From a virus: 64,000 nt of DNA. The position numbers and the translations under genes are program-made. Below are positions 1 to 64,000 of this stretch, in pieces. The notes below the pieces were generated by a model, which was not told where the DNA came from, did no database searches, and saw only the letters and a program-made list of their open reading frames with translations. The stretch is taken from positions 9,429-73,428 of the IMG/VR virus record IMGVR_UViG_3300032249_001455; one strand, 5' to 3'. How positions within the stretch are numbered: position 1 is the stretch's first letter; each line of letters opens with the position of its first letter.

Positions 1-159
1 AAGTCGTTTGGATTTGATGAAAATACCGTATTTAACTATATAAAAGGGGTCGAATCACATTTTAATGTTATTAATGTGGATTTTGATTCAATCATCAAAA
101 GTTCATTCAATCTTCCTGTAAAAACAGTCAGCATAAAAGCGACTCCGAAAAATGACTGA
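1..159 (+). CDS. 3' end of an upstream CDS (truncated by window)
   Basis: Frame 1 is open from base 1 to TGA at 157-159, overlapping the start of the next gene. Confidence 0.5.
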   Translation, partial: KSFGFDENTVFNYIKGVESHFNVINVDFDSIIKSSFNLPVKTVSIKATPKND

Positions 160-1189
160 AATTCAGCGTGATATTTCTAGAGAAACCAGTCAAATACCGA
201 AAATTGCCATCGTGTACTACTGCTGGGCCACTAGCGATTGGAAACAACGCGCCACTTTCGCCTTTGAAAGGTTGAAGCGTTCTGGGTTGTACGATGCCGC
301 GGATGAATTGTACTTCTTGGTCGCGGACACAGAGGAGAACAGAGATGAGGTTGAGAATCTTGTAAGAAAATTTCCCAAATTCGCATTGGAGTACGAGGAA
401 GTAAATCTCGGGTCGGAATATAGGGCGATTAAAAAAGTTCAGGAAATAGGCAACCGGAGCGATGAATACAACATCCTTTATTTCCACGCCAAAGGCGTCC
501 ACAACAAGTACTCAAATGTAATTGAACGCAAAGAATTAGACGAATTGAGGATAAAGGGAATCAACTGCTGGACTGAAATGCTGACATACTTCGTCGTGGA
601 CAGGTGGACAGAGTGCGTCGCCAAACTGAATGATGGTTTTGATACCGCTGGTGCAGCCTGCCACTACAGGTGGTGGTGGGGAAATTTCTGGTGGGCGTCC
701 TCCCGACACGTCAAAAAACTGATAAAGTTTGAAGGAGGCACTAGGTGGTACTGTGAGTCCTGGCTCCACGAGGGACGGGACAATTCCGAATGGGAGTCAA
801 TAAGGTTCTTCGAGCACAATAAGTTTAGATACCATCCCTACTTCAGCGTCATCCCCAGATACATTTATGAAGATGGCGGCTCCAATGTCGCGATCAATAT
901 AATCAAGGCAGAATACGGATGTTTCGGTGAGCAGATTGACGAGGGGCGTCCGGCTCCCCGGAGTCCAGATGTTATAGATGTCACCGAAAAGGTCAGAGAA
1001 CTCTCGCCCCCAGATCAGATAATTTACCCGAAGCACTTGCTTGAACAACTTCATTCTTGTGACGGAGAAAAATACATAAGAGTTTACTTCTCTACATCTA
1101 GGGAGCCGGACGCGAATTATATTGTAACGAGCCACCCTATTTTCGACGACATCGGACTTTTTGTGCCGCCTAGAACAGAAGGAAATTAA
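152..1189 (+). CDS. Putative glycosyltransferase-like protein
   Basis: 345 aa; YFHAKG and WWGNFWWAS motifs seen in viral glycosylation-cluster proteins; context of GT/MTase genes. Confidence 0.55.
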   Translation: MTEIQRDISRETSQIPKIAIVYYCWATSDWKQRATFAFERLKRSGLYDAADELYFLVADTEENRDEVENLVRKFPKFALEYEEVNLGSEYRAIKKVQEIGNRSDEYNILYFHAKGVHNKYSNVIERKELDELRIKGINCWTEMLTYFVVDRWTECVAKLNDGFDTAGAACHYRWWWGNFWWASSRHVKKLIKFEGGTRWYCESWLHEGRDNSEWESIRFFEHNKFRYHPYFSVIPRYIYEDGGSNVAINIIKAEYGCFGEQIDEGRPAPRSPDVIDVTEKVRELSPPDQIIYPKHLLEQLHSCDGEKYIRVYFSTSREPDANYIVTSHPIFDDIGLFVPPRTEGN

Positions 1190-1857
1190 TGAAACTTAGT
1201 GAAATAGCCAAGGCCTACCCGACCGACAAGGATTTTACCCACAACTATTACGAGGCGGCATACGAGTCTGCTTTTAGTTCTATAAGAGAAGAGGTCAAGC
1301 TTGTCTGCGAGATAGGCATAGGGGGCTTCTGGAATGAAGTGGGGTGGGTTCACGGCAACTCCCTAAAGGTTTGGAGGGACTACTTTCCGAACGCCGACAT
1401 TCTTGGATTGGACATAAAAGAATATCAGATAGAAGACCTGGGCAGAATAAGGACGGGCTGGCTGGATCAGTCCAAGAAGGATCTGGTGGTGGATTACGCG
1501 TCAAAACTGAAGGACTACGATCTGATAGTGGACGACGGATCGCACAACATATATGACCAGCAGATCACGCTGGCCTATTTTTTCAAATGCCTCAAGCCGG
1601 GGGGCATATACATACTGGAAGACCTGCACAGCAGCATAGAGGTAAATGACCTTGAGAAGGCGAAGTTCTGGGGCTGGGGAGAGGCCGGACACATAACTCC
1701 GCTCCAGATGCTGGAGCATCATATCGGCACCAAAGAAATAATCAGCGATTATTTGGATGAGGGCGAAAAACAGTATCTGGAGCAGAGCATAGACAAAATA
1801 GAGGTGTTTCACATAGGACCCACTAGCATCACATCAATAATTAGAAAGAAGATCTGA
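1189..1857 (+). CDS. Class I SAM-dependent (sugar O-) methyltransferase
   Basis: EIGIGG motif I, LGLDI, IVDDGSH, LKPGGIYILED. Confidence 0.85.
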   Translation: MKLSEIAKAYPTDKDFTHNYYEAAYESAFSSIREEVKLVCEIGIGGFWNEVGWVHGNSLKVWRDYFPNADILGLDIKEYQIEDLGRIRTGWLDQSKKDLVVDYASKLKDYDLIVDDGSHNIYDQQITLAYFFKCLKPGGIYILEDLHSSIEVNDLEKAKFWGWGEAGHITPLQMLEHHIGTKEIISDYLDEGEKQYLEQSIDKIEVFHIGPTSITSIIRKKI

Positions 1858-3398
1858 TGCTGACAGACCTCCCGGAAGGAACTAGAGTTTGCGGGGAAGG
1901 CAACATAAGCTGGTTCCCAGAAAGACAGGTGAAGCTTGTTGAATTTCTGAAACAGATCAAGCCTGTGACCATTTTGGAAACGGGATTCAACATGGGTCAT
2001 TCTGCGCATCTCATATGTCAAACAATTCACGAATTGAAGAAGAAATGTTCTGATTATTCAAAAGTTCATGTTGACTTTTACATCTTTGATATATGCGAAC
2101 ACGAGTGCGTCAGGCACAATTTTGAGATACTCAAGAGCTATTGGCGCGATTGCGTGAGCCTGCATTTGACGGAGGGCGATTCCGCCAAGACGCTCCCCGA
2201 CTTTGTGTCCAGGTTCCAGGGCAGATTTGATTTTGCCGAAATAGACGGCAACCATACCTTTGACGGGGTCCAAAACGACATAAGAAGCGTCGTCGGCGAA
2301 ATGGAAGAGGGCGGCGTGATTTATGTGGATGACTACAAGTCTTCCAAATTCAGGTTTGAAGGGCTGGATGCGGGCGTGGATGAATTTTCATGGGAAAGTT
2401 TTGAAATCGGCAGCATTGACGGTTTGTTCTGGGCCACAAAAAAGCAAAAGAAATGTGACTTGCTTTTGCACAACCCCAACAGCGATTTTATGAGGGAATT
2501 CCGGGATCACTCGGCGTTTTGGGACGAGATAGTCGCCGTTCTGTCGGAGAGTTGCAATGTTTTTGAAAACAGAGGCGACGCCACAACCCAAGAAGATTTG
2601 AACATTCACCTTTCCAGGCGAACCCGAGACCACCTTCAGGTCAAGAACTGCGAGATGGTCATAGAAAACTTGGACACGGGGGACTTCTATGTCCTCTCCT
2701 TGGCAGACCAGATAAGCCCAGCCGTGCTAGCGGAGCAAGACAACCCCCATCTGAAGATGGTACTCTACAGCCAGTACGTACCCGATCAGATTTTGTTCCA
2801 CGCTGGAAAGAACGCCCACAAGTACCGCCCTTGGATATATTTCCCCCAGAACAGCGCCGACTTTGACGGCCTGTATGCCAAAAGGCAGGACATGGCCGAG
2901 CTAAAGGAGAAAATGTATTTCAAGGGAACAAGGGAATACAGGCCTATCATCGGCCACATAGACCCGTCCCTATTGTCGGACAACGGGGGACTGGGCTACC
3001 GCGAATACCTTGAGGAAATGATGGGCTACCGCCTTGCTTTGAGCATAGGAGGGGCGGCGAACGGTGATATATGCTACCGCGATGTGGAATGCATGGCTCT
3101 TGGAGTCCCGATGATCAGATTTGAATATGTCGTCGGATTAGACCCTAATTTAATTCCCAACTACCATTATTTTTCAATCCCCCTTCCCGACGATCTGCCC
3201 CTTCAGAACGCTGTCAAAAAGGACAGGTTGGGACTGAAGAGGCATGCGGAGATGATAGAACAGAGGTTCAGGGAGGTGGTCGGAGACTTGGATTACCTCA
3301 ATTTCGTATCAAACAATGCCCGTAGGTACTATGAAGAGAACCTCTCCCCCAAAGTCAGGGCTAGAAACACTCTTATGAAATTAGGATTAATAAAATGA
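1857..3398 (+). CDS. Methyltransferase (Methyltransf_24-like) fused to C-terminal glycosyltransferase-like domain
   Basis: LETGFNMGHS, IDGNH, VDDY in the N-half; the C-half has CYRDVECMALGVP and LIPNYHY, GT-B-like. Confidence 0.7.
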   Translation: MLTDLPEGTRVCGEGNISWFPERQVKLVEFLKQIKPVTILETGFNMGHSAHLICQTIHELKKKCSDYSKVHVDFYIFDICEHECVRHNFEILKSYWRDCVSLHLTEGDSAKTLPDFVSRFQGRFDFAEIDGNHTFDGVQNDIRSVVGEMEEGGVIYVDDYKSSKFRFEGLDAGVDEFSWESFEIGSIDGLFWATKKQKKCDLLLHNPNSDFMREFRDHSAFWDEIVAVLSESCNVFENRGDATTQEDLNIHLSRRTRDHLQVKNCEMVIENLDTGDFYVLSLADQISPAVLAEQDNPHLKMVLYSQYVPDQILFHAGKNAHKYRPWIYFPQNSADFDGLYAKRQDMAELKEKMYFKGTREYRPIIGHIDPSLLSDNGGLGYREYLEEMMGYRLALSIGGAANGDICYRDVECMALGVPMIRFEYVVGLDPNLIPNYHYFSIPLPDDLPLQNAVKKDRLGLKRHAEMIEQRFREVVGDLDYLNFVSNNARRYYEENLSPKVRARNTLMKLGLIK

Positions 3399-5080
3399 AC
3401 AAAAATGTGACGATAGTTACGGGTCTCTGGGATCTAGGCAGAGGGGATATGGACGGCTGGGCGAAGAGAGATTTCTCCCATTACAAGGACAAATTTTTTG
3501 AACTTTTGAAGTGCGACGCACAGATGTGCATCTGGATTCCCGAAACCATCAGGGGTGAAGTTGAGGAGATTAGGGGCGACAAGCCGACAAAAATATTCAT
3601 CAAGAACAATTCCGACTTCAAGACTTGGAATCCTTTTTTCAACAAAATACAAGAATTGAGGAATGATCCTTCATGGAAGAATTTCGCGGGATGGCTCCCC
3701 GGATCGCCCCAGGCGGCACTGGAATACTACAACGCGATGATGTTCACGAAGATGTTCATGCTCAATGATTCGGCAATAACCAATCCGTTCTCGAGCGAGT
3801 ATTTCTTCTGGATGGACGGAGGATTGACAAATACTGTGAACGCGGGGTATTTCCTCCATGACATGGTTCTTGATAATCTGGATAGATATGTTCTGAAGAG
3901 CGGCAGCAAGTTCGTCTTCATTTCCTATCCGTACGATGGCAACGACGAAATCCACGGCTTTGAGCGGAAGGCCATGGCTCGGTACTGCGATGTGGATTTC
4001 GTCAATTATGTCTGCCGTGGCGGTTTCTTCGGCGGATCCAAGGAGAACGTTCACGCCTTGAATGACCTTCATTACGGCGTCATGAAGTCCACATTGGATG
4101 AGGGCTTCATGGGAGCCGACGAGTGCATTTTCACAATCCTCGCCCACAGGAATCCTGAACTAACACATAGGTTTGAAATATCGGGCGACGGCCTTGTGTG
4201 GCCTTTCTTTGAGAATTTGAAGGAGTTCACGGAGGACAAGATGAGGCATGATCCCTCTTTCTCCGACCCGGATAACACCGCAATATATGTGATAACCTTC
4301 AATAGCCCCTCGCAGTTTGAGGCTCTTCTGCAGAGCATGGAGACCTACGACAATGACTTTATAACTAGACCGAGGCGGAAGTATCTGTTGGACAACTCCT
4401 CCGATCTCTCCACCACCGAGAAATACAAATCTATCTGCGAGAGATACGGATACGAACACATAAAAAAAGACAATCTCGGAATATGCGGAGGCAGGCAGTT
4501 TGTTGCCGAACACGCGGAGGAGAACGGCTTTGATTTCTATGTGTTTTTTGAAGACGACATGTTCTTTTACTCGGGGCCGGATTCGTACTGCAAGAACGGG
4601 TTCAGAAGAAAAGTCGCAGACTTGTACAAGAACTCCATAAGTATCATAAGGGAAAACGGCTTTGACTTTCTCAAGTTGTCTTTCACGGAATTCTACGGGG
4701 ACAACGGAACCCAGTGGTCCTGGTACAACGTTCCGCAGGATGTCAGAGAGAAATACTTTACTGAAAAGACCAAGTTGCCCGTCATGGGAACTGATCCGAA
4801 CGCGCCGAGGACAAAATTTGACAGGATAAGGGTTTTAAATGGAATTCCTTACATAGATGGAGAGATATACTACTGCAACTGGCCCCAGGTCGTAAGCCGA
4901 AGCGGCAACAAAAAGATGTTCCTCACCGAACGGTGGGCCCATCCCTACGAGGGCACATGGATGTCATATATTTTCCAAGAGACAAAGAAGGGCAACATCC
5001 GCCCCGGCCTCCTCTTGGCTTCGCCCACACAGCACGAACGCAGAGATTTCTACGACGGAAAATTGAGGAAGGAATCTTAG
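3395..5080 (+). CDS. HtrL/YibB(WlaTC)-like glycosyltransferase fused to a GT-A-like domain
   Basis: TIVTGLWDLGR, NPFSSEYFFWMDGG, CRGGFFGG; second domain with FFEDD and NLGICGGR. Confidence 0.75.
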   Translation: MNKNVTIVTGLWDLGRGDMDGWAKRDFSHYKDKFFELLKCDAQMCIWIPETIRGEVEEIRGDKPTKIFIKNNSDFKTWNPFFNKIQELRNDPSWKNFAGWLPGSPQAALEYYNAMMFTKMFMLNDSAITNPFSSEYFFWMDGGLTNTVNAGYFLHDMVLDNLDRYVLKSGSKFVFISYPYDGNDEIHGFERKAMARYCDVDFVNYVCRGGFFGGSKENVHALNDLHYGVMKSTLDEGFMGADECIFTILAHRNPELTHRFEISGDGLVWPFFENLKEFTEDKMRHDPSFSDPDNTAIYVITFNSPSQFEALLQSMETYDNDFITRPRRKYLLDNSSDLSTTEKYKSICERYGYEHIKKDNLGICGGRQFVAEHAEENGFDFYVFFEDDMFFYSGPDSYCKNGFRRKVADLYKNSISIIRENGFDFLKLSFTEFYGDNGTQWSWYNVPQDVREKYFTEKTKLPVMGTDPNAPRTKFDRIRVLNGIPYIDGEIYYCNWPQVVSRSGNKKMFLTERWAHPYEGTWMSYIFQETKKGNIRPGLLLASPTQHERRDFYDGKLRKES

Positions 5081-5355
5081 TCCCAATGTTCTGTTCCGTT
5101 CTCGTCGAAGTAGTGAAGTACCCAACCATTAGTTGAATAATACTTCCTGTCAACCTTGATTTTGCCGTTGTGGATTTTTCTGTGACACACGGCACATGTG
5201 GTCACCGTATTTAATTCCACATATTCGCCCCCGATTTCTCCCGGGACTATTCTGTGGACATCCAGGGCGCAGTAGTCGTCCTCCCCGCAGAAGTGGCACT
5301 TCTTGTCCGACTTCTTTTTGATTGCCTTGTTGATTAGTCTTTTCTTTCTCGGCAT
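5077..5355 (-). CDS. HNH endonuclease
   Basis: CHFCG...DVHRI...GGEY..LN...CAVCHRKIH; start taken at MPRKK. Confidence 0.8.
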   Translation of the reverse strand: MPRKKRLINKAIKKKSDKKCHFCGEDDYCALDVHRIVPGEIGGEYVELNTVTTCAVCHRKIHNGKIKVDRKYYSTNGWVLHYFDENGTEHWD

Positions 5356-5392
5356 TGCATGATAAAATAGTAGAAATCCATGGATTGCTCCG

Positions 5393-6424
5393 ATGCGAAT
5401 TGAAAATGAAGTCAAGTTGGATTATTCCGATGTTCTCATCTGCCCGAAGAGGTCCGAATCCCCCAGCAGGAAGAATGTAAACCTCCACAGGAAGTTCAGG
5501 TTTCTGAACTCCGGAGCGGACTGGGAGGGGGTTCCGATAGTCGCCGCGAACATGTCCACGGTCGGGACTTTCGCCATGGCCAAGGCTCTCGCGGAATACG
5601 ACATGCCGGTGTGCCTTCACAAGCACTACTCCACATCGCAGCTTGTCGACTTTTTCGGAGACAACGATTCTTTCTATACGCTCGGAATAAAGGACGAGGA
5701 CTTTGAAAAGCTAGAAGATTTCAGGGGCAGGCACGGCGATCCCAAATATGTCTGCCTCGATGTGGCCAACGGCTACACGAGGTTCTTCGTGGAGAGGTGC
5801 AAGAGGCTCCGGGGAGCCCTGCCGAAAAGTGTTCTGATGGCGGGCAACGTATGCACGCCAGAGATGGTTCAGGAACTCCTGCTTTCGGGCGGGGTTGACA
5901 TCGTCAAGATAGGAATAGGCCCCGGATCCGCATGTACCACTCGAATTGTGACTGGCTGTGGTTTCCCGCAGCTGAGTGCATGCATTGAGTGTGCCGACGC
6001 CGCCCACGGCCTCAGGGGTCACATCGTCGCGGACGGAGGATGCACCACGCCGGGCGACGTCGCCAAGGCCTTCGGAGCCGGTGCCGACTTTGTGATGCTC
6101 GGAGGGATGCTGAGCGGACACAACGAGTGCGAGGGGGACTGGGAACTTGACGAGTACGGCAACCGGGAATTCTTCAGGTTCTACGGAATGAGTAGCGACG
6201 AGGCCATGGAGAAGTTCAACGGCGGCAAGGCGAGGTACAAGGCCAGCGAGGGAAGAAGCGCCAAGGTTCCGTACAGGGGGCCGGTGAAGTTCACCGTGGA
6301 GGAGATTCTCGGAGGCTTGAGGAGCGCCTGCACCTATGTGGGTACCGAAAACCTGAAGGACTTGAGCAAGTGCTGCAAATTTGTTAGAGTGAACAACACC
6401 CACAATAGAATATTTGAGAACTGA
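5393..6424 (+). CDS. guaC: GMP reductase
   Basis: [47 protein letters not shown]. Confidence 0.95.
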
Positions 6425-6447
6425 GTCGGACGCGACTAGGTTACGAC

Positions 6448-8055
6448 ATGCATGAATTTGAAGACGAACCTCTGTCGGACGCCGAGCAGGCGGAACTCGA
6501 CAAACTCACCAACCCGGATGACAATCCCGACGAAAAGTACAAGTGGGACGAGGAATTCCAGAGGACGATAATCGGGCTTCTGCTCAACGACAGGTGGTTT
6601 GCGACACAGTGTCAGGACCTCATAAAGCCTTCTTATTTCGTAGACGAACGGCACCAGCTCGTGTGCCGGATACTGTTTGATCACATAGATTCCTACAAGA
6701 CGATTCCTTCGAAGACGCTCGTGATGCAGGAGGTGAAGGACAAGACCGCAAACAAGGACGAGCAGTCTAGATTTCATTACACCGCAGAAATAGAACTGAT
6801 ATACAAAAAGTATGTCCCGGGACTCGACACAAGAGAGGCCTTTCTCAACAAGATAATAAACTTTGCCAAGCTGATGGCTCTAAAGGTCGCCTTTGATCAG
6901 TCCCTCGGCCTCATAAAGAGGAATCCCGAGAGCGAGGACACGTGGATAAAAATTCAAGGCGTTCTGAAGGGAGCCCTTCTCGTGGACAGGAACTTCGAGG
7001 AGGGACTGAACTACTTCCAGACCTTCGAGGAGCGGTACGAGAGGATGCAGAAGGATGAGGAGACGAGGGAGAGGTTCACGAGCGGGTTTGACAGGATAGA
7101 CGACGCCCTCCTCGGGGGCGGGTGTCACCGTGGCGAGATTTATTCGTGGATCGGAATGAGCGGAAGCGGAAAGTCCCTCGCCCTTGTCGGAGCCGCCCTT
7201 CAGAACGTCGTCAGGCTCGGCAAGAAGGTTCTGTACGTGTCTCTTGAAATGGGAGAGGACGCCATAGCCGAAAGATTTGACGCCCAGCTTTCGGGGGTGG
7301 ACATCAACAAACTACAAGAATACAGAGAAAAGGTCAGGGCTGCCTTCGAGGACAAGCTCCGCGACAAGGAGGACAAGCGCCTTCTAATAATAAAGCAGTT
7401 TCCCGCCGGAAGCATGACTGTCGCGACCCTCAGAGCCTACATGCAGCAGCTTCAGCTCGTGGGATTCATCCCCGATCTTGTCGTCATAGACTACATCGGC
7501 GAAATGAAGGACTATCCCGGCATTCCAACGTACGAATCCAGATACAGGATGGTCCGCGACCTCCGGGGACTCGCCACGGAGGAGAACATCTGCATATTCA
7601 CCGCCATGCAGCCGAACAAGGACGCCCGCGAGGCCCAGAAGAAGGACGGCCTGGGCGACGGCGTCATAGACGACACCAATCTCGCTGACTCCTACGGGCA
7701 GATCAGACCCCTTGACGGGTGTTGGAGCATAAATCAGATGCAGGCCGAGAAGGAGGCCGGCATAGCCCGCATATTCGTCATCAAGCACAGGCACGGCAAG
7801 AGCAGGTTCACATTCTGGGCCCAGTTTGACAAGGAGACGCTCCAAATAAAGCAGATAGCGGAGGACGTCTACAACAAAATATGGAAGGAATACTCTTTCA
7901 AGAAGACGGAGCGCGCTTCCGACATGGACATGCAGGCCGAGATGCTCGCCTCCAAGACAAAGAAGAAAAAGATGCTGGAGAACGACGCGGGGTACGATGA
8001 TCCCGACTCTCCCGACGTACAACCGCCATTAGAAGAAGGAGAAAAGGGTGACTGA
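6448..8055 (+). CDS. dnaB: DnaB-like (T4 gp41-like) replicative helicase
   Basis: Walker A GMSGSGKS, SLEM, VIDY, AMQPN, KHRHG. Confidence 0.9.
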   Translation: MHEFEDEPLSDAEQAELDKLTNPDDNPDEKYKWDEEFQRTIIGLLLNDRWFATQCQDLIKPSYFVDERHQLVCRILFDHIDSYKTIPSKTLVMQEVKDKTANKDEQSRFHYTAEIELIYKKYVPGLDTREAFLNKIINFAKLMALKVAFDQSLGLIKRNPESEDTWIKIQGVLKGALLVDRNFEEGLNYFQTFEERYERMQKDEETRERFTSGFDRIDDALLGGGCHRGEIYSWIGMSGSGKSLALVGAALQNVVRLGKKVLYVSLEMGEDAIAERFDAQLSGVDINKLQEYREKVRAAFEDKLRDKEDKRLLIIKQFPAGSMTVATLRAYMQQLQLVGFIPDLVVIDYIGEMKDYPGIPTYESRYRMVRDLRGLATEENICIFTAMQPNKDAREAQKKDGLGDGVIDDTNLADSYGQIRPLDGCWSINQMQAEKEAGIARIFVIKHRHGKSRFTFWAQFDKETLQIKQIAEDVYNKIWKEYSFKKTERASDMDMQAEMLASKTKKKKMLENDAGYDDPDSPDVQPPLEEGEKGD

Positions 8056-8578
8056 AATAAACGACCTCGTACCGAAGGGCGATGCCGACAGGGTCGCGCC
8101 CCACGCGCAGACCACGATAAAGATAGGCGGCCAGGAGATCGTCCTGGACAACACAAGGCTGTCTTTCAACGAGATTAGCCTCAATAATTTCATGGAGAAC
8201 CTCGCCCTCTGGTACGACTACTTCAGCCAGAAGCTCGCAGAGGCCGAGGCCATACTGGCCTACAAGGAGTATGAGTATGACATACTTTTCTCCGCCTCTT
8301 ACGAGAAGAGCAAGGAGGAGGGGTGTACTGACAAGCTTGCGGAGGCAAGCACAAAGAAGGACGCAAATGTCTGCGAGGCCAAGAGGGAGATCATCGGAGC
8401 CAAGCACAAGGTCACTCTCATTAAGCAGCACCTCAAGGCGTGGGACAAGGCCCATGAGAACGCGATGAGCAGGGGTCACATGGTGCGCAAGGAGATGGAC
8501 AAGCTTAACACCGACATCGTATTCAAGAACCGGGACGACGCGGTGAGCGGCATCGTAGGCAGAAGCCGTTCCGAATGA
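8048..8578 (+). CDS. UvsY-like recombination mediator (coiled coil)
   Basis: Helical protein with TDKLAEA motif, placed between helicase and gp32/UvsX-like genes. Confidence 0.5.
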   Translation: MTEINDLVPKGDADRVAPHAQTTIKIGGQEIVLDNTRLSFNEISLNNFMENLALWYDYFSQKLAEAEAILAYKEYEYDILFSASYEKSKEEGCTDKLAEASTKKDANVCEAKREIIGAKHKVTLIKQHLKAWDKAHENAMSRGHMVRKEMDKLNTDIVFKNRDDAVSGIVGRSRSE

Positions 8579-9216
8579 GGCGTGGTGTGGATTTCCTCGT
8601 AGATCCCGACAACATAACGAAGTACGACTGCACGGATCACGAGCTTCAGCTCGTGCTTCTTTTCTGGATATGCGCCGCGGGCAAGAAGGCATCCACCGCG
8701 GCGCGAAACCTGAGCCGCATGCTTTCCCATGGCAGGGATAGATTCGGCACGGACGAGCCGTTCGAGATAATCCGCAGGTTTGGAGCCGACCTTGCGGAAT
8801 CCATGAGGGCGCATGGGATAGGATGCTACAACAACAAGAGCAGGTCAATGCTTGATCTGGCAAGCAGGAGGCTTGATCTCAAAAATTGCGGCGTCTCTGA
8901 TCTTGAATCCGTTCGCGGCATAGGGCCGAAGACCTCCCGGTGTTTCCTCATGCACAGCAGGAGGGGAGCGAGGTACGCAGGCCTTGACACCCATGTTTTG
9001 AAGTACATGAGGGAAAAGGGAATAGATGTTCCCAAGTCTACTCCGACGGGAGGAAAGTACCTTGAGCTTGAGGCGAAGTTTCTGGAGATGGCCGACATAT
9101 CAGGAAAGACAATTGCGGAGTTTGATCTTGAGATATGGAGGCACTACTCGGGAATCAGAAAAAAATACGCCGGGTCAGACGAGCGTCCGGCGGGGCCATT
9201 GCGATCAAGGCCATGA
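8575..9216 (+). CDS. HhH-GPD DNA glycosylase/AP lyase (Ogg-like)
   Basis: HhH VRGIGPKTSRCFL followed by AGLDTHVL (Lys/Asp pair). Confidence 0.8.
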   Translation: MRRGVDFLVDPDNITKYDCTDHELQLVLLFWICAAGKKASTAARNLSRMLSHGRDRFGTDEPFEIIRRFGADLAESMRAHGIGCYNNKSRSMLDLASRRLDLKNCGVSDLESVRGIGPKTSRCFLMHSRRGARYAGLDTHVLKYMREKGIDVPKSTPTGGKYLELEAKFLEMADISGKTIAEFDLEIWRHYSGIRKKYAGSDERPAGPLRSRP

Positions 9217-9312
9217 TTCCTGCCCGGCTCTCTACTGCCTTTCCGCTTCGGCTTTTCACCTGTTGCCTCCATGGGTTGGAGAACTAGTTTCTTTTTTAGC
9301 TAGATTATTGGC

Positions 9313-9933
9313 ATGGACTTGAACAGGCTGAAGTGCGATATAGATAAGGCTCTGTCTTCGGGCCTTTTGGGGACGAGCGTCCTCCTTGGGCATCTTCGTC
9401 TGATAGACGAAGACTCCAGAAAAAGCCCCCAGTACCAGGACCCAAAGCATCTTCCTTTCTATTATCACCTCGCGAAGCATATAGGTCCCGCTTCCGTTCT
9501 GAACGTTGGCTTCAATCTCGCCCTTCCCCTTTGCTGTTTTTTGAAGGGCTCTTCTTCTGTCACAAGGGCGGTCGGCCTTCAGACATCATCTGCGGAGTTC
9601 TATTCTCCTCGTCTTGCCCTGGCCAACATCAGAGACGTGAAGGGCAGAAGGTTTCCTGTCGACTTCCATTTTGGCAAGGCCACCGACGAGAACCTCTCCA
9701 GAAAGGTTTCCGGCGGCGTTGACCTCGCCATGATCACGGAGAGGATTGGCTCGGATTTGCTTGATGTCCTGGAGGTGTGCTGGCAGAATCTGAATCTCGA
9801 CGGTTTCGTAGTGCTTGACAGAGCCCCTCCCGAATCCGCAGAAGGCAGGCTTTTTTCGGATTTCTGCAGGTCAAAGAACAGAGACTTGATATTTTTTAAT
9901 ACGAGGTACGGAACCGCTCTTGCGATGAAATGA
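9313..9933 (+). CDS. Degenerate SAM-methyltransferase-fold protein
   Basis: VLNVGFNLA and LNLDGFVVLD resemble MTase motifs without canonical acidic residues. Confidence 0.4.
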   Translation: MDLNRLKCDIDKALSSGLLGTSVLLGHLRLIDEDSRKSPQYQDPKHLPFYYHLAKHIGPASVLNVGFNLALPLCCFLKGSSSVTRAVGLQTSSAEFYSPRLALANIRDVKGRRFPVDFHFGKATDENLSRKVSGGVDLAMITERIGSDLLDVLEVCWQNLNLDGFVVLDRAPPESAEGRLFSDFCRSKNRDLIFFNTRYGTALAMK

Positions 9934-9956
9934 AATGCCGCAGCTATTTTTAATAC

Positions 9957-10676
9957 ATGGGATACGAGATTTTTTACAGTTACAAGGAGGCCTTGGATAG
10001 TCCCGGCACTTACGGGGAAGAGGTCAAGACGAAAAGCGTCAAGGTGGGCAAGGTCACCGACGATGTCGGTCTGGAAGTCGTCGCGGGCAAGGTGATGAGC
10101 CAGCTCGCCCGGCGGAACATACTGATCGTGGACGTGGAGATATACGAGTATGCCAAGAAGAAACTGGGATACAGGGAGGCCTCCGACGGCATCGTCATAA
10201 AGGGGAAGAAGTTTAGTTTTGATTCGGGGGCAGTGGTCACGACCGAAGACTTCGAGTCCGAGGACGATTTCAAGCCCGAAGACGACTTCAAGCCAGTGCC
10301 GTCGCCATCAAGGGATCTCGCCGACAAGTCGTGCCCCGTCAGGAGGAACCTTGCGAAGCGAGCGATCCGCCAGGAAATGTACGATCCCGATCCCGTAGGC
10401 GAGCAGAAGGTCAGACAGAAGGGCCTGAAGTTCACTATGGGCAGGAAGTACCCCGTCCATTCCGAGGAATCCCTCGGATCCACCCTCGTCTACAGCACCA
10501 CCGACGACTCCGGAAAGGAAGTGAAGGTCAGCGCCGAGTACTTCGTCGCCGTTGGAGCCGGACTTTCGCAGGAGGACGAAGGGCCGAAGTACGTCGGAGC
10601 CGAGAACCAGAAGGAAGAGATAAACCTCTGGGGCAACTACGAGAGAACCGAAATGCCGGACATAAGGATAAGATGA
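9957..10676 (+). CDS. Hypothetical protein
   Basis: 239 aa ORF, typical codon usage, overlaps next start. Confidence 0.75.
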   Translation: MGYEIFYSYKEALDSPGTYGEEVKTKSVKVGKVTDDVGLEVVAGKVMSQLARRNILIVDVEIYEYAKKKLGYREASDGIVIKGKKFSFDSGAVVTTEDFESEDDFKPEDDFKPVPSPSRDLADKSCPVRRNLAKRAIRQEMYDPDPVGEQKVRQKGLKFTMGRKYPVHSEESLGSTLVYSTTDDSGKEVKVSAEYFVAVGAGLSQEDEGPKYVGAENQKEEINLWGNYERTEMPDIRIR

Positions 10677-11107
10677 TGACAACCAAGAAACAGCTTCAGA
10701 AGAAGAAGGCGCGCGAACTCAAGGGCAAGGCCAGAGCCGCGGCGCGGCGGCACAAGCTGGAGCAGATCAAGAGGGATGATAGAAGGGGCGCAAAACTGAA
10801 CAGAAGGTTCAGGGAAAAGATCGTCCCATTCGTCAAGGATCCCGAGAAGAAGAAGGCCATAGAGGAAAAGAGCAATCAGAAGTCGATTGAGAAGCTTGAA
10901 AAGAACATGCAAATTCTCAAGGCTCTGGAGGAGGAGCATCTCAGGGAGGCCGAAGAAAGACGCAAGATCAACGAGAGCCTCGAGGCCGAGGGCCACGTCA
11001 CTCTCCAGGACAAGGTCAAGGCTCTTGAGGAGAAGGCCAGGTCAAGCCTTGATGAGGAGCAGGCTGCGTCGGGTGGCATAGATTTGACCGCGGAAACACC
11101 GTCGTGA
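10673..11107 (+). CDS. Hypothetical basic coiled-coil protein
   Basis: Start MMTTKK at ATGA overlap. Confidence 0.7.
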   Translation: MMTTKKQLQKKKARELKGKARAAARRHKLEQIKRDDRRGAKLNRRFREKIVPFVKDPEKKKAIEEKSNQKSIEKLEKNMQILKALEEEHLREAEERRKINESLEAEGHVTLQDKVKALEEKARSSLDEEQAASGGIDLTAETPS

Positions 11108-11125
11108 AAAATCTAGAAAAATCTA

Positions 11126-11154
11126 TTGACAGCCACCCTATATTACATTATAAC
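11126..11154 (+). promoter_or_regulatory. Sigma70-type promoter of ssb/recA operon
   Basis: TTGACA-17 nt-TATAAC. Confidence 0.75.
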
Positions 11155-11217
11155 TTGCCGACGCGAACAGAAGTAGCGTTGGTTTGAACTTTCAACTTTT
11201 AACAACGGAGAATTAAC

Positions 11218-12153
11218 ATGTCACTTGATCTTGGTTCACTTCAGAGCGATTACAAGGGCCTCAAGTCCGCCGAGGGTTCTGGCGGCTCCTTCCTCGAGAA
11301 TTTCGTAAAGATGCCGGAAGGCAAGGGGAGCGTGGTGATGCGCCTCCTTCCTCCCGCCCCCTCCAGCAAGTTCGGCCGCGATAAGAGCCCTTTCTATCTC
11401 ACCACGGCCCTCCACAGGGTCAACGGCAAGAGCATCCATGACATCCGCGAGTATGTCAACGGCAAGTGGGTCGGCAAGAATCCCATCGTGGATTACATCC
11501 GCCACTGCTGGAAGGAGTCGGAGCAGGCCGCCCCCGCCGAGCGAGACCGCCTGCAGAACCTCTACAGGCAGCTCAAGCCCATCGAGAGGTACTACTACAA
11601 CGTCATCGTCCGCTCGGAGACCGCCGAGGACGGCACGGTGAAGAAGAATGTCGGGCCGAAGATTCTCTCCGTCGGCAAGACGGTTCACGAGATCATCCTC
11701 CGCGGCATTCTCGGCGACAAGGAGATGAACCAGCCGCAGCTCGGCGACGTCACCGACTTCAAGAACGGCTACGACTTCAAGCTCGTCAAGACGATACGCA
11801 AGTCGGGCGACCAGCAGTTTCCGAACTACGAGGGTTCGCACTTCCTCGAGCAGAGCCCCGCTGCCGACCCGGACGAGTGCAAGAAGTGGATGGAGGGCGT
11901 ACACGACCTCGTCGCCCTCAGAACCCTCAAGACCTACGAGGAACTGGAGCACGAGCTCGCCGTGCATCTCGGACTCAAGCAGGAGTCCTCCGGCGGCTTT
12001 GATCCGTCGAAGTTTGCGACCAAGCCCGCCGCCCCCGTCGCGGAGGAGAAGGTCGCGGCCCCCAAGGCCAGGGTCGAGGAGGAATCCACGGGCGGCGACG
12101 ACGACGAGATCGCCGACAAGGACTTCCTCGAGGAACTCAGAAGGCTGGGCTGA
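11218..12153 (+). CDS. T4 gp32-like single-stranded DNA-binding protein
   Basis: RLLPP, RYYYNVIVR, GDVTDFKNGYDFKLVK, PNYEGS, acidic C-terminal tail; GGAG SD; strongly biased codons. Confidence 0.85.
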   Translation: MSLDLGSLQSDYKGLKSAEGSGGSFLENFVKMPEGKGSVVMRLLPPAPSSKFGRDKSPFYLTTALHRVNGKSIHDIREYVNGKWVGKNPIVDYIRHCWKESEQAAPAERDRLQNLYRQLKPIERYYYNVIVRSETAEDGTVKKNVGPKILSVGKTVHEIILRGILGDKEMNQPQLGDVTDFKNGYDFKLVKTIRKSGDQQFPNYEGSHFLEQSPAADPDECKKWMEGVHDLVALRTLKTYEELEHELAVHLGLKQESSGGFDPSKFATKPAAPVAEEKVAAPKARVEEESTGGDDDEIADKDFLEELRRLG

Positions 12154-12171
12154 TAGGATTCGATAAGAGAA

Positions 12172-12205
12172 CCTCTCCCCGGGACAATCGGGTCCCGGGG
12201 AGAGG
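12172..12205 (+). terminator. 14-bp perfect hairpin between SSB and recA genes
   Basis: CCTCTCCCCGGGAC-aatcgg-GTCCCGGGGAGAGG followed by ATATTT (weak U tract). Confidence 0.6.
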
Positions 12206-12258
12206 ATATTTCCAGCCCCCTCTGGGCTTTCTGCAACAAATCAAAAAAAGGAGACATC

Positions 12259-13449
12259 ATGGCTAAGAAGAATAAGGGTGAGGATTCGGCTCTTGACGAG
12301 ATATTGAGTTCCACCGGAGGAGAACTCCTCCGAAACGCAGGCCAGGTTCCGTACTACGTGGACACCGGCAACCTCGCTATCAACTACGCGTGCAGCGGGA
12401 GGTTCATCAGCGGAGGCTTCCCCGGGGGCAGAATCATAGAGGCCTTCGGTCCCGAAGCCTCCGGCAAGTCGCTTCTCGGATACTGCTTCCTCGGAGCCAT
12501 TCAGAAGCAAGGCGGCATCGCCGTTCTGCTGGACTGCGAAAGGTCGAGCGGAAGCGACTTCGCGGAGCGTTGCGGACACGTTGACCCCGACAAGCTCCTT
12601 GTGTTCGATCCCGTGACCCTCCAGCAGGTCGAGAAGAAGATCATCGCCGTCGTCAATGCCATCCGCGCCAAGTTCCCCAAGAAGCCCATCGGCATCGTCT
12701 GGGACAGCATCGGCGTCAATCCCACCGACAGGGAGTGGAGCGAGGTGGAATTGCCCGAGAACGCCACCAAGGCGGAGCGAGACGCCGTCGGGAACGAGAG
12801 GCCGGGCGAACGAGCCAAGTTTGCAAACAAGATATTGAGGAGCCTCAATCCCTTCCTCAACGACAAGGATGCGACCTTGTACGTCATAAACCAGGTGCGC
12901 AAGAAGATCGGGGTGATATACGGCAACGACGAGACCACCTCCGGTGGCGGCGAGGCCCTGAAGTTCTACGCCTCACTCAGGTTCCGAACCGGCTCCCCGA
13001 AGGCGTTCCAGGACAAGAGCACAAAGCTTTCGCTCGGCACAAACATGACAATTGTCAACAAGAAGAACAGGCACTTCACCCCAGGAATAAAGATAGAAAA
13101 CGTCCCGTTGTTTTACGATTCGGGAATCAATCCCCTCGGGGGCCTCATGGACGCCATCCTCATGTCAAAGAGGGTCGAGACCGCCAAGGGCGCAGGCAAG
13201 TACAAGATTCTCTCCCCGTGGAACGGCGGCGACGAGGAGGCGGTGTTCCAGCAGGCCAAGTCGGCTCCGTTCGACGCCGAGGTTCTGATAAAGTATCCCG
13301 CTCTCATAGATGCCGAAAGCCCGGAGCAGGTCAGGGAGTATCTGAAGGAGTGGTCCGACGCCATCGCCCTCACCAACAGCGACAGCGTGGAGCAGGTGGA
13401 CACGCACCAGGATGTAAGCAACTTGATCGGCGAAAGAAATGAAGATTGA
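12259..13449 (+). CDS. recA: RecA/UvsX recombinase
   Basis: GGFPGGRIIEAFGPEASGKS, WDSI, INQVR, SGGGEALKFYASLR. Confidence 0.93.
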   Translation: MAKKNKGEDSALDEILSSTGGELLRNAGQVPYYVDTGNLAINYACSGRFISGGFPGGRIIEAFGPEASGKSLLGYCFLGAIQKQGGIAVLLDCERSSGSDFAERCGHVDPDKLLVFDPVTLQQVEKKIIAVVNAIRAKFPKKPIGIVWDSIGVNPTDREWSEVELPENATKAERDAVGNERPGERAKFANKILRSLNPFLNDKDATLYVINQVRKKIGVIYGNDETTSGGGEALKFYASLRFRTGSPKAFQDKSTKLSLGTNMTIVNKKNRHFTPGIKIENVPLFYDSGINPLGGLMDAILMSKRVETAKGAGKYKILSPWNGGDEEAVFQQAKSAPFDAEVLIKYPALIDAESPEQVREYLKEWSDAIALTNSDSVEQVDTHQDVSNLIGERNED

Positions 13450-13645
13450 ACTGACGGACGACCAGATTGACGAAGTCGTTCTTTTTGAGATGAGGCGCCA
13501 CTCGGAACTTTTGAAGTCCAACGTGGCCTCTCTCAAAAGAAAGAGACGCAGAGAGAAGTACGAGAACGAAGACCTCGAGAGATTCAAAGAGATTCTGTCT
13601 GCCATGAAGGTGATGCTCGGCTACTACGGCAGTCACCTGAAGTGA
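13439..13645 (+). CDS. Hypothetical protein
   Basis: 68 aa ORF overlapping recA end. Confidence 0.6.
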   Translation: MKIELTDDQIDEVVLFEMRRHSELLKSNVASLKRKRRREKYENEDLERFKEILSAMKVMLGYYGSHLK

Positions 13646-13897
13646 TCATTTGATCTTTTTGTTCTTTTTGTTCTCGATTATCTTGTAGCCGACTTTTTCG
13701 CCTTTGTAGTTTTTGTCGCAGAGGGCCGGCACAAGCCCCTTCAGATCTAGAATTCTCTTTCTTTCTATATCTGCCTTCACCACGAACATCTCGGCGCCGA
13801 AGGCCCGGCAGTACTCCTCCAGGTGCTTGAAGTTTCCGAGCAGGGTGAAGAACCGCTTCTTGTCTCTGGTCTCCAGCATCAGGCATTTCAAAGCCAT
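13646..13897 (-). CDS. Hypothetical protein
   Basis: 83 aa, AGGAG SD upstream, convergent with previous gene. Confidence 0.65.
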   Translation of the reverse strand: MALKCLMLETRDKKRFFTLLGNFKHLEEYCRAFGAEMFVVKADIERKRILDLKGLVPALCDKNYKGEKVGYKIIENKKNKKIK

Positions 13898-14018
13898 GAA
13901 ATTTTTCTCCTATTGCGTTCAAATTAACGTTTTCTGTATGATCCGTCAATGCTTGTTTTTTGGACGAATAATCTCGTTTATTGCGTCGCCGGATCATAAA
14001 TAAGGTGAGCGAAAACAC

Positions 14019-14468
14019 ATGTCAAAATTTGACGAAAAAATAGAAATGATGAGGGGTATGGCCCATCAGCTTGTGCCCTACAATTTTCCGCTCGGGCCGG
14101 TGGAACTGGAATACCACATAGCCCCTCTGAAGAGGTGCGAGGCCGTCGTGGACGGCTATTCCGTCGTTTTCCACCTCAACAGGGCCACGTACAACGACCA
14201 CTACCTGGAGACCTTTCAGGTCTACAACAAGTACGCTCCTTTCCTGCCGTTTTGTCTTGTGACGAAACTCGCCAAGAAGGTTCTCGGGGGGCATTTTCTC
14301 TTCCTCGTTGAATTCTACCAGGACGACAGGAAGGTTTATTGCTGGAGCGTCTGCCTCGACGACAGGGGCAGGCCGATCTCGTCGCCGACAAAGGAGAAGT
14401 CCAAGCCGAGGGTTTTCGAGGGTTTTGAATACATGTACATGACCCCCGATCAGCTCAACCTATATTGA
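14019..14468 (+). CDS. Hypothetical protein
   Basis: 149 aa; CATAAATA upstream. Confidence 0.7.
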   Translation: MSKFDEKIEMMRGMAHQLVPYNFPLGPVELEYHIAPLKRCEAVVDGYSVVFHLNRATYNDHYLETFQVYNKYAPFLPFCLVTKLAKKVLGGHFLFLVEFYQDDRKVYCWSVCLDDRGRPISSPTKEKSKPRVFEGFEYMYMTPDQLNLY

Positions 14469-14512
14469 TTTCATGATTCTTTGCAGTTGATCTCACAAAG
14501 GGAGGACAAGCC

Positions 14513-14818
14513 ATGAAAAGGACCAACAAGGAGAAGATTCAGAGGCTTTTTGTAGAATATCTTCTGAAGGAGGGCGGTCTTGCGCTGACCCTTCCGAACG
14601 GGATGGTCCTCGAGGTGGGAGTCACCCAGGAAAACAGGCGCGGCGATCTGGAGATCATTCCCGACTACTGCTGGGTGGTGGCATCCCAGCGAGACCGTTC
14701 CGTCTCCATAGACAGTTACAATCTCGGGCTCAGATACCCCGGCGACAAGGAGATGGTGTGCGAGCACTCCATACAGTCCGCGGATGGAACCAACATCAAC
14801 GTCGTCGATGTTGTCTAG
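14513..14818 (+). CDS. Hypothetical protein
   Basis: 101 aa with GGAGG SD. Confidence 0.7.
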   Translation: MKRTNKEKIQRLFVEYLLKEGGLALTLPNGMVLEVGVTQENRRGDLEIIPDYCWVVASQRDRSVSIDSYNLGLRYPGDKEMVCEHSIQSADGTNINVVDVV

Positions 14819-14830
14819 GCAAATCTGGCA

Positions 14831-14859
14831 TTGACTTTTCTATTGTAATCTACTAATCT
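14831..14859 (+). promoter_or_regulatory. Sigma70-type promoter
   Basis: TTGACT-17 nt-TAATCT. Confidence 0.55.
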
Positions 14860-14934
14860 GTAACGCATGTGGCTCGTTGAGAGCCTTTTAATTCTCGCCT
14901 TCGGGCGTTTGCTTTCAGATGATGGAGATTTTGA

Positions 14935-15213
14935 ATGATTCAGTCAAAGAGGAAGTTGGGAAAGTCGGAGATAACCCTTATCAAGGAGTACTGCTCCAGA
15001 CTTTCGGACGAGGAGTTGCAGACGGTTGCGACGATGCTTCGCGACGAGTTTTCGTATGACATTTGCGTGGCTCTGGAAATCTTCCAGAAAGACGTTCAGG
15101 TCAATCGCTGGCTCAGCCAGTCGACAGGGAACGAAGACCTTCGCGTGCGTGCGGACGGAATCGGCGAACTCGCCTTGATAGAAATCAACTTGAGGCTTTC
15201 CAAGAAGAAGTGA
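14935..15213 (+). CDS. Hypothetical protein
   Basis: 92 aa with GGAG SD. Confidence 0.65.
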   Translation: MIQSKRKLGKSEITLIKEYCSRLSDEELQTVATMLRDEFSYDICVALEIFQKDVQVNRWLSQSTGNEDLRVRADGIGELALIEINLRLSKKK

Positions 15214-15228
15214 TTTGGAGGGTGGGAG

Positions 15229-15270
15229 GGGGGCGGTCGTGATTTTATTCGCGGCCGCCCCCTAATTTTT
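15229..15270 (+). terminator. GC-rich hairpin plus T tract directly before helicase ATG
   Basis: GGGGGCGGTCGTGA/TCGCGGCCGCCCCC stem then TAATTTTT. Confidence 0.55.
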
Positions 15271-18200
15271 ATGGCGCTAACAAGACTTTCCGACCAGCTC
15301 GACCTCGTCAGCACGGCAGACTTCCCGCACGGGAAGTATCCGTTTGAGAAATTCAACCGGGTGCAGAGCCGTGTTTTCGAAATCTGCGACAAGAACTGCA
15401 ACTGCGTCATAGCCGCCCCCACCAGCGTGGGCAAGACGGTCTGTGCGGAACTTTTCATGAGCCACGAGGTTCGCGTCCGCGGAGGCAAGGCGATATACCT
15501 TGCTCCCCTGCGGGCCCTGGCAAAAGAGAAGATAGACGACTGGACTTCTCCGGACTCCATATTCGGCGATCTGAAGATAGCCATATGCACCGGCGACTAC
15601 AGGCTCACCGAGTCCCGCATGAGGGAACTCAACGAGGCGGACATCATTGTGATGACCTCGGAGATGCTCAACAGCCGGTGCAGGAACATGGATTCGGAGA
15701 AGAACGACTTCTTGAAGGACTGCGGCACCATCGTCGTGGACGAGTCGCACCTTCTCACGGTGCCCGGCCGTGGAGACCACCTCGAGGTCGGTCTGATGAA
15801 GTTCTCCGAGGTTGCAAGGGATCCCAGGATCGTCTTTCTTTCGGCGACGATGCCGAATGTGGATCAGATAGCGGACTGGGTGGGGTGCAGCCTCGTCAAG
15901 AAGGACACCTACCTTGTGAAGTCGGAATACAGGCCGTGTCCCCTGGACATCCACTACGAGACCTACGAGGTGTCCGAGAGCTACGAGCTGACGGAGGAAT
16001 ACAAGGTCTCCAAGGCCGTGGACATCGTGAGGAACTATCCCGACGACAAGTTTCTTGTTTTCGTCCACTCCAAGTCCACGGGGGAACGCGTCAAGAAAGC
16101 CCTTCAGGATGCGAAGGTAGACTGCGAATTTCATAACGCCGACCTAGACAAGGACAAGCGTCATGAGGTGGAAAAGAAATTCAAGTACGGAAAGCTGAGG
16201 GTGATAATAGCCACAAGCACATTGGCCTGGGGGTGCTACAAGCACGGCAGCAGAGTCGTGATGCAGGATGGTTCGCTCAAAGACGTCGCCGACATAGTGG
16301 TGGGCGACAAATTGCTGTGCCCCGTGAAAGACGGATTCGCCCCGAGAAAGGTCGTCAAAGAAAAGACCTTCAGATCTGACCGGGGCTATTTTGTCAAGTT
16401 GGAATGCGGCGACACCATGACCGTCTCCGAAGATCATGTTTTTCTCGCGGCGAAGGACAGGAATTCGCCCGAATGGTGCGACGTTTCATATCTATCCCGG
16501 GGCGATTTTGTAGCCGTTCCTTCCGATTTGAAATTGTGGACTGATGAGCTTGCCGACCTTGATCGATTCTGGTATTTGGTCGGATTCGCCTTTGGAGACG
16601 GCTGTCTCGTGGACTGCGGTTTTCACGCCGATGGATCAAAAAAGGCGGTTCTTGATCTGTGCCTTGGAAAGATGAACCGTCTTTCAAGAGAAGTTGTGAG
16701 GATGTTCTCGGAAGAGTTCAATTATGATGCCAAGGTCAAAAATGATACCAACGGCGTCCCTCATGTTTGCACAAAGAAAAAGATAATAGTTGACAAATTT
16801 CTTGAACTCCTCCCGCTCGGCAGAAAAGACGGAAAAGACGACTTGCCTAGAGCCGTGTACCTTAATCAATTGAGGATCAAGAGCTTTTTGAGAGGCCTAT
16901 TTGATGCCGACGGTGGTTCAGAAGACCACTCCAACGGCAATGTTTCTGTGGGTTTTACGAACATAAGCGAAAAGGTCGTCCATTCGGTGCGAAGTCTGCT
17001 TCTGGGATTCGGCATAAGATCTTCTTTCGGACGAAAACGCATGGTTCCTTCTGTAATAAACGGAAGGCTCCAGATTCCAGCAAGAAAATACTCCTACAGA
17101 CTCAGAATTTTCGGAGTGGACAACATTCAGAAATTTGTGAATCACATTGGATTCGGATGCCCGGACAAGACGGCGAAAATATCAAAATATCTTTCTTCAA
17201 AGATCACTGACGCATCAAAGGATCTCATTCCTGCGAGGGAGTTGATCAGGGAGCATCTTGACAAAAATGGCATGGGAGCCTCCCATTTCAAGTCGGCTAC
17301 AAATTGCGACCTCTACAACAGCATCAAAACGCAGGATTGCAGAAGAGGCACCATTTTGAAGCTTATTTCTTCTGCCCGGAAAAGGACTAGACTGAACGAA
17401 CTTGTGGAAAAGCCTTATTTCTGGTCTAGGATCAAGGAAATAAGAAAGTGTCGCGGCGGGTTTTTCAAGGAAATAGAGATAGAAGACCCCCATGCTTACA
17501 TTGGATGCGGTGCGATATCCCACAACTGCAATTTTCCCGCACGAAGGGTCGTCATAACGGGCGTCCACAGAGGCATGAGCGAGGTTGAGACCTACGACAT
17601 ATTTCAGATGGCTGGTCGTGCGGGAAGGCCGGGATACGACCCGCGGGGCGACGTCTACATTCTTCTGCCCGACAACAATTCTGAACACCACGAGGACCGG
17701 CTCTCCTCCCCCAAGGACATAGAATCGCAGCTCCTCAGTTACTCCGGCAAGGAAGAAGACCCCCATTATAAGACTCTCGCCTTCCACCTCGTCAGCGAGA
17801 TACACCACGGCCAGATAACCACGCTTCAAGACATACACCACTGGTACGGGAAGTCCCTCGCCTATTTCCAGTACAACGACCTGGAGGACTCCATCGTGGA
17901 CAAGACGATGGAACTTCTGATGAGAGTCGGTGCAGTCAAGGAGGTCGAGGGAAAGTACGAGGTCACCTCCGTAGGCAAGGTGTCCAGCATGATGTACTAC
18001 AGCCCTTTTGACGTCGCGGATCTGCGGAGGAATTTCAAGTTTCTTTTCGGCAACGGCCTGCAGAGCAACGACATGGCGGTCGCCCTTGCTCTCGGAAACG
18101 TGGACTCGATCAGGATGGGTTTCGTCACGAGGGCTGAAAAGGACGAGATGGAGGATTTTTCCTCCAAGGTTCAGAACGCCTTCGGAGGGGGCTATCTTGA

Positions 18201-18591
18201 ATCGTCCATAAAGGGCGCATACGCCTATTACTGCCTCTTGAACGGCTATACTCTGGGTCCGTTCAACGCGATGGCCAGGGGCCTTCAGATGGACTTTGAG
18301 AGGCAGGCGTCCGTACTCAACATGCTTGACTCCATGGCGGCCAAGTGGAACAAGCGAGACTTCTTCAGCAACCTTTCTCTTCGTATAGCCTACGGCGTCA
18401 GACCCGAACTCATAGACCTCTGCAAGGTTCCCAATGTCGGCAAGGTTCGGGCGGAGAGGCTTTATTCCGCAGGCATAAGAAGGCCCGCAGACATGCTCAA
18501 AAACCCCCATGTCGTCAAGAAGATACTGAATATGAAGGACGATAAGGTCATGGAAATATTGAAGGCGGCCAAATCAATTGCTTCTTCTTAA
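15271..18591 (+). CDS. Ski2/Hel308-like SF2 helicase containing an intein
   Basis: APTSVGKT, APLRAL, DESH, LSAT, TSTLAWG, QMAGRAGRP, C-terminal HhH (VPNVGKVRAERL). Confidence 0.9.
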   Translation: MALTRLSDQLDLVSTADFPHGKYPFEKFNRVQSRVFEICDKNCNCVIAAPTSVGKTVCAELFMSHEVRVRGGKAIYLAPLRALAKEKIDDWTSPDSIFGDLKIAICTGDYRLTESRMRELNEADIIVMTSEMLNSRCRNMDSEKNDFLKDCGTIVVDESHLLTVPGRGDHLEVGLMKFSEVARDPRIVFLSATMPNVDQIADWVGCSLVKKDTYLVKSEYRPCPLDIHYETYEVSESYELTEEYKVSKAVDIVRNYPDDKFLVFVHSKSTGERVKKALQDAKVDCEFHNADLDKDKRHEVEKKFKYGKLRVIIATSTLAWGCYKHGSRVVMQDGSLKDVADIVVGDKLLCPVKDGFAPRKVVKEKTFRSDRGYFVKLECGDTMTVSEDHVFLAAKDRNSPEWCDVSYLSRGDFVAVPSDLKLWTDELADLDRFWYLVGFAFGDGCLVDCGFHADGSKKAVLDLCLGKMNRLSREVVRMFSEEFNYDAKVKNDTNGVPHVCTKKKIIVDKFLELLPLGRKDGKDDLPRAVYLNQLRIKSFLRGLFDADGGSEDHSNGNVSVGFTNISEKVVHSVRSLLLGFGIRSSFGRKRMVPSVINGRLQIPARKYSYRLRIFGVDNIQKFVNHIGFGCPDKTAKISKYLSSKITDASKDLIPARELIREHLDKNGMGASHFKSATNCDLYNSIKTQDCRRGTILKLISSARKRTRLNELVEKPYFWSRIKEIRKCRGGFFKEIEIEDPHAYIGCGAISHNCNFPARRVVITGVHRGMSEVETYDIFQMAGRAGRPGYDPRGDVYILLPDNNSEHHEDRLSSPKDIESQLLSYSGKEEDPHYKTLAFHLVSEIHHGQITTLQDIHHWYGKSLAYFQYNDLEDSIVDKTMELLMRVGAVKEVEGKYEVTSVGKVSSMMYYSPFDVADLRRNFKFLFGNGLQSNDMAVALALGNVDSIRMGFVTRAEKDEMEDFSSKVQNAFGGGYLESSIKGAYAYYCLLNGYTLGPFNAMARGLQMDFERQASVLNMLDSMAAKWNKRDFFSNLSLRIAYGVRPELIDLCKVPNVGKVRAERLYSAGIRRPADMLKNPHVVKKILNMKDDKVMEILKAAKSIASS
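16234..17526 (+). mobile_element. Intein (431 aa) with LAGLIDADG homing endonuclease
   Basis: Starts at Cys after TLAWG; block B VSEDH; LVGFAFGDG and FLRGLFDADG; ends SHN|C; more AT-rich than flanks. Confidence 0.92.
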
Positions 18592-20085
18592 TCCCCTTGA
18601 TCTCCTCTTGACCCTGTCCACGACGAACTTGATCTTCTGTTCAAGTACGGATTTGTTCATCACAATTGTATTGTTTTCCCTTCCGCTTTTGCTCATCCAC
18701 AATGATGTGGGCTGACTTCCTCCGTCGCAGTCTCTTTTTGTCTCGCAGCACGAACAGTTTCCTACGGCTTGTATCTCGACACTTATGGAGTCGCCATCCT
18801 CTACTTCAGTTGAATTGCCGGCACTTCCATTGAGAATCAAGGACACCTGGCAATCCTGAAGATTTGAAGAGGAAAGTTCGGCAGTCACCGTACCTGCGCC
18901 GACGGCTTCTACGCCCCCCGAAGACATGTACAAGCAGCATCCGCTCGTTGTGAGCGTCACCGTGACTTGCTGACAAGGCGAACAGCTGCTGGAGCTGCTT
19001 GATTCCGAACTGCTGCTTGATTCTGAAGTGCTGCTCGAACACAGGCAGTTTTGGGCACACTCCTCTTTTGTTTCATATGGCCCTCCGAGAATTTCGTAAA
19101 TGCTTGGATTGTACTGTGATTCTGGTATGCAGATTACATCACAACTACTGCTACTTGATGATTCTTCGCTCGAACTACTTGACTCCGAAGAGCTGCTTGA
19201 ACCCGACGAACTGCTTGAACCCGAAGAACTGCTTGAACCCGAAGAGCTGCTTGAACCCGACGAACTGCTTGAACCCGAAGAACTGCTTGAACCCGACGAA
19301 CTGCTTGAACCCGACGAACTGCTTGAACCCGACGAACTGCTTGAACCCGACGAACTGCTTGAACCCGAAGAGCTGCTTGAACCCGAAGAGCTGCTTGAAC
19401 CCGAGGTGGAAGAAGTTCCTCCGGATGTGTCCGAACTTGTCGGAACCGAAGGCAATGTTCCCGATTGTGAAAATACGAAGCCGTTAGAATTTATTGCCGA
19501 TTTAGAAAATGTTGGGATTTTCCAAAAACTCTGTCTCCTTCGTGCGCAGTAATATCTTTCTTGGCTACTGCTGCTTGAAGATTCTTCGCTTGAGCTACTT
19601 GAATCTGAAGAACTAGAGGAATCGCTTGAAGAGCTGCTACTACCGCTAGAACTTGACGGTGGTGGAGAGGACGACGAACTTCCGCTGGAGGAACTGCCAC
19701 TGCTTGACGAGCTGCCGGATGAAGAACTTCCTTCGGTGGAACTTGACGTTGGTGGCGGATTTTCGGTAGAAGAACTTGTCGGCAATGTCCCGGCTTGTGA
19801 AAATACGAAGCCGTTTGACTGTAGAGTTTCCCTTGAAAAAGAGGGCAGGGAGGGAAGTTTATTTGCCTTTTTCTTGAATTTTATCCCGCTGAAGTTATAT
19901 CCGTCAAATACGCAGTCGCACCTGCATTCGGGGGGGTCGCTCGGGCCGCATTCAAAGTATATCGTTACGCTGTCGCAGCAGTTGTCGGGCGGACATGTAT
20001 TGCAGCAGTCAGCAAAGCACTGTTGGGCCGGATTTGTGGCCCTTCCCGGCTTTCCTCTTTTGAACGGCCCGCAGCAGTTTGGCAT
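18574..20085 (-). CDS. Ser-rich, Cys-rich low-complexity protein (putative virion glycoprotein-like)
   Basis: 503 aa ORF with poly-Ser/SSSSSG tracts between Cys-rich modules. Confidence 0.7.
   Translation of the reverse strand: MPNCCGPFKRGKPGRATNPAQQCFADCCNTCPPDNCCDSVTIYFECGPSDPPECRCDCVFDGYNFSGIKFKKKANKLPSLPSFSRETLQSNGFVFSQAGTLPTSSSTENPPPTSSSTEGSSSSGSSSSSGSSSSGSSSSSPPPSSSSGSSSSSSDSSSSSDSSSSSEESSSSSSQERYYCARRRQSFWKIPTFSKSAINSNGFVFSQSGTLPSVPTSSDTSGGTSSTSGSSSSSGSSSSSGSSSSSGSSSSSGSSSSSGSSSSSGSSSSSGSSSSSGSSSSSGSSSSSGSSSSSGSSSSSESSSSSEESSSSSSCDVICIPESQYNPSIYEILGGPYETKEECAQNCLCSSSTSESSSSSESSSSSSCSPCQQVTVTLTTSGCCLYMSSGGVEAVGAGTVTAELSSSNLQDCQVSLILNGSAGNSTEVEDGDSISVEIQAVGNCSCCETKRDCDGGSQPTSLWMSKSGRENNTIVMNKSVLEQKIKFVVDRVKRRSRGLRRSN
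19190..19405 (-). repeat. 12 x 18-bp coding tandem repeat (SGSSSS)n
   Basis: Unit GARCTGCTTGAACCCGAN on + strand, no spacers. Confidence 0.9.
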
Positions 20086-20337
20086 TCAGTTCCCAAAAAA
20101 GTCGTCTGGATATTCAATTTTTACAACTCCATTCTTGTCGGTCTTTTCGCCGGTTTTGGGATCCTCCACCCACCATCTGACTTGGTTTACCTGTATGCCG
20201 AGTTCGTCCATGTGACACTTGTCCTCGGGACTAACCGGCATGTGGTATTTCTGGCCTTCCATCAGGATCGCTACATTGCATAGGCCTTCTGATCTGTTGA
20301 ACAGAAGGCAGTTTCCGCATATTGGTTCTTTGGACAT
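20086..20337 (-). CDS. Small Cys-containing hypothetical protein
   Basis: CGNC...C...C pattern; abuts the Ser-rich gene. Confidence 0.65.
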   Translation of the reverse strand: MSKEPICGNCLLFNRSEGLCNVAILMEGQKYHMPVSPEDKCHMDELGIQVNQVRWWVEDPKTGEKTDKNGVVKIEYPDDFFGN

Positions 20338-20429
20338 GCAATAGTTGAGCTAAAATACCGCAAATAAACCCGCTGATATGTATTGATAGCGGCCTGTCTT
20401 TTTGATATCATCCCGGAGAGGAGAAATAT

Positions 20430-21020
20430 ATGAAATTCATATGTGCCGCAGGGCAGATGAGAAGTGGCAAGAATGTCACTGGAGAGTACTTGTGTGGCAA
20501 AAGTGGCTTCCTCCCCGCCTCGTTCGCCAAGCCCGTCAAAGACATATATTGCAGGGCTTTCGGCGTGGATATGGACTTCGTGGAGAAATGGAAGGTGATA
20601 AACGAGCCTCCCCCGGGATTTGACAAGACGGTCAGGCAATCACTCCAGTTCATAGGCGACGGGTTCCGCAGCATCAATCCGAATGTTTGGGTAGACTACG
20701 CCTTTAGTAATAATCCTGAAAAATCTTGCTACATGGACGGAAGGTACCTCAATGAGTTATCTAGGGTGAGGCTTGAGGGCGGAGCAAACATCCTTCTGTG
20801 GCGGCCAAGACATGAGAACAACGACTCCAATCAGTCTGAAGCACAAGTGAAACCTCTCGTGGATTGGTACGCCGAAAGGCGGATTGAGGGAGAGGTCGGA
20901 ATGCTGGATAGGTCTTCGGCTCCAAAGGGGTGTGAGCTCGTGGACTTCTTTCTGATCAACGACGGCGACATACCGAGTCTCTATAGAAAAATAGACAGGC
21001 TCGTCATTCCAAAAATCTAA
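20430..21020 (+). CDS. Deoxynucleoside monophosphate kinase (T4 gp1-like)
   Basis: AGQMRSGKN P-loop, FAKPVK, RQSLQFIG, DGRYLNE. Confidence 0.8.
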   Translation: MKFICAAGQMRSGKNVTGEYLCGKSGFLPASFAKPVKDIYCRAFGVDMDFVEKWKVINEPPPGFDKTVRQSLQFIGDGFRSINPNVWVDYAFSNNPEKSCYMDGRYLNELSRVRLEGGANILLWRPRHENNDSNQSEAQVKPLVDWYAERRIEGEVGMLDRSSAPKGCELVDFFLINDGDIPSLYRKIDRLVIPKI

Positions 21021-21796
21021 ATAGGCCATTTTCTGCGGATTAGAAAGCCGCCGGGCTCCTTCTCCAGCCATTTTTTAAATCCTATTTTTCCTTCGCTCGT
21101 CTGCATCGCCTGTCTCTGCTGGATTCCGATGGTCTTGGGCGACTGTGATCCCATGGGCGTCGCCCTGTCCGCAGGCACGAAAAGCGGTTTGTTGTAGGTC
21201 GTATTGGGAAGCTGCTGTGGCCTTGCGAAGGAGTTCGTGTTTTTTATGTCGGCCAGCGTGGCATCAAAACTTCTGTTGGTTTTGTGGTCGTACACGCTGA
21301 ATTCTATCTGGTCGTCCGGCTCCTCAATGCTTTCCTGTTCAAGTATTTCTTCTATTCCCGATGATAGCTGTCCTTTCTTGTTTGCGTCGTATCCGAAAAG
21401 TTCTATGTTGTTTGATCTGACCGCAATCCACCCTTCGTTCTTCATCACATAAAGGCGTGCGTCACCTCCACCTCCAAGAAGCTTGTAAACCTCCATGTTG
21501 ATCCCGAGCTTCTTGATTATCAATTCGGCCACTTTGATCGAGGCGACTCCGCGTTCAAGGAGTGCGTAACGGATCGCCTCTAGTAGTTCGGATGTGCTTG
21601 TGAAGGGTTCGTCGTGAATTCCCAGGTCTTCGGTGTCCAGGCCTAGTTCCTGGGCATAGTCCATGATTCTGTCTACATGGTCGGCCGCTATAGAATTCAA
21701 GGCGACCATTTCGTGGTTCTGATCTCCCACGTCGCCGTCCGCGAATTCAACTTGGCCCCCTTGAATCCAATATTCCCCTCTGATCTTCGCCATCAC
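21017..21796 (-). CDS. Hypothetical protein
   Basis: 259 aa; C-terminal GFKKWLEKE motif. Confidence 0.7.
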   Translation of the reverse strand: MMAKIRGEYWIQGGQVEFADGDVGDQNHEMVALNSIAADHVDRIMDYAQELGLDTEDLGIHDEPFTSTSELLEAIRYALLERGVASIKVAELIIKKLGINMEVYKLLGGGGDARLYVMKNEGWIAVRSNNIELFGYDANKKGQLSSGIEEILEQESIEEPDDQIEFSVYDHKTNRSFDATLADIKNTNSFARPQQLPNTTYNKPLFVPADRATPMGSQSPKTIGIQQRQAMQTSEGKIGFKKWLEKEPGGFLIRRKWPI

Positions 21797-22182
21797 ATGC
21801 TCCCGGGCTGGGGCTGGAAGTCCTGGGACATGAGTTTGTCAAGGTCTTCTATTCCAACGAGGAACTTCCTCTCGTCGGGAGTTCCGTCTATCTTGACGAA
21901 TCCGCCTTCCCCGTCGTCCTTGTACTGTCTGTTTGTAATGGACTTGTCCGTCGTCTGCTTGACGAGAGCGTGCGTTATCTTTCCGTTATGGTCGCGCTTG
22001 AATCCAAGGACCTTGTACGGGGCTATGTTGCTTGCGGTCTTTCCGAACGAGAAGAAGCTTGCGACCTGAGGCTCGTGCTCGAGGTCGGAAGGCTTTATGC
22101 CCAGTTCGTCCCTGATCGAAGACAGGAAGGGATGCTTGTTCTCCTCCTCGCGGAGGAATTCGGAAAAAGTTTTTTCGGCCAT
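21793..22182 (-). CDS. Hypothetical protein with T4 capsid-targeting-like N-terminus
   Basis: MAEKTFSEFLREE. Confidence 0.7.
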   Translation of the reverse strand: MAEKTFSEFLREEENKHPFLSSIRDELGIKPSDLEHEPQVASFFSFGKTASNIAPYKVLGFKRDHNGKITHALVKQTTDKSITNRQYKDDGEGGFVKIDGTPDERKFLVGIEDLDKLMSQDFQPQPGSM

Positions 22183-22223
22183 ACAAAAGATATATATCTG
22201 GGTCGCGATTTTTTAGGAGAAGC

Positions 22224-22616
22224 ATGGCTAGTCCGGCATTTTCAGACTTCCGAGAGCTAATGGACAGGTGGGACGCTTCATCGCACCTGTTTTCCGAGAA
22301 CGACCTGTGCATGTTCTTCAGGAAGGACGGCGTCCTGTACGGAACTACCGAGCCGGGAAGGATAACGTTCGCCCGGATGAAAAACCCCGAATCCAAGGAG
22401 GACGAGGACTGGATGAAGGACGCCACGTTCGTCGCCTACGACCTGGAGAAGACTGCCTCTGGGGAGAAGTCCATGTCGGTCTTCGGACACAAGGAAGCGT
22501 CCAAGGCCAAGATCGTCAGTCAGGGCGACGCGGAGAAGGAGCTGAAGAAGAAGGGCAAGAGCCTTCCTGTCATCAGCGACGATCAGGAACAGGACCGAAC
22601 AATCGGCGAAAAATGA
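22224..22616 (+). CDS. Hypothetical protein
   Basis: 130 aa, AGGAG SD. Confidence 0.7.
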   Translation: MASPAFSDFRELMDRWDASSHLFSENDLCMFFRKDGVLYGTTEPGRITFARMKNPESKEDEDWMKDATFVAYDLEKTASGEKSMSVFGHKEASKAKIVSQGDAEKELKKKGKSLPVISDDQEQDRTIGEK

Positions 22617-22795
22617 CCAAATTCACAACAATAGAAAGCTGGGCCAGCAACATAGGCTATGTCGTGGAGAAAAACGACGGCGGATTCGTATGGTACAAGG
22701 AGCACGCCTTGACGTTCCACAGGTGTTCCTCCGCCGAAGAGGCGGCCGAGCAAATACTTTCCGAAATCCGCCATTCGCTGGGAGCGTCCGAATGA
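22613..22795 (+). CDS. Small hypothetical protein
   Basis: ATGA overlaps at both ends. Confidence 0.6.
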   Translation: MTKFTTIESWASNIGYVVEKNDGGFVWYKEHALTFHRCSSAEEAAEQILSEIRHSLGASE

Positions 22796-23454
22796 CCCTG
22801 CCCTTCGGCGACTCTACGGGCAAATACGTGTGCTTCTGCTGCGGAGTACAGTTCTCGGAATACGACGAGTTCAGGAATCACATAATTGAAAGCCACGAGG
22901 AGGGCAGGGAGTATGTCCGGTGTCCCCTGGAACACTGCAAGGCTCCCGTGAGAGACGTCAAGCTCCACATGAAGGTTAAGCACCCGAACTTCGACCTCCG
23001 CAACTTCAAGGGACAGGCAAGAGCCATAATATGGCACGACTTCTCCGCCAAGGGCAAGAAGACGAGAAAGCCCAAATTCAAGCAGGGCAAGTACGAGTCC
23101 ACCAAGACCGGAAAGATACTGGGCTACCGGTCGGGACTTGAGGAGAAACTATACAAAGTGCTAGACCAGCACGACGAGGTCATGTCTTTTTATTCGGAGC
23201 CTTTTAACATAGACTACATCCACAAGGGTCAGGCTCACAAGTATACGCCTGACCTCATCGTCAACTTCATGGACGGCAGGAGGCAGGTGTGGGAGGTCAA
23301 GCCATCCAACCAGACCGATCTCGAGGTGAATAAGAACAAGTGGAGGGCCGCCGAGGAGGCCTGCAAGATCAGGGGCTGGGAATTCAAGGTCTTCACGGAG
23401 CAGGGAATCGACAAACTGGCGGTTGAAGTCAGAAGGCAGAAACTGGATGATTGA
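22792..23454 (+). CDS. C2H2 zinc fingers fused to TnsA-N-like PD-(D/E)XK endonuclease
   Basis: CFCC..H....H and CPLEHC..H....H; YRSGLE, YTPDLIV, EVKP. Confidence 0.8.
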   Translation: MTLPFGDSTGKYVCFCCGVQFSEYDEFRNHIIESHEEGREYVRCPLEHCKAPVRDVKLHMKVKHPNFDLRNFKGQARAIIWHDFSAKGKKTRKPKFKQGKYESTKTGKILGYRSGLEEKLYKVLDQHDEVMSFYSEPFNIDYIHKGQAHKYTPDLIVNFMDGRRQVWEVKPSNQTDLEVNKNKWRAAEEACKIRGWEFKVFTEQGIDKLAVEVRRQKLDD

Positions 23455-23537
23455 AATCAGGGATGGAACCACGAGAAGGTGATGCGCAACTTGGGGGGCT
23501 ACTGCGGCAAAACAGTCCCCGGCGACTAGATATCGTC

Positions 23538-24344
23538 ATGGAATTCAGGGACTTCATGATCAACGAGTATGCGAGAAAACTCGCCAAGGCGTACGCTGAC
23601 ATCCTCAGGGACGTGCCCCAGAGTCCCGAACACCATCCCGAGGGAGCCGTCCTCAATCATGTCAGACTCGTAAGGAAGGCGATATCCGCCGCCATAGAGG
23701 AACTGAAGATCCTGAAGTCGGACCCCATCCTTGGTGATGTTCTCGCCAACCTGGATTTCAACATGACCGCCGAGGACATGAAAATACTCAATACGGCCGC
23801 ATGGCTCCACGACATCGGCAAATTTTCATCCACCACAATAGATGGAATCCACTTCAGTAGCGCAGCCGGTAAGGACGGAAAGATACAGGCGATCGGGCAC
23901 GAGACGCCCGCACACTACCAACCCCAGATCGACAAACTTTCCGGTCTGGCCCCCAAGGAGCTGGTAGACTTCTATGAGACGCACAGGGACGTCATCAACT
24001 TTCTCATAGAACGCCACATGGATTTCGCCCACGGAGGATTCGGCAAGGGGGTCATCGCCAGCTATTTCGAAAACGGAAGGATCAAGAACGACAGGAAGAT
24101 CAGACTTCTTCTTGTTCTAATGTGGTCCGACAAGATGGGTCGGGGAAAGGTGGCCGACCTCTCGGACAACATATTGAAGCTAAAGTCTGCGTCCGAAAAG
24201 AGCAGGCAGAACCATGCCAAACTTTCAAAGCAATCCAGGCCGTTCCAAGGCGGAGAGGACGACTTCAGAGCCATGCTGAAGCAGAGGGGACTTTCGGACA
24301 AGGACATAGAATCCGCCGTCACCTCCAAATTCGGATTCCGATAG
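23538..24344 (+). CDS. HD-domain phosphohydrolase (CCA-adding enzyme HD-like)
   Basis: VPQSPEHHPEG..H, AAWLHDIGK, GHE, RHM, SD; start at MEFRDF. Confidence 0.8.
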   Translation: MEFRDFMINEYARKLAKAYADILRDVPQSPEHHPEGAVLNHVRLVRKAISAAIEELKILKSDPILGDVLANLDFNMTAEDMKILNTAAWLHDIGKFSSTTIDGIHFSSAAGKDGKIQAIGHETPAHYQPQIDKLSGLAPKELVDFYETHRDVINFLIERHMDFAHGGFGKGVIASYFENGRIKNDRKIRLLLVLMWSDKMGRGKVADLSDNILKLKSASEKSRQNHAKLSKQSRPFQGGEDDFRAMLKQRGLSDKDIESAVTSKFGFR

Positions 24345-24354
24345 CTCTCTGAAT

Positions 24355-25404
24355 GTGATGGCCAAGACACCCCTCTACGTATTCCAGTGGATATCCGACC
24401 TCGGCGGAGCGGACACCAGACTCAAGGAACTTCTGATCCTTCTGAAGGACGACTTCGAAATAACCTGCATTCCGAACGACGAGTTCAGGCTCAAGGAAAA
24501 GCACAATACTGACTTTCTTGACTTCCATGGAATCAAATACTGCATGCCCTCGTCCCTTCCCAAGAAGTTGGATGGTTTCGCCTATGCGAACTGCAACTTC
24601 CGACTATTCGACGAGAGGGAGAGGATAGATTTCATATGCGGAACTGGACTCAGGCTCCTCTGGTCTAATGACATGATGTGGACCACCGCCAACGAGCTGG
24701 CGGGCATATCGAGGAAGCAGGTGGACTGCTGCCTCTTCACCTCGCCCTTCCACAGGGATGTCATAGGCCCCAGCACATTCAAGGCCAGACCCGATCAGAA
24801 GGCTGCCATACTGGACAACTACTTTGACAGCTCCACATGGGAGTACGTCGACAGGCCCACGAGGGATTCGGTTGTTTGCGGGAAGCACAGCAGGAACGAC
24901 ATGATGAAGTTTTCCGAGGATTTCCCCATGTTCTATGAGTCCGCAACAAAGGGCCTGCCGGTTTCCTACAGGGTCATGGGATGGAGCAAGGAGATATCAA
25001 AAAAGTACTCGTGGTTTAGTTTCTCCGACAGGTGGAGTCTTCTCAACACCAACCAGGAGCCGACCCGGAATTATCTTTCATCCATAGACATCTTTCTTTA
25101 CAACTGCAACCATAGGTTCATAGAGAACCAGAGCCGCGCCGTGATAGAGGCGCAGCTGACGGGCTGTCCAATTGTGGCTCCCGGCAAGTGGAACTTCCCC
25201 AACATGGTCTGGGACAAGAGGACGGGCTTTCTCTGGGAGGATCTGGATGAACTCAGGGAGGTCATGGGAGACCTCATGAATGGCGAGTTCAGAAAGAAGA
25301 TCGGCAGGCTCGCAAGCCATGCGACCAGGGAGATATGGTGCGATAAGGAGTCTGCCAAAAGGAAGTGGAACGCGGTTCTCAACTATGTAGGAGGTGCCGG
25401 TTGA
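24355..25404 (+). CDS. GT-B (GT4-like) glycosyltransferase
   Basis: GGADTR, DIFLY, ENQSRAVIEAQLTGCPIV, TGFL. Confidence 0.8.
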   Translation: MMAKTPLYVFQWISDLGGADTRLKELLILLKDDFEITCIPNDEFRLKEKHNTDFLDFHGIKYCMPSSLPKKLDGFAYANCNFRLFDERERIDFICGTGLRLLWSNDMMWTTANELAGISRKQVDCCLFTSPFHRDVIGPSTFKARPDQKAAILDNYFDSSTWEYVDRPTRDSVVCGKHSRNDMMKFSEDFPMFYESATKGLPVSYRVMGWSKEISKKYSWFSFSDRWSLLNTNQEPTRNYLSSIDIFLYNCNHRFIENQSRAVIEAQLTGCPIVAPGKWNFPNMVWDKRTGFLWEDLDELREVMGDLMNGEFRKKIGRLASHATREIWCDKESAKRKWNAVLNYVGGAG

Positions 25405-26237
25405 AGACTCTCATATGGTCCGTAGCGTGGGGCGACTACAGATACATGCTTCAGTCCCTCATGAGTTCCATAAGGAATGTCGGGATAGAACACGACATTC
25501 TGACGTTCACCGACCAGCCCATTTCGGGCGTCGTCTCATGCGAGATAGACAAGGGCATAAATCTTGACTTCAAGCAGTACTGGAAATTCCACTACCTCAA
25601 GAAGATCAAGGATCTTGACTACGACCTCTTCGTATTCATAGACAGCGATCATTTCTTCGTGCGAAGGCCCGAGAAGGACTTCCACCAGATTATCGGGGGA
25701 GACCCGTGGCATTCCTTCCTAGAGTCGCCCATCAACTCCCCGAGAACCAAGAGGGGCGACTGGTGGGGCGTCCCCAACGACGCCATGGTGGAACTCTACA
25801 GGGGATTCGGCGCAAACCAGCGTGAGATATACAGCACGAACGGAGGCTTCTGGATGTGCAGGAGGGAGTTCATGGATCACGCGGCAGACACGGGACTGCT
25901 CTTCGGCGAATATCAGAGGGGCAAGGGTCTAGACCTCCCGGAGGAGGTCGCCATATCGGTTCTCTCGCACATGTTCAGCATGAACTATGAAGATAGATTT
26001 CATTACAGACATATGGACATATGGGCGAGCGAGTGGACGGGAGTCATGAAGGACAGACTTCCCGACGGTTCGTTCTGGGATTTCCAGGAATACATGACCA
26101 TGGAGACCAAGAGCGTCAATCCCGCCATAGTCCACGCCATGAGGAGCAAGAACGCCCTAGTGGAGAATGGAAAAGAGATACTGAATCGCTCCGAATCAAG
26201 GGAATTCCAAGATTGGTTCGGGCAAATTGCCCGCTAA
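25401..26237 (+). CDS. GT-A glycosyltransferase
   Basis: FVFIDSD, NGGF, IVH; TTG start overlapping previous stop. Confidence 0.7.
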   Translation: MKTLIWSVAWGDYRYMLQSLMSSIRNVGIEHDILTFTDQPISGVVSCEIDKGINLDFKQYWKFHYLKKIKDLDYDLFVFIDSDHFFVRRPEKDFHQIIGGDPWHSFLESPINSPRTKRGDWWGVPNDAMVELYRGFGANQREIYSTNGGFWMCRREFMDHAADTGLLFGEYQRGKGLDLPEEVAISVLSHMFSMNYEDRFHYRHMDIWASEWTGVMKDRLPDGSFWDFQEYMTMETKSVNPAIVHAMRSKNALVENGKEILNRSESREFQDWFGQIAR

Positions 26238-26292
26238 TTGTTCGCACGCAATTGATATATATGTGGGCTGACATGATCCTCATGGAGTAGAA

Positions 26293-26556
26293 ATGAGCAT
26301 AAAAATATCCGAGTTGCCCTCGGGAACGGCGGGACAGAACGATGTTGTTCCCGTCGCGAACGCTGCGGGGACGCAGACTAGCAAGGTCACTCTCATGGGA
26401 ATCGCTTCTCTTGCCACAAAGCATACTGTTGGTTTGGGAAAGATAACCGCGAACAATATTGTTTCATTTTCGGGACTGGACAATTCCGAGGTTAAGTTTG
26501 GCGGAGGGGGAGAGATTCTCTATAAGGAATCCGTAGTGGACGGGGGAGTTTTTTAA
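26293..26556 (+). CDS. Small putative virion protein
   Basis: MSIKISELP N-terminus (shared with gene at 63327) and C-terminal VDGGVF. Confidence 0.55.
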   Translation: MSIKISELPSGTAGQNDVVPVANAAGTQTSKVTLMGIASLATKHTVGLGKITANNIVSFSGLDNSEVKFGGGGEILYKESVVDGGVF

Positions 26557-26559
26557 CTG

Positions 26560-29238
26560 ATGTCCAACATAATCAGGCACAAGAGAACTTCGGTTTCAGG
26601 AAGGATTCCTTCCGTAGGCCAACTAGTAACCGGCGAACTCGCCATAAACTGCGCCGACGGCAAGGTTTTCACCAAGAAGACTAACGGCGAGGTCATAGAC
26701 ATATCAGTTCAACAGTCCATAGACGGAGGGGAAATAATTTATGACTCGCTCCGCCAGGGGCTGCTGGGATTTTGGCTGTTTGACAGCGTGGTCGGAAGCG
26801 TGGCCGATGTGTCTGGCAACAACACTCCTCTTTTAGAGGGCTTTCTTTCCGAAAAGAAGCAGAGGCTACAGTCGCCAAATATCCTCGGTCCGCAGGAATC
26901 CTCGCTTGAACTGTCCAAAAACAACTTTTTTTACTCCCAAACTAATTTCCCGACGAGAAAGACCGTGGCTTTTTGGCTGAGGGTATTGGCCACGGAACCC
27001 TTCAGCGGCCCCGCGGATCCGGCCAACACGATTGTTTCGTTTGATTCATTCGCCGAAACAAACGGTCCGAGAATCCGACTTGGAACGGGAGGAAGCGTAG
27101 AGTGGGTCAACGTGCGGACTGCGGGCGAAAATCCAGAGGTGGTCACCTCAGGAGACGACGCCGTCGCCGGAGGATGGCGCCACTACGCATTCGTCTACGA
27201 CGATCAGGCGGGAACGGCGATTCATTACGAAAACGGCGAACTTGTAGATTCGGCCTCCATTGGCGGAGCCCTGCAGAACGCGGTTGACGGCAAATTCGTC
27301 ATCGGACTCCACAACACAACCCCCGTACAAATGGACTGCCTTGGCGTTTGGAGCAGGGTCCTGACGGCAAATGAAGTGAAGCGGCTGTTCGGCCCGTCGG
27401 AGGACGCCTCCACGAACATATCGCAGGGCAATGTCTATAGCGTGGTCGCTCCGGATAGACCGCAGATAGACCTGGAACAGTTCATGTTGTTCAACTTCTC
27501 CGACGCGATAACGAACATCGCGGTTTCCGTAGAGGGTTCTTCTTCGGCCATCTTTCCGGAGTTCTCGACAAGCGTCACCGACTATGGCGTCAAAACTGCC
27601 TCTTCTGCCGCGGGAGCCTTGGCCATCTTCACGTTGACCGTCAACGGAAACTCCTTTTCCGCCGTGGGGTCAGTGAACAAGCTGATCCGTGTCTCCAGCG
27701 GATCGCAGGAGTACTACATCAGGCTTCTTCCGTCCGACATCCAGTACGGGACATTAATCACTCCGCCAACGGAGAATTACATTCCCGGATATTACATCAC
27801 GACAAGCAGAAGGGACATAGTCGCCGAAAACTACAACATCGTATACAACGAACACGGCCTGCCCATATGGTACGTGCAAAACGCAGGCTCGCCCCACCTC
27901 GCCCAGCACGGCAACGACCGCAACAAGATCGGCGTAAGCCGCAACGGAACGGGAGCCCGCTATTCGATGACAGTGGGAAACACGGACATCAGCGCCCGCC
28001 AGTTAGAGTTCTTGCCCACAACTCGCAACGGAAACCCTTACCAGTACGTCTTCGGCAACCACGAGTTTTTGGAGGTCAAGAGTCCTCCGGACCGCCGAGG
28101 CAACATCATATACAACCACTTCATCGCGACGCCCTCGAACGGATCGCAGGCGCTCACGGACAAGTCCTACGGAGTGTATGTTCAGGAGCAGCGTCCGAAC
28201 GGCACCATCGGCTGGGAGTGGTGGACTTCTGACGCCTTCGATCGGACGACGCTCGCCCGCAACGCTTCGTTCTTCCACATGAACTCGGTAGACTCGCATC
28301 CTGTCACCGGCGACATGCTCCTCAGCTGCCGCCAGTGTTCTGCAATCGTATGCCTTGATCATGAGACAAAAGCCGTCAAGTGGGTGTTGCAGGGATCATC
28401 ACAGCTGTGGGGCGGAATCGCGCAGACGGCCAACGCCACGACTCTGGCCAACGCCAAATTCCTAGAGCTTGATGGCGAACCCACGCTGGAAAGCGGTTAT
28501 GAGTATCTGGGCCCGGAGGGGCAGCATCATGCTCGGTGGTGTCCCCACATAGATCCGATCACCCCGGGCAACCAGATCATATCAGTTTTTGACAACCAGG
28601 TGGGCTTTTTCCCGGGCAGTTCAAACTCGCAGAAAACCGTCGCCGCTTTGTCGCGCAGCGGAACGACCGCAACGGCGACCGTAGCAAATCACGGGTATGC
28701 GACGGGAGCGTATGTGAAGATGACGGGAGCCACGCCCGGCAACTTGAACGGCGTATATGCCATAACGGTGACCAACACCAACACCTTTACATATACCACC
28801 GCCACAAGCGGCTCCGCAACGGCGACGGGATCGGTCAAGGCACAAAGAGCCCAGACCTATTTCCCCCACAGCGACGACCCCCGAGCGGTCGCCAGAGGCG
28901 TAATATACGAAATTGATCTGGTCAACAACAAGGCCATTCACCGTGCAAGCGTGTTTGCCCGATACGGCACGGTCAACTATCGCGGAAGCGGCTATTTGGG
29001 AAGCTATCAGGTTGAACTTCACGACAACGGCGAATATGTCCACATACTGAACTTCACCCAGCAGCACCCGCAGCTTGTGGAGTATGCCGACGGAGGAAAC
29101 GGATGCCAGCCGGGCGAAGTCGTTCTCGCGATGGATTTCCCCGGCGACCTGTACAGAATCACAAAAGTTTCCAAGGACTATTTCGATTTGGACTTCTTGC
29201 GTTTGACAGCCGGCAAGACCGTAACATTTGTCACCTGA
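26560..29238 (+). CDS. Tail-fibre-like protein: anchor + LamG + arylsulfotransferase (ASST) domain
   Basis: IRHKR..P....L..GELAIN.ADGK anchor, IDGG, LamG (WRHYAFVY), ASST motifs HEF/HMNS/SCR/QHHA/FDN. Confidence 0.75.
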   Translation: MSNIIRHKRTSVSGRIPSVGQLVTGELAINCADGKVFTKKTNGEVIDISVQQSIDGGEIIYDSLRQGLLGFWLFDSVVGSVADVSGNNTPLLEGFLSEKKQRLQSPNILGPQESSLELSKNNFFYSQTNFPTRKTVAFWLRVLATEPFSGPADPANTIVSFDSFAETNGPRIRLGTGGSVEWVNVRTAGENPEVVTSGDDAVAGGWRHYAFVYDDQAGTAIHYENGELVDSASIGGALQNAVDGKFVIGLHNTTPVQMDCLGVWSRVLTANEVKRLFGPSEDASTNISQGNVYSVVAPDRPQIDLEQFMLFNFSDAITNIAVSVEGSSSAIFPEFSTSVTDYGVKTASSAAGALAIFTLTVNGNSFSAVGSVNKLIRVSSGSQEYYIRLLPSDIQYGTLITPPTENYIPGYYITTSRRDIVAENYNIVYNEHGLPIWYVQNAGSPHLAQHGNDRNKIGVSRNGTGARYSMTVGNTDISARQLEFLPTTRNGNPYQYVFGNHEFLEVKSPPDRRGNIIYNHFIATPSNGSQALTDKSYGVYVQEQRPNGTIGWEWWTSDAFDRTTLARNASFFHMNSVDSHPVTGDMLLSCRQCSAIVCLDHETKAVKWVLQGSSQLWGGIAQTANATTLANAKFLELDGEPTLESGYEYLGPEGQHHARWCPHIDPITPGNQIISVFDNQVGFFPGSSNSQKTVAALSRSGTTATATVANHGYATGAYVKMTGATPGNLNGVYAITVTNTNTFTYTTATSGSATATGSVKAQRAQTYFPHSDDPRAVARGVIYEIDLVNNKAIHRASVFARYGTVNYRGSGYLGSYQVELHDNGEYVHILNFTQQHPQLVEYADGGNGCQPGEVVLAMDFPGDLYRITKVSKDYFDLDFLRLTAGKTVTFVT

Positions 29239-29250
29239 TGGTTTAAAAAA

Positions 29251-32200
29251 ATGGGCACAGAAATTAAATTCAAGCGCGGTACGGCATTGGCCCTGCAACA
29301 GTCGAACCCCGTTCTTGCGGCGGGAGAGCCGTGCCTAGAGACGGACACGAACAAAATCAAGTACGGCAACGGCGTGACTCCGTGGCGGGATCTGCCGTAC
29401 GGAAACTCAGCGCTAGATGTTATAGACGGCGGTGAATTTACGGCCGGCGCTGTGCCCGCCGAGCCGGATATTTTTAGCCCGCCCACGATCGCTGGTTTAA
29501 AGCTGTGGCTTGATGCGGATAACGCTGATTACGTACACCGCGTAAATAACCGCGTATCGGTGTGGGAAGATGCGTCTGAATCTGGCGCCAAGTTTGTTCA
29601 ATCTGGCAAAATGCACAGGCCGACTGTTAATAACAAAATTGCGCAACAAGATGTCGTGACGTTTGACGGCGATAACGACGCGATGATCGGCGCGCTGAAC
29701 CTGCCCGCAGAGTTTACGCTAGTAGTTGCGCTACGCCGTCGCGGCGCTAGCTCCGGCGGCAAATTAATCTCGGCGTACACGCAAAACAACGCGACCGAGC
29801 TTGTGCTTTGCGGCACCGAAACCGGCGTCGAATTAGGCGTCTTGTTTGACGGGGAATATTTAGCCTCGCAACCGGTCGACAATATGACGCCGGTTGTGTA
29901 CACGCTTCAATTTGGCGGCGACGGGCTTTCAACACGGCTCAACGGGCTAAACACACAAGCGGCCGAAAGCGTATCTGTTTCCGGTCTGACATGTATGTCA
30001 CTCGGCGGCGACCGCGCCAATTTTACCGACGACAACTACGGCGGCGATATTGCCGAGGTCGTTCTGTACGAAGGTGTTTTGTCTAGTGCAGACCTGCTTG
30101 ACGTTGAAAATTACATGATGGAACGATGGGATGTTCAGCGTCTTGTACACCCACTGCTCGACAACATGAAGGCTTTTTTGCGGATGAACGAAGAGTCCGG
30201 GACGCGTTTAGATATCACGGCGGCCGAAATTCCTTTGACGCAAACCGGCGCCGTTGGTTTTGCGCCGGGCGTCATAGAAAACGCGGCAGAGTTTACGGCC
30301 GGAAATAACTATCTACAAGCCCCGAACGATCTCACATTTGCCGGATCTTTTTCTGCGTCGATCTGGTTCAACCCTGCCGCGGTCACTGGTGGCGTATCAG
30401 AATTGATTCAGAATTGGAGCGGCACAGACGGCACTACGGGTCAAATGGCGCTCGCGTTCGGCGATGTCGGAGAAAGTTCTGCGTCGTTGTTTGGTTTCGT
30501 ACGCACCGACGAGGGTGTTTATTCTGTCTCGGCGCCGGAGTTAGAAGCAAATCGGTGGTATCAATGTGTTCTGATATATGACGCCGACGCGAACGCGCTT
30601 CGTCTTTATAAAGACGGATTGTTTGTGGAAGAGGTGAGTGTTGTCGGAACGCTGTTGACGACCAACATTCCTCTGCGCGTCGGTATCGGCCAACAAACTG
30701 CGGAACAAAACGATCTGGGCTTTTTGGCTGATCAAATCGGATTGTGGGATCGCGCGTTGTCTTTGTCTGAAGTCCAGATGCTCTACAACTATGAGCTGGG
30801 CAAAGAAGACTTTGCCGCCGACTTTTACGGCGATAATGTTTCGCTGCTCTTGCATATGGACAAGCCGGCTAACGCCCCTAGCAGGCCACTCGGCTCGCCG
30901 GCGCTGCTTCTGCACTTTGACGGTGCCGACGGCAGTACGAACATAGTTGATTCTTCGCCGCAAAACGGCACGGCGACGGCAGTAGGCGCCATTCAACTCA
31001 GCACAGCTCAAAGTAAATTTGGTGGATCTAGCCTCAAGTGCCCCGACACCTACGCTGATCATGTAGATGGTTTTGCGGGTGTCGACCTTTCGGCCGGCAG
31101 TTGGACAGTGGAGTGCTGGCTTCTCAGTGAGGGTCCGAATGTCGGCAACAACAAAACTGTTCTCAGCGCCGGACATCAGCAGTTTCCAGACCGCTGGATC
31201 GTAGACGTATCCGTCGTTGATCACACGATTTACCCGCGCATTTACACCGTTGGAAACAGCATTTACGCCGGCGGCGAACCCCCCAACAACCCCAACGGCG
31301 GCGGCGCGACACCTACGCCGTATACCTACGGCACATGGGCGCACATCGCGTGGGTGAATGATGCTGGTTCTGACGAATTTGCCATGTATGTTGACGGCGT
31401 CAAAGTTTACGACCGTGAATCTTTTAATCTGCCGAAATACGACACTGTTCAAATCGGCCAACAAGCGTCGGTGTTTGGTCCGGGCGAGTTCTACATCGAC
31501 GAACTGCGGGTGATGAACATCGCGGTCTACACGGGCGAGTTTACGCCGCCGACGGCGCCGTTTGAATTTGTTGTGCCCCCCGCTCCGACAACGGAAATGT
31601 TTATTGATACATCTAGGCATCATCGCACGGTCACACCGGCCGGCGATGTTTACCTCAATATTGAAGATATCAAGTACGGTAACGCGAGTGGCGAATTTGC
31701 CGGCGGCTATTGCGAGCTTGATATGTCGTCAGAGCTTGCGTTCGGAACCGATGACTTCACCGTTGAGTTCTGGGGCAAACTGAACTACGCCCAGTATTCT
31801 GCGGTGTTCTCTACGGCGTCCAGTGCGCAGGAACCGGGCACCTACATTGTCGGCTTCCGCGACGACGCGAACATGTTCGGGTTTTGCTACGACATAGACA
31901 ATTTCACGTTTATTGCGACAAATATCTCAGCACATTACAACACGTGGACGCACTACGCGTTTGTGCGGCTTGACGGCGTGCTGAAGATGTATGTCAACGG
32001 CGTTGAAGCGGCATCCGCAACGACGGCTATGAATTTAGACGGCGGCGAGCAGACTACAGCCGTGATTGGCCGCCGCTGGACAAACGAAGATAATTACTAC
32101 CTTGACGGTCTGATTGACGACTTCCGCATTACCAAAGGCGTGGCTCGGTACATCGCGGAATTTAATTCTCCGACCAAGGCGTTTCCTGATCCGGTTGTTC

Positions 32201-34317
32201 CGGTCGTTGACAGCGCCGATCCACACTTAGAGTACGTTACACTACTGCTTCATATGGATGGCGCAGATACCAGCACTACTTTTGTTGACAATTCGTATTT
32301 GCAGCATACTGTGACTGCCGAAGGCTCCGCGGCTATTAGCACAGCCCAGAGCAAGTTTGGCGGGGCGAGCGCGTACTTTGCTGGAGACGGAGATAGGCTC
32401 GTCGTTCCGGGCGGGGACGCCTTCGCTTACGGGACGGATGACTTCACCATCGAAATGTGGGTCTGGCCCGTCAGCGTTCAGAGCGGGGGGATATTCTCGC
32501 AGGCCGAAAGCGGGATCAACTATTGCGTCATTGAGTTGATTGACGGGGAGGTACACTTCCCGTATGCGGGCACGGGCGGCGGCGCCGGGCCGAGGATCAT
32601 CGGCGGCGCGATATCAACAGAGTCTTGGCACCACATAGCCGTCGTCCGGCGACTCGGGCAGGCGCGGCTGTATGTCGACGGCGTCGGAACCGCCGGGGAG
32701 CCGGTCAATTTTGATTTTTCGAACACCTCGTATCCGATTGCCGTCGGCGGTTACTCGTTCACCAGCGCGCTGGGCTTCAACGGCTACATCGACGACTTGC
32801 GCATCACGAAGGGCGTCGCTCACTACACGGACGACTTCATGCTGCCCACGACGCCGTTCCCGAGTCCGTTTACTCCCGTCCCGACGGCAACGCTGCTTTT
32901 ACATTTTGACGGCAGCGCGGCGTTGATCGACTCGTCGCCAAATGACCTGACGGTCATCGCTGGCGGTGGCGCTGTCCTCAGCACTGCGCAAAGTAAATTT
33001 GGCGGCTCAAGTCTTGAGCTAGCCGCGTTTGATTATGTCTCTGTGTTGCCGCCCGCAGGGTTTCAACTTGGCACAGCCGCATGGACGATTGAGGCATGGA
33101 CGTACATGAGGAGCGTGGCTCTTTACTCATGCCTTCTTGAGATCGGCAATCACGGCGTGGCGGCTGGCGCTGTGTTCTCGATGGGCTATGACGGCCTTCA
33201 GTTCTATAATAACGGCACATTTTACGGCTCTGGGGCGGCTATAACGCTCAATCAGTGGCAGCACATTGCCGCGTCGTTCGACGGCACGACGCTGCGGGTA
33301 TTTACTGACGGCGTGCAACGGTGGAGCGGGCCGTTCGCTGGCGATCTAAACGACGGCAGCACTATTAGTATTGGGTACCCGCTTGGGTACACCGGGGGGC
33401 CGGGAACTAATCCCGCCTACGGTTTTGACGGCTACATAGACGAGATGCGCATTGTCCAAGGACTAGCCGTCTACACCGCCGACTTCCCGAAGCCAACCGC
33501 CCCGTTCCGCGCCACATCCGAAGTCACACCCACAGACGTCGCTGGTTGTGATCTGTGGCTAGACTCTACAGCCGAGATAGGCACGCTCAATGGCGCGATC
33601 ACAGTGTGGCCCGACAAGAGCAGCAACACGCGACCCGCTACGCCGGCTGATTATGCGCCGGCGCCGACGTTGGCTGTTGGCGAAGGACTTGCCGGGCAGA
33701 ATGTCGTGCGTTTCAGCGGCGAACCGAATGTGCTTGACGTGGCATACGAGTTTAATCTCAAAAATTCGTCTGGGTTTGTAGTACTTAAACAGCCAACGCC
33801 TTTGAATGCGCCACCCGGTTTTCAAAGAATTCTGTCATTTCAGCCAACTACGGGAATAGACTCGTATCAAAATGATGGTTTGGCGCTTGTGTTTAATAAC
33901 TACACCACTGACGGCGTAGAGTTTTATTCCAACGGCAACCCCCCGATTGGTCAGCACGCTATGCCGCTTCCTGCTGGTTGGACGCTGCTCGCTTACACAA
34001 TTGATAATTCCGGCAATCTCTCTCTGCGCGTAAACGGCGAAGAAGTTGACACCGGCGTCAATGCAAGCATGGCACAAGCTGCTGGCGGCAATCTTTATAT
34101 TGGTCACGGCGGCTCGTTCGTCATCGACGAGGCCCTTCACGGCGACATCGCAGAGGTTGTAATCTTCGATCATGCGCTGGGCCATGCGGCGCTGATTGGC
34201 TTAGAGCGTGGCTTACGGGCGCGTTGTTTGCCTCCACCACCGCCGCCTCCACCGCCGCCTCCACCGCCGCCGCCGCCTCCACCGCCTCCGCCAACAACAA
34301 CTCCTTCTAACCCGTAA
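29251..34317 (+). CDS. Tail-fibre-like adhesin: Mtd-N-like anchor + multiple LamG domains + poly-Pro tail
   Basis: IKFKRGT...NPVLAAGEPCLETDT.KIKYG.G..PW..LPY; repeated LLLHFDG/STAQSKFGG/W.H.A/IDELR modules. Confidence 0.8.
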   Translation: MGTEIKFKRGTALALQQSNPVLAAGEPCLETDTNKIKYGNGVTPWRDLPYGNSALDVIDGGEFTAGAVPAEPDIFSPPTIAGLKLWLDADNADYVHRVNNRVSVWEDASESGAKFVQSGKMHRPTVNNKIAQQDVVTFDGDNDAMIGALNLPAEFTLVVALRRRGASSGGKLISAYTQNNATELVLCGTETGVELGVLFDGEYLASQPVDNMTPVVYTLQFGGDGLSTRLNGLNTQAAESVSVSGLTCMSLGGDRANFTDDNYGGDIAEVVLYEGVLSSADLLDVENYMMERWDVQRLVHPLLDNMKAFLRMNEESGTRLDITAAEIPLTQTGAVGFAPGVIENAAEFTAGNNYLQAPNDLTFAGSFSASIWFNPAAVTGGVSELIQNWSGTDGTTGQMALAFGDVGESSASLFGFVRTDEGVYSVSAPELEANRWYQCVLIYDADANALRLYKDGLFVEEVSVVGTLLTTNIPLRVGIGQQTAEQNDLGFLADQIGLWDRALSLSEVQMLYNYELGKEDFAADFYGDNVSLLLHMDKPANAPSRPLGSPALLLHFDGADGSTNIVDSSPQNGTATAVGAIQLSTAQSKFGGSSLKCPDTYADHVDGFAGVDLSAGSWTVECWLLSEGPNVGNNKTVLSAGHQQFPDRWIVDVSVVDHTIYPRIYTVGNSIYAGGEPPNNPNGGGATPTPYTYGTWAHIAWVNDAGSDEFAMYVDGVKVYDRESFNLPKYDTVQIGQQASVFGPGEFYIDELRVMNIAVYTGEFTPPTAPFEFVVPPAPTTEMFIDTSRHHRTVTPAGDVYLNIEDIKYGNASGEFAGGYCELDMSSELAFGTDDFTVEFWGKLNYAQYSAVFSTASSAQEPGTYIVGFRDDANMFGFCYDIDNFTFIATNISAHYNTWTHYAFVRLDGVLKMYVNGVEAASATTAMNLDGGEQTTAVIGRRWTNEDNYYLDGLIDDFRITKGVARYIAEFNSPTKAFPDPVVPVVDSADPHLEYVTLLLHMDGADTSTTFVDNSYLQHTVTAEGSAAISTAQSKFGGASAYFAGDGDRLVVPGGDAFAYGTDDFTIEMWVWPVSVQSGGIFSQAESGINYCVIELIDGEVHFPYAGTGGGAGPRIIGGAISTESWHHIAVVRRLGQARLYVDGVGTAGEPVNFDFSNTSYPIAVGGYSFTSALGFNGYIDDLRITKGVAHYTDDFMLPTTPFPSPFTPVPTATLLLHFDGSAALIDSSPNDLTVIAGGGAVLSTAQSKFGGSSLELAAFDYVSVLPPAGFQLGTAAWTIEAWTYMRSVALYSCLLEIGNHGVAAGAVFSMGYDGLQFYNNGTFYGSGAAITLNQWQHIAASFDGTTLRVFTDGVQRWSGPFAGDLNDGSTISIGYPLGYTGGPGTNPAYGFDGYIDEMRIVQGLAVYTADFPKPTAPFRATSEVTPTDVAGCDLWLDSTAEIGTLNGAITVWPDKSSNTRPATPADYAPAPTLAVGEGLAGQNVVRFSGEPNVLDVAYEFNLKNSSGFVVLKQPTPLNAPPGFQRILSFQPTTGIDSYQNDGLALVFNNYTTDGVEFYSNGNPPIGQHAMPLPAGWTLLAYTIDNSGNLSLRVNGEEVDTGVNASMAQAAGGNLYIGHGGSFVIDEALHGDIAEVVIFDHALGHAALIGLERGLRARCLPPPPPPPPPPPPPPPPPPPPPTTTPSNP
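34231..34293 (+). repeat. 21 consecutive Pro codons
   Basis: CCN x21 with mixed third positions. Confidence 0.9.
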
Positions 34318-34323
34318 TTAACT

Positions 34324-36624
34324 ATGCCACCTATTGAAATCAGAATTCGTCGCGGGACTTCAAAATACCTCTCAGAGCAGAATGATGTTCTGGCCGACGG
34401 CGAGCCGTGTCTAGAAATTGACACGGGCAAGATCAAGTACGGTGACGGCGTCACGCCGTGGAATCAACTCGCCTATGCCACCACCGGGGATGAGCTGCCA
34501 GGAACGAATAACGAAGTCACAGGCGCAGACGGTTTGGCGGCGGGTGGTTCAGATAATCTTGCTAGCGGTTCCGCCTCGGCCGCGCTTTCCGGCAAAAACA
34601 ACACAGCCAGCGGCGCTCAGTCGGTCGTCGTCGGCGGCAACGCGAACACGGCGGCCGGTGTTAATTCTGTTGCGATCGGCGGCAACGCAAACACAGCAAA
34701 CGGCCCAAACAGCATTGCTGGCGGCAAAAACGCTGTTGCTACAAAAGACGCGCAATTTGCTTTGTCGGCCGGGAGCTTTTTTGTTCCCGGCGACGCGCAA
34801 TTTTCTATTTACAACTTGCGCGCATCTACTGAAAACGATGTGCCAACACGCATGTATATCAACGGTACGGCTGGCAATTTAACTTTGACGCCCGGTGCCG
34901 CGTGGGCGTTTGAGGTGCGCGTGTCGGCATACGACTTTTCCGCAACCACATCCGGCGCGTGGACAATCCGCGGGAGCGTGTTCCGAGACTATGCAAACAG
35001 CGTAAGTCTATCTGGGACGCCCGTTGTTGAAGTTATTTCTGAAGAGTGGCCCGAGGGATCTGGTGTCGAAGTAACTGCCGATAATGTCAATAAAGCGCTG
35101 GCTGTCACCGTAACCGGCGCTGTTGCTCACGAGGTGCAGTGGGCGGCCACGGTTTTTTCGACCGAGCTTATCTCGCCAGAGCCGTTGGTGTCGGACATGT
35201 TCGTGGAAATTCCCGCGGACGCGGCTGTCGCCGACTTGGCTGTGACTGTAGACGGAAACAGCATGCAGCCGGCTTTTGATCCGACCATCTACGATTATGT
35301 TGTTTGGTCGGATGCTGATTTTTACAGCTCGTCAGCTCGCGACTATTCCGTCACGATCAACAACGGCAATCCAGTTACCGGCACGGCCACGGTCAATAAA
35401 GCTTTGCGCGTCAAAATTGGTGCGACAAGTTATTTCATTCGAATTCTTCCCAGCGACTTTCCAGAACTACCGGAAATTGTTACAAAAACAAATCAGTACT
35501 TGCCCGGCTATTACCTGGCTGCTTGTACGCAAGCGATTGGGCCTTACATGGTGATATACAACTCTAACGGCGTGCCGGTCTGGTACACATACAACGATGC
35601 CTCGTTGTGTGAAGTTATCAGTCTGCACGCCGGCTGGGACGCCAACAAACTGATCACCAACGGCAACACGCACAACTGCGATCGGTGGGATATCCATATT
35701 GGTCTGAATGAGTTGACTGCAAAACCGTACACGATGATTAACCCAAATGGCAAAGGCAACAACGAAACGTGGGAGATTCACGAATCTCACGCAGTCAAAG
35801 GCCCGGCAAATCGCAAGGGCAACATTATTTACGAAGCCTACACCAACGTCGGTTTCTATATCCAAGAACAGAATCCGCAAAATCAAATCGTGTGGGAGTG
35901 GTGGACAGAGGATTACTTCGGCTCTCGTTGGAGTGATTTCTACCACGTCAACTCTATAGATGTGCATCCAATAACCGGAAACATTGTCGTCAGTTGCCGG
36001 CATAACAGCGCTGTATTCGCCATTGACTATGCAACAAAAGAAGTAATCTGGATTATCGAGGGTGCAGTAAATTGCCACGGCGGCGGTTCTTTGTGGGGCG
36101 CGCGTATTCCGAACATGACGCAAAACACAAAGCTGCTCGTACTACAGGGCGAGCCAAGCCTATCGGGGAGTCAGTATGTGGGCCCAGACTCGCAACATGA
36201 CGCCCGCTGGCACATTGATGTTCCGCCGCTCACCCCCGGCAACGACATTGTTTCTGTTTCTGACAACCAAACATGTTCCGCGCGACCAGCCCGCGGCGTT
36301 GTATATGAAATTGATCTTGCAAACTCCCGTGCGATTAACAGAATGCAAGTAAATTCGCCTTACGGCAATACTGGATGTTGCGGTTCGTTTACATTGCTGA
36401 AGGCAAACGATACAACTTATTCCGGCACGATGCTGTTAAACTCCGAAACCCCTAATACGGTAGAATTTAACTTGTCGCTGGCGGGTGCGAATCAGGGTGT
36501 CGTATTTGAGATGCACTTGCCGGGCGCGTGGTGGTATCGAGCTATTAAGGTTCGACCCGATTTCTTTAACCTGAATTACTTGCGCACAACTGCCGGGCGC
36601 ATCCCAACAATCATTGGCGATTGA
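34324..36624 (+). CDS. Tail-fibre-like protein: Mtd-N-like anchor + GGxxNxA beta-roll repeats + ASST domain
   Basis: IRIRRGT...VLADGEPCLEIDTGKIKYGDG; 14-aa repeats; HES/HVNS/SCR/QHDA motifs. Confidence 0.75.
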   Translation: MPPIEIRIRRGTSKYLSEQNDVLADGEPCLEIDTGKIKYGDGVTPWNQLAYATTGDELPGTNNEVTGADGLAAGGSDNLASGSASAALSGKNNTASGAQSVVVGGNANTAAGVNSVAIGGNANTANGPNSIAGGKNAVATKDAQFALSAGSFFVPGDAQFSIYNLRASTENDVPTRMYINGTAGNLTLTPGAAWAFEVRVSAYDFSATTSGAWTIRGSVFRDYANSVSLSGTPVVEVISEEWPEGSGVEVTADNVNKALAVTVTGAVAHEVQWAATVFSTELISPEPLVSDMFVEIPADAAVADLAVTVDGNSMQPAFDPTIYDYVVWSDADFYSSSARDYSVTINNGNPVTGTATVNKALRVKIGATSYFIRILPSDFPELPEIVTKTNQYLPGYYLAACTQAIGPYMVIYNSNGVPVWYTYNDASLCEVISLHAGWDANKLITNGNTHNCDRWDIHIGLNELTAKPYTMINPNGKGNNETWEIHESHAVKGPANRKGNIIYEAYTNVGFYIQEQNPQNQIVWEWWTEDYFGSRWSDFYHVNSIDVHPITGNIVVSCRHNSAVFAIDYATKEVIWIIEGAVNCHGGGSLWGARIPNMTQNTKLLVLQGEPSLSGSQYVGPDSQHDARWHIDVPPLTPGNDIVSVSDNQTCSARPARGVVYEIDLANSRAINRMQVNSPYGNTGCCGSFTLLKANDTTYSGTMLLNSETPNTVEFNLSLAGANQGVVFEMHLPGAWWYRAIKVRPDFFNLNYLRTTAGRIPTIIGD

Positions 36625-36701
36625 TGGTTTCTTTGACGCACGAAACAGACCGCCATGACGGAGACCAGGTCAATTGTGCATTCTGCCCAGAGTTTCTGCG
36701 C

Positions 36702-36729
36702 TTGCTTTCAAATTAGATTATGCTAGAAT
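36702..36729 (+). promoter_or_regulatory. Sigma70-type promoter of thyX (likely leaderless)
   Basis: TTGCTT-16 nt-TAGAAT with TG extension; ATG 7 nt downstream. Confidence 0.55.
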
Positions 36730-36736
36730 CAAATCC

Positions 36737-37381
36737 ATGAAAGCAGAACTTTTGAGTCACTTCGGCGACGACCTCATGGTCGTCAATGCGGCCAGGGTCA
36801 GTTATGGCAAGAGCAAGGGCGTTCTGGATGAGAAGGACTCAAGGCTCATAAGGTTTCTTGTAGAACACGGCCACACCTCTCCGTTCCGGCACCCGCAGCT
36901 CCAGTTCAGGATACAGTGTCCCATATTCGTGGAAAGGCAGCTTTTCAAGCACCAGGTCGGCCTCACCGCCAACAGCATAAGCGGAAGGTACGTTGATTTC
37001 TCGGACGAGTACTGGATTCCCGAACAGCTGAGGCTTCAGTCCAAGGACAGCAAGCAGGGAAGCGCCGGGGATATGGCGTCTGCCGACAACTCCCATTTTG
37101 TCACGAGAATCGACTGCCTCGTCGCCCAGTGCAAGGAACTCTATGAGGACATGGTGGCGGCGGGAGTGGCCAAGGAGCAGTGCAGGATAATACTTCCGCT
37201 CTGCCTTGAGACGCAGTTCATATGGACTGGTTCGCTCGCGGCTTTCCTTCACCTTTGGAAACTGAGGCTGAAGCCCGACGCCCAGAAGGAGACCAGGGAT
37301 GTCGCCCAGATGATGCTGGACGAGGTCAGGAGCCTGCCCGGAAACCCCTTCAGTCTTACTCTTGAGGCCTTCGGTCTTTGA
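36737..37381 (+). CDS. thyX: FAD-dependent thymidylate synthase
   Basis: VVNAARVSY, HTSPF, RQLFKH...NSISGRY, RIILP, AQKETR. Confidence 0.93.
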   Translation: MKAELLSHFGDDLMVVNAARVSYGKSKGVLDEKDSRLIRFLVEHGHTSPFRHPQLQFRIQCPIFVERQLFKHQVGLTANSISGRYVDFSDEYWIPEQLRLQSKDSKQGSAGDMASADNSHFVTRIDCLVAQCKELYEDMVAAGVAKEQCRIILPLCLETQFIWTGSLAAFLHLWKLRLKPDAQKETRDVAQMMLDEVRSLPGNPFSLTLEAFGL

Positions 37382-37440
37382 ACGAAGGCCCGAGGCCCCT
37401 GTTCTGCTAGAAAAACAAGGTCGGACAACTAGATATGTAC

Positions 37441-37734
37441 ATGTTGAAATTCACTGAATGGATGGAACTGAAGGAGCAGATGATCGGTACGGCCTCCGCG
37501 GGAGCCTCCGGGCTTGTCAAGAAGATGCCGGGAATGTCGGGCTTTGACAAGACCAAGAAGAGAATAGATTCGACCATCAAGGGTCTTTTTCTCAAAGGAA
37601 ATACCAAGCAGGCAACGAAGCAGGTTGACACGATCATAAACGGAGAGATCAACAACACATCCACCGGCCTGGAGGACGCGGCCAAGCTCGCCGGCATGAG
37701 GGACTCAATAAAGAAGAGTCTCTCTTCGCTATGA
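37441..37734 (+). CDS. Hypothetical protein with capsid-targeting-like N-terminus
   Basis: MLKFTEWMELKE; ACTAGATA 5 nt upstream. Confidence 0.65.
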   Translation: MLKFTEWMELKEQMIGTASAGASGLVKKMPGMSGFDKTKKRIDSTIKGLFLKGNTKQATKQVDTIINGEINNTSTGLEDAAKLAGMRDSIKKSLSSL

Positions 37735-37916
37735 GTTTCCGCGAGTGGCTCGCCACCGAAGGGGGAAGGGGTTCCGGCACCAAGTTCACTTCCACAGGCC
37801 TCAATGCGGGCGGACAGGCGCAGAGCGGAATGACCTTCAGGATGTCCGTGAAGCCTGCCAGTCCCTTCGTTCCCCGCATCAAAGCCAAAATAAAGCCGTG
37901 GAAGAGCTCTATTTGA
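37731..37916 (+). CDS. Small basic protein with capsid-targeting-like N-terminus
   Basis: MSFREWLATE; ATGA overlap. Confidence 0.6.
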   Translation: MSFREWLATEGGRGSGTKFTSTGLNAGGQAQSGMTFRMSVKPASPFVPRIKAKIKPWKSSI

Positions 37917-37919
37917 TAT

Positions 37920-38384
37920 GTGGGCGAAAATCTATCAAATATAGCCATAGTATGCGAGTGCCTTCCCTGCCACGACTGGATGTCGTTTGCATCCTGGTAC
38001 TCCCTGAGCAAGAGGCTTCCGGACTCGGCCGTCGTCCTAGAAGTCCGCCACTGCCACCTCTTTTCATGGGCCCGAAGGCTGGGGGTTCGGATCGTCGGCC
38101 ATTCCGAGAACGGCTTTAAAATTGGCCCCTCCGTAATGGCGGTCAGGGACTTTGACGGAGATGCGTCCATTTCGCCCGCAAAAACAGAAACCCAAACTTG
38201 TCTCATAGATTATTCGGCGGGTTGCGGCAATTTTGTTGCGGGCGACTGGATAAATAACAGCAAGGTTCCGTTCCTCAATGCTGTCAAGAGGTTCGGAACC
38301 GGCAGTTTGACCGTCAATGAGATGGCCATCCTGAATGTCTGGGAGCAATGTCACAATCTATACCTGCATGCGGGAGGCTCATGA
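37920..38384 (+). CDS. Hypothetical protein
   Basis: 154 aa ORF in operon. Confidence 0.65.
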   Translation: MGENLSNIAIVCECLPCHDWMSFASWYSLSKRLPDSAVVLEVRHCHLFSWARRLGVRIVGHSENGFKIGPSVMAVRDFDGDASISPAKTETQTCLIDYSAGCGNFVAGDWINNSKVPFLNAVKRFGTGSLTVNEMAILNVWEQCHNLYLHAGGS

Positions 38385-38653
38385 AAAGGTTTTATTTCGG
38401 CAACGAGGATGGCGACGAGGAAGACGAGGAGGATATTGACGATCCCCGCTTCATGACGCCAGACGCGTCCGAGTTCATATCGATGGCCAGGTTGGACAAT
38501 CCGGAACAGTACCTTCTTGAGTGTTCCCTGAGAATGTGTGAAAAAAGCTTGTTTTGGAGGTTCTTCGGTGCGGAGAAGAAGATTTCTATGGTGAGCAAGG
38601 TATTTCTTGATCTTAAAAAACTAACAGAAGGACTTGACGATGCCCAGGTATGA
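38381..38653 (+). CDS. Acidic hypothetical protein
   Basis: GGAGG SD, ATGA overlap. Confidence 0.65.
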   Translation: MKRFYFGNEDGDEEDEEDIDDPRFMTPDASEFISMARLDNPEQYLLECSLRMCEKSLFWRFFGAEKKISMVSKVFLDLKKLTEGLDDAQV

Positions 38654-38990
38654 GATGCAGTGTCTTAAGTGCGAGGAAGTGTACGACGTGTGGTGCAAGA
38701 TGGCCGAAAAGGACGAATCCGTGAAGAAGGCCGCATGCCCCTCTTGCAAGTCCAAGAAGAAGGAGGAGGTGTTCGGGTGTCCCTCCGTCAAGTTCGCCAA
38801 TCCCGTCGGAACCGACCGCTGGAACAGCGATTCCAAGGGCCATGACTACAGGTTCAAGTACAACATGGACAAGCCAGGCGGCCCTAGGGATCAGCGCACC
38901 GCCGCGGCCAGGGCCTCCAAGGTCGGAGCAGAGCCCTACAGGAGGATAGACGACATATCAAGCGGAAAGCACTTCGGCGAAGTCAAATGA
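38640..38990 (+). CDS. FmdB-family zinc-ribbon protein
   Basis: MPRYEMQCLKC...CPSC. Confidence 0.75.
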   Translation: MPRYEMQCLKCEEVYDVWCKMAEKDESVKKAACPSCKSKKKEEVFGCPSVKFANPVGTDRWNSDSKGHDYRFKYNMDKPGGPRDQRTAAARASKVGAEPYRRIDDISSGKHFGEVK

Positions 38991-39077
38991 AAAGACCCAT
39001 TTTTTGGGCTTTTCCGCGGTTCTCTTTTTTGCCTTTTCTGGCCCTAAATACGGTGTCCCTCCGAGCTCAATTACACC

Positions 39078-39770
39078 GTGCAATCCATGAATGCAGCCAA
39101 GAAAAGCGTATCCGCAGAGCAGCTGATAAGCGAAATCCACAACCACCACATAAACCACTTGTCTAGGGAGATATACCTGCACGGATATGTTGACGCGGAC
39201 GAGGAGCCGGGCGTCGACTACAGGATGGCGACCTCGTTCATCAAGAACTTGCACATCCTCGGACTGCAGAACAGCCAGAACATACTTGTCCACATGCACA
39301 CCATAGGGGGCAACTGGAGCGACGGGATGGCCATATTCAATTCGATCAGGCTTTCCAAGTCGCCCGTCACGATCATCGGGTACGCCCAGGCCAGCAGCAT
39401 GAGCGGGATTGTATTCCAGGCCGCCGACAAGAGGGTCTTGATGCCCGACTGCGAGATCATGATCCACCACGGATCAATAGCCCTAGACGACAACACCATG
39501 GCGGTCAAGAGCGCGGTGGATCAGAACGAGAAGTACTGCAAGAGGATGCTCCAGATATTTGCGGAGAGAGCCGTCATGGGAGCCTATTTCAATGAGAGGA
39601 AGTACAGCGTGAGGAAGGCCATGACCTTCATAGACCAGAAGATAAAGCAGAACGGAGACTGGTATCTCATGCCCGACGAGGCGGTCTACTACGGGTTCGC
39701 GGACGGCATACTCGGGGAGAAGGGCTTCGAGACCGTCGCCAAGGCCAGATCGGGGAGGAAAAGGAAATGA
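39078..39770 (+). CDS. clpP: ClpP-like serine protease
   Basis: REIYLHG, HTIGG, QASSMSG (Ser), IMIH (His), DWYL..EAV.YGFAD. Confidence 0.85.
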   Translation: MQSMNAAKKSVSAEQLISEIHNHHINHLSREIYLHGYVDADEEPGVDYRMATSFIKNLHILGLQNSQNILVHMHTIGGNWSDGMAIFNSIRLSKSPVTIIGYAQASSMSGIVFQAADKRVLMPDCEIMIHHGSIALDDNTMAVKSAVDQNEKYCKRMLQIFAERAVMGAYFNERKYSVRKAMTFIDQKIKQNGDWYLMPDEAVYYGFADGILGEKGFETVAKARSGRKRK

Positions 39771-40039
39771 GCGGGTTCTCATGGTTCACGGCCGTATCCA
39801 TATTCGTTACGTACGTCGTCATAGACATGCTCTACGCCTATTATATAATGTGCGTGGAGGAGCGGAGACCCTTCAGGGCCGCCGCGACCACGAGTGTCAT
39901 CTACAGCCTGCTGGCCTACGGGGTGGTCTCCTATTCCCAGAACATTCTTTATCTGATACCCTTGGCGTCCGGGGCTTTTTTTGGTACATTCATAATGGTC
40001 GCCTACAAAAAGAGAAAGGAAAACAATGACAGAGCATGA
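39767..40039 (+). CDS. Small membrane protein
   Basis: Three hydrophobic segments. Confidence 0.65.
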   Translation: MSGFSWFTAVSIFVTYVVIDMLYAYYIMCVEERRPFRAAATTSVIYSLLAYGVVSYSQNILYLIPLASGAFFGTFIMVAYKKRKENNDRA

Positions 40040-40238
40040 ACTTTTGTTGACCGACGAGTTCGTCGAATTCTCCAAGGCCGTATCCGCGGTCCACGAGGAG
40101 AAGAAGGTTCTTGAGGAGGATTTCAAGAAGCACTTCGAGGATTACAAGTCCAAGAAGAAGGAACTGGAGAACAAGGTGGCCGCCGCCAGCTCCAAGTGGG
40201 AGGAATGGAAGAAGACTCAGCTCTCCGCAAAGAAGTAG
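40026..40238 (+). CDS. Small coiled-coil protein
   Basis: AAGGA SD, charged helical sequence. Confidence 0.65.
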   Translation: MTEHELLLTDEFVEFSKAVSAVHEEKKVLEEDFKKHFEDYKSKKKELENKVAAASSKWEEWKKTQLSAKK

Positions 40239-40246
40239 TTCCCAAG

Positions 40247-41263
40247 ATGAGGAAGCTGGCATCGTTGCAGAAGGTTAAATTTGTCAGGCCCATCGCCGGG
40301 GCGGACGCCATAGAGTGCGTCGGCGTTCTCGGCTGGGAGTGCGTCTCGAAGAAGGGCGAGTTCTCTATTGATGACGAATGTGTCTATTTCGAGATCGACA
40401 GTCTTATGCCGGACGAGCCTGTCTTCGAGTTCCTCAGGAAGGCATGCTGGAAGGAGGATCTCGGCAGGTACCGACTCCGCACTGTGCGACTCAGGGGGCA
40501 AATAAGCCAGGGACTAGCCCTTCCAATTGGTCTTTTCCCTGAACTCGCGGGCCGGGAAGTGGGGTTCGATGCCACCGAAATTCTTGGCGTGGAGAAGTAC
40601 GAACCCCCCATCCCCGCCCAGATACAAGGCGATGCGAGGAGCTTCAGTTGGCCGATCGAAAAGACCGACGAAACTAGGGTGCAGCAGGACGATGAGTGCG
40701 GTTTCATATCCCGACTGACGGGCAGCCCCTATTACATATCTCTTAAAATAGACGGCACGAGTTCGAGCTTCATGGTGTCCGAGGGCGAGTACCACGTCTG
40801 CGGAAGGAACTACAGCTACAAGAGGTCGGATTCCCACTCCTTTTGGAAGATCAGCGAGAGGTACGGCATAGAGGCCAGGATCAGGGATCACGCCCTCCGC
40901 ACGGGGCAGAGGCTTGCCATACAGGGCGAGATCGCCGGCCCAGGAATACAGAAGAACCCCCTTGGCCTTAGATTCCCCGACCTTTTTGTATTCAACGTCG
41001 TTGACATGGATGCGGGCAAGCTTCATTTGGATTCGGCAACTAGGATTGCGGCTGAATTTGGACTTAATTTCGTGCCTGTTATGGAGCGGGGGGAGTCCTT
41101 CTCCCTCTCGCAGGCGGAACTGCTCGAGCTCGCAAGGGGAAAGTACGCGGATCACTTCCCATCCGCCAAGCCCGGTCAGGACAGGGAGGGCATCGTGGTT
41201 CGCAGCCTCTGCGGACGCATAAGTTTTAAGGCGATAAACAACGACTTCCTTCTGAAGGAATGA
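40247..41263 (+). CDS. RNA ligase, DRB0094/Rnl2-like family
   Basis: MRKLAS, YFEIDS, LRGQISQGL, KTDETR, KIDGTS, QGEIAGPGIQKN, REGIV, SFKAINN. Confidence 0.9.
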   Translation: MRKLASLQKVKFVRPIAGADAIECVGVLGWECVSKKGEFSIDDECVYFEIDSLMPDEPVFEFLRKACWKEDLGRYRLRTVRLRGQISQGLALPIGLFPELAGREVGFDATEILGVEKYEPPIPAQIQGDARSFSWPIEKTDETRVQQDDECGFISRLTGSPYYISLKIDGTSSSFMVSEGEYHVCGRNYSYKRSDSHSFWKISERYGIEARIRDHALRTGQRLAIQGEIAGPGIQKNPLGLRFPDLFVFNVVDMDAGKLHLDSATRIAAEFGLNFVPVMERGESFSLSQAELLELARGKYADHFPSAKPGQDREGIVVRSLCGRISFKAINNDFLLKE

Positions 41264-41264
41264 A

Positions 41265-41293
41265 TTGACTTGATTGAATATTTTTATTAGAAT
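41265..41293 (+). promoter_or_regulatory. Sigma70-type promoter (likely leaderless)
   Basis: TTGACT-17 nt-TAGAAT; ATG at 41301, 7 nt downstream. Confidence 0.75.
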
Positions 41294-41300
41294 CCTGGCC

Positions 41301-41504
41301 ATGACGCTTCCGTACGAAAGGTTCAGGGCGGTCAAGTCCGCAAGGGAGTTCCTGGGAGACCTCCTCGACCCCAGGAAGACTCCGAGGGTTCCGAAGGACG
41401 TCCGCCGCCAGGCTCTTTTCTTATTGAGGCACTATCCCATGGATTACGAGATGGAACATGTGGCGGATCTGGTTCCGGAACTGTTCTCGAGGAAATTTAA
41501 ATGA
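41301..41504 (+). CDS. BPSL0761-like small protein
   Basis: MTLPYER.RAV...REFL...VP..VR.QA..LLRHYP. Confidence 0.65.
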   Translation: MTLPYERFRAVKSAREFLGDLLDPRKTPRVPKDVRRQALFLLRHYPMDYEMEHVADLVPELFSRKFK

Positions 41505-41707
41505 AATTCGAGGATTTTGTTTCCAAGGTTGATTCCATGTATTCGGATCACAAGGAGCTCAGGTACGGACAGTCCCTGATGAACGTGCTTTTTGAAGTGT
41601 GGCCGGACAAATACAAGGAGGTCACCGGCACCGACGACGATTGCTTCTACGACGACGCCACCGTGAGGCTCACCCTCAACAGACTTGAAAAGGAGTGGAA
41701 AGAATGA
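41501..41707 (+). CDS. Hypothetical phage protein
   Basis: LRYGQ..MN, DCFY motifs; overlaps. Confidence 0.65.
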   Translation: MKFEDFVSKVDSMYSDHKELRYGQSLMNVLFEVWPDKYKEVTGTDDDCFYDDATVRLTLNRLEKEWKE

Positions 41708-42135
41708 GTCCCGAACTAGAACAGAAACTGACAGAAAAGTTCCCCGAGTTGTTCAATGGCAGGTCCAAGCCGAAGTCGGAGTCGCTCATGGCCTTCGGCT
41801 GCGAGCACGGCGACGGATGGTTCAACATAATCCTCTGCGCGTGCGATGCCATAGAAAACCACCTGAAGGCATCGGCCTGCAACTCCAGGATGGAAACCCG
41901 TTCCGACTACGAGTTCTTCCAGATAAAGGAGAAGTTCGGCACGCTCAGGGTCTATGACAACGGACACGACGAGTACATAGCCGGCGTCATAAGAATGGCG
42001 GAGAACATGAGCGCCTTCACGTGCGAGGTCACGGGAAGACCCGGTCGTCTGTGCAGAAAGGGACACTGGTACAGGACTCTCTGCGACGAGCAGGCAGAGA
42101 AGGACGGCTACGAGTCCGCGGAGAAGGATGCCTGA
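41704..42135 (+). CDS. Conserved hypothetical phage protein
   Basis: GDGWF, QIKEKFGTLRVY, CEVTG, WYRTLC. Confidence 0.75.
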   Translation: MSPELEQKLTEKFPELFNGRSKPKSESLMAFGCEHGDGWFNIILCACDAIENHLKASACNSRMETRSDYEFFQIKEKFGTLRVYDNGHDEYIAGVIRMAENMSAFTCEVTGRPGRLCRKGHWYRTLCDEQAEKDGYESAEKDA

Positions 42136-43712
42136 TGCCAACCGCAGTCGATCTCTATTCGGGGGTGGGTGGCTGGTCTCTAGGACTCAGGATGGCTGGG
42201 ATAGATGTCGTCTCGTCCTACGAGTGGTGGAACAGGGCCAACGACACTAACCTCCGCAACAACGGCCACAAGACCGAGTGCCTGGACATAAGGCAGCTTC
42301 CCTCCTCGTCTGTTCCGAAGGTAGACCTGATCGTCGGAAGCCCCCCTTGCACCCACTTCTCCCTCGCCAACAGGGGAGGCAAGGGAAACATATACGAGGG
42401 ACTCAAGGATGTGGAGAAGTTCCTTGAGATCGTGGACGCCATAAAACCCCGCTTCTGGGCCATGGAGAACGTGCCCCGGCTCGCCACGATCATGGAGAGA
42501 GAACTCTGTCAGGAGGGCGTGCTGCACAGGTTTGCCGGTCTCAACCCCAGGATCATGGTACTCGACGCCTCCGAGTGGGGAGTGCCGCAGAGAAGGCAGA
42601 GGTGCATCGCGGGCAACTTTGACTTTGACCTCCTCTTCTCCTACCGTGACGGCCTTCCGAACCGCTCCCTCGGAGACGTGATCTCCTCCCTTTCCTCCGA
42701 TCCTGTTCAAGACCCCATATACGGGACTTCTCTTCCTCAATCTCGCTTGTTGGATCACGATCCCGAGGACGTTCTCTCCCCCGAGGAGGAGAGGATAAAT
42801 CGGGAGATGAAGACATTTCATCCGGTCTACAACAACATGTCGTTTCCCGACGACCCCCACAGGCCTTCTAGGACGGTTACGGCGACATGCACTAGGGTTT
42901 CGCGTGAAAGTATCGTTGTGTGCACGGAGAAGGGTTTTAGAAGGCTCACTGTGAGGGAACGCGCTTGCCTGCAGTCCTTTCCCCTAAACTACCAGTTTTA
43001 CGGGGACAGCCATTCGCAGAAGCTGAAGATGGTGGGCAACGCAGTTCCGCCCCTTCTCTCCTTCTATATAGCTCAAGCGATGCTCGGAACCCCCGTTTCC
43101 AATCTTCTTGACCCCTCTTCCGCAATATCGGTTTTTTCTATCCCTTCGGAATCTCCTGCGAAGACGAAGCCTGACAAGCCGGGATGCTCCTATTCGGCAC
43201 AGAGGCGATTCCGCTCCGCAATCCCCCATCTCAGATTCAAAAGTGGCGTCCGTTTTGAACTCGGCAATTCATTTGCGGGAAAGTCTCCCGAATGGAGGAT
43301 CAAGTTCTTTTTCGGCGGGTCAAAAAAGATAGGAGAGGTCGTCCTCGATGACCTGCTCTTGAAGGACATTGAAAAGGTCAAGGGTGTCAAGTCAAAAATT
43401 GCCAAAGCCAGAAAGGCGTGCGATAAGGTCTCTGAAACCATCTCCGGCACCTCCTCCAGCAACCTCCAGCACGCATGGACGCACTGCGAGGGAGGTTGCC
43501 TGCACCCGCATTCGCTCGTGGACGCCATAGGCGATGCCGTCGGCTCTATGATCGCAGAGGACGCCTCCGGGCTTTCTTCCGAGGTTGTGCGAGGCGTGAT
43601 GGCTTCTATGGGCAACCCTCCCGGATGGGAGAAGGTTGTCCGCAACGCCCCCGCCGTGTTCACCGGGCTTCTGGTGGGTTGCATAGTCAACGGCATGCTG
43701 GAGAAATTCTAA
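42135..43712 (+). CDS. C5-cytosine DNA methyltransferase with C-terminal extension
   Basis: DLYSGVGG, GSPPC, MENV, GVPQRRQR, RERACLQSFP, VGNAVPP. Confidence 0.92.
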   Translation: MPTAVDLYSGVGGWSLGLRMAGIDVVSSYEWWNRANDTNLRNNGHKTECLDIRQLPSSSVPKVDLIVGSPPCTHFSLANRGGKGNIYEGLKDVEKFLEIVDAIKPRFWAMENVPRLATIMERELCQEGVLHRFAGLNPRIMVLDASEWGVPQRRQRCIAGNFDFDLLFSYRDGLPNRSLGDVISSLSSDPVQDPIYGTSLPQSRLLDHDPEDVLSPEEERINREMKTFHPVYNNMSFPDDPHRPSRTVTATCTRVSRESIVVCTEKGFRRLTVRERACLQSFPLNYQFYGDSHSQKLKMVGNAVPPLLSFYIAQAMLGTPVSNLLDPSSAISVFSIPSESPAKTKPDKPGCSYSAQRRFRSAIPHLRFKSGVRFELGNSFAGKSPEWRIKFFFGGSKKIGEVVLDDLLLKDIEKVKGVKSKIAKARKACDKVSETISGTSSSNLQHAWTHCEGGCLHPHSLVDAIGDAVGSMIAEDASGLSSEVVRGVMASMGNPPGWEKVVRNAPAVFTGLLVGCIVNGMLEKF

Positions 43713-44274
43713 TTAAGACGCGTGAGCAGATCATTGAATCCATGTGTCTCACATGGCGACACGACTACGGGCTGGACAAGAATGGATTCGGCACTGGCAT
43801 GACGAATGCAGAACGCAATACTTTATACGCCTCCCGCCAGAAAACCCAGTCCCCTTTAGGGGCTGGGATGAATGGCGGTTAACTAAATAAAATTAACACT
43901 ATAGTAAGTATGAGATTCGGGACGGAATCTTTGTACTTCGGTACTAGAAGCCGACTCCCTTTAGGGGGTCGGAGCGTTCACGGCGCCAAATGGCACAACT
44001 TTTTGACAACGACATCGCCCCCCACATGGATTTCAAAAAGGTTCCGAGAAAGACCGAAATCGTCCACGACGGCATCATCAAGATTCAGTCTTTCGAACTG
44101 ACGGAACCTGAAAAGAAGAAGATCGCCCTCGGCCTCAAGTACGGCCCCGCCGCCGCGGCGATGAGGGACGACGGCACCTTCTGGGAGTCCGAAACGCCCC
44201 CCAAGGAGCCGTGGAGAAGATGGTTGTTCAGGAAATTTCTAGGAACACAGGCTGGAAAGCGGGTTTCATCTTGA
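43712..44274 (+). pseudogene. Gene interrupted by mini-IS; start codon reads ATT
   Basis: Removing 43827-43981 joins ...AERNTL-W-RQMAQLFDND in frame. Confidence 0.75.
43827..43981 (+). mobile_element. 155-bp non-autonomous IS200/IS605-family mini-element, copy 1
   Basis: Follows TTTAT; subterminal hairpins with TTTA loops; ends GTTCAC; near-identical copy at 47958. Confidence 0.88.
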
Positions 44275-44582
44275 AAGAGTCGACTTCACGAATATTCTGG
44301 TGTTTGTCTTGGATTGTCAATTTCACTTTGATTTCGCTTGTTATTTCGAACCTGATTGATCCCAAACCGCCCTTCAAAGACAATCTTCCAGAACCGCCCA
44401 TACTGAAACTTTCGGACTATCCAAAAACGCAGGAACATTGTAAGGCATGTCCCCAATGCCGGGCGAGATGGGATTTGATCGAAAAGAATCAGATCACATG
44501 GGACAGCCCCGTCTGCTGCGGCGAAGGATTTGAAATCGGAATGCAGGAATTCATAGAAAAGTTGAAGAAAGTTGAAAAGTAA
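44271..44582 (+). CDS. Membrane-anchored Cys-containing hypothetical protein
   Basis: N-terminal hydrophobic helix, HCKACPQC; start uncertain. Confidence 0.55.
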   Translation: MKESTSRIFWCLSWIVNFTLISLVISNLIDPKPPFKDNLPEPPILKLSDYPKTQEHCKACPQCRARWDLIEKNQITWDSPVCCGEGFEIGMQEFIEKLKKVEK

Positions 44583-44585
44583 AAC

Positions 44586-44846
44586 ATGTGGAATAGAAAC
44601 ATAAAAGAAATACCGATTGGTACGAGGCTGTTGCTTCTTTCCAAGCCGAAAACGAAAGACAAACGCAGATTTGTCGCCATCGCCGCCTTGGAGGAGTGGG
44701 GCGGCAAGAAAATGCTCATCTACCCCACGGGATACCCGGAACTGATGAGAATGTACGGCTGCAAGAAGGGGGACGTGTCTGAATTTGAGGCCTGGGCATA
44801 TCTTGAGGAAAGTCCACTTGAATCCCGAACAGTCTCCAAGCCGTAG
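44586..44846 (+). CDS. Hypothetical protein
   Basis: 86 aa ORF. Confidence 0.6.
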   Translation: MWNRNIKEIPIGTRLLLLSKPKTKDKRRFVAIAALEEWGGKKMLIYPTGYPELMRMYGCKKGDVSEFEAWAYLEESPLESRTVSKP

Positions 44847-44933
44847 ATTGGGATTGAACCATGACAGAAAAATTTGAACCCTACGCCTAAAAGGGACACT
44901 CACGACCACGGTCATGTAAAATTCTGAATCATT

Positions 44934-44961
44934 TTGAGATGCCTCTAAAGTCTGTTATAAT
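44934..44961 (+). promoter_or_regulatory. Sigma70-type promoter
   Basis: TTGAGA-16 nt-TATAAT with TG extension; GGAGG SD downstream. Confidence 0.65.
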
Positions 44962-44981
44962 CGGTGCGGAGGACTTCCTAA

Positions 44982-45425
44982 ATGGACACTAACTACAAGT
45001 CATGGACTATAAACAATATGAATTCCGAATATACATGGGAGATCAAGAGCAAAGATTACAAATGGCCAACGACGGTCGCCACCATCCCGGGCGTTACGGT
45101 GGCCTCCACCTACTTTGAGCCTCTCCCTTCTCCCACCGAGGAGTCCATGATTGAGGATATTATGAACCGCACGGAAGATCGGGGATTCTTCAAGGATGTG
45201 GTTGACTGGCTAGACAAAGAGGCTCCGAGGAGACTTCAGAGCGTCCTGAAGGAACTATATTCGCATGTCGGTTCGGTCACGTACGACCTTTTGTGCGAGG
45301 TTCTTTATCGCATAGGATTCAGGACGAGCGAGCTGATAGAGCGAAGGATGATCCTCGGCCCGTCCAACAACTGGGTGGCGGAATATTTCAAGGACTTCCC
45401 TCCCGGCTCAAGGAACGACCCGTGA
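44982..45425 (+). CDS. Hypothetical protein
   Basis: 147 aa with SD. Confidence 0.65.
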   Translation: MDTNYKSWTINNMNSEYTWEIKSKDYKWPTTVATIPGVTVASTYFEPLPSPTEESMIEDIMNRTEDRGFFKDVVDWLDKEAPRRLQSVLKELYSHVGSVTYDLLCEVLYRIGFRTSELIERRMILGPSNNWVAEYFKDFPPGSRNDP

Positions 45426-45505
45426 AAATTCTTGTCACCGGCGGTGCCGGATTCATAGGCAGTCACATTGTGGACGGCATCCTTTCCTCGGGTCACTCCG
45501 TTGAC
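45422..45505 (+). pseudogene. N-terminal remnant of NAD-dependent epimerase/dehydratase
   Basis: (M)KILVTGGAGFIGSHIVDGILSSGHSV, then similarity is lost abruptly. Confidence 0.75.
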
Positions 45506-45830
45506 TCTCAAGAAACGGATCAGGCGGGAAATCCAGGATTCTTTTTCGTTGTTTGCATATTTCTTGCGTCGTCTTTTCTTTTCTGCGATCAAATTAACAG
45601 CGGCCTCCGCCGCATTGCGTGCGTTTTTGTGTTCCATTAAATTGAAACAAAGCATTTCTTGTGCCACAGAAAAGACCGAATTTTCCGTCAAATGAAAGGG
45701 AATGCCATGAAATATAAAGGTTTGTTTTGCTGATGGCTTCAAATATAATGGCCGACGATGATTCTGAGCGGAGCGCCAAGATCGTTAGTCTTCTCAAAAA
45801 GGTCAGGGAGTGGATGGAAAGGAGTCTGAG

Positions 45831-46397
45831 TTGAAAGTTTATATCGGACCCTACAAGAACTGGTGGGGACCATACCAGATCGCCGACTTGCTGCGATACG
45901 TGGGATTTTCAAAATCCAAAACGCACCGGGTCGGCGAATGGCTCGCGGATACGCCCCTTTCGGACCTGTGCGAGTGGATACACGCCCGTCGCAAGAGAAC
46001 CGTTAGGGTCGTGGTTCACGACTACGACGTATGGGGAATGGACAACACCATCGCGCTCATCGCCCTTCCTCTCCTCAAGAGACTCAAGGAGAAGAAGCAT
46101 GGTTCCCCTCATGTGGACGACGAAGATGTGCCTGAGCATCTTAGGTCCACGGTCGCCAAGCCCTTGACCGAGGAGGAGGCGAAAAACGGATACTCGGACA
46201 ACAACTTCCACCTGCGCTGGGAATGGGTGATTGACGAGATCATCTGGGGGTTTGAGAACATGATCGCGGACGACGCGGGCGAGACCGAATTCCACAAGGA
46301 CGGCAAGTTTGACATAGAGGCCTCTAGGAAGTTCCACGACCGAATCCAGAACGCCATGCGCCTGTTCGGCAAGTACCTTCAAGGAATGTGGCATTGA
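45831..46397 (+). CDS. Conserved hypothetical phage protein
   Basis: KVYIGPYKNWWGPYQIA, YDVWGMD, LFGKYLQGMW; TTG start after GGAG. Confidence 0.75.
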   Translation: MKVYIGPYKNWWGPYQIADLLRYVGFSKSKTHRVGEWLADTPLSDLCEWIHARRKRTVRVVVHDYDVWGMDNTIALIALPLLKRLKEKKHGSPHVDDEDVPEHLRSTVAKPLTEEEAKNGYSDNNFHLRWEWVIDEIIWGFENMIADDAGETEFHKDGKFDIEASRKFHDRIQNAMRLFGKYLQGMWH

Positions 46398-46399
46398 AA

Positions 46400-46747
46400 A
46401 TGACAAAACAACCAAGGACATGGTTCATTGACTTCGACGGCACGCTCGTGACCCAGCGGAGCCACATGATGGAGACCGACACCATCCTCGAGGGAACCAA
46501 GGCTTTCTTCGATGAGGTGGTGGATGAACTGGATCATGTGGTCATCACGACCGCGAGGACGTGCGATGACAAGGAACGCATCGAGAGGTTCCTAGAGTCC
46601 CACGGCATAAGGGTCGACCATGTGATATGCGGTCTGCCCACCGGGGCGAGGATGCTCGTCAATGACATGAAGCCCGACGGAACCAAGACCGCATACGCAT
46701 TCAACCTAGAGAGGGACAGGGGAATAGACAATGCAATTTTCAAATGA
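46400..46747 (+). CDS. Small HAD-family phosphatase
   Basis: DFDGTLV, TTAR, VND. Confidence 0.75.
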   Translation: MTKQPRTWFIDFDGTLVTQRSHMMETDTILEGTKAFFDEVVDELDHVVITTARTCDDKERIERFLESHGIRVDHVICGLPTGARMLVNDMKPDGTKTAYAFNLERDRGIDNAIFK

Positions 46748-46906
46748 AGTCGACATGATTCAGAGCGTCGTCATAACATTCAGCGACGGATTTAAGGCGA
46801 CCTTCTCGGGTCCGGCGGCCTGTTTTGAGGGCGAGGAAAGGCGGATTGAAGATATCTACTTTACTGAGCCGAAGCCTCTACCCGCCGGCTGCAATTGGGG
46901 GACCAC

Positions 46907-47485
46907 ATGAAGACATTCAGCGAATGGGCGGGTAGCCAGCCGACAGAGGAAATGAAGTCTCTGTTTGAGAAAAGAACCCGTAGACATATTGCTCTCGTGG
47001 GCGAATTCTGTGACAGAATCGCAGAGCACGATGGCCGCTTCAAGGAACTTCTGGATAGAAAGAAATTCCACGACGACAGCAAGTTCAAGGAGCCGGAGTA
47101 CACCCCTTACCTGTTCGTGACTTGGAAGTACAAATGCAGGAAGGACGGCGAGGAATTCAAGGTTCCGAAGGAGATAGAGGACAGGATGCACGAGGCCACC
47201 CTCCACCATGTCACCACCAACTCCCACCACCCCGAGTACCACAGCCCGAGGAAGGACGGCCTCATCAACAAGGAGAACAGGGACGCGCCCCCAGAGGAGA
47301 TCGTGGATGCCACAAGCATGCCCGAACTCGACATCGCCGAGATGTGTGCCGACTGGATGGCAATGTCCAAGGAACTCGGCAGCAACCCCAAGGACTGGGC
47401 CGACAAGAATGTCAATGTGAGGTGGAAGTTCACAGAAGGACAGAAAAAACTGATCTACGACATCATCGGGGAGTGCTGGGAATGA
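46907..47485 (+). CDS. HD-like (DUF5662-type) protein with capsid-targeting-like N-terminus
   Basis: MKTFSEW; RHI, HDDSK, HH..N.HHPEYH, EMCADW. Confidence 0.7.
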   Translation: MKTFSEWAGSQPTEEMKSLFEKRTRRHIALVGEFCDRIAEHDGRFKELLDRKKFHDDSKFKEPEYTPYLFVTWKYKCRKDGEEFKVPKEIEDRMHEATLHHVTTNSHHPEYHSPRKDGLINKENRDAPPEEIVDATSMPELDIAEMCADWMAMSKELGSNPKDWADKNVNVRWKFTEGQKKLIYDIIGECWE

Positions 47486-47802
47486 GCCGATACTATTTCA
47501 AGGAGCCGAAAAAGGGTCTGTATCCCACTGAGGGGCTTTCCCTGAAGCTCTACAGGCTCCTCACGGAGAAGGGAAAGGACATGAAGAGGTCGGGCACCTT
47601 TTCAAAAGATGCCTGGACACAATATGTCATTTCTTTGGGGTGCGAATTCACAGATGAAACCTTTGTTCTGGATTCAGAAAGGGAAATCATATTCCGCGAC
47701 GAACATCATTTCACCCAGTTGAAGGACAGCAAGGCGTGGGACAGGCTGATAAAGGTTGATTTTGAAACCGCCATGAGGATCGCCACCCTAGGGCTGCCGT
47801 GA
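47482..47802 (+). CDS. LGxP-family paralogue 1
   Basis: KLYRLL; WTQYVISLGC; ETAMRIATLGLP*. Confidence 0.8.
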   Translation: MSRYYFKEPKKGLYPTEGLSLKLYRLLTEKGKDMKRSGTFSKDAWTQYVISLGCEFTDETFVLDSEREIIFRDEHHFTQLKDSKAWDRLIKVDFETAMRIATLGLP

Positions 47803-47906
47803 GGAAATAACATGATTAATGCCATAAAAGTTCTCTTCCTGATTGTCTTCCACTTGGGGGTCGCCATGTTCGCCGACGACGTTTTGGGCTTGTTTCGTTT
47901 CGTTTG

Positions 47907-48541
47907 ATGTTCGCAGAAAAACCCCAGACGTTGAAGGCGCCCGACGACGTCATTTATACGCCTCCCGCCCAGAAAACCCAGTCCCCTTTAGGGGCTGGGA
48001 TGAATGGCGGTTAACTGTGTAAAAAATAAAAATTAACACTATAGTAAGTATGAGATTCGGGACGGAATCTTTGTACTTCGGTACTAGAAGCCGACTCCCT
48101 TTAGGGGGTCGGAGCGTTCACTACTCAAACGGCGCTTCAGGCACGGTGGAGTCCATACACATAGGAGGGCGAACCGAGGTCGTCAAGGTGACGGGGGTCA
48201 GGCTGACCAAGCACTCCGGGTATTGCAACAAGACAAAATGGGGAAGGGAGACATGCCTGTGGAGGCTTGACGCCGACATAGAACAACCCGAGGGGAGGAA
48301 GAACTACTTCGCTCCCCATCTAGACGGCATGGTGGACGTGAAGCAGAAATCCGGCCAACTAACCGAGCACGGGGAACGCCCTTGGGATGCTCTGACCAAC
48401 ATGTGCGTGGGCTGGGACCAGTTGAGATACGCAAACATCGTCTTCAAGGACGACAAACCAGTTTCTTTACATTTCACTCATCTGAAGTACAATGGGGAAA
48501 AGTGGATTGAAATTGCAAGTTTTGAGGCCGATTTCAAATGA
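47907..48541 (+). pseudogene. Gene interrupted by mini-IS copy 2 (3' part in frame with element ATG at 48050)
   Basis: Removing 47958-48121 gives MFAEKPQTLKAPDDVIY-YSNGASG in frame. Confidence 0.75.
47958..48121 (+). mobile_element. 164-bp non-autonomous IS200/IS605-family mini-element, copy 2
   Basis: Follows TTTAT; ends GTTCAC; differs from copy 1 by one extra C and the AT-rich linker. Confidence 0.88.
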
Positions 48542-48858
48542 TTTCACAAGAATCTCTAAATTATTGGCTTGTCATCGTTGTGGCCTACTTGTATTTTTAT
48601 TCTTGGGTCACCGCCTTCAGGCTCAGGGCGATACTCAAGAAAATAGAGAAAATGGAAGAGTACTGATAATGGAATCTGCAAGGGAATTCGCGGCGGCTTT
48701 CGTCCTAGCCATGGGATTCGCCATGGCTTTCATGTTGGTTGCCACCCCGGTTATTATCTTTTTGACTTGGGCGCTCCACAGGCTTTTCCCGTCCCCGGAC
48801 ACGGACGACCCGGGTCCGAAGTGAAAAGTCTTCGAAAAAACCCGCACCCGGAAGCCAA

Positions 48859-49227
48859 ATGGAGAGAAGGATGAACGCGACGCCGAATATGACGAACGAG
48901 CAGAAGACAGAAAAACTGTACGGAATTTTCAGGAACAAACTGGACGAAATAAGGAACAACGCCCGCGTGGGCCACTCATTCAAAACGCTGGACGCCGACA
49001 CCGTGAGGAGATATGACAACATCGGTGCCATAATCTCGGACAAAATCGAGGAGTACCTCTCCGAGCAAGGGCCCCATGTGAGAAGCCTTCACGCCGACAA
49101 TCTGGTGCATCTCATCAATGAGGGTCCGTTGGACGCGGTTGCGATACGAAACCACGTGAATTACGACAATATCATCGTGATTGAAAGGGAATACGCCGAG
49201 AAGATACTTGTGCTGGGACTGCCATGA
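48859..49227 (+). CDS. LGxP-family paralogue 2
   Basis: KLYGIF; EEYLSEQG; EYAEKILVLGLP*. Confidence 0.8.
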   Translation: MERRMNATPNMTNEQKTEKLYGIFRNKLDEIRNNARVGHSFKTLDADTVRRYDNIGAIISDKIEEYLSEQGPHVRSLHADNLVHLINEGPLDAVAIRNHVNYDNIIVIEREYAEKILVLGLP

Positions 49228-49562
49228 ACGAAGCCGCTGAATTCAACGATGATCGCGGGTGGCATTCGCTCTTGGGCGGCCGTCGAGCCCCCGACCCCTT
49301 CTTGGGCAACGGCCCCATCCACGACCGATTCCAGAATTTTTTGTACGACCAGCACGACCTCGCGAATATTCAATTGAAAGAATGGGGCGAATTAGCCTTC
49401 AGGAGAAGGATGGAGAAAGCGGGAGCCAGATTTATTCTTCCCGTCGCTAGTCCATGGTCTTCTAAAAAGCCCAGTGATTGGGTTTTTGATTCTCCCTTTG
49501 GCGGATATCTGGTCATAGACAGGGAAGCCGCCGAGAAGATATTGGTTTTAGGCCTGCCATGA
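49224..49562 (+). CDS. LGxP-family paralogue 3
   Basis: EAAEKILVLGLP*. Confidence 0.8.
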   Translation: MNEAAEFNDDRGWHSLLGGRRAPDPFLGNGPIHDRFQNFLYDQHDLANIQLKEWGELAFRRRMEKAGARFILPVASPWSSKKPSDWVFDSPFGGYLVIDREAAEKILVLGLP

Positions 49563-49882
49563 GAGATCTTTTTGAAATCGTGAAGGCCGCAAATCAACAT
49601 CCCCACCACGATGACCCGAGGAAGATGAAGGTCTATGACATTCTTCAAAGAAAGTATACAGACTGCTTTGAAAACAAAGAGATAAAACAATCAATCAATT
49701 TTGACTATTTGGGTCTCGCCAAGGCAAAGATGAAGTGGCATGAATATCTCAAGTCGCTCGGAATGACTTTCAACAAGAATGACGGCATCTTTGACCCCTC
49801 GTGTCATCTGGAGTGGCAACAAAGGTATATTCAAATTCCCGAAGACATGATGGACAAGATACTGACACTGGGTCTGCCATGA
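49559..49882 (+). CDS. LGxP-family paralogue 4
   Basis: KVYDIL; WHEYLKSLGM; IPEDMMDKILTLGLP*. Confidence 0.8.
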   Translation: MRDLFEIVKAANQHPHHDDPRKMKVYDILQRKYTDCFENKEIKQSINFDYLGLAKAKMKWHEYLKSLGMTFNKNDGIFDPSCHLEWQQRYIQIPEDMMDKILTLGLP

Positions 49883-50127
49883 ACCAAGAAAAGGCCAATC
49901 TGATTGAAAATCTTCTCGTTCTTAAATATGATCGGGACTTCTACATGACGACGAAATCATGGGAAGATTATATACATTCCATCGGCTGTTCTTTCAGTCC
50001 CATAGTCGTGGAGCGCTATGAGGCATATGATCCCGACGTATTAGGGCAGGCGAGCGGAGTGGTGCGTAAAATATACATCCCGTTAGAGATCGGTCTCAAG
50101 GTCTTGACTCTCGGAGGTTTCCCGTGA
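49879..50127 (+). CDS. LGxP-family paralogue 5
   Basis: WEDYIHSIGC; IPLEIGLKVLTLGGFP*. Confidence 0.8.
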   Translation: MNQEKANLIENLLVLKYDRDFYMTTKSWEDYIHSIGCSFSPIVVERYEAYDPDVLGQASGVVRKIYIPLEIGLKVLTLGGFP

Positions 50128-50414
50128 ATCTTTCGTACGAGACAAAGAAGAAACTGAACGAGATGCTGTGGAAAAGGTACTTTGAAAAGAGTCGTGGCGA
50201 GATTTGGAGTCCGGACAGAAGCGAGTGGAAAGAATACCTGTTCAGTTTGGGCTGTGTTTTGGGAGTAGAGGGGAATGGGTGGCGACACATGGCTCCTCCG
50301 CCCAACAAGATTGAGGGAACCGTGGTGCTTAATGACCCGGCAGACTCGCTCCATGGAGTGGCCTTTCCCAACGAGGTTATTACAAGAGTCTTGATTCTCG
50401 GAGGTTTCCCGTGA
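50124..50414 (+). CDS. LGxP-family paralogue 6
   Basis: KLNEML; WKEYLFSLGC; FPNEVITRVLILGGFP*. Confidence 0.8.
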   Translation: MNLSYETKKKLNEMLWKRYFEKSRGEIWSPDRSEWKEYLFSLGCVLGVEGNGWRHMAPPPNKIEGTVVLNDPADSLHGVAFPNEVITRVLILGGFP

Positions 50415-50447
50415 AAAACAAAATCTACCGCATCTGGGGCTTCTGTC

Positions 50448-50753
50448 ATGGATTATGAGAAAATTGCCCGCGCCTTCAAGGAGTTGGCGTATAGGGCGAA
50501 TGGCCTCCGGTTGGAGAGCTCCGAAGCCGGCGAGACCTTCACCTGGGTGGGCGACGGGCTTCCTCAAAAATGGAAGAGTCTCAAGGAGCTGGAAGTTTAC
50601 TTTGAAGGCGTGGGTGGCAAGGTAACACCGTACGCCGAAAAAAGAGAAGGCTACCTTGTTGTGAACATAAGTGAGGACGAATGGATGCCGCAAGTTTTAG
50701 AAGTCCCCATGGAATTCGCCATGAAGGTCCTGACGCTAGGAGGATTCCCGTGA
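50448..50753 (+). CDS. LGxP-family paralogue 7
   Basis: VPMEFAMKVLTLGGFP*; close to paralogue 21. Confidence 0.8.
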   Translation: MDYEKIARAFKELAYRANGLRLESSEAGETFTWVGDGLPQKWKSLKELEVYFEGVGGKVTPYAEKREGYLVVNISEDEWMPQVLEVPMEFAMKVLTLGGFP

Positions 50754-51073
50754 AGTGGGACAAGGAATCGCTTGAGAAGGTGACTACGATCCTTGCCGAC
50801 CTCCCGCTGGAGAAGTGGCGCGAATTCAGCCAGGAAATGGACGCACGGGACGCAATTACATCCTCTTGGGCGGCGACGGTCTGGCCCTGTCCCGTCGGAA
50901 CCGCGCACATAAGCCAGGGGCATGACCCCAAGCCAGCATACCTGAAGTTGACAAACAAAGTCGTGATAAGGAATCCGTTCCCGCACCACCACTTTGTGAT
51001 AGCCACCACTCCCTACATCGAGGTGGATGCCGACATGGCGATGAAGGTCCTCGTATTGGGAGGTGTCCCTTGA
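50750..51073 (+). CDS. LGxP-family paralogue 8
   Basis: GTG start; WREF; IRNP; AMKVLVLGGVP*. Confidence 0.8.
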   Translation: MKWDKESLEKVTTILADLPLEKWREFSQEMDARDAITSSWAATVWPCPVGTAHISQGHDPKPAYLKLTNKVVIRNPFPHHHFVIATTPYIEVDADMAMKVLVLGGVP

Positions 51074-51345
51074 AATTAGACTCCGATCAGTACTTCAAGC
51101 TCGCCCAGCTCCTAAATGACAAGTACAATCGCGACTTCTGGATGGACGACGAGGCGTGGAAGAAATACTTGACTTCATTCGGCGGCGCCAGGATGGACAC
51201 GAACAACCCCCGCATAAAGACGATCTTTTTTCAGACGCTCAATGACCCCGTCGTCGTTCTGGTGGACCCCAACGACCTTGACTGTGTCTTGGCTATTCCC
51301 GACGAGATCGCCTTGAAGGCATTGGCGCTGGGCTGTTTCGCATGA
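51070..51345 (+). CDS. LGxP-family paralogue 9
   Basis: KLAQLL; WKKYLTSFG; IPDEIALKALALGCFA*. Confidence 0.8.
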   Translation: MKLDSDQYFKLAQLLNDKYNRDFWMDDEAWKKYLTSFGGARMDTNNPRIKTIFFQTLNDPVVVLVDPNDLDCVLAIPDEIALKALALGCFA

Positions 51346-51710
51346 TGCTTGACACGGACAAGTTGTACCTCCTCCTTAACGACAAGTGGCTTGAGGTAGG
51401 TCTTCTTTGGCGCAGCGCCTTCCGGCGGCAGATCGGTCTCGACGGTTCTCCGGCCCGCCGCACGACCCACGGACACGCCGAACGAAATCTGTGGGACGAA
51501 TACCTGCGGGAGATGAACATAGTCCACCCCGCAGTAGAAGTTCATTTTCTCGGAAGGGAGACCGAACACTACTTCGTCGAGAACCCGTCGGGGAAGGGGG
51601 GTTCAAGGGACATCTGGAAGTTGGGCATCCCCAAGGAGCTCGCCATGAAGGCCATTATTCTCGGATACTTCCCCGACAGCCCCTCGCTGGAACGCCTGAG
51701 GAACTCATGA
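51342..51710 (+). CDS. LGxP-family paralogue 10
   Basis: KLYLLL; WDEYLREM; IPKELAMKAIILGYFPDSPS. Confidence 0.8.
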   Translation: MMLDTDKLYLLLNDKWLEVGLLWRSAFRRQIGLDGSPARRTTHGHAERNLWDEYLREMNIVHPAVEVHFLGRETEHYFVENPSGKGGSRDIWKLGIPKELAMKAIILGYFPDSPSLERLRNS

Positions 51711-52096
51711 AGCGAAATTTCAAGATGGGGAAGGGCGAAAAGGACGCGACCCAGAAGATATACAAACTGCTTGACGACAGACTTTTGCGGATATCTGACG
51801 AGATATACGAGGAAAGCGACCCGGCCGAATCTAGCAAGTTAAGCATGGTTAAAATAGAGAAATTCTTTCAGCTGGAGTCCGCTTGGACGGCGTACCTTGA
51901 AGGATTGGGTCTCAAGAGGACAATGTGTTCGCACAAGGACTGGCGGCGCGAGGTCTCGATAGACAACTGCAGAATCAGCGACCCTCTCTGTGTCAGTATG
52001 TTCATCGATGTTCCAAAGGAACTAGCCCTGAAAGTCCTTGTTCTCGGATACCTTCCCGACAGCCCTTCAATCAAGAAGATGATTCAACCCGCATGA
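51707..52096 (+). CDS. LGxP-family paralogue 11
   Basis: KIYKLL; WTAYLEGLG; VPKELALKVLVLGYLPDSPS. Confidence 0.8.
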   Translation: MKRNFKMGKGEKDATQKIYKLLDDRLLRISDEIYEESDPAESSKLSMVKIEKFFQLESAWTAYLEGLGLKRTMCSHKDWRREVSIDNCRISDPLCVSMFIDVPKELALKVLVLGYLPDSPSIKKMIQPA

Positions 52097-52485
52097 CAAA
52101 AGACAAAATTTACCACCTGCTCAACGAAAAACTCTTCAACATCGCCGATTTGCACTATCAAAACGCCGGCGCGGAATGGAGGACCGTAGAAAACAAAGAA
52201 CTTTGGGAAACCTACCTAAAAGAGATGGGCATGGTCTTATTCGTACGATCAGGGTGGTTCAAGGAGAACGATATGGAGGACGAAATCGAGAACCTCTCCT
52301 TCTCGGACCTCCAAGGCCAGAAAGTTGACATTGAATGGATCAAAGAAAACCTTATAATAATCCAGGATCCGCTTGCGCAGTACCATAGAGTTGGCATCCC
52401 CAAGGAACTGGCCATGAGCGCCATGACCCTCGGATATTTCCCCGACAGCCCTTCAATTCAAAAGATGCGAGAACGCAATGAATAG
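52093..52485 (+). CDS. LGxP-family paralogue 12
   Basis: KIYHLL; WETYLKEMG; IPKELAMSAMTLGYFPDSPS. Confidence 0.8.
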   Translation: MTKDKIYHLLNEKLFNIADLHYQNAGAEWRTVENKELWETYLKEMGMVLFVRSGWFKENDMEDEIENLSFSDLQGQKVDIEWIKENLIIIQDPLAQYHRVGIPKELAMSAMTLGYFPDSPSIQKMRERNE

Positions 52486-52816
52486 CGAATCAATCAAGAC
52501 CGAAGCTGCCCTCTTCATATTTTATATTTTTGTCGGACTGGTTCTTTTTCTTGTTGGTTGTATAGGCTTGTATTTTGCTTTAAAGAGACAGCCGTCAAAC
52601 CGAGAGACGCAGGTCTGTTCCGGTTGCGGTGCCGAATGGACTACACTCCACAAAGATCGGTTTTGGAAGCCTTCGGCCCCCATTACTCGTTGCCCGGAGT
52701 GCCCTATGACGGAAGAGGAGTTCGAGAAACTTAAGGAACAGGTTCGGCGAGGAGATAAGCCGGATCTGAAGAATTTGCCGTCAATTACCCACCCCCTAAA
52801 GGGAGTGGGCTTGTAA
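52478..52816 (+). CDS. Membrane-anchored CxxC..CxxC protein; last 11 aa derive from inserted element
   Basis: TM helix, CSGC/CPEC; tail SITHPLKGVGL read from element end. Confidence 0.65.
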   Translation: MNSESIKTEAALFIFYIFVGLVLFLVGCIGLYFALKRQPSNRETQVCSGCGAEWTTLHKDRFWKPSAPITRCPECPMTEEEFEKLKEQVRRGDKPDLKNLPSITHPLKGVGL

Positions 52817-52906
52817 ATCACCGGAGCCTTCTCCACAGTGTCTACTATAAGCCAATTGACACATGGCTCGTTCCTCAACAGCTTGCCGTTTCCTTGCCGA
52901 ATTCAG
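52780..52906. mobile_element. 127-bp IS200/IS605-family remnant (IscB/TnpB-type ends)
   Basis: GTCAATTACCCACCCCCTAAAGGGAGTGGGCTTGT start and TTTCCTTGCCG near the end match the ends of the 58703 element; followed by ATGAA. Confidence 0.75.
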
Positions 52907-53239
52907 ATGAACACTGACACTGCCATCTTGGAAACCAAGTTGTACGGTCTTCTGCTCAAGAAGTCGGAGGAAATCTGCAGAAATAACTCGGCTAGGTGTC
53001 CGGCCTTCTGGACTCCTTCAATCATACATAAGTGGGCGGAATATCTTGAGGGCATTGGATGCTTAAAAATAGATATCGTCCGTCCGCGGCGAGGGTGGAG
53101 CCATGCGAAGTACGCGAAATCCAAGGCCCCCGAAGGGACGCAGTGCATCGTGAACCCGGCGAATCTGGGCTTCCACAGCTTCGTTATCATCCCAAACGAT
53201 CTTGCCCTGAAGGCTCTCGCCTTGGGAGGGTTCCCGTGA
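52907..53239 (+). CDS. LGxP-family paralogue 13
   Basis: KLYGLL; WAEYLEGIGC; IPNDLALKALALGGFP*. Confidence 0.8.
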   Translation: MNTDTAILETKLYGLLLKKSEEICRNNSARCPAFWTPSIIHKWAEYLEGIGCLKIDIVRPRRGWSHAKYAKSKAPEGTQCIVNPANLGFHSFVIIPNDLALKALALGGFP

Positions 53240-53625
53240 GGGACAAAGTCTTCAAGCTCATCCTCTGCAGGATTCAAGAAATGTCCACCTGGTACAGCAG
53301 GAACTTCAACTTCCACGACAGGGCTAAAATAGATGAATGGCCGTGCAGCCAATACTCCATGATCCAGAACTACCTGGAGGAGATCGGATGCTCCCAAGTC
53401 CGATGCCCCAAGGAGGTCTTTTTGGAACTGAAGTACAGCCCCGGCGGCCGCAGGACCGCAGAACTCCTGAACATTAGCGAAGGGAAATTCTTCCTTTTGG
53501 CTCATCCTTGGGAGTCCACGACTCTAATCCTCATTCCGTACGAACTGGGCGTGAAGGCTGCCGCGCTCGGCGAGTTCCCAATCGGGCCAAAAACGTCTAG
53601 AATGCTCGGTCAGGGATTGAAATGA
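53236..53625 (+). CDS. LGxP-family paralogue 14
   Basis: KVFKLI; NYLEEIGC; IPYELGVKAAALGEFP. Confidence 0.8.
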   Translation: MRDKVFKLILCRIQEMSTWYSRNFNFHDRAKIDEWPCSQYSMIQNYLEEIGCSQVRCPKEVFLELKYSPGGRRTAELLNISEGKFFLLAHPWESTTLILIPYELGVKAAALGEFPIGPKTSRMLGQGLK

Positions 53626-53924
53626 TGTACCGTTTGTTCCTAGACGACATGAGAAACCCGCCCGACGAAGATTGGATCGTCTGTCGGTCTACACAGGAAG
53701 CGGTGGAAATCATCAAGGAAAAAGGAATCCCCGACTTCATGAGCCTTGACCACGACCTTGGCGGAGAGGACACGACCATGGTCTTCCTCAAAAGGCTCGT
53801 GGATGAAATCTGGGACGGCCAGTCCAAACCGCCCAAGTACCAAGTCCACAGCGCGAACCCGATAGGGACGCAGAATATAATCTCGTATATGGAATCTTGG
53901 ATCAAATCAACTGGAGGCAAATGA
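53622..53924 (+). CDS. Cyclic-phosphate-processing receiver-like domain protein
   Basis: LFLDDMRNPP, SLDHDLG, VHSANPIG. Confidence 0.8.
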   Translation: MMYRLFLDDMRNPPDEDWIVCRSTQEAVEIIKEKGIPDFMSLDHDLGGEDTTMVFLKRLVDEIWDGQSKPPKYQVHSANPIGTQNIISYMESWIKSTGGK

Positions 53925-54250
53925 TGGGACAAACACGATCCGACGAGCCAGAAGGAAACGGAATCTTCATCGGGGCGGTCTTTGGCGTCTTCACAGTGAT
54001 TTTCGTGATTTTTGTGACTTCAATGTTATGTTCCAAGTCAAAGATAGACCCAGAAACAACATATCAAGTATTTGATGTGACAGACAGCGTGGGCAAGACA
54101 TACCGAAACCTGAAGCGCTTTGATGGAAACACATTTGTGGACTACCATAGAAACCTGTACAGTTTCCACGGGAACTACACCGTGATCAGCAGAAATGTCA
54201 GCGGCGAAGAGTTAATGATGGAAGTGGGCATAGAAAAGGAAAACCAATGA
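53921..54250 (+). CDS. Membrane-anchored hypothetical protein
   Basis: GGAGG SD; N-terminal TM helix. Confidence 0.6.
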   Translation: MMGQTRSDEPEGNGIFIGAVFGVFTVIFVIFVTSMLCSKSKIDPETTYQVFDVTDSVGKTYRNLKRFDGNTFVDYHRNLYSFHGNYTVISRNVSGEELMMEVGIEKENQ

Positions 54251-54395
54251 ACGGTGAAAAAGAATTGAAGAACCTGAAGTCTTTGGTCAGGAGTTTCCTG
54301 AAGGAGATAGAATATGTCCCGATGCGAGCCGTAGACTGCGACCAGGACGAGATTGAAAGACTGATGGCGCAACTCGCCGAGGCGGCTAAAGAGAG

Positions 54396-54731
54396 ATGAA
54401 CCCGACAGACCATCTGATTGGCAGGCAAGAGGACTTGGACTTTCTAGTGAAGATGACTGAAAGTCTCTACAAAATGCTTGAGGAAAGACACCATGATCTC
54501 ATGGTCTTCTTCGGGGATATTTGTTGCGACCCCCAACGCTGGCCGATACATCTGAAGCCGATATGGTACGGGTATCTTATGGAATTGGGATGCAAAAAGG
54601 GCCTCCAATCAGGCGACTTCTTTAACATTCCCAGCCCTTCCAATGAATGGAAAGATACAGTGGCTTTCCCCAAGGATGTCGCCCTAAAGGCCTTGGCTCT
54701 CGACGCGTTGCCGGAAATGGACTTGAAATGA
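54396..54731 (+). CDS. LGxP-family paralogue 15
   Basis: LYKML; WYGYLMELGC; FPKDVALKALALDALP. Confidence 0.8.
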   Translation: MNPTDHLIGRQEDLDFLVKMTESLYKMLEERHHDLMVFFGDICCDPQRWPIHLKPIWYGYLMELGCKKGLQSGDFFNIPSPSNEWKDTVAFPKDVALKALALDALPEMDLK

Positions 54732-55048
54732 CCGACAAGATATACCTGCTCTTGAAGAAGAGGTTTGATGAACTGGTCGGAGCCTTTATCGCCGTCAAAA
54801 AAGAAGAACGCATTCTAGGCCTGAATGACATTTGGCTTAATTACCTTGAAGGCGTAGGATGTGCAGTCATTGACCATGTCCGCCCTCCATCGACCCCTCT
54901 TTCGGAATCGGAGAACTTCGTGATCTGTCGTAATCCCTCAAGCCCTCCTTTCGGCAAAGGGTCTGTGGAGGAGGTGTGGATTCCCAAGAAGACTGCGCTC
55001 AAGGCCCTCGTAGTAGGTGATTTTCCGCCCGCAAGCAAGCAAAAATGA
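54728..55048 (+). CDS. LGxP-family paralogue 16
   Basis: MTDKIYLLL; WLNYLEGVGC; IPKKTALKALVVGDFP. Confidence 0.8.
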   Translation: MTDKIYLLLKKRFDELVGAFIAVKKEERILGLNDIWLNYLEGVGCAVIDHVRPPSTPLSESENFVICRNPSSPPFGKGSVEEVWIPKKTALKALVVGDFPPASKQK

Positions 55049-55344
55049 CCGACAAGATATACAAACTCCTGAAAAAGAGGCTGAACGAGATTCACGCGAA
55101 AGCCATAGGCGATCCCTACGAATGGCCTGTGGAGCGCTTGTGGTGTGATTACCTTGATGAGATCGGATGTCGCCGATATCATAGTTCGGCCATCCTTGAT
55201 ATTCTTGATCAGGTCATTCCGGGAATTGAAGACCATGTGGTCTGCGTGAATCCCATGAGTGGCTTCATGAATTACATCGCCGTCCCCAAGGAGACCGCAC
55301 TCAAGGCCATAGTCCTCGGCGATTTCCCGGAGTTCTCTCTGTGA
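55045..55344 (+). CDS. LGxP-family paralogue 17
   Basis: MTDKIYKLL; WCDYLDEIGC; VPKETALKAIVLGDFP. Confidence 0.8.
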   Translation: MTDKIYKLLKKRLNEIHAKAIGDPYEWPVERLWCDYLDEIGCRRYHSSAILDILDQVIPGIEDHVVCVNPMSGFMNYIAVPKETALKAIVLGDFPEFSL

Positions 55345-55724
55345 AGGACGACAACGTGCTGAAACAAATAATAGAATCCGTCGAGTCAGTCCTTTGCGAT
55401 TTGTTTGATTGGCCCACGCGACAAACATGCGAAGCGCTGGACAGGATGGGTTGCGCTGAAAATTTGAAACTTGGTCATGTCTTTCGCATGAAATACATTG
55501 AGATGTCATATGAAAAATTCATTTTCGCCTGCAATGATCATTCATGCGTTCCGCTGGCTCGCGAATGGAATGCTTATTTGAATTCACTCGGATGTATTCC
55601 AGGATCAAAATACAAAGTCCTCCAAGTTTCGCGCAAAGACTTTATAGTCTCAAACCCGCCGGGCGGCTTCATCGTCGTTCCCGAAGAGACCGCCAGCAAA
55701 ATTCTCGTCTTGGGTCTGCCGTGA
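55341..55724 (+). CDS. LGxP-family paralogue 18
   Basis: WNAYLNSLGC; VPEETASKILVLGLP*. Confidence 0.8.
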   Translation: MKDDNVLKQIIESVESVLCDLFDWPTRQTCEALDRMGCAENLKLGHVFRMKYIEMSYEKFIFACNDHSCVPLAREWNAYLNSLGCIPGSKYKVLQVSRKDFIVSNPPGGFIVVPEETASKILVLGLP

Positions 55725-55733
55725 GGCGTCAAA

Positions 55734-56033
55734 ATGAACTCTAAAATGGGATGCACCAAACTCCACGCCCTATTGAATGAAAAGTGGGAAAAGGTGTTTG
55801 AACAGCACCGTTCCCTCCAGAAATGGGCGGAATATATCAACGAGATGGGCTTCAGGACGACAAAAATCGTATACGCTCCCGATCGGACCCCTGAAGGACA
55901 CATTGCGTATGCGATGCAATTTCCCGACCACGAGGACGTCTTCTTCGTCCTTGACCCGCTGAGCAAATTGCATCTTATTTCAATTCCACAGGAATTCGCC
56001 TTCAAGGTTCTGGCTTTGGGAGGATTCCCGTGA
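55734..56033 (+). CDS. LGxP-family paralogue 19
   Basis: KLHALL; WAEYINEMG; IPQEFAFKVLALGGFP*. Confidence 0.8.
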   Translation: MNSKMGCTKLHALLNEKWEKVFEQHRSLQKWAEYINEMGFRTTKIVYAPDRTPEGHIAYAMQFPDHEDVFFVLDPLSKLHLISIPQEFAFKVLALGGFP

Positions 56034-56308
56034 CACACCGCCAGAAATCCGAAAAATTCAAGGAACTGCTCTGGAACACCAACATCGCACGGGGATACAG
56101 CGGGCCCGACAGGCTGAGGTGGAAGAACAAGGAACAGTTCGCGGATTATGTTGAGGACATCGGCGGCAGGGTCAAGGCGGACATGAGGAAGCGCAGAGGA
56201 TATCTGGTTCTCCTTATTCGAGAAGAAGCATGTGGCAGACCCCAGATTGTCGCGGAGTTCCCAATAGAGTTCGTGGACAGGGCTCTGGCGCTAGGATTCC
56301 TGCCATGA
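56030..56308 (+). CDS. LGxP-family paralogue 20
   Basis: KFKELL; DYVEDIGG; FPIEFVDRALALGFLP*. Confidence 0.8.
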   Translation: MTHRQKSEKFKELLWNTNIARGYSGPDRLRWKNKEQFADYVEDIGGRVKADMRKRRGYLVLLIREEACGRPQIVAEFPIEFVDRALALGFLP

Positions 56309-56601
56309 GGTACGAGGAGAAGGCCAGGATATTCAGAGAGCTTGCCTATAAAGCCAACGGGCTCACCTATCCGCCGCTGCCGAGGTGGGTCGGCGACCCG
56401 AGCCCGGACAGACAAAGATGGAAGAGCATCAAGGAGTTGGAAGCTTATTTCCAGGGCTGGGGCGGCCGTTTCAAAATGGACAACAAGAGAAGACGGGGAT
56501 ATCTGGTGGTGGACTTGAACGAGGGCATGAATACATCTCAGATCATAGAAGTCCCCATGGAGTTCGCCACGAGGGTCTTGGCGTTGGGTGGATTTCCTTG
56601 A
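56305..56601 (+). CDS. LGxP-family paralogue 21
   Basis: VPMEFATRVLALGGFP*; close to paralogue 7. Confidence 0.8.
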   Translation: MRYEEKARIFRELAYKANGLTYPPLPRWVGDPSPDRQRWKSIKELEAYFQGWGGRFKMDNKRRRGYLVVDLNEGMNTSQIIEVPMEFATRVLALGGFP

Positions 56602-56638
56602 ACTTTACGTTGAAAGGAATCAAGACTATAATGCTCTC

Positions 56639-57980
56639 ATGAGCGAAGTTTTGAAAAACCTGGTTGACGACTTCCGGCGGAACCATAACAAAGAGGATGC
56701 GGACGCCCTGATCCTCGTTGACGAGCTCATGCGAGCCTTTGCCTTCACATCGGACTCCCTGAGCAAAGAGGCGGCCGAATTGTCAAAGTCTCTGCGCAAA
56801 CTTGTCGCCGAATGGATCACCGGAGACTAGCATGATTGACACCGAATCCAACGGATGGAACAGGATCGCGATGACGGTCGCATGGGTGATGGTTTCGCTC
56901 TTTCTTGCCGAGGCAAGCTGCAACACGAACGAGAGGCTGAAGAGGGTGAAGAAGGATGTGGAGAAGCTCAAGGAGAAAAAATGAAAAGAAGAGATCTTTT
57001 TTCAATCTTTTTTGCCGCGATTTTCTTCCGACGCAATTTGGGCGACAAGTCGGTGGTTCTCATCTGTCCAGAAGAAATGCAAAAGCTTGAAATTCAGTAT
57101 GGGATCAAGGTGCCGGTCTGTGAGAAAAGGGGCTCCCTGTCCCAATCGGTAGACGATTTCATCAGGGCGAGTAGGCAATATCCTCATTATCACGAGTACA
57201 ATACGGTTTACGGATGTGAGACCTACGAAGGACGCCACCAGATTTTGGCAGTCTGAAATATGATCTATCTCGCTCTCGCCATCGTGCTGTTCTTTGCCGT
57301 CCCCGTGGGATTGGAATGCCTGTTCGCCTATCTCATGGACGACGCGGAGAAGAACCGACACCTTCAAGAATCCATCAAAATCACAGAGGACAAATCGCTC
57401 GGGCAAATCAAAGTTGATTCAAACCCAAGACTAATGCCGAAGGGTGCGCCGCCCGCACTTAAAAAGGAACGAAAATGACTGAAAAACAAGTCCCCCTGCA
57501 CGAGCTTCTGGCGTCCGTTCCGGAAGACCACCGTCTGGTGATTCAAGGAGAAGGAAACTTCCCTTCTAGCACCATTGTCCCTGTCGGCCGGATGTGCCAC
57601 GAGGCATCTAAGGAGTTAGAGAAACAATTTGAACTCCGCTTCGCCGTCAGGCGACTCTTGGATGATGTGAACGCCCGCTACCCGGACAAGAATCCCCATG
57701 AGTGGAATTGTCCACACATGCAGGCTTTGGACGATATGACAACATGAGAGTTTATATCGTCATCGGAACGACGGAGGGCGTGTACCAGGACGAAATCGGA
57801 GGCGCTTGGACAGCCCACCCCAACAAGGAAATCGTGAGCGTCTTCGCCAAGCAGGAAGACGCGGAGAACTTCGTCAAGAACAGGAAGCTGAAGAAGCCCG
57901 AAAGAAGGATCTTCGGCGACACCTCCCACTACAAGGGCGGATACTACGAAATGGAGATTGAGGACCATGAAGTCAAGTAA
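56639..57980 (+). CDS. Run of six small unrelated hypothetical genes (56639-56830, 56832-56984, 56981-57256, 57260-57478, 57475-57747, 57744-57980)
   Basis: Contiguous overlapping ORFs after TATAAT at 56627. Confidence 0.55.
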
Positions 57981-58290
57981 AAAGATAATTTTCAATGCCG
58001 AGTGCGACAGCTGCGGCGGAACCGGACTCTATAGGGGTTTCATGGAAGGCCCCGGCCATGCGGTTGTTTGCACCAACTGCGCCGGGACAGGCTGCGCAAC
58101 CGTAAGGCTCAAGCCCTTCGAGGGCAGGAAAAGAAAGAACGGCATCAAAAAGGTTCGTTTCGGATCGGGACTCATTTTGGACGCCACCGGCGAGTCGGTG
58201 TGGTTCTCATACAAGGACTTTCTTGAGAAAGTCCCCACCACCCCGAAGTGCAAAAAGAAAATTGCAAAGCGAAAGAAGGCGAAAAAATGA
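57967..58290 (+). CDS. DnaJ-type Cys-rich zinc-finger protein
   Basis: CDSCGGTG and CTNCAGTG. Confidence 0.65.
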   Translation: MKSSKKIIFNAECDSCGGTGLYRGFMEGPGHAVVCTNCAGTGCATVRLKPFEGRKRKNGIKKVRFGSGLILDATGESVWFSYKDFLEKVPTTPKCKKKIAKRKKAKK

Positions 58291-58739
58291 AGAAGAAAAT
58301 CGCGGACGAATGGGTCAAGGCTCTGCGTTCCGGCAAGTACAGGCAAGGAAAGAAGGCTCTCAAGTTCAAGAGCAAGCGGGGTGTGACAAGGCACTGCTGC
58401 CTCGGGGTCCTCTGCGAACTGTACCAGAAGGAACACAAGAGAAAGCTTAAGGTTGAGCCGCGATCCCCCGATCCAGACGATGACCTCCCCAAGTACAGCA
58501 AGGCGTACAAGTTCGAGGACTCTTGGGAGACATTGCCAGAGAAGGTCATGATGTGGGCCGGAATGGACTCGGACGAAGGGTTCTTGCCTTCTGACCACTA
58601 CGACTACGGTTACGAAGGCTCGCAAACCCTAGCGGAACTCAACGACAACGGATGCCCCTTTCGAGAAATCGCGGATACCATAGCCAAGGACTGGGAGGAA
58701 ATATCAACTACCCAGCCCCTAAAGGGACTGGGTTTGTGA
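58287..58739 (+). CDS. Conserved hypothetical phage protein; last 11 aa from IS end
   Basis: WVKALRSGKYRQG, CCLGVLCE, LND.G..F.EIAD; tail STTQPLKGLGL. Confidence 0.75.
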   Translation: MKKKIADEWVKALRSGKYRQGKKALKFKSKRGVTRHCCLGVLCELYQKEHKRKLKVEPRSPDPDDDLPKYSKAYKFEDSWETLPEKVMMWAGMDSDEGFLPSDHYDYGYEGSQTLAELNDNGCPFREIADTIAKDWEEISTTQPLKGLGL

Positions 58740-59837
58740 TTTAACCTTGCGGTTATCCACAATAGGCTTGTTGATAGAAGCCCTTGAAATATTAATTGCA
58801 GCATTGAGATCAGCATTATTTTCATAATCGCAAGACAAGCATTTAAAATCACTTTGATTCAAGCGATTATCTTCATGGCAATGACCACATTTGCTGCACG
58901 TTTGACTTGTATAAGCGGGATTAATGTAGACAACAGGAACGCCCAACAACTTGGCTTTGTAATCAATAAATTGTCGTAATTGAAAGAAAGCCCACTTACC
59001 CAGTCTTGCATTATTGTCTTTCCACTTCTTGGTGTAACCTTTGCTCTTAACCTTTTTCTTAAAGTTCAAATCTTCTAATTTGATTCCAACCTTAAGTGCA
59101 TTTGCTTTCTCTACCAATTTCTTGCTTATATAATGATTGACATCTTTCTTGTAATTCGCTTCCCTTTTACTTATTTTCTTGAGTTTGTATTTTGCCGATA
59201 CTGACTTTTTGCTTTGCAGGTCAGTCTTTAGTTTTGTGATCTTCTTTCTGTATTCTTCAACTTGTTTTCCGCTGAAAACTTCGCCATCGCTTGTGGTTGC
59301 CAAATTAACAACACCCAAATCAACGCCAATAAATTTTTCAGTGTCATATGGAGCAAGTTCAGTTTTATCATAAAAGAAACTTACATAGAACCTGTTTGTT
59401 GGTTTGTCAAAGTTTAATTCGCTTTGACAACAAAGATCATAATCTTTGAGTGGTTTATGGTATTTGTATTTAATACTTATCCTTTTGCCAAGAGTTGCCA
59501 AGGATATTACATTGTCTTTTTTGATTGAAAGGTTTCTTGTGTCGTAATCGATACTGCCCATTTCTTTAAAGTTAACAATACCAATTCTTTGTTTCTTGTT
59601 TTTATAAACATCAACCACTTTGCCAATCGCTCTTATTGCCAATTGGCTTGAGAGGTTGTATTTCTGCTTGATTTCGTAATAAACAAGTTTGTGCAGATTG
59701 ACTTGACCAAAGGTTTTGTTTTCAAATGCGACCCTTGAAACATAGTTGGCGGCACGGTTGAAAGCAATCATTGTTTGAGTTAATTGCTCTTTTTCCTTTT
59801 GGTTGACCACCAATTTGACTTTTGTCGCAAGTTTCAT
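58719..59837 (-). CDS. tnpB: RNA-guided endonuclease TnpB
   Basis: RuvC GVDLG, KLEDL, YTSQTCSKCG..CLSC, NADLNAAINI; start taken at MKLATK. Confidence 0.93.
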   Translation of the reverse strand: MKLATKVKLVVNQKEKEQLTQTMIAFNRAANYVSRVAFENKTFGQVNLHKLVYYEIKQKYNLSSQLAIRAIGKVVDVYKNKKQRIGIVNFKEMGSIDYDTRNLSIKKDNVISLATLGKRISIKYKYHKPLKDYDLCCQSELNFDKPTNRFYVSFFYDKTELAPYDTEKFIGVDLGVVNLATTSDGEVFSGKQVEEYRKKITKLKTDLQSKKSVSAKYKLKKISKREANYKKDVNHYISKKLVEKANALKVGIKLEDLNFKKKVKSKGYTKKWKDNNARLGKWAFFQLRQFIDYKAKLLGVPVVYINPAYTSQTCSKCGHCHEDNRLNQSDFKCLSCDYENNADLNAAINISRASINKPIVDNRKVKSQTQSL

Positions 59838-59887
59838 ATTTTCACATACCTTCAATAGGTATGTATGCACCTATTTTAAAATTTTCC

Positions 59888-59915
59888 TTGACTATTTAGG
59901 AAATTTTCTTATACT
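59888..59915 (+). promoter_or_regulatory. Outward-facing sigma70-type promoter inside IS left end
   Basis: TTGACT-16 nt-TATACT pointing to gene at 59970. Confidence 0.5.
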
Positions 59916-59969
59916 AAACGGCAATTCCTCCCACCCGCTAAAGCAGGTGGGTTTCCTTGCCGGTGACAC

Positions 59970-60272
59970 ATGAACCATCAAAGGCTTCTTGAAATCTTCA
60001 TGGCCAAACTGGACCAGGTCTGTCCGCTGAACAAAACCACTGGGCAACAAATAGTAAGCGGACAGAAAGCCCGTAACGACGCCTGGTGGTCGCTCATGGA
60101 CAACCATGGATGCAAAATGATACCGTCTGGGCAAATAGCGGACTTGGTCAACAACGGCCCAGGCGACTACGTGTGTATGAAGTCTTTCAATGTGTCCGTG
60201 GTGAATGCCCACTGGGTACTCGTTCCCAAGAAACTGGCGGAGAAGGCTCTCGTCCTAGGATATGTCCCATGA
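59970..60272 (+). CDS. LGxP-family paralogue 22
   Basis: WWSLMDNHGC; VPKKLAEKALVLGYVP*. Confidence 0.8.
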   Translation: MNHQRLLEIFMAKLDQVCPLNKTTGQQIVSGQKARNDAWWSLMDNHGCKMIPSGQIADLVNNGPGDYVCMKSFNVSVVNAHWVLVPKKLAEKALVLGYVP

Positions 60273-60544
60273 GCATAATGGACACGGCGGAGGGATGGAA
60301 GAAACTCTACTGTATCATCCAATCCGACTTCGCCCTGCACCGCATGTACCAAAGGACAGACGAGGAGTGGAACAGAAAGTTGAAATCCCTCGGCGGCATA
60401 TTCTCCGAAGAAAAGCCTTGGCGCGGGATCAGGAAACAAATAAACCCCAACGACACGATCACCATGTCAAATCCCGCCGGCGGATGGATTCAAATTGAAG
60501 TTGAGACCGCAGAGAAAATAGTGGTGTTTGGGTCAATTCCGTGA
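60269..60544 (+). CDS. LGxP-family paralogue 23
   Basis: KLYCII; WNRKLKSLGG; ETAEKIVVFGSIP*. Confidence 0.8.
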   Translation: MSIMDTAEGWKKLYCIIQSDFALHRMYQRTDEEWNRKLKSLGGIFSEEKPWRGIRKQINPNDTITMSNPAGGWIQIEVETAEKIVVFGSIP

Positions 60545-60614
60545 ACAAAATATCTTCCGCTGGCCTTGTATTGAAATATTATCAGATTATAATTTTTGCG
60601 GAGGACTTGCAAAA

Positions 60615-60905
60615 ATGGATTCAAATTATAACCCCCAAACGAAAAAAGACGTTCTCGCCGAGATAGAGAAGACGAGACGGGACTTTCCCGAGAGCCCCTC
60701 TGGATACGAGGTCGTATGCGACGCAGTTCTTGAGATGGCCTACGAGGAGATATTTGAGCTCAGGACAGTCGTCAAGAGCAGGAATTTCTCTGATTTTGAA
60801 CTGAAACTTCTGGCCGAGATTGCGGATGCGGCCTACGAAGCGGATGTGGCCGGCTGGGACACATTGCGTTCGCTGTTTGTAGGTTTCGGAGTCAAGCTGA
60901 AATGA
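60615..60905 (+). CDS. Hypothetical protein
   Basis: TATAAT at 60588 and GGAGG SD upstream. Confidence 0.65.
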   Translation: MDSNYNPQTKKDVLAEIEKTRRDFPESPSGYEVVCDAVLEMAYEEIFELRTVVKSRNFSDFELKLLAEIADAAYEADVAGWDTLRSLFVGFGVKLK

Positions 60906-61270
60906 CCGACTGGAAGGAATCTGCCGACAAACTCCGTGCCATATTTGAGGACAAGGCGCGCAGGATTAGACTTGATATACCCGCCGATGAGATTGCGGAG
61001 GAGGCTGGGAAGGCCTTCCTTGCGGGAACCCCCGGCGACGACGGATCATGGCTGATGGAAGGATCGGGACTGGAGGCTCTGATACGCCGGATCAACAGCG
61101 GCCACAAGGATGGAATAGTCCGAATCGCCAACGAGATAGGAGCCGTAGTAATAGAAGAGCGAGGCGAAGGCGAGGACGAAGAAAATATTTTTGTGCGAAC
61201 CAACGGCCTATTGATTAAAATCCACAAGGAAACCGCACTCAAGATACTGATGCTGGGAGAAATTCCATGA
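60902..61270 (+). CDS. LGxP-family paralogue 24
   Basis: KLRAIF; ETALKILMLGEIP*. Confidence 0.75.
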   Translation: MTDWKESADKLRAIFEDKARRIRLDIPADEIAEEAGKAFLAGTPGDDGSWLMEGSGLEALIRRINSGHKDGIVRIANEIGAVVIEERGEGEDEENIFVRTNGLLIKIHKETALKILMLGEIP

Positions 61271-61914
61271 AGGACTTATTCCACAGGGCGGTCAAGCTGA
61301 CGGACAAGGAGGACAACGTCTTCTTCTGGTCCGACATGCACCTCGGCCAGGAGTGCAAAAGTTGGGACGAACCCCTCTATGTCAAGCGGGGATTCAAGTC
61401 CATCGAGGAGCATGATTCCGCCCTCGTGAAGAGGTGGAATGAAAAGATATCCCATGAGGGGGTCGTGTTCAACCTCGGTGACATGCTGTTCGGCTACGAC
61501 GGCGAACGCAGGCTCGTCAGCTACTTCGAGATGCTAAACTTCAGGACTATGTACCTCCTCTTCGGAAACCACACCGCCGGGACAAAGCAGATCTTCGATA
61601 AAATTGAGGGCAACGTCTACGAGGTGAATTCGGAGAAGCGGGTCGTGTTCTGCCCCAACTACATGGAGGCTCACATAAACGGCCACATGTGCGTTTTGAG
61701 TCACTACGCCATCGCTTCGTTCAACGGCCAGGGCAAGGGAGCCTACATGATCCACGGCCACTCCCACGGCAACCTGTACGGCTCCGACATGGGAAATGTC
61801 CTGTATAAGGCAAGGGTTGTTGATGTCGGAGTTGAAAAATTCCCCAGCCCGCCCTCGTTCGGGGATATCAGAAAACTCTTCAGGGAGGATCCGGTCAGCT
61901 TCGACCACCACTGA
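61267..61914 (+). CDS. Calcineurin-like metallophosphoesterase
   Basis: SDMH, LGD, GNH, SHY, HGHSH, DVGVE. Confidence 0.88.
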   Translation: MKDLFHRAVKLTDKEDNVFFWSDMHLGQECKSWDEPLYVKRGFKSIEEHDSALVKRWNEKISHEGVVFNLGDMLFGYDGERRLVSYFEMLNFRTMYLLFGNHTAGTKQIFDKIEGNVYEVNSEKRVVFCPNYMEAHINGHMCVLSHYAIASFNGQGKGAYMIHGHSHGNLYGSDMGNVLYKARVVDVGVEKFPSPPSFGDIRKLFREDPVSFDHH

Positions 61915-61915
61915 A

Positions 61916-62281
61916 ATGGAAGAAAAAGAAAAAAGGCTGAAGGCTCTTGAGGAACTCTCCCGACTTGACCAGGAATTGGACTTGGCTTGGCCCGAGAGCC
62001 GAGAGATAGAAGGGCTTAGGCTCGTTTGTACAAGTCCGGCCTGTCCTGAACAATACGATGTGCTTGATGCCCAAGGCATACAGATCGGATATCTGCGTCT
62101 TCGTCACGGACGGTTCAGGGCGGACTACCCCGATTGCGGAGGGGATACGGTCTATGTGTCCAACACAAAGGGCGACGGCGCATTTGAGGAGAGCGAGAGG
62201 CTTCCCGAACTCACGAACGCGGTGAGGAAGCTGAAGGAAAGGCAGGAGAAGGACGCATGCACTGGCCCCGCAACAGACTGA
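61916..62281 (+). CDS. Conserved hypothetical phage protein
   Basis: ACPEQYDV, GYLRLRHG, GDG.F..ER. Confidence 0.65.
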   Translation: MEEKEKRLKALEELSRLDQELDLAWPESREIEGLRLVCTSPACPEQYDVLDAQGIQIGYLRLRHGRFRADYPDCGGDTVYVSNTKGDGAFEESERLPELTNAVRKLKERQEKDACTGPATD

Positions 62282-62622
62282 AGAAGGTTCCGCTTCCCCA
62301 CAGCAGGATGCTGACGGGCGGAGTGGAGGACAAGCTTGACTCCATAATCTTCTCCGCGTTTATGCGATTGTTCGGCCCCAACGAGAATTGGCCGATCAAC
62401 ACCCGTCAGAGGAAGGAGTGGGGGCAGTTCCTGTCCGACAGGGGCATAGTCTGGGAGGTGCGGCTCAGGAACAAGCCCAATTGGGAGGGATGGGAGGTTG
62501 TGGAGGGAAAGGTAGGCGTGGTGGTGCGTCCCCGAGGCCTAGAAGACCACATGAAAATAAACCACTACTTCGTCCCCAAAGACCTCGCCATGAGGATGCT
62601 CGCCTTGGGGGAGCTTCTCTGA
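62257..62622 (+). CDS. LGxP-family paralogue 25
   Basis: KLDSII; WGQFLSDRG; VPKDLAMRMLALGELL*; start uncertain. Confidence 0.75.
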   Translation: MHWPRNRLKKVPLPHSRMLTGGVEDKLDSIIFSAFMRLFGPNENWPINTRQRKEWGQFLSDRGIVWEVRLRNKPNWEGWEVVEGKVGVVVRPRGLEDHMKINHYFVPKDLAMRMLALGELL

Positions 62623-62972
62623 TGGAAAAGGAACTCATCGAAAAACTTTCCCGCATGTTCAGGGACGAATACGAAAAGATAGACCTGGCCTTCTACGAGG
62701 CCGAGGCCTGGAAGAAATACCTGCGAGGATACGACGAGATACATTTTTTGAGCGGAATTTCCGACATGCTCGAGTTCATCAACCACGGCGAAATCCTCGG
62801 CAAAAATCCTGTCGCGGTGAAGAACCCGGCCGCGGTCATGGGGATTCTCGTCCTTCCAAGGGAATTCGCAGAGAAGATCCTCGCCCTCGGATTACCCCGC
62901 GATGTTTCGTCCACGGTGGAGGAATTCAAAGACAGGCCCGTTCCGAGGCTCGGTAGGAAGTCCAAGAAATGA
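62622..62972 (+). CDS. LGxP-family paralogue 26
   Basis: KLSRMF; WKKYLRG; LPREFAEKILALGLP. Confidence 0.8.
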   Translation: MEKELIEKLSRMFRDEYEKIDLAFYEAEAWKKYLRGYDEIHFLSGISDMLEFINHGEILGKNPVAVKNPAAVMGILVLPREFAEKILALGLPRDVSSTVEEFKDRPVPRLGRKSKK

Positions 62973-63298
62973 CCTGGACATCCGAAGCTGTGGAAAAATT
63001 GAACGAACTTGTCACGGCAAAGTTCGGCGAAATCAGGGGTGCGATCCGACTCCTGCCGGGCGACTTCAGGGAGCATGCCATGGGGATAGATAAGGCTTTG
63101 CATAATTACTGCATGGGCGTCGGGCTGAAGATGAACATAATTCACCACACGGAGACCAGGGAAGACCTACCCGCTCCCGGAGAAGCCATATTCCTTTCCG
63201 ACGGAACGGTGAGAATGAGAAACCTCTGGGGAGACAAATATTTGGACATTCCAGAAGATTTTGCCGTCAGGGCCCTCGCCCTCGGTTTTTTGCCTTGA
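62969..63298 (+). CDS. LGxP-family paralogue 27
   Basis: KLNELV; IPEDFAVRALALGFLP*. Confidence 0.8.
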   Translation: MTWTSEAVEKLNELVTAKFGEIRGAIRLLPGDFREHAMGIDKALHNYCMGVGLKMNIIHHTETREDLPAPGEAIFLSDGTVRMRNLWGDKYLDIPEDFAVRALALGFLP

Positions 63299-63313
63299 AT
63301 TTTGAATTTCTAA

Positions 63314-63321
63314 ACTAAATA
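63314..63321 (+). promoter_or_regulatory. T4-late-like promoter
   Basis: ACTAAATA 5 nt before ATG (T4 late consensus TATAAATA). Confidence 0.5.
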
Positions 63322-63326
63322 GTTCC

Positions 63327-64000
63327 ATGGGTATCAAGATAAGCCAGTTGCCGTCCGGCTCGCCGGACAGGGCGGGAGTGGTGCCGGCCTCGATAGGCTC
63401 CACGACCTATAAAGTCTCCATCGGAGACATAGTGGACCTGGCGAACAGACAGGTGGATTTGGGAAACTCGGGAACGAGCAGGACACTCTCGCTGTCCGAA
63501 GGGAACGTGCAGACCGTCACTCTGAACGCTGACTGCACATTCACCATGCCCGCTCCAGCAAGGGCTGGGAATCTTTCCCTGGTGCTGATTCAGCCCGGAT
63601 CCTTCTCCGCCAGTTTCTTGGGAGTGAAATGGCAGGACGGACTCGCTCCTTCCATCACCGAACAGAACTCCACAAGCATATTTTCCTTTTTAAGCGACGG
63701 AACAAACTGGTACGGGTCGTATGTACAGAACTTCAAGATTCCTACTCCTACATCCACTACCACCAACACTCCCACCGCCACAAGCACACCGACTAATACG
63801 CCGACAGCCACATCCACACCGACTAATACGCCGACCAATACACCGACAGCCACAGCCACACCGACTAATACGCCGACCAATACACCGACCAATACACCGA
63901 CAGCCACATCCACACCAACCAATACACCGACAGCCACATCCACACCGACTAATACGCCGACCAATACACCGACAGCCACAAGAACACCGACCAATACACC
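63327..64000 (+). CDS. Putative virion fibre protein with Thr/Pro mucin-like repeat (runs off window)
   Basis: Read by hand: MGIKISQLP..., [22 protein letters not shown], then TPTN/TPTA repeats. Confidence 0.75.
63741..64000 (+). repeat. Coding 12/18-bp mosaic repeat ([10 protein letters not shown])
   Basis: ACACCGACCAAT and ACACCGACAGCCACATCC units. Confidence 0.85.

What the first reader, a model, noticed from the sequence alone, without database searches (positions are those of the whole stretch)
47482..63298. Array of about 27 hypervariable small paralogues on one conserved scaffold
Seen: 27 co-oriented ORFs of about 80-130 aa fill most of 16 kb. They share an N-terminal K[LI]YxLLxx[KR] helix, a central WxxYLxx[LIM]G[CM], a hydrophobic-[ND]P turn and a C-terminal [IVF]PxExAx[KR]xLxLGx[FL]P. 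The segments between motifs are unrelated in length and sequence. No catalytic residue is invariant and no TM or signal segment is evident. I do not recognise the family. Inference: a fixed fold with variable loops, expanded by duplication, suggests a library of binders or adaptors against many host targets (anti-defence or host takeover) that dock on a common partner. This is the best candidate here for an undescribed system.
Basis: partly seen in the sequence, partly recalled or inferred. Interest (0 to 1): 0.92.

Follow-up and report, generated by a model that had tools for sequence, protein, structure and literature searches.

The report
Phage array of 27 small paralogues
A large uncultured freshwater phage carries 27 old, very different copies of one small, undescribed, apparently virus-only protein in back-to-back genes; each copy is kept by selection, so each probably has its own job in the infected cell, but that job is untested.

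Summary
Window 47482-63298 holds 27 co-oriented genes (82-130 aa) of one family, and none lies elsewhere in the 73-kb virus record. A profile built only from 116 outside proteins finds 26 of the 27 among 674 window ORFs and nothing else.

It comprises 568 clusters at 50% identity. It was found only on phage-like contigs, and always in same-strand arrays of 2 to about 35 copies.

"Hypervariable" is misleading. Paralogues are old (median 22% identity). 21 of 27 have a closer counterpart in a related phage, and orthologues are under purifying selection, loops included (dN/dS 0.10-0.21). Whole cassettes come and go between relatives.

A repertoire of specific binders is my best guess. Docking on a common partner has no support.

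The scan has noted similar giant arrays of other, unrelated families in other jumbo phages, but not this family.

The parts
47482..47802 (+). member 1, 106 aa, ends RIATLGLP
   Evidence: own-profile E 3.5e-19; outside-only profile E 1.7e-12
48859..49227 (+). member 2, 122 aa (starts at 48871 or 48889 also possible), ends KILVLGLP; stop overlaps next start (ATGA)
   Evidence: E 7.2e-20; 2e-21; start candidates; junction
49224..49562 (+). member 3, 112 aa; divergent N-terminal half
   Evidence: E 2.0e-11; the outside profile matches only its last 40 positions, E 6.3e-7; orthologue in relative M 81% aa, dN/dS 0.31
49559..49882 (+). member 4, 107 aa
   Evidence: E 2.4e-15; 4.4e-16; orthologue 81%, dN/dS 0.07
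49879..50127 (+). member 5, 82 aa, ends VLTLGGFP
   Evidence: E 1.7e-15; 1.2e-8
50124..50414 (+). member 6, 96 aa, GTG start
   Evidence: E 3.9e-22; 2.4e-13; orthologue 90%, dN/dS 0.19
50448..50753 (+). member 7, 101 aa; subgroup with members 20 and 21
   Evidence: E 1.5e-16; the outside profile matches the C-terminal half only, 4.9e-7; 56% identical to member 21
50750..51073 (+). member 8, 107 aa, GTG start
   Evidence: E 2.4e-16; 2.3e-11; no counterpart in relative M
51070..51345 (+). member 9, 91 aa, TTG start, ends ALALGCFA
   Evidence: E 2.5e-20; 1.2e-13
51342..51710 (+). member 10, 122 aa, motif followed by tail DSPSLERLRNS
   Evidence: E 8.7e-19; 7.9e-15; best counterpart in G002 locus 66%
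51707..52096 (+). member 11, 129 aa, tail DSPSIKKMIQPA
   Evidence: E 1.7e-22; 2.9e-21
52093..52485 (+). member 12, 130 aa, long insert between strands 1 and 2, tail DSPSIQKMRERNE
   Evidence: E 3.6e-22; 3.4e-16; orthologue 93%, dN/dS 0.08
52907..53239 (+). member 13, 110 aa (an earlier start at 52838 is possible)
   Evidence: E 6.9e-23; 9.3e-20; orthologue 76%, dN/dS 0.33
53236..53625 (+). member 14, 129 aa, GTG start, 18-residue tail after the conserved Gly
   Evidence: E 9.7e-18; 7.2e-9; orthologue 90%, dN/dS 0.33
54396..54731 (+). member 15, 111 aa; Asp in place of the conserved Gly
   Evidence: E 2.7e-18; 9.7e-13; orthologue 83%, dN/dS 0.19
54728..55048 (+). member 16, 106 aa; one-cassette presence/absence difference in relatives
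   Evidence: E 5.0e-22; 6.9e-18; absent from M; a relative's contig joins 54725 to 55043, skipping 317 nt with 20 nt shared at the joint
55045..55344 (+). member 17, 99 aa; modelled
   Evidence: E 3.6e-25; 1.3e-22; AlphaFold2 pLDDT 88.9, pTM 0.81; orthologue 96%, dN/dS 0.13
55341..55724 (+). member 18, 127 aa, GTG start, long N-terminal extension
   Evidence: E 3.9e-18; 1.2e-16; orthologue 94%, dN/dS 0.23; skipped in one relative's contig (55337 to 55730)
55734..56033 (+). member 19, 99 aa
   Evidence: E 3.3e-23; 9.3e-17; orthologue 85%, dN/dS 0.21
56030..56308 (+). member 20, 92 aa, GTG start; most divergent
   Evidence: E 9.3e-15 with the own profile; missed by the outside-only profile; 44% identical to member 21
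56305..56601 (+). member 21, 98 aa; modelled
   Evidence: E 1.9e-17; C-terminal half only with the outside profile, 4.5e-6; AlphaFold2 pLDDT 89.8, pTM 0.83, same order of elements as member 17
59970..60272 (+). member 22, 100 aa, first gene after the TnpB insertion
   Evidence: E 8.3e-20; 1.7e-21; orthologue 78%, dN/dS 0.15
60269..60544 (+). member 23, 91 aa
   Evidence: E 5.2e-19; 1.5e-13; orthologue 87%, dN/dS 0.15
60902..61270 (+). member 24, 122 aa, acidic (net -8)
   Evidence: E 1.3e-10; 2.3e-10; 84-88% counterparts in loci L004 and L018; charge
62257..62622 (+). member 25, 121 aa, basic (pI 10.1), ends LALGELL
   Evidence: E 4.7e-18; 2.4e-8; 88% counterpart in L004
62622..62972 (+). member 26, 116 aa, motif followed by a 24-residue basic tail
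   Evidence: E 7.2e-18; 9.4e-17; 80% counterpart in L004
62969..63298 (+). member 27, 109 aa, last before a tail-fibre-like gene
   Evidence: E 1.3e-19; 3.7e-13; 71% counterpart in L004

Best explanation
Shown:
- This is a multigene family, found here only on phage-like contigs, of about 100-residue soluble single-domain proteins.
- All copies share one small alpha/beta core: helix, helix carrying W..YL..G, strand, variable segment, strand ending in D/N-P, strand, helix P.E.A.K.L.LG, then a short [LF]-P tail. No solved or predicted viral structure matches it.
- The 27 copies are old paralogues. Most have their own orthologue in related phages, and each is kept by purifying selection, including its variable segments.
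- They sit in runs whose stop codons overlap the next start.
- The runs gain and lose whole cassettes between close relatives, which is birth-and-death evolution by recombination between neighbouring copies.

Inferred:
- Each copy is a specific binder (an inhibitor, decoy or adaptor) for a different host or rival-element protein. Together they would form an accessory repertoire for defence evasion or host takeover.
- The conserved motifs are the folding core rather than a proven shared docking site.
For: Family and array:
- 27 copies in the record. An independent outside profile finds 26 of the 27 among 674 ORFs and nothing else.
- One fold: two subgroups are modelled at pLDDT 88.9 and 89.8 with the same order of elements.

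No known relative:
- Pfam, PHROGs, NCBIfam and PADLOC give only single stray hits.

Phage-linked and always in arrays:
- 568 clusters at 50% identity at E<=1e-3, the best 150 being 79-209 aa.
- 34-35 matches in three fragments of one related virus, and 19 in another.
- At least 2 copies on one strand in 24 of 24 fetched loci, several of them redundant.
- 0 of 34 pattern hits in 185,579 prokaryote species genomes encode a relative, against 17 of 78 in metagenomes and 4 of 8 in IMG/VR.

Old, individually kept copies:
- Median paralogue identity is 22% over 351 pairs.
- 21 of 27 members score better against a 20-kb locus of a distant relative than against any window paralogue.
- dN/dS is 0.07-0.33 (median 0.19) for 12 orthologue pairs, against 0.06-0.25 (median 0.145) for 10 neighbouring genes.
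- Conserved columns give 0.10, variable columns 0.20 and inserts 0.21.

Accessory turnover:
- The relative M lacks the stretch with members 7-11 and member 16.
- Contigs from three other studies join 49882-49884 to 51372-51380. Single runs show the joins 54725 to 55043 and 55337 to 55730.

Varied surfaces:
- pI runs from 4.5 to 10.1.
- No TM segment and no invariant polar residue.
Against: - No binding, target, expression timing or phenotype has been observed. The function is inferred from evolutionary pattern alone.
- Purifying selection on the loops, with no sign of positive selection in pairwise averages, is not the classic signature of an arms-race binder.
- Stable orthologues over 44-96% identity would fit housekeeping-like roles in the phage cycle, such as assembly or regulation, just as well.
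- Nothing in the neighbourhood is a known anti-defence gene. The neighbours are PHROGs of unknown function, a cREC receiver domain and a metallophosphatase.
- The absence from cellular genomes rests on one sequence pattern.
Confidence: 0.4

Rival explanations
1. Hub-docking adaptors. The variable segments bind different targets, and the invariant C-terminal L-G-x-[LF]-P tail plugs into one shared partner, for example a ring protease, a sliding clamp or a phage machine.
For: - L91, G92 and P95 are at least 90% conserved over 143 members.
- LG.{0,1}[LFVI]P occurs in 22 of 27 copies.
- The motif lies at the very end in 19 of 27 copies (3-4 residues from the conserved Gly/Asp to the end).
- Recalled, not tested here: short hydrophobic C-terminal or loop motifs dock many clients on one hub. 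Examples are the Pol IV clamp-binding tail, the ClpX IGF loop and HbYX tails.
Against: - The tail is modelled as an ordered part of the domain, with pLDDT 92-98 in the last two 10-residue blocks of both models.
- Eight members keep the motif 8-27 residues from the end.
- P-x-E and the A/L/G pattern are what a packed, capped helix needs.
- No candidate hub was identified among conserved neighbours.
- No fusions to other domains were found among longer proteins, which is weak evidence.
Confidence: 0.12
2. Virion-associated or assembly proteins. This could be a set of internal, ejected or decoration proteins, or specific chaperones for them, made together in fixed amounts through translational coupling.
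For: - 23 of 27 stops overlap the next start, which would give coupled and roughly equal synthesis.
- The array lies between tail-fibre-like genes: 26560-36624 with Mtd_N and Laminin_G domains, and 63327 onward.
- Orthologues are stably conserved.
- Two of the best 150 relatives are tandem two-domain fusions, P0009 and P0025.
- Recalled: T4 internal proteins and phiKZ inner-body proteins are small paralogous families.
Against: - Overlapping stops and starts also occur at non-family junctions in this region, so coupling is not special to the family.
- Copy content differs between close relatives, which is unusual for structural parts.
- There is no proteomic data.
Confidence: 0.15
3. Antitoxin-like neutralisers related to the HicB N-terminal domain, each copy blocking a different host toxin or abortive-infection effector. 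This is a special case of the binder reading, with a named ancestry.
For: The family profile's best PDB sequence hit is E. coli-type HicB (6hpb, 6u0i). It improves from E 0.5 (27 sequences) to 0.053-0.06 (143 sequences) over 42 residues covering strand, loop, strand and helix.
Against: - The E-values are not significant, and the two chains are one protein family.
- Pfam HicB_lk_antitox and HicB profiles find nothing in the record, although they ring in 6 and 7 of 14 control genomes. The HicA_toxin profile also finds nothing.
- HicB is not among the listed structural matches of either model. That absence is inconclusive.
- The N-terminal half, two helices, differs in order from the strand-first HicB domain (recalled).
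Confidence: 0.08
4. Neutral filler. The copies are duplicates that merely fill a capsid that grew larger, with no function of their own. The conserved C-terminus would then be a DNA-level ribosome-binding and restart signal ('self-chaining cassettes').
For: - Hua et al. 2017 proposed tandem duplication as a way in which jumbo genomes expand (passages read).
- The LGGFP codons read CTN GGA GGN TTC CCN TGA, a Shine-Dalgarno-like GGAGG 7-8 nt before an overlapping start, at 6 junctions.
- 26 of 27 stops are TGA.
- There is a slight excess of identical codons in the last 15 columns, 0.398 observed against 0.338 expected.
Against: - dN/dS is 0.07-0.33, and orthologues are retained at 44-96% identity.
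- The motif is kept at protein level when internal and across 143 members.
- GGR at the conserved Gly is not significantly enriched: 17 of 26 against 80 of 170, p=0.09.
- Only 15 of 27 starts have GGAG, GAGG or AGGA upstream.
- The DNA repeats at junctions are only 60-85% alike.
Confidence: 0.03

Closest known systems
Tandem arrays of more than 30 similar genes in jumbo phages G and 121Q (Hua et al. 2017, PMC5646251; cited in the 2026 review PMC13282480)
   Same: Dozens of co-oriented tandem copies of one small uncharacterised protein in a large phage, with function unknown. Relatives of this phage reach 34-35 copies.
   Different: It is a different family. The 143-sequence profile finds 0 matches at E<=0.1 in either genome but 28 matches, covering all 27 genes, in the own record. 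Here the copies are deeply diverged (median 22% identity), not 'very similar'.
Multigene families of large eukaryotic DNA viruses (poxvirus ankyrin/PRANC and Bcl-2-like families, ASFV MGF360/505); recalled, not read here
   Same: Virus-only paralogue repertoires with one scaffold, variable copy number between strains, and a role (in those viruses) in host-range and immune evasion.
   Different: Those have known folds and known host partners. Here the fold is unmatched and no partner is known. The host is a bacterium.
Strings of non-identical immunity-gene paralogues beside polymorphic toxin or T7SS loci (EsaG; bioRxiv 10.1101/2022.01.07.475358, listing and start of abstract only)
   Same: Tandem small paralogues that evolve by homologous recombination between neighbours, each neutralising a different protein variant.
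   Different: Those lie in bacterial chromosomes next to a toxin gene. This family was not found in prokaryote genomes (0 of 34 pattern hits), and no toxin gene is adjacent.
HicB antitoxin, N-terminal domain (PDB 6hpb, 6u0i)
   Same: Local sequence likeness of strand, loop, strand-Pro and helix (I.VP..A.K.L.L) over 42 residues, E 0.053-0.06.
   Different: The E-values are not significant. Pfam HicB profiles do not match. There is no DNA-binding domain and no HicA partner. The N-terminal half differs.
Hyperplastic regions and internal-protein loci of T4-type phages (recalled; Arbiol et al. 2010 named in an earlier scan note)
   Same: Accessory small genes that are shuffled cassette-wise between related phages.
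   Different: T4 regions hold unrelated genes that share regulatory cassettes or only a short targeting peptide. Here the whole domain is homologous, and the junction DNA is only 60-85% alike.

Membership tests
Any curated protein family (Pfam-A, PHROGs v4, NCBIfam 20, PADLOC 2) | Significant profile match shared by the members | tested here: not met
   All 27 members were scanned in each library. The best is FeoA in 1 of 27 (E 3.7e-4). No family is hit by more than one member.
HicB-like antitoxins (PF15919, PF05534) | Match to the Pfam profiles | tested here: not met
   0 matches in the record at E<=0.01 and E<=1. The controls ring in 6 and 7 of 14 genomes.
HicB-like antitoxins (PF15919, PF05534) | Shared fold of the N-terminal domain | tested here: inconclusive
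HicB-like antitoxins (PF15919, PF05534) | Adjacent HicA toxin gene | tested here: not met
   PF07927 gives 0 matches at E<=1 in the 73-kb record. The control rings in 12 of 14 genomes. The record is a fragment.
Jumbo-phage tandem paralogue arrays (Hua et al. 2017) | Dozens of tandem co-oriented copies of one small gene in a large phage | tested here: met
   27 copies here, and 34-35 and 19 in related fragments. Family members occur on contigs of up to 326,785 bases.
Jumbo-phage tandem paralogue arrays (Hua et al. 2017) | Homology to the phage G or 121Q array proteins | tested here: not met
   0 matches at E<=0.1 in JN638751 and KM507819. The positive control gives 28 matches in the own record.
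Jumbo-phage tandem paralogue arrays (Hua et al. 2017) | Copies 'very similar' (recent duplication) | tested here: not met
   Median identity is 22% and the maximum 56% over 351 pairs. 21 of 27 have closer counterparts in another phage.
Immunity-protein strings of polymorphic toxin systems | Location in cellular genomes next to a toxin gene | tested here: not met
   0 of 34 pattern hits in prokaryote species genomes encode a relative. The neighbours are phage genes of unknown function.
Hub-docking clients (clamp-binding or IGF/HbYX-type tails; recalled) | Flexible terminal peptide that binds a shared partner | not testable with these tools
   The host and the partner are unknown. The models place the tail in the ordered domain. 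No complex with a candidate hub was run.
Capsid-targeted internal proteins (T4 IP type; recalled) | Presence in the virion and a cleaved targeting peptide | not testable with these tools
   There are no proteomic data for any phage that carries the family. The family is absent from 50,697 GenBank phage records by four tblastn queries.

The most novel reading that the evidence does not exclude
A germline-encoded binder library on a previously unseen minimal alpha/beta fold. A clade of large freshwater phages keeps about 20-35 fixed specificities, each neutralising or redirecting a different host defence, toxin or housekeeping protein. It would be the bacterial-virus counterpart of the poxvirus and ASFV multigene families, and a natural scaffold with two tolerant insertion sites.
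Probability: 0.3. Interest if true: 0.8.

Novelty: new member of a known kind. Interest (0 to 1): 0.6.

Why it matters
Giant tandem arrays of small unknown proteins are a recurring, unexplained feature of jumbo phages and take up several per cent of their genomes. This family adds a clean case:
- It is large, with 568 clusters at 50% identity.
- It was found only on phage-like contigs.
- It has a confidently predicted fold with no solved match.
- Orthologues exist in related phages, and they show that every copy is under selection.

If the copies are specific binders, each is a ready-made probe for a host process or defence. The scaffold, with two segments that tolerate 0-40-residue insertions, could be of use in protein engineering. 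If they are not binders, they point to an unknown multi-component step of large-phage infection.

Tried and rejected
Homodimer test (collected; member 55045 with alignment A4, two copies): no verdict, median score 0.39 against the mark 0.42. It counts neither for nor against binding.

Expression: no RNA holder is listed for 49224-58739, so nothing can be said about expression.

ESM Atlas: no usable hit by features for member 55045 or P0046. The Atlas's own model of 55045 is poor (pLDDT 0.47), and its structural neighbours have TM<0.5.

Longer fused forms: none of 8000 candidates of 267-2000 aa scored. This is weak evidence.

FeoA (1 of 27 members, E 3.7e-4) is rejected as a local strand-helix likeness.

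LR756504.1, a 636-kb uncultured phage, is the best GenBank match of the neighbouring metallophosphatase. It has no family member.

DNA-level explanation of the C-terminus (ribosome-binding site or recombination repeat): tested and found to be at most a minor contribution.

Conserved neighbours as a candidate partner: none is shared by both groups of array-bearing loci apart from two unknown ORFs. A MoxR-like ATPase, a DUF2201 metallopeptidase/VWA protein, DUF6878, DUF6915 and a PP-loop ATPase flank the arrays in the second group only.

Promoter and terminator scan: 23 promoter-like sites against 14.7 +/- 4.1 expected, and 21 terminator-like sites against 23.2 +/- 4.7 expected. It is not informative. 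No tRNA genes were found.

Literature: four full-text searches found no paper on this family, only the general remark on arrays in phages G and 121Q. The paralogue table of the CBB paper (PMC5259590, Supplementary S2) and any gene lists of Hua et al. 2017 could not be seen and may describe those other arrays further.

Full report
WHAT IS THERE

The window is bases 9429-73428 of a 73,428-base linear IMG/VR virus record that CheckV rates 44% complete. It is a tailed phage. Upstream of the finding lie:
- a DnaB-like helicase;
- a DEAD-box helicase interrupted by an intein with a LAGLIDADG domain;
- a C5 DNA methylase;
- three large tail-fibre-like proteins with Mtd_N, Laminin_G and arylsulfotransferase-like domains.

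From 47482 to 63298 there are 27 genes of one family, all on the + strand and 82-130 codons long.

A loose pattern for the C-terminal motif hits 26 frames on the + strand and none on the - strand of the whole window. The 27th copy has the motif 27 residues before its end.

A profile of the 27 finds just these 27 places in the whole record. Because that is circular, I built a profile from 116 outside proteins only. It finds 26 of the 27 among 674 ORFs of at least 50 aa, at E 1.3e-22 to 4.5e-6, and nothing else.
- 22 members match nearly the full profile.
- Members 49224, 50448 and 56305 match only its C-terminal part.
- Member 56030 is missed, but it is 44% identical to 56305.

The family covers 56% of the 15.8 kb. 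Interspersed are:
- four small single-pass membrane proteins;
- a stand-alone cREC receiver domain (PF20274, E 4.7e-23);
- a DnaJ-type zinc-finger-like protein;
- a metallophosphatase;
- several PHROGs of unknown function;
- a TnpB gene on the opposite strand.

THE FAMILY ELSEWHERE

An exhaustive profile search of 1.84 billion representative proteins gives 568 clusters at E<=1e-3 and 27 at E<=1e-10. The best 150 are 79-209 aa long, and nearly all end in the same helix plus L-G-x-L-P. Two of them (P0009, P0025) are tandem two-domain fusions.

Every source name on record is 'hypothetical protein'. Members occur on contigs of up to 326,785 bases.

Related virus fragments carry 34-35 matches (three fragments of one virus, CheckV 6-18%) and 19 matches (another virus, 12%).

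In all 24 loci fetched from IMG/VR and metagenomes there are at least two copies, always on one strand. Several loci are redundant:
- L001-3, L005-7 and L019 are one virus;
- L012 and L015 are one contig;
- L013 and L014 look alike.

Results of the pattern scans and tblastn queries:
- The pattern [EDK]xAEKILVLG gave 34 hits in 185,579 prokaryote species genomes, and none encodes a relative.
- The same pattern gave 17 relatives of 78 hits in metagenomes. The pattern AEKILVLG gave 4 of 8 in IMG/VR.
- Four tblastn queries against 50,697 GenBank phage records found nothing.

So the family looks restricted to a clade of uncultured large phages. The runs that hold parts of this stretch are labelled freshwater or lake metagenomes, and contigs of four of them lay on it at 80% likeness or more.

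FOLD

AlphaFold2 models member 55045 (27-sequence alignment) at pLDDT 88.9 and pTM 0.81. It models the divergent member 56305 (102-sequence alignment) at 89.8 and 0.83.

The order of elements is the same in both: a long N-terminal helix, a second helix (W..YL..G), a short strand, a variable segment, a strand ending in D/N-P, a strand, and a C-terminal helix (P.E.A.K.L.LG). In 55045 the variable segment holds a small helix.

Length variation sits in two places: between the two helices (0 to about 40 residues) and after the first strand.

No significant structural match was found:
- Foldseek finds no match at E<=1e-3 in the PDB (model 1) or BFVD (both models).

A weak or missing match does not prove a new fold, but nothing known is close.

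The only sequence lead is HicB (6hpb, 6u0i). It improves from E 0.5 to 0.053 as the profile deepens, over the strand-loop-strand-helix part. The Pfam HicB and HicA profiles find nothing in the record, although they ring in control genomes. I treat it as a local likeness.

HOW THE COPIES EVOLVE

Paralogues are far apart: median identity is 22%, the interquartile range 19.5-25.3% and the maximum 56% over 351 pairs.

They are nevertheless not fast-evolving. A metagenome contig (loci L015 and L012, here called M) is collinear with window 46.4-60.5 kb at about 83-85% DNA identity.

Selection measured against M:

| Set | Pairs or codons | dN/dS |
|---|---|---|
| Family orthologues at >=70% protein identity with a finite dS | 12 pairs | 0.07-0.33, median 0.19 |
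| Neighbouring non-family genes | 10 pairs | 0.06-0.25, median 0.145 |
| Conserved columns, pooled over 13 orthologue pairs | 285 codons | 0.10 |
| Variable profile columns, same pairs | 808 codons | 0.20 |
| Insert (loop) codons, same pairs | 282 codons | 0.21 |

The first two rows are and the last three.

Against a 20-kb locus of a more distant virus, 21 of 27 window members score higher than against any paralogue in the window, with counterparts at 44-84% identity. Most duplications therefore predate the split of these phages, and each copy has been kept.

With the second group of loci (L009, L011, L013, L016) no one-to-one counterparts are seen.

At the same time the repertoire is fluid. 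M lacks the stretch that holds members 7-11 and has one gene where the window has members 16 and 17. Contigs of relatives from other studies show these joins:
- 49882-49884 to 51372-51380, seen in three runs. This removes members 5-9.
- 54725 to 55043. This removes exactly one cassette, with 20 shared bases at the joint.
- 55337 to 55730. This removes member 18.

The tool warns that joints at likeness under 95% in metagenomes can come from other organisms. The first two agree with the independent contig M.

This is birth-and-death evolution by recombination between neighbouring copies.

THE C-TERMINUS: PROTEIN OR DNA SIGNAL?

Points that suggest a DNA-level signal:
- 23 of 27 stops overlap the next start, mostly as ATGA, GTGA or TTGA, and 26 of 27 stops are TGA.
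- In the LGGFP subgroup the Gly-Gly codons spell GGAGG 7-8 bases before the next start. Earlier first-stage notes on this genome had flagged this.

Tests of that idea:
- GGA/GGG at the conserved Gly: 17 of 26 against 80 of 170 other Gly codons (p = 0.09).
- Only 15 of 27 starts have a GGAG, GAGG or AGGA upstream.
- Identical codons at identical residues exceed expectation only slightly in the last 15 columns (0.398 against 0.338), and not in the middle (0.375 against 0.380).
- Junction repeats are 60-85% alike.
- Eight members keep the motif 8-27 residues inside the protein.
- L91, G92 and P95 are at least 90% conserved over 143 members from many phages.

So the motif is a protein feature. The embedded ribosome-binding site is at most a secondary use.

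Both models place the last residues in the ordered domain (pLDDT 92-98). P-x-E at the start of the helix and the A/L/L/G face are what a capped, packed helix requires (inference). The conserved residues therefore need no shared partner to explain them.

WHAT IT MOST LIKELY DOES

Shown: a large family, found so far only on phage-like contigs, with one fold; copies are soluble and non-enzymatic by sequence; surfaces are heterogeneous (pI 4.5-10.1); each copy is under selection; the content of the array is accessory.

Inferred: a repertoire of specific protein binders acting in the infected cell. I put this at about 0.4.

Its weak points are the complete lack of direct evidence and the absence of any sign of positive selection.

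Rivals:
- Hub-docking adaptors (0.12).
- Virion-associated or assembly proteins (0.15).
- HicB-like toxin neutralisers (0.08).
- Neutral filler with a DNA-level junction signal (0.03, largely refuted).

The rest is unassigned.

KNOWN OR NEW?

The phenomenon is in print. Hua et al. [quoted passage not shown] Neither assigns a function.

Those arrays are not this family. The 143-sequence profile finds nothing in either genome but finds all 27 genes in the own record.

Earlier follow-ups of this scan describe comparable arrays of other families in a soil jumbo phage, an E. coli jumbo phage and Microcystis phages. I did not check those.

Four literature searches found nothing on this family. I therefore file it as a new member of a known, still unexplained kind.

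LIMITS

- The record is a fragment, and the window ends at the contig end, so the array may continue.
- The host is unknown.
- Start codons are chosen by position, not shown.
- dN/dS values are pairwise Nei-Gojobori estimates from my own script.
- Several comparisons have saturated dS and were left out: 6 family rows and 2 neighbour rows with undefined dS. Rows below 70% identity were also left out.
- Absence from cellular genomes rests on a single pattern.

Noticed in passing
window 52780-52934, 47803-48049 and 58704-58737: Small non-coding insertions are linked to the TnpB gene. A relative's contig skips exactly 155 nt at 52779-52935. A 34-nt hairpin-bearing repeat (88% alike) lies at 52781-52814 and at 58704-58737, the latter at the 3' end of the TnpB gene. 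The bin 47803-48403 has very high summed depth and many loose ends at 47952-48014 in other metagenomes, as expected of a mobile mini-element. Earlier first-stage notes call these mini-IS elements.
   Followed up: partly
window 58719-59870 (-): A TnpB/Cas12f-like gene (OrfB_IS605 plus the Cas12f1-like TNB domain) is the only minus-strand gene in the stretch. It splits the array between 58739 and 59970. The syntenic relative M has no DNA match for 58708-59968.
   Followed up: partly
window 53622-53924: A stand-alone 100-aa cREC receiver domain (PF20274, E 4.7e-23; phrog_1479) lies inside the array. It is 88% conserved in the relative, with dN/dS 0.15. Its role in a phage is unexplained.
   Followed up: no
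window 48492-48824, 52478-52816, 53897-54250, 57260-57478: Four small proteins (72-117 aa), each with one strongly hydrophobic stretch (Kyte-Doolittle 19-residue maximum 2.4-2.9), are interspersed among the family genes. 52478-52816 also has a CxxC...CxxC pair.
   Followed up: no
window 15271-18591: A DEAD/DEAH helicase gene is interrupted by an intein with a LAGLIDADG homing-endonuclease domain.
   Followed up: no
window 26560-29238, 34324-36624 and 63327-64000: Tail-fibre-like proteins carry C-terminal arylsulfotransferase-like domains. A further fibre-like gene at the window end has a long Thr-Pro-Thr-Asn repeat. The array lies between them.
   Followed up: no
window 57958-58290: A 110-aa protein has two CxxCxGxG-like motifs (a DnaJ-type zinc finger by eye) and a Lys-rich tail. 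It is conserved in relatives at 81% with dN/dS 0.15. It has only PHROGs of unknown function.
   Followed up: no
loci L009, L011, L017: In a second group of array-bearing phages the arrays are flanked by a MoxR-like AAA+ ATPase, a DUF2201 metallopeptidase/VWA protein, DUF6878, DUF6915 and a PP-loop ATPase.
   Followed up: partly

Follow-up and report, generated by a model that had tools for sequence, protein, structure and literature searches.

Large DNA viruses carry tandem multigene families and "gene accordions". Selection on 3'-end codon and stop-codon use by the SD of the downstream gene was reportedly described by Eyre-Walker in 1996. Neighboring genes can be translationally coupled by termination-reinitiation at ATGA or GTGA overlaps (Huber et al. 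2019, PMC6728339; review PMC12548453), and an SD placed inside the upstream gene, ahead of an overlapping start, is given as typical of prokaryotes in the available text of PMC6728339. As far as the available parts of both sources go, the phage locus described here resembles such coupled genes in its co-directional genes, its NTGA overlaps, an SD that is normally spaced and lies within the upstream gene, and a need for that SD that varies.

The locus lies in a window of 64,000 nt, the whole stretch of DNA analyzed. This window belongs to a phage genome of 73 kb and holds 27 paralogs of an uncharacterized family of proteins of about 100 aa. Twenty of them (m1 to m20, 82-130 aa), delimited from their ORFs and alignment, form a tandem block at 48859-56601 on the plus strand (the strand of all block features given below), in which non-family genes occupy 52478-52816 and 53622-54399. 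An HMM search revealed, outside the range covered by the first-pass annotation of this DNA, six more family ORFs on the plus strand at 59970-63298 (ends at 60272, 60544, 61270, 62622, 62972, and 63298) and a further one ending at 47802. The 20 aligned block paralogs share the motifs W..YL...G and IP.E.A.K.L.LG.FP, and the members with a C-terminal Gly-Gly (GG members) are 23-41% identical in protein sequence, with the exception of m6 and m20 (56%). A Pfam scan of six family members returned no family above the cut-off, and the best E-value in a PHROGs scan of ten members was only 0.05. The AlphaFold2 model of m18 (pLDDT 87.6) predicts, with confidence, an alpha2-beta5-alpha fold without a match: Foldseek found nothing at E <= 0.001 in the PDB and BFVD, the best Z of the m18 model in VIA-align wide was 4.2, and for the family in the ESM Atlas feature scores reached at most 0.84 and all matches stayed below 0.9. 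Public data contain 442 sequence clusters of the family.

In 16 of the 20 block members, the terminal NTGA contains the start of an ORF of 60 codons or more, and in another one the overlap is 8 nt; over the window as a whole, 19/27 members are coupled. We consider it probable (about 0.75) that these small genes form one polycistronic row, with translation chained from gene to gene at the NTGA overlaps, and that their C-terminal synonymous sites are selected for the next gene. The conserved C-terminal peptide L-G-x-[F/L]-P-stop would coincide with the site required for ribosome binding of the next gene, so that its synonymous sites, and possibly residue x too, would be selected to serve that gene. 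This could be achieved by two designs. In design A, an end in L-G-L-P with CCA-TGA would supply an ATG start without an SD, and translation would proceed by termination-reinitiation at ATGA. In design B, an end in L-G-G-F-P with GGA-GGN-TTC-CCG/CCT-TGA would place GGAGG at the usual SD spacing of the phage, followed by GTG or TTG. The analysis shows the sequence pattern, the codon bias, the SD use elsewhere in the phage, the conservation in related phages, and the cassette-sized indels; we infer that ribosomes use the junction sites, either by reinitiation or by fresh binding.

In the last 11 codons of the 20 members, GGAGG occurs at six junctions, always exactly 6 nt before a start formed by the final base of the Pro codon and the TG of the TGA stop. 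Every coordinate of these sites in the first-pass annotation is correct, as is its statement that five of the starts open the next family member and the sixth a 15-codon stub. The end of m4 (GGA-GGT-TTC-CCG-TGA, 50113-50127) contains the GTG at 50124 that starts m5 (96 codons), and the end of m5 (50400-50414), identical over the 15 nt, contains the GTG at 50411 that opens the stub. The remaining ones are m6 (GGA-GGA-TTC-CCG-TGA, 50739-50753; GTG at 50750, m7 with 107 codons), m7 (GGA-GGT-GTC-CCT-TGA, 51059-51073; TTG at 51070, m8 with 91 codons), m12 (GGA-GGG-TTC-CCG-TGA, 53225-53239; GTG at 53236, m13 with 129 codons), and m18 (GGA-GGA-TTC-CCG-TGA, 56019-56033; GTG at 56030, m19 with 92 codons). 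With the 6-nt spacer, SD duplex energies at the six junctions range from -10.2 to -11.5 kcal/mol. Two proteins in public gene calls, P0001 (96 aa) and P0004 (91 aa), have the lengths of m5 and m8 as read from their GTG and TTG starts. The stub (50411-50458) stops 6 nt beyond the ATG of m6 (50448), and its first eight or so codons are homologous to the N-terminus of the full-length family gene that comes next after the m5 ortholog in the related genome L005; judging by this homology, it is the truncated 5' remnant of a lost paralog.

Most junctions of the block lack an SD. The several LP-ending members described earlier with CCA-TGA are found at 49224-49227 (duplex energy -3.9 kcal/mol), 49559-49562, 49879-49882, and 56305-56308, in all cases without an SD, and ATGA junctions after other final codons lie at 51342, 51707, 52093, 53622, 54728, and 55045. 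The ten coupled ATGA junctions pair weakly with the SD partner (+0.1 to -6.1 kcal/mol) and have no synonymous excess of SD strength, so that the SD appears dispensable for chaining. SD-bearing junctions number only six, or seven with the GGAG junction at 55344, where m16 ends in CCG-GAG-TTC-TCT-CTG-TGA (55328-55344) and GGAG lies 9 nt 5' of the GTG at 55341 that starts m17 (127 codons). The original claim that each gene carries the translation signal of the next one stands insofar as C-terminal codons double as SD and start and the synonymous bias has the predicted direction, but it is too broad, with an SD at only 6-7 junctions and ten ATGA junctions without one. The seventh GG member, m20, closes the block with GGT-GGA-TTT-CCT-TGA (56587-56601) and has no GGAGG, as had been noted together with the promoter-like sequence that follows; its overlapping TTG opens only 14 codons, and TTTACG-17-TATAAT is located immediately 3' of the block (56604-56632). 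The same promoter-like hexamers and spacing are found after the orthologous gene in the loci L004 and L005.

The codons used at these ends depart from the background. GGA-GGN encodes the Gly-Gly of 6/7 members ending in LGG[FV]P-stop, whereas 62 confident non-family genes use it for 33 of their 119 Gly-Gly pairs (binomial P(>=6 of 7) = 0.0024) and the 20 family genes for none of their nine internal pairs (Fisher p = 0.0009); the P values for these comparisons, taken together, are 0.0024, 0.0035, and 0.0009. Whether GGA-GGN is simply the default Gly-Gly pair had been set beforehand as the refutation of the idea, and the default proved to be GGC-GGC, which with 33/119 equals all GGA-first pairs combined (33/119) and is also preferred inside the family genes (6/9). 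CCC is the commonest Pro codon in the background (307/738), yet is never the terminal Pro codon in the block (0/12, P = 0.0016), and among the non-GG members the rare CCA is terminal in 6/6 coupled versus 0/4 uncoupled ones (Fisher p = 0.005). Synonymous resampling of 17 junctions gave a mean SD duplex energy of -4.44 kcal/mol, compared with -5.96 kcal/mol observed, a value reached by 0/1000 resamples.

SD sequences are also used elsewhere in this phage. SD core 4-mers upstream of the 62 non-family genes peak at spacers of 5-10 nt (36 versus 7.8 expected, a count also given for 4-10 nt), the 6-nt spacing of GGAGG falls within this peak, and a recognizable SD core is present in 20 of these genes, about a third. 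Since SD cores peak 5-10 nt before the other genes of the phage, the junction signal is plausibly read. The positional motif profile was used here in place of an energy test on longest-ORF starts, a cruder approach that gave no significant result (p = 0.07-0.19).

Related loci were sought with a subfamily alignment rather than with that of all 20 paralogs. Across the loci examined, 12 of 13 coupled GG-x-P-stop ends carry GGA-GGN, a count to which the window, L005, and L001 contribute as related, non-independent genomes; by synteny, the ends form 10 orthologous groups, with GGA-GGN in nine (P = 7e-5). The m4 ortholog of L005 ends in IGRFP with GGG-AGA, that is, the residue has changed and the purine run before the GTG is retained. 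In the phage G002, GGAGG is found at two of the three coupled GG ends, and one coupled GG end is GGG-GGC. In the more distant phage G003 only 1/8 members are chained; chaining is therefore no inherent property of the family. The suggestion that the SD of the seventh member was removed where it was not needed is weak: among four orthologs of the uncoupled m20, those of the window and L004 have GGT and those of L001 and L005 retain GGAGG, and the difference in GGA use between coupled (12/13) and uncoupled (3/6) GG ends has p = 0.07. In the window, L005, and L001, a strong SD is paired with a GTG or TTG start (pooled p = 5e-7, from related genomes); a general rule by which a strong SD makes up for a weak start codon is not claimed, as it fails in G002 (-5.7 versus -6.3 kcal/mol, p = 0.5). 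The codon-neutral DNA pattern for K[VA]LxLGGFP-stop matched the L001 phage alone among viral contigs, and in genome contigs gave six chance matches and no family ORFs, while the pattern KI/LxLGxLP-stop retrieved 20 stretches, seven of them with family ORFs, G002 and G003 being the only new phages among them. A search of the phage collection with a DnaB-like helicase returned no close isolate and no host, and a look-up of sequencing runs that contain the block gave no RNA run.

Strains differ by the gain or loss of entire members. The net sizes of these indels equal the distances from one start to another (1463 nt for m4-m8, 317 nt for m15, and ~383 nt for m10), and their breakpoints fall at or close to junctions. 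The m15 cassette (54728-55044) is missing in L005 and in a contig of run X2. A direct repeat of 20 identical nt flanks it (54726-54745 and 55043-55062) and covers the overlap of stop and start together with the six initial codons. Unequal recombination between paralogs would add or remove whole units, and the chain would still be in frame because the same overlap begins and ends every unit. The earlier proposal that cassettes are duplicated or shuffled agrees with these whole-member indels, although shuffling is not always clean, given the leftover member 5' end that the stub at 50411 represents.

An alternative to selection for the next gene is that GGAGG has no function and came to the 3' ends of the paralogs by inheritance or by gene conversion between them, the overlapping starts being a by-product of compact phage genomes. 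The ends of m4 and m5 fit this idea, as 26 of their 27 3'-terminal bases are identical, which makes their independence doubtful and some 3'-end gene conversion likely; merged as one case, they give P(>=5 of 6) = 0.0076. The relatedness of the window, L005, and L001, and the GGAGG kept by the uncoupled m20 orthologs of the latter two, point in the same direction. However, synonymous sites adjacent to the fixed A differ among the other GG members, whose proteins are only 23-41% identical: CTC, CTA, and TTG all occur for Leu, and over the six GGA-GGN ends the second Gly codon has T, T, A, T, G, and A in its third position. This argues against simple identity by descent. Together with the lack of GGA-GGN in the family-internal pairs, the avoidance of CCC, the confinement of CCA to coupled ends, and the GGAGG ends of the independent phage G002, this leaves a functionless origin improbable. 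Codon choice could also serve the upstream protein, through an SD-like pause before termination or through a tRNA or codon-pair preference at the C-terminal Gly-Gly. It has been proposed that ribosomes slow down at SD-like sequences during elongation. Nevertheless, a fixed first and a free second Gly codon describe a GGAGG motif rather than a codon-pair rule, the terminal Pro codon co-varies with the presence of a downstream ORF, and the Gly-Gly pairs inside the family prefer GGC-GGC, and we regard this explanation as highly improbable.

Harder to set apart from chaining is the possibility that the GGAGG sites act as independent internal ribosome entry sites, boosting or resetting certain members, with downstream translation independent of the upstream gene. 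With its 6-nt spacer, GGAGG makes a strong SD at the spacing that the genome prefers, the unstructured junction RNAs could let 30S subunits bind directly, and substantial de novo initiation is described for some overlapping gene pairs of E. coli in the available text of PMC6728339. On the other hand, the start/stop overlap is always 4 nt, a geometry associated with reinitiation, and the SD-less ATGA junctions of the same array would need coupling. Sequence alone does not separate the two mechanisms. The RNA folds of 12 junctions are of ordinary structure (z from -0.96 to +2.3), so that coupling by RNA unfolding finds no support and fresh initiation and reinitiation are inseparable. Independent entry is thus a possible, if rather unlikely, account of the GGAGG sites, and chained translation is the reading we prefer.

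As a more speculative extension of chained translation, which we hold only tentatively, the C-terminus may be a dual-coding module, where the ribosome-binding site of the next gene has shaped the protein itself: x would be Gly, Glu, or Arg, with purine-rich codons, and the chain would end exactly at Pro. The genes would be plug-compatible, and through unequal recombination an accessory arsenal of 20-30 genes could grow, shrink, and be reshuffled without loss of expression. Gly occupies x in 32/89 proteins ending at Pro and in 5/31 that continue (p = 0.03, in a sample inflated by one orthologous subfamily), and for Gly, Glu, and Arg pooled p = 0.37; the enrichment of Gly is only a hint. If true, such a module would give phages a counterpart of the viral gene accordions, and the protein family underlying it would have an undescribed fold.

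The many copies, and a copy content that varies between close strains, would fit accessory or host-interaction genes. A larger question than the junctions is the family itself, which with 27 copies, 442 public clusters, and a fold without a match merits experiment. In annotating such arrays, one should rely on GTG and TTG starts that overlap the stop of the gene before. A literature search on tandem phage paralogs that are chained in this way yielded no specific report.

As read from its sequence, the junction mechanism is textbook translational coupling, with a 4-nt stop/start overlap and an SD within the upstream gene, and in this sense a clean but ordinary case. Contrary to the described ATGA and GTGA overlaps, the phage signal lies within the conserved C-terminal motif of multi-copy paralogs, the same junction recurs along a tandem array, and two junction designs coexist in that array. 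The locus also resembles the selection on 3'-end codons and stop codons by a downstream SD (PMC2784483), since the synonymous choice in the final codons departs from the genome norm because the same bases would form the ribosome-binding site of the next gene. The available part of that report deals with genome-wide statistical trends, whereas here the effect is seen in one family and codon by codon, with GGA as first Gly and a last Pro that is never CCC, so that the case displays synonymous-site selection for the translation signal of a neighboring gene at this resolution. As in gene accordions, the phage has a large number of diverged paralogs in tandem (27 in 73 kb), whose copy number varies between close strains via cassette-sized indels. 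The difference is that the phage units, instead of being separately expressed, appear to be translationally chained, and a tandem gene family may in this way bring its own expression context along while it grows and shrinks.

The block on the + strand at 48859-56601 consists of 20 tandem ORFs of 82-130 codons, here m1 to m20, which can be aligned as one family with identities to the first member of only 17-28%. The family is recognized by a mid-protein W..YL...G motif and a C-terminal IP.E.A.K.L.LG.FP motif, in which L, G and P are each present in at least 90% of the members. The residue between the G and the [F/L] varies, being G in seven members, Y in three, D in two, and E, C, F or A in one each, and it is missing in the four that end in LGLP. 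An HMM built from this alignment raises the number of family ORFs in the window to 27, with one ending at 47802 and six at 59970-63298.

In this block, TGA is the stop codon of 19 of the 20 members. At 16 of the 20 ends, an NTGA overlap opens an ORF that is 60 or more codons long, and a further end (52478/52485) has an 8-nt overlap. The first-pass annotation had proposed that six of the seven members ending in LGG[FV]P carry in their last codons a Shine-Dalgarno (SD) sequence for the following gene, and this core observation is real, with all of its coordinates correct: inspection of the final codons of all 20 members places GGAGG at 50113, 50400, 50739, 51059, 53225 and 56019, the ends of m4, m5, m6, m7, m12 and m18, respectively. 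Six bases after each GGAGG, the last base of a CCG or CCT codon and the TG of TGA form a GTG, or a TTG at 51070, and these starts open ORFs of 96, 15, 107, 91, 129 and 92 codons, in that order. The seventh such member, m20, ends at 56601 with GGT-GGA-TTT-CCT-TGA. A different arrangement is seen at the end of m17 (LGLP, CCG-TGA; 55721-55744), where the reading frame that begins at the overlapping GTG is only 7 codons long and the following member starts at an ATG at 55734 with its own GAGG spanning the stop, a short-spacer junction rather than an overlap, which is kept at 9417 of the related contig L005.

The GGAGG could simply reflect the usual way in which this phage encodes Gly-Gly. For this comparison, 18,050 codons from 62 non-family genes, called with confidence by a simple custom gene finder, served as the background, in which GGA makes up 29% of the Gly codons and GGA-GGN 33 of the 119 Gly-Gly pairs, GGC-GGC alone being likewise found 33 times. 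Against this background, GGA-GGN at six of the seven Gly-Gly ends has a probability (at least 6 of 7) of 0.0024, so it is not the default pair. Nor is it a habit of the family, since inside the 20 genes (last five codons excluded) GGA accounts for 29 of 115 Gly codons and GGA-GGN for none of the nine Gly-Gly pairs (Fisher test against the ends, 0.0009). The adjacent Leu codon (CTC, CTC, CTA, TTG, TTG, TTG) and the wobble base of the second Gly codon (T, T, A, T, G, A) vary among the six GGAGG members, and the proteins of the Gly-Gly members are only 23-41% identical, except for m6 and m20 (56%), so the fixed A of the first Gly codon is not a matter of simple shared ancestry. m4 and m5 do have 26 of their 27 terminal bases in common, which makes a degree of local gene conversion likely; with both counted as one, P is still 0.0076. 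When, at 17 junctions, the six codons preceding the final one were swapped synonymously, none of 1000 resamples, evaluated with a generic anti-SD, reached the observed mean SD duplex energy (-5.96 kcal/mol, compared with -4.44 after resampling). This excess comes wholly from the Gly-Gly junctions, the eleven others showing none.

The terminal Pro codon points in the same direction. CCC, the sole Pro codon that forms no start with TGA, is the most frequent in the background (CCC 307, CCG 235, CCT 106 and CCA 90 of 738) and is absent from the 12 Pro-ending block members, which use CCG six times, CCA four times and CCT twice (P = 0.0016). Among all 27 members in the window, those without Gly-Gly that overlap a real next ORF use CCA, giving ATG, in six of six cases, whereas the four without such an ORF use CCG or CCT (Fisher p = 0.005). 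Because of this pattern, two junction designs can be distinguished in the array, an SD-less ATGA and a GGAGG-N6-GTGA/TTGA. The mean SD energy in the window is -3.8 kcal/mol at coupled ATG junctions (n = 13) and -9.8 at coupled GTG/TTG junctions (n = 6; p = 0.0006). The phage itself makes use of SD motifs: GGAG, GAGG or AGGA ending 4-10 nt before the start occur 36 times in the 62 non-family genes, compared with 7.8 expected from positions 20-54 upstream of the starts, with 20 of the 62 genes bearing a motif and a peak at 7-8 nt, with which GGAGG plus a 6-nt spacer coincides. A test by duplex energies at longest-ORF starts was not significant. There is good support for selection having acted on the codons at the junctions.

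Outside the window, the family occurs in five more genomes or fragments. L005 is a metagenome contig of 33.6 kb, syntenic with the window at ~83-85% DNA identity; L001 is the same sequence as L002, L003 and L006, and its anchor protein shows 52% identity; L004 is a 2.4-kb fragment; and G002 and G003 are more distant virus records. Of the 13 GG-x-P ends overlapping an ORF 60 codons or longer, 12 use GGA-GGN, as do 3 of the 6 ends without such an ORF (p = 0.07). With coupled ends grouped by synteny, GGAGG is present in nine of ten orthologous groups (P = 7e-5), the exception being a GGG-GGC in G002. The L005 ortholog of m4 ends in IGRFP encoded with GGG-AGA, so that the residue is altered and the purine run before the GTG retained.

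Other comparisons count against reading each gene as carrying the translation signal for whatever follows it. The GGT-GGA of m20 had been taken as removal of an SD that was no longer needed; the sequence is as described, but the orthologs of this uncoupled last member keep GGAGG in L001 and L005 and lack it in the window and L004, and drift, rather than removal, may account for the GGT. The association of strong SDs with non-ATG starts fails in G002. In G003, a 122-kb record, three stretches (among them L038, G003:C1:99000-106500) hold eight family ORFs, of which only one opens an overlapping ORF at its end, and the one GG-type end is GGC-GGA.

Downstream of the block, where the first pass noted a new promoter, there is a promoter-like TTTACG-17-TATAAT (56604-56632), with an ATG (MSEVLKNL...) at 56639, six bases past it. 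If transcription begins at the usual spacing from this putative -10 hexamer, the mRNA would have little or no leader. L004 has the same arrangement, and in L005 the ATG lies farther downstream.

Comparison of related strains shows how the array gains and loses genes. The alignment of the window with L005 ends one base past the m5 stop (50415) and resumes only in m9-m11, the interval holding five genes in the window and one in L005. In the 15-codon stub that follows m5, the first ~8 codons match the beginning of the full gene found next in L005. The stub is what remains of the 5' end of a member after a rearrangement within the conserved N-terminal K-[I/L]-Y region. The member m15, whose start-to-start length is 317 nt, is absent from L005, whose single junction is a chimera of both m15 junctions of the window, formed at an identical 20-nt repeat that covers the overlap and the first six codons; contigs from sequencing run X2 have the same 317-nt joint. 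Three runs of another study join 49882, the final base of the m3 stop, to 51378 with 32 other letters in between, a net loss of 1463 nt that equals exactly the distance from the m4 start to the m9 start. A third joint, 51685 to 52089, removes a net 383 nt, about one gene (m10, 386 nt start to start). Since these contigs are metagenomic and matched at 85% likeness or more, the joints reflect related strains and not a single population.

The window spans bases 9429-73428 of one virus record of 73,428 bp, and its other genes encode a RecA-like protein, a DnaB-like helicase, an RNA ligase, a C5 DNA methylase and tail-fibre-like proteins. When the DnaB-like helicase was compared by tblastn with 50,697 phage records, no close isolate emerged, the top match being an uncultured 595-kb phage (42% identical). 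An intein bearing a LAGLIDADG homing-endonuclease domain splits a DEAD-box helicase (15271-18591), and the large tail-fibre-like proteins at 26560-29238 and 34324-36624 hold arylsulfotransferase-like repeats, the latter with an N-terminal major-tropism-determinant domain (Mtd_N). Within the family array, a protein with a cyclic-phosphate processing receiver domain (Pfam cREC_REC, E = 5e-23; 53622-53924) is chained through an ATGA overlap to the family member before it. Between the array's two parts lies a TnpB-like ORF on the opposite (-) strand (58719-59870) with Pfam OrfB_IS605 and Cas12f1-like TNB domains.

The unexplained part of the case is the protein family itself. Neither Pfam nor PHROGs recognizes it, and a family profile run against 1.84 billion representative proteins retrieved 442 clusters at E <= 0.001; 128 of 169 retrieved family proteins have a C-terminal Pro. 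One metagenomic ortholog of m5, P0003, continues for ~31 residues beyond ...LGGFP (127 aa compared with 96 aa) and appears to be a variant that has lost the junction stop. The AlphaFold2 model of m18 (144-sequence alignment) is confident (mean pLDDT 87.6, pTM 0.73) and predicts two helices, five strands and a C-terminal helix. Foldseek searches of PDB and BFVD gave no match at E <= 0.001, VIA-align gave a top Z of 4.2, and none of these structural searches yielded a convincing relative.

The mechanism, on the other hand, is already known. Among the results listed in literature searches there was no paper on this family or on such a chained paralog array. According to PMC6728339, overlapping stop/start pairs are widespread, and in 20 of 24 prokaryotic groups roughly half of them or more carry an SD within the upstream gene's 3' end; reporter tests found strict coupling in 13 of 14 pairs, with a gene-dependent contribution of the SD. 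A 2025 review (PMC12548453) describes RNA-unfolding and ribosome-scanning models and allows for SD-less coupling. Folds of 12 junction RNAs showed no unusual structure, and thus the unfolding model gains no support; these folds are compatible with use of the GGAGG sites either by ribosomes that terminate there or by newly binding 30S subunits. "Self-chaining cassette" is a fair label for how this tandem family evolves, with comparative support, but does not denote a new system: it is a consequence of ordinary coupling together with unequal recombination. The junctions found here match the published accounts of overlapping stop/start pairs (PMC6728339, PMC12548453).
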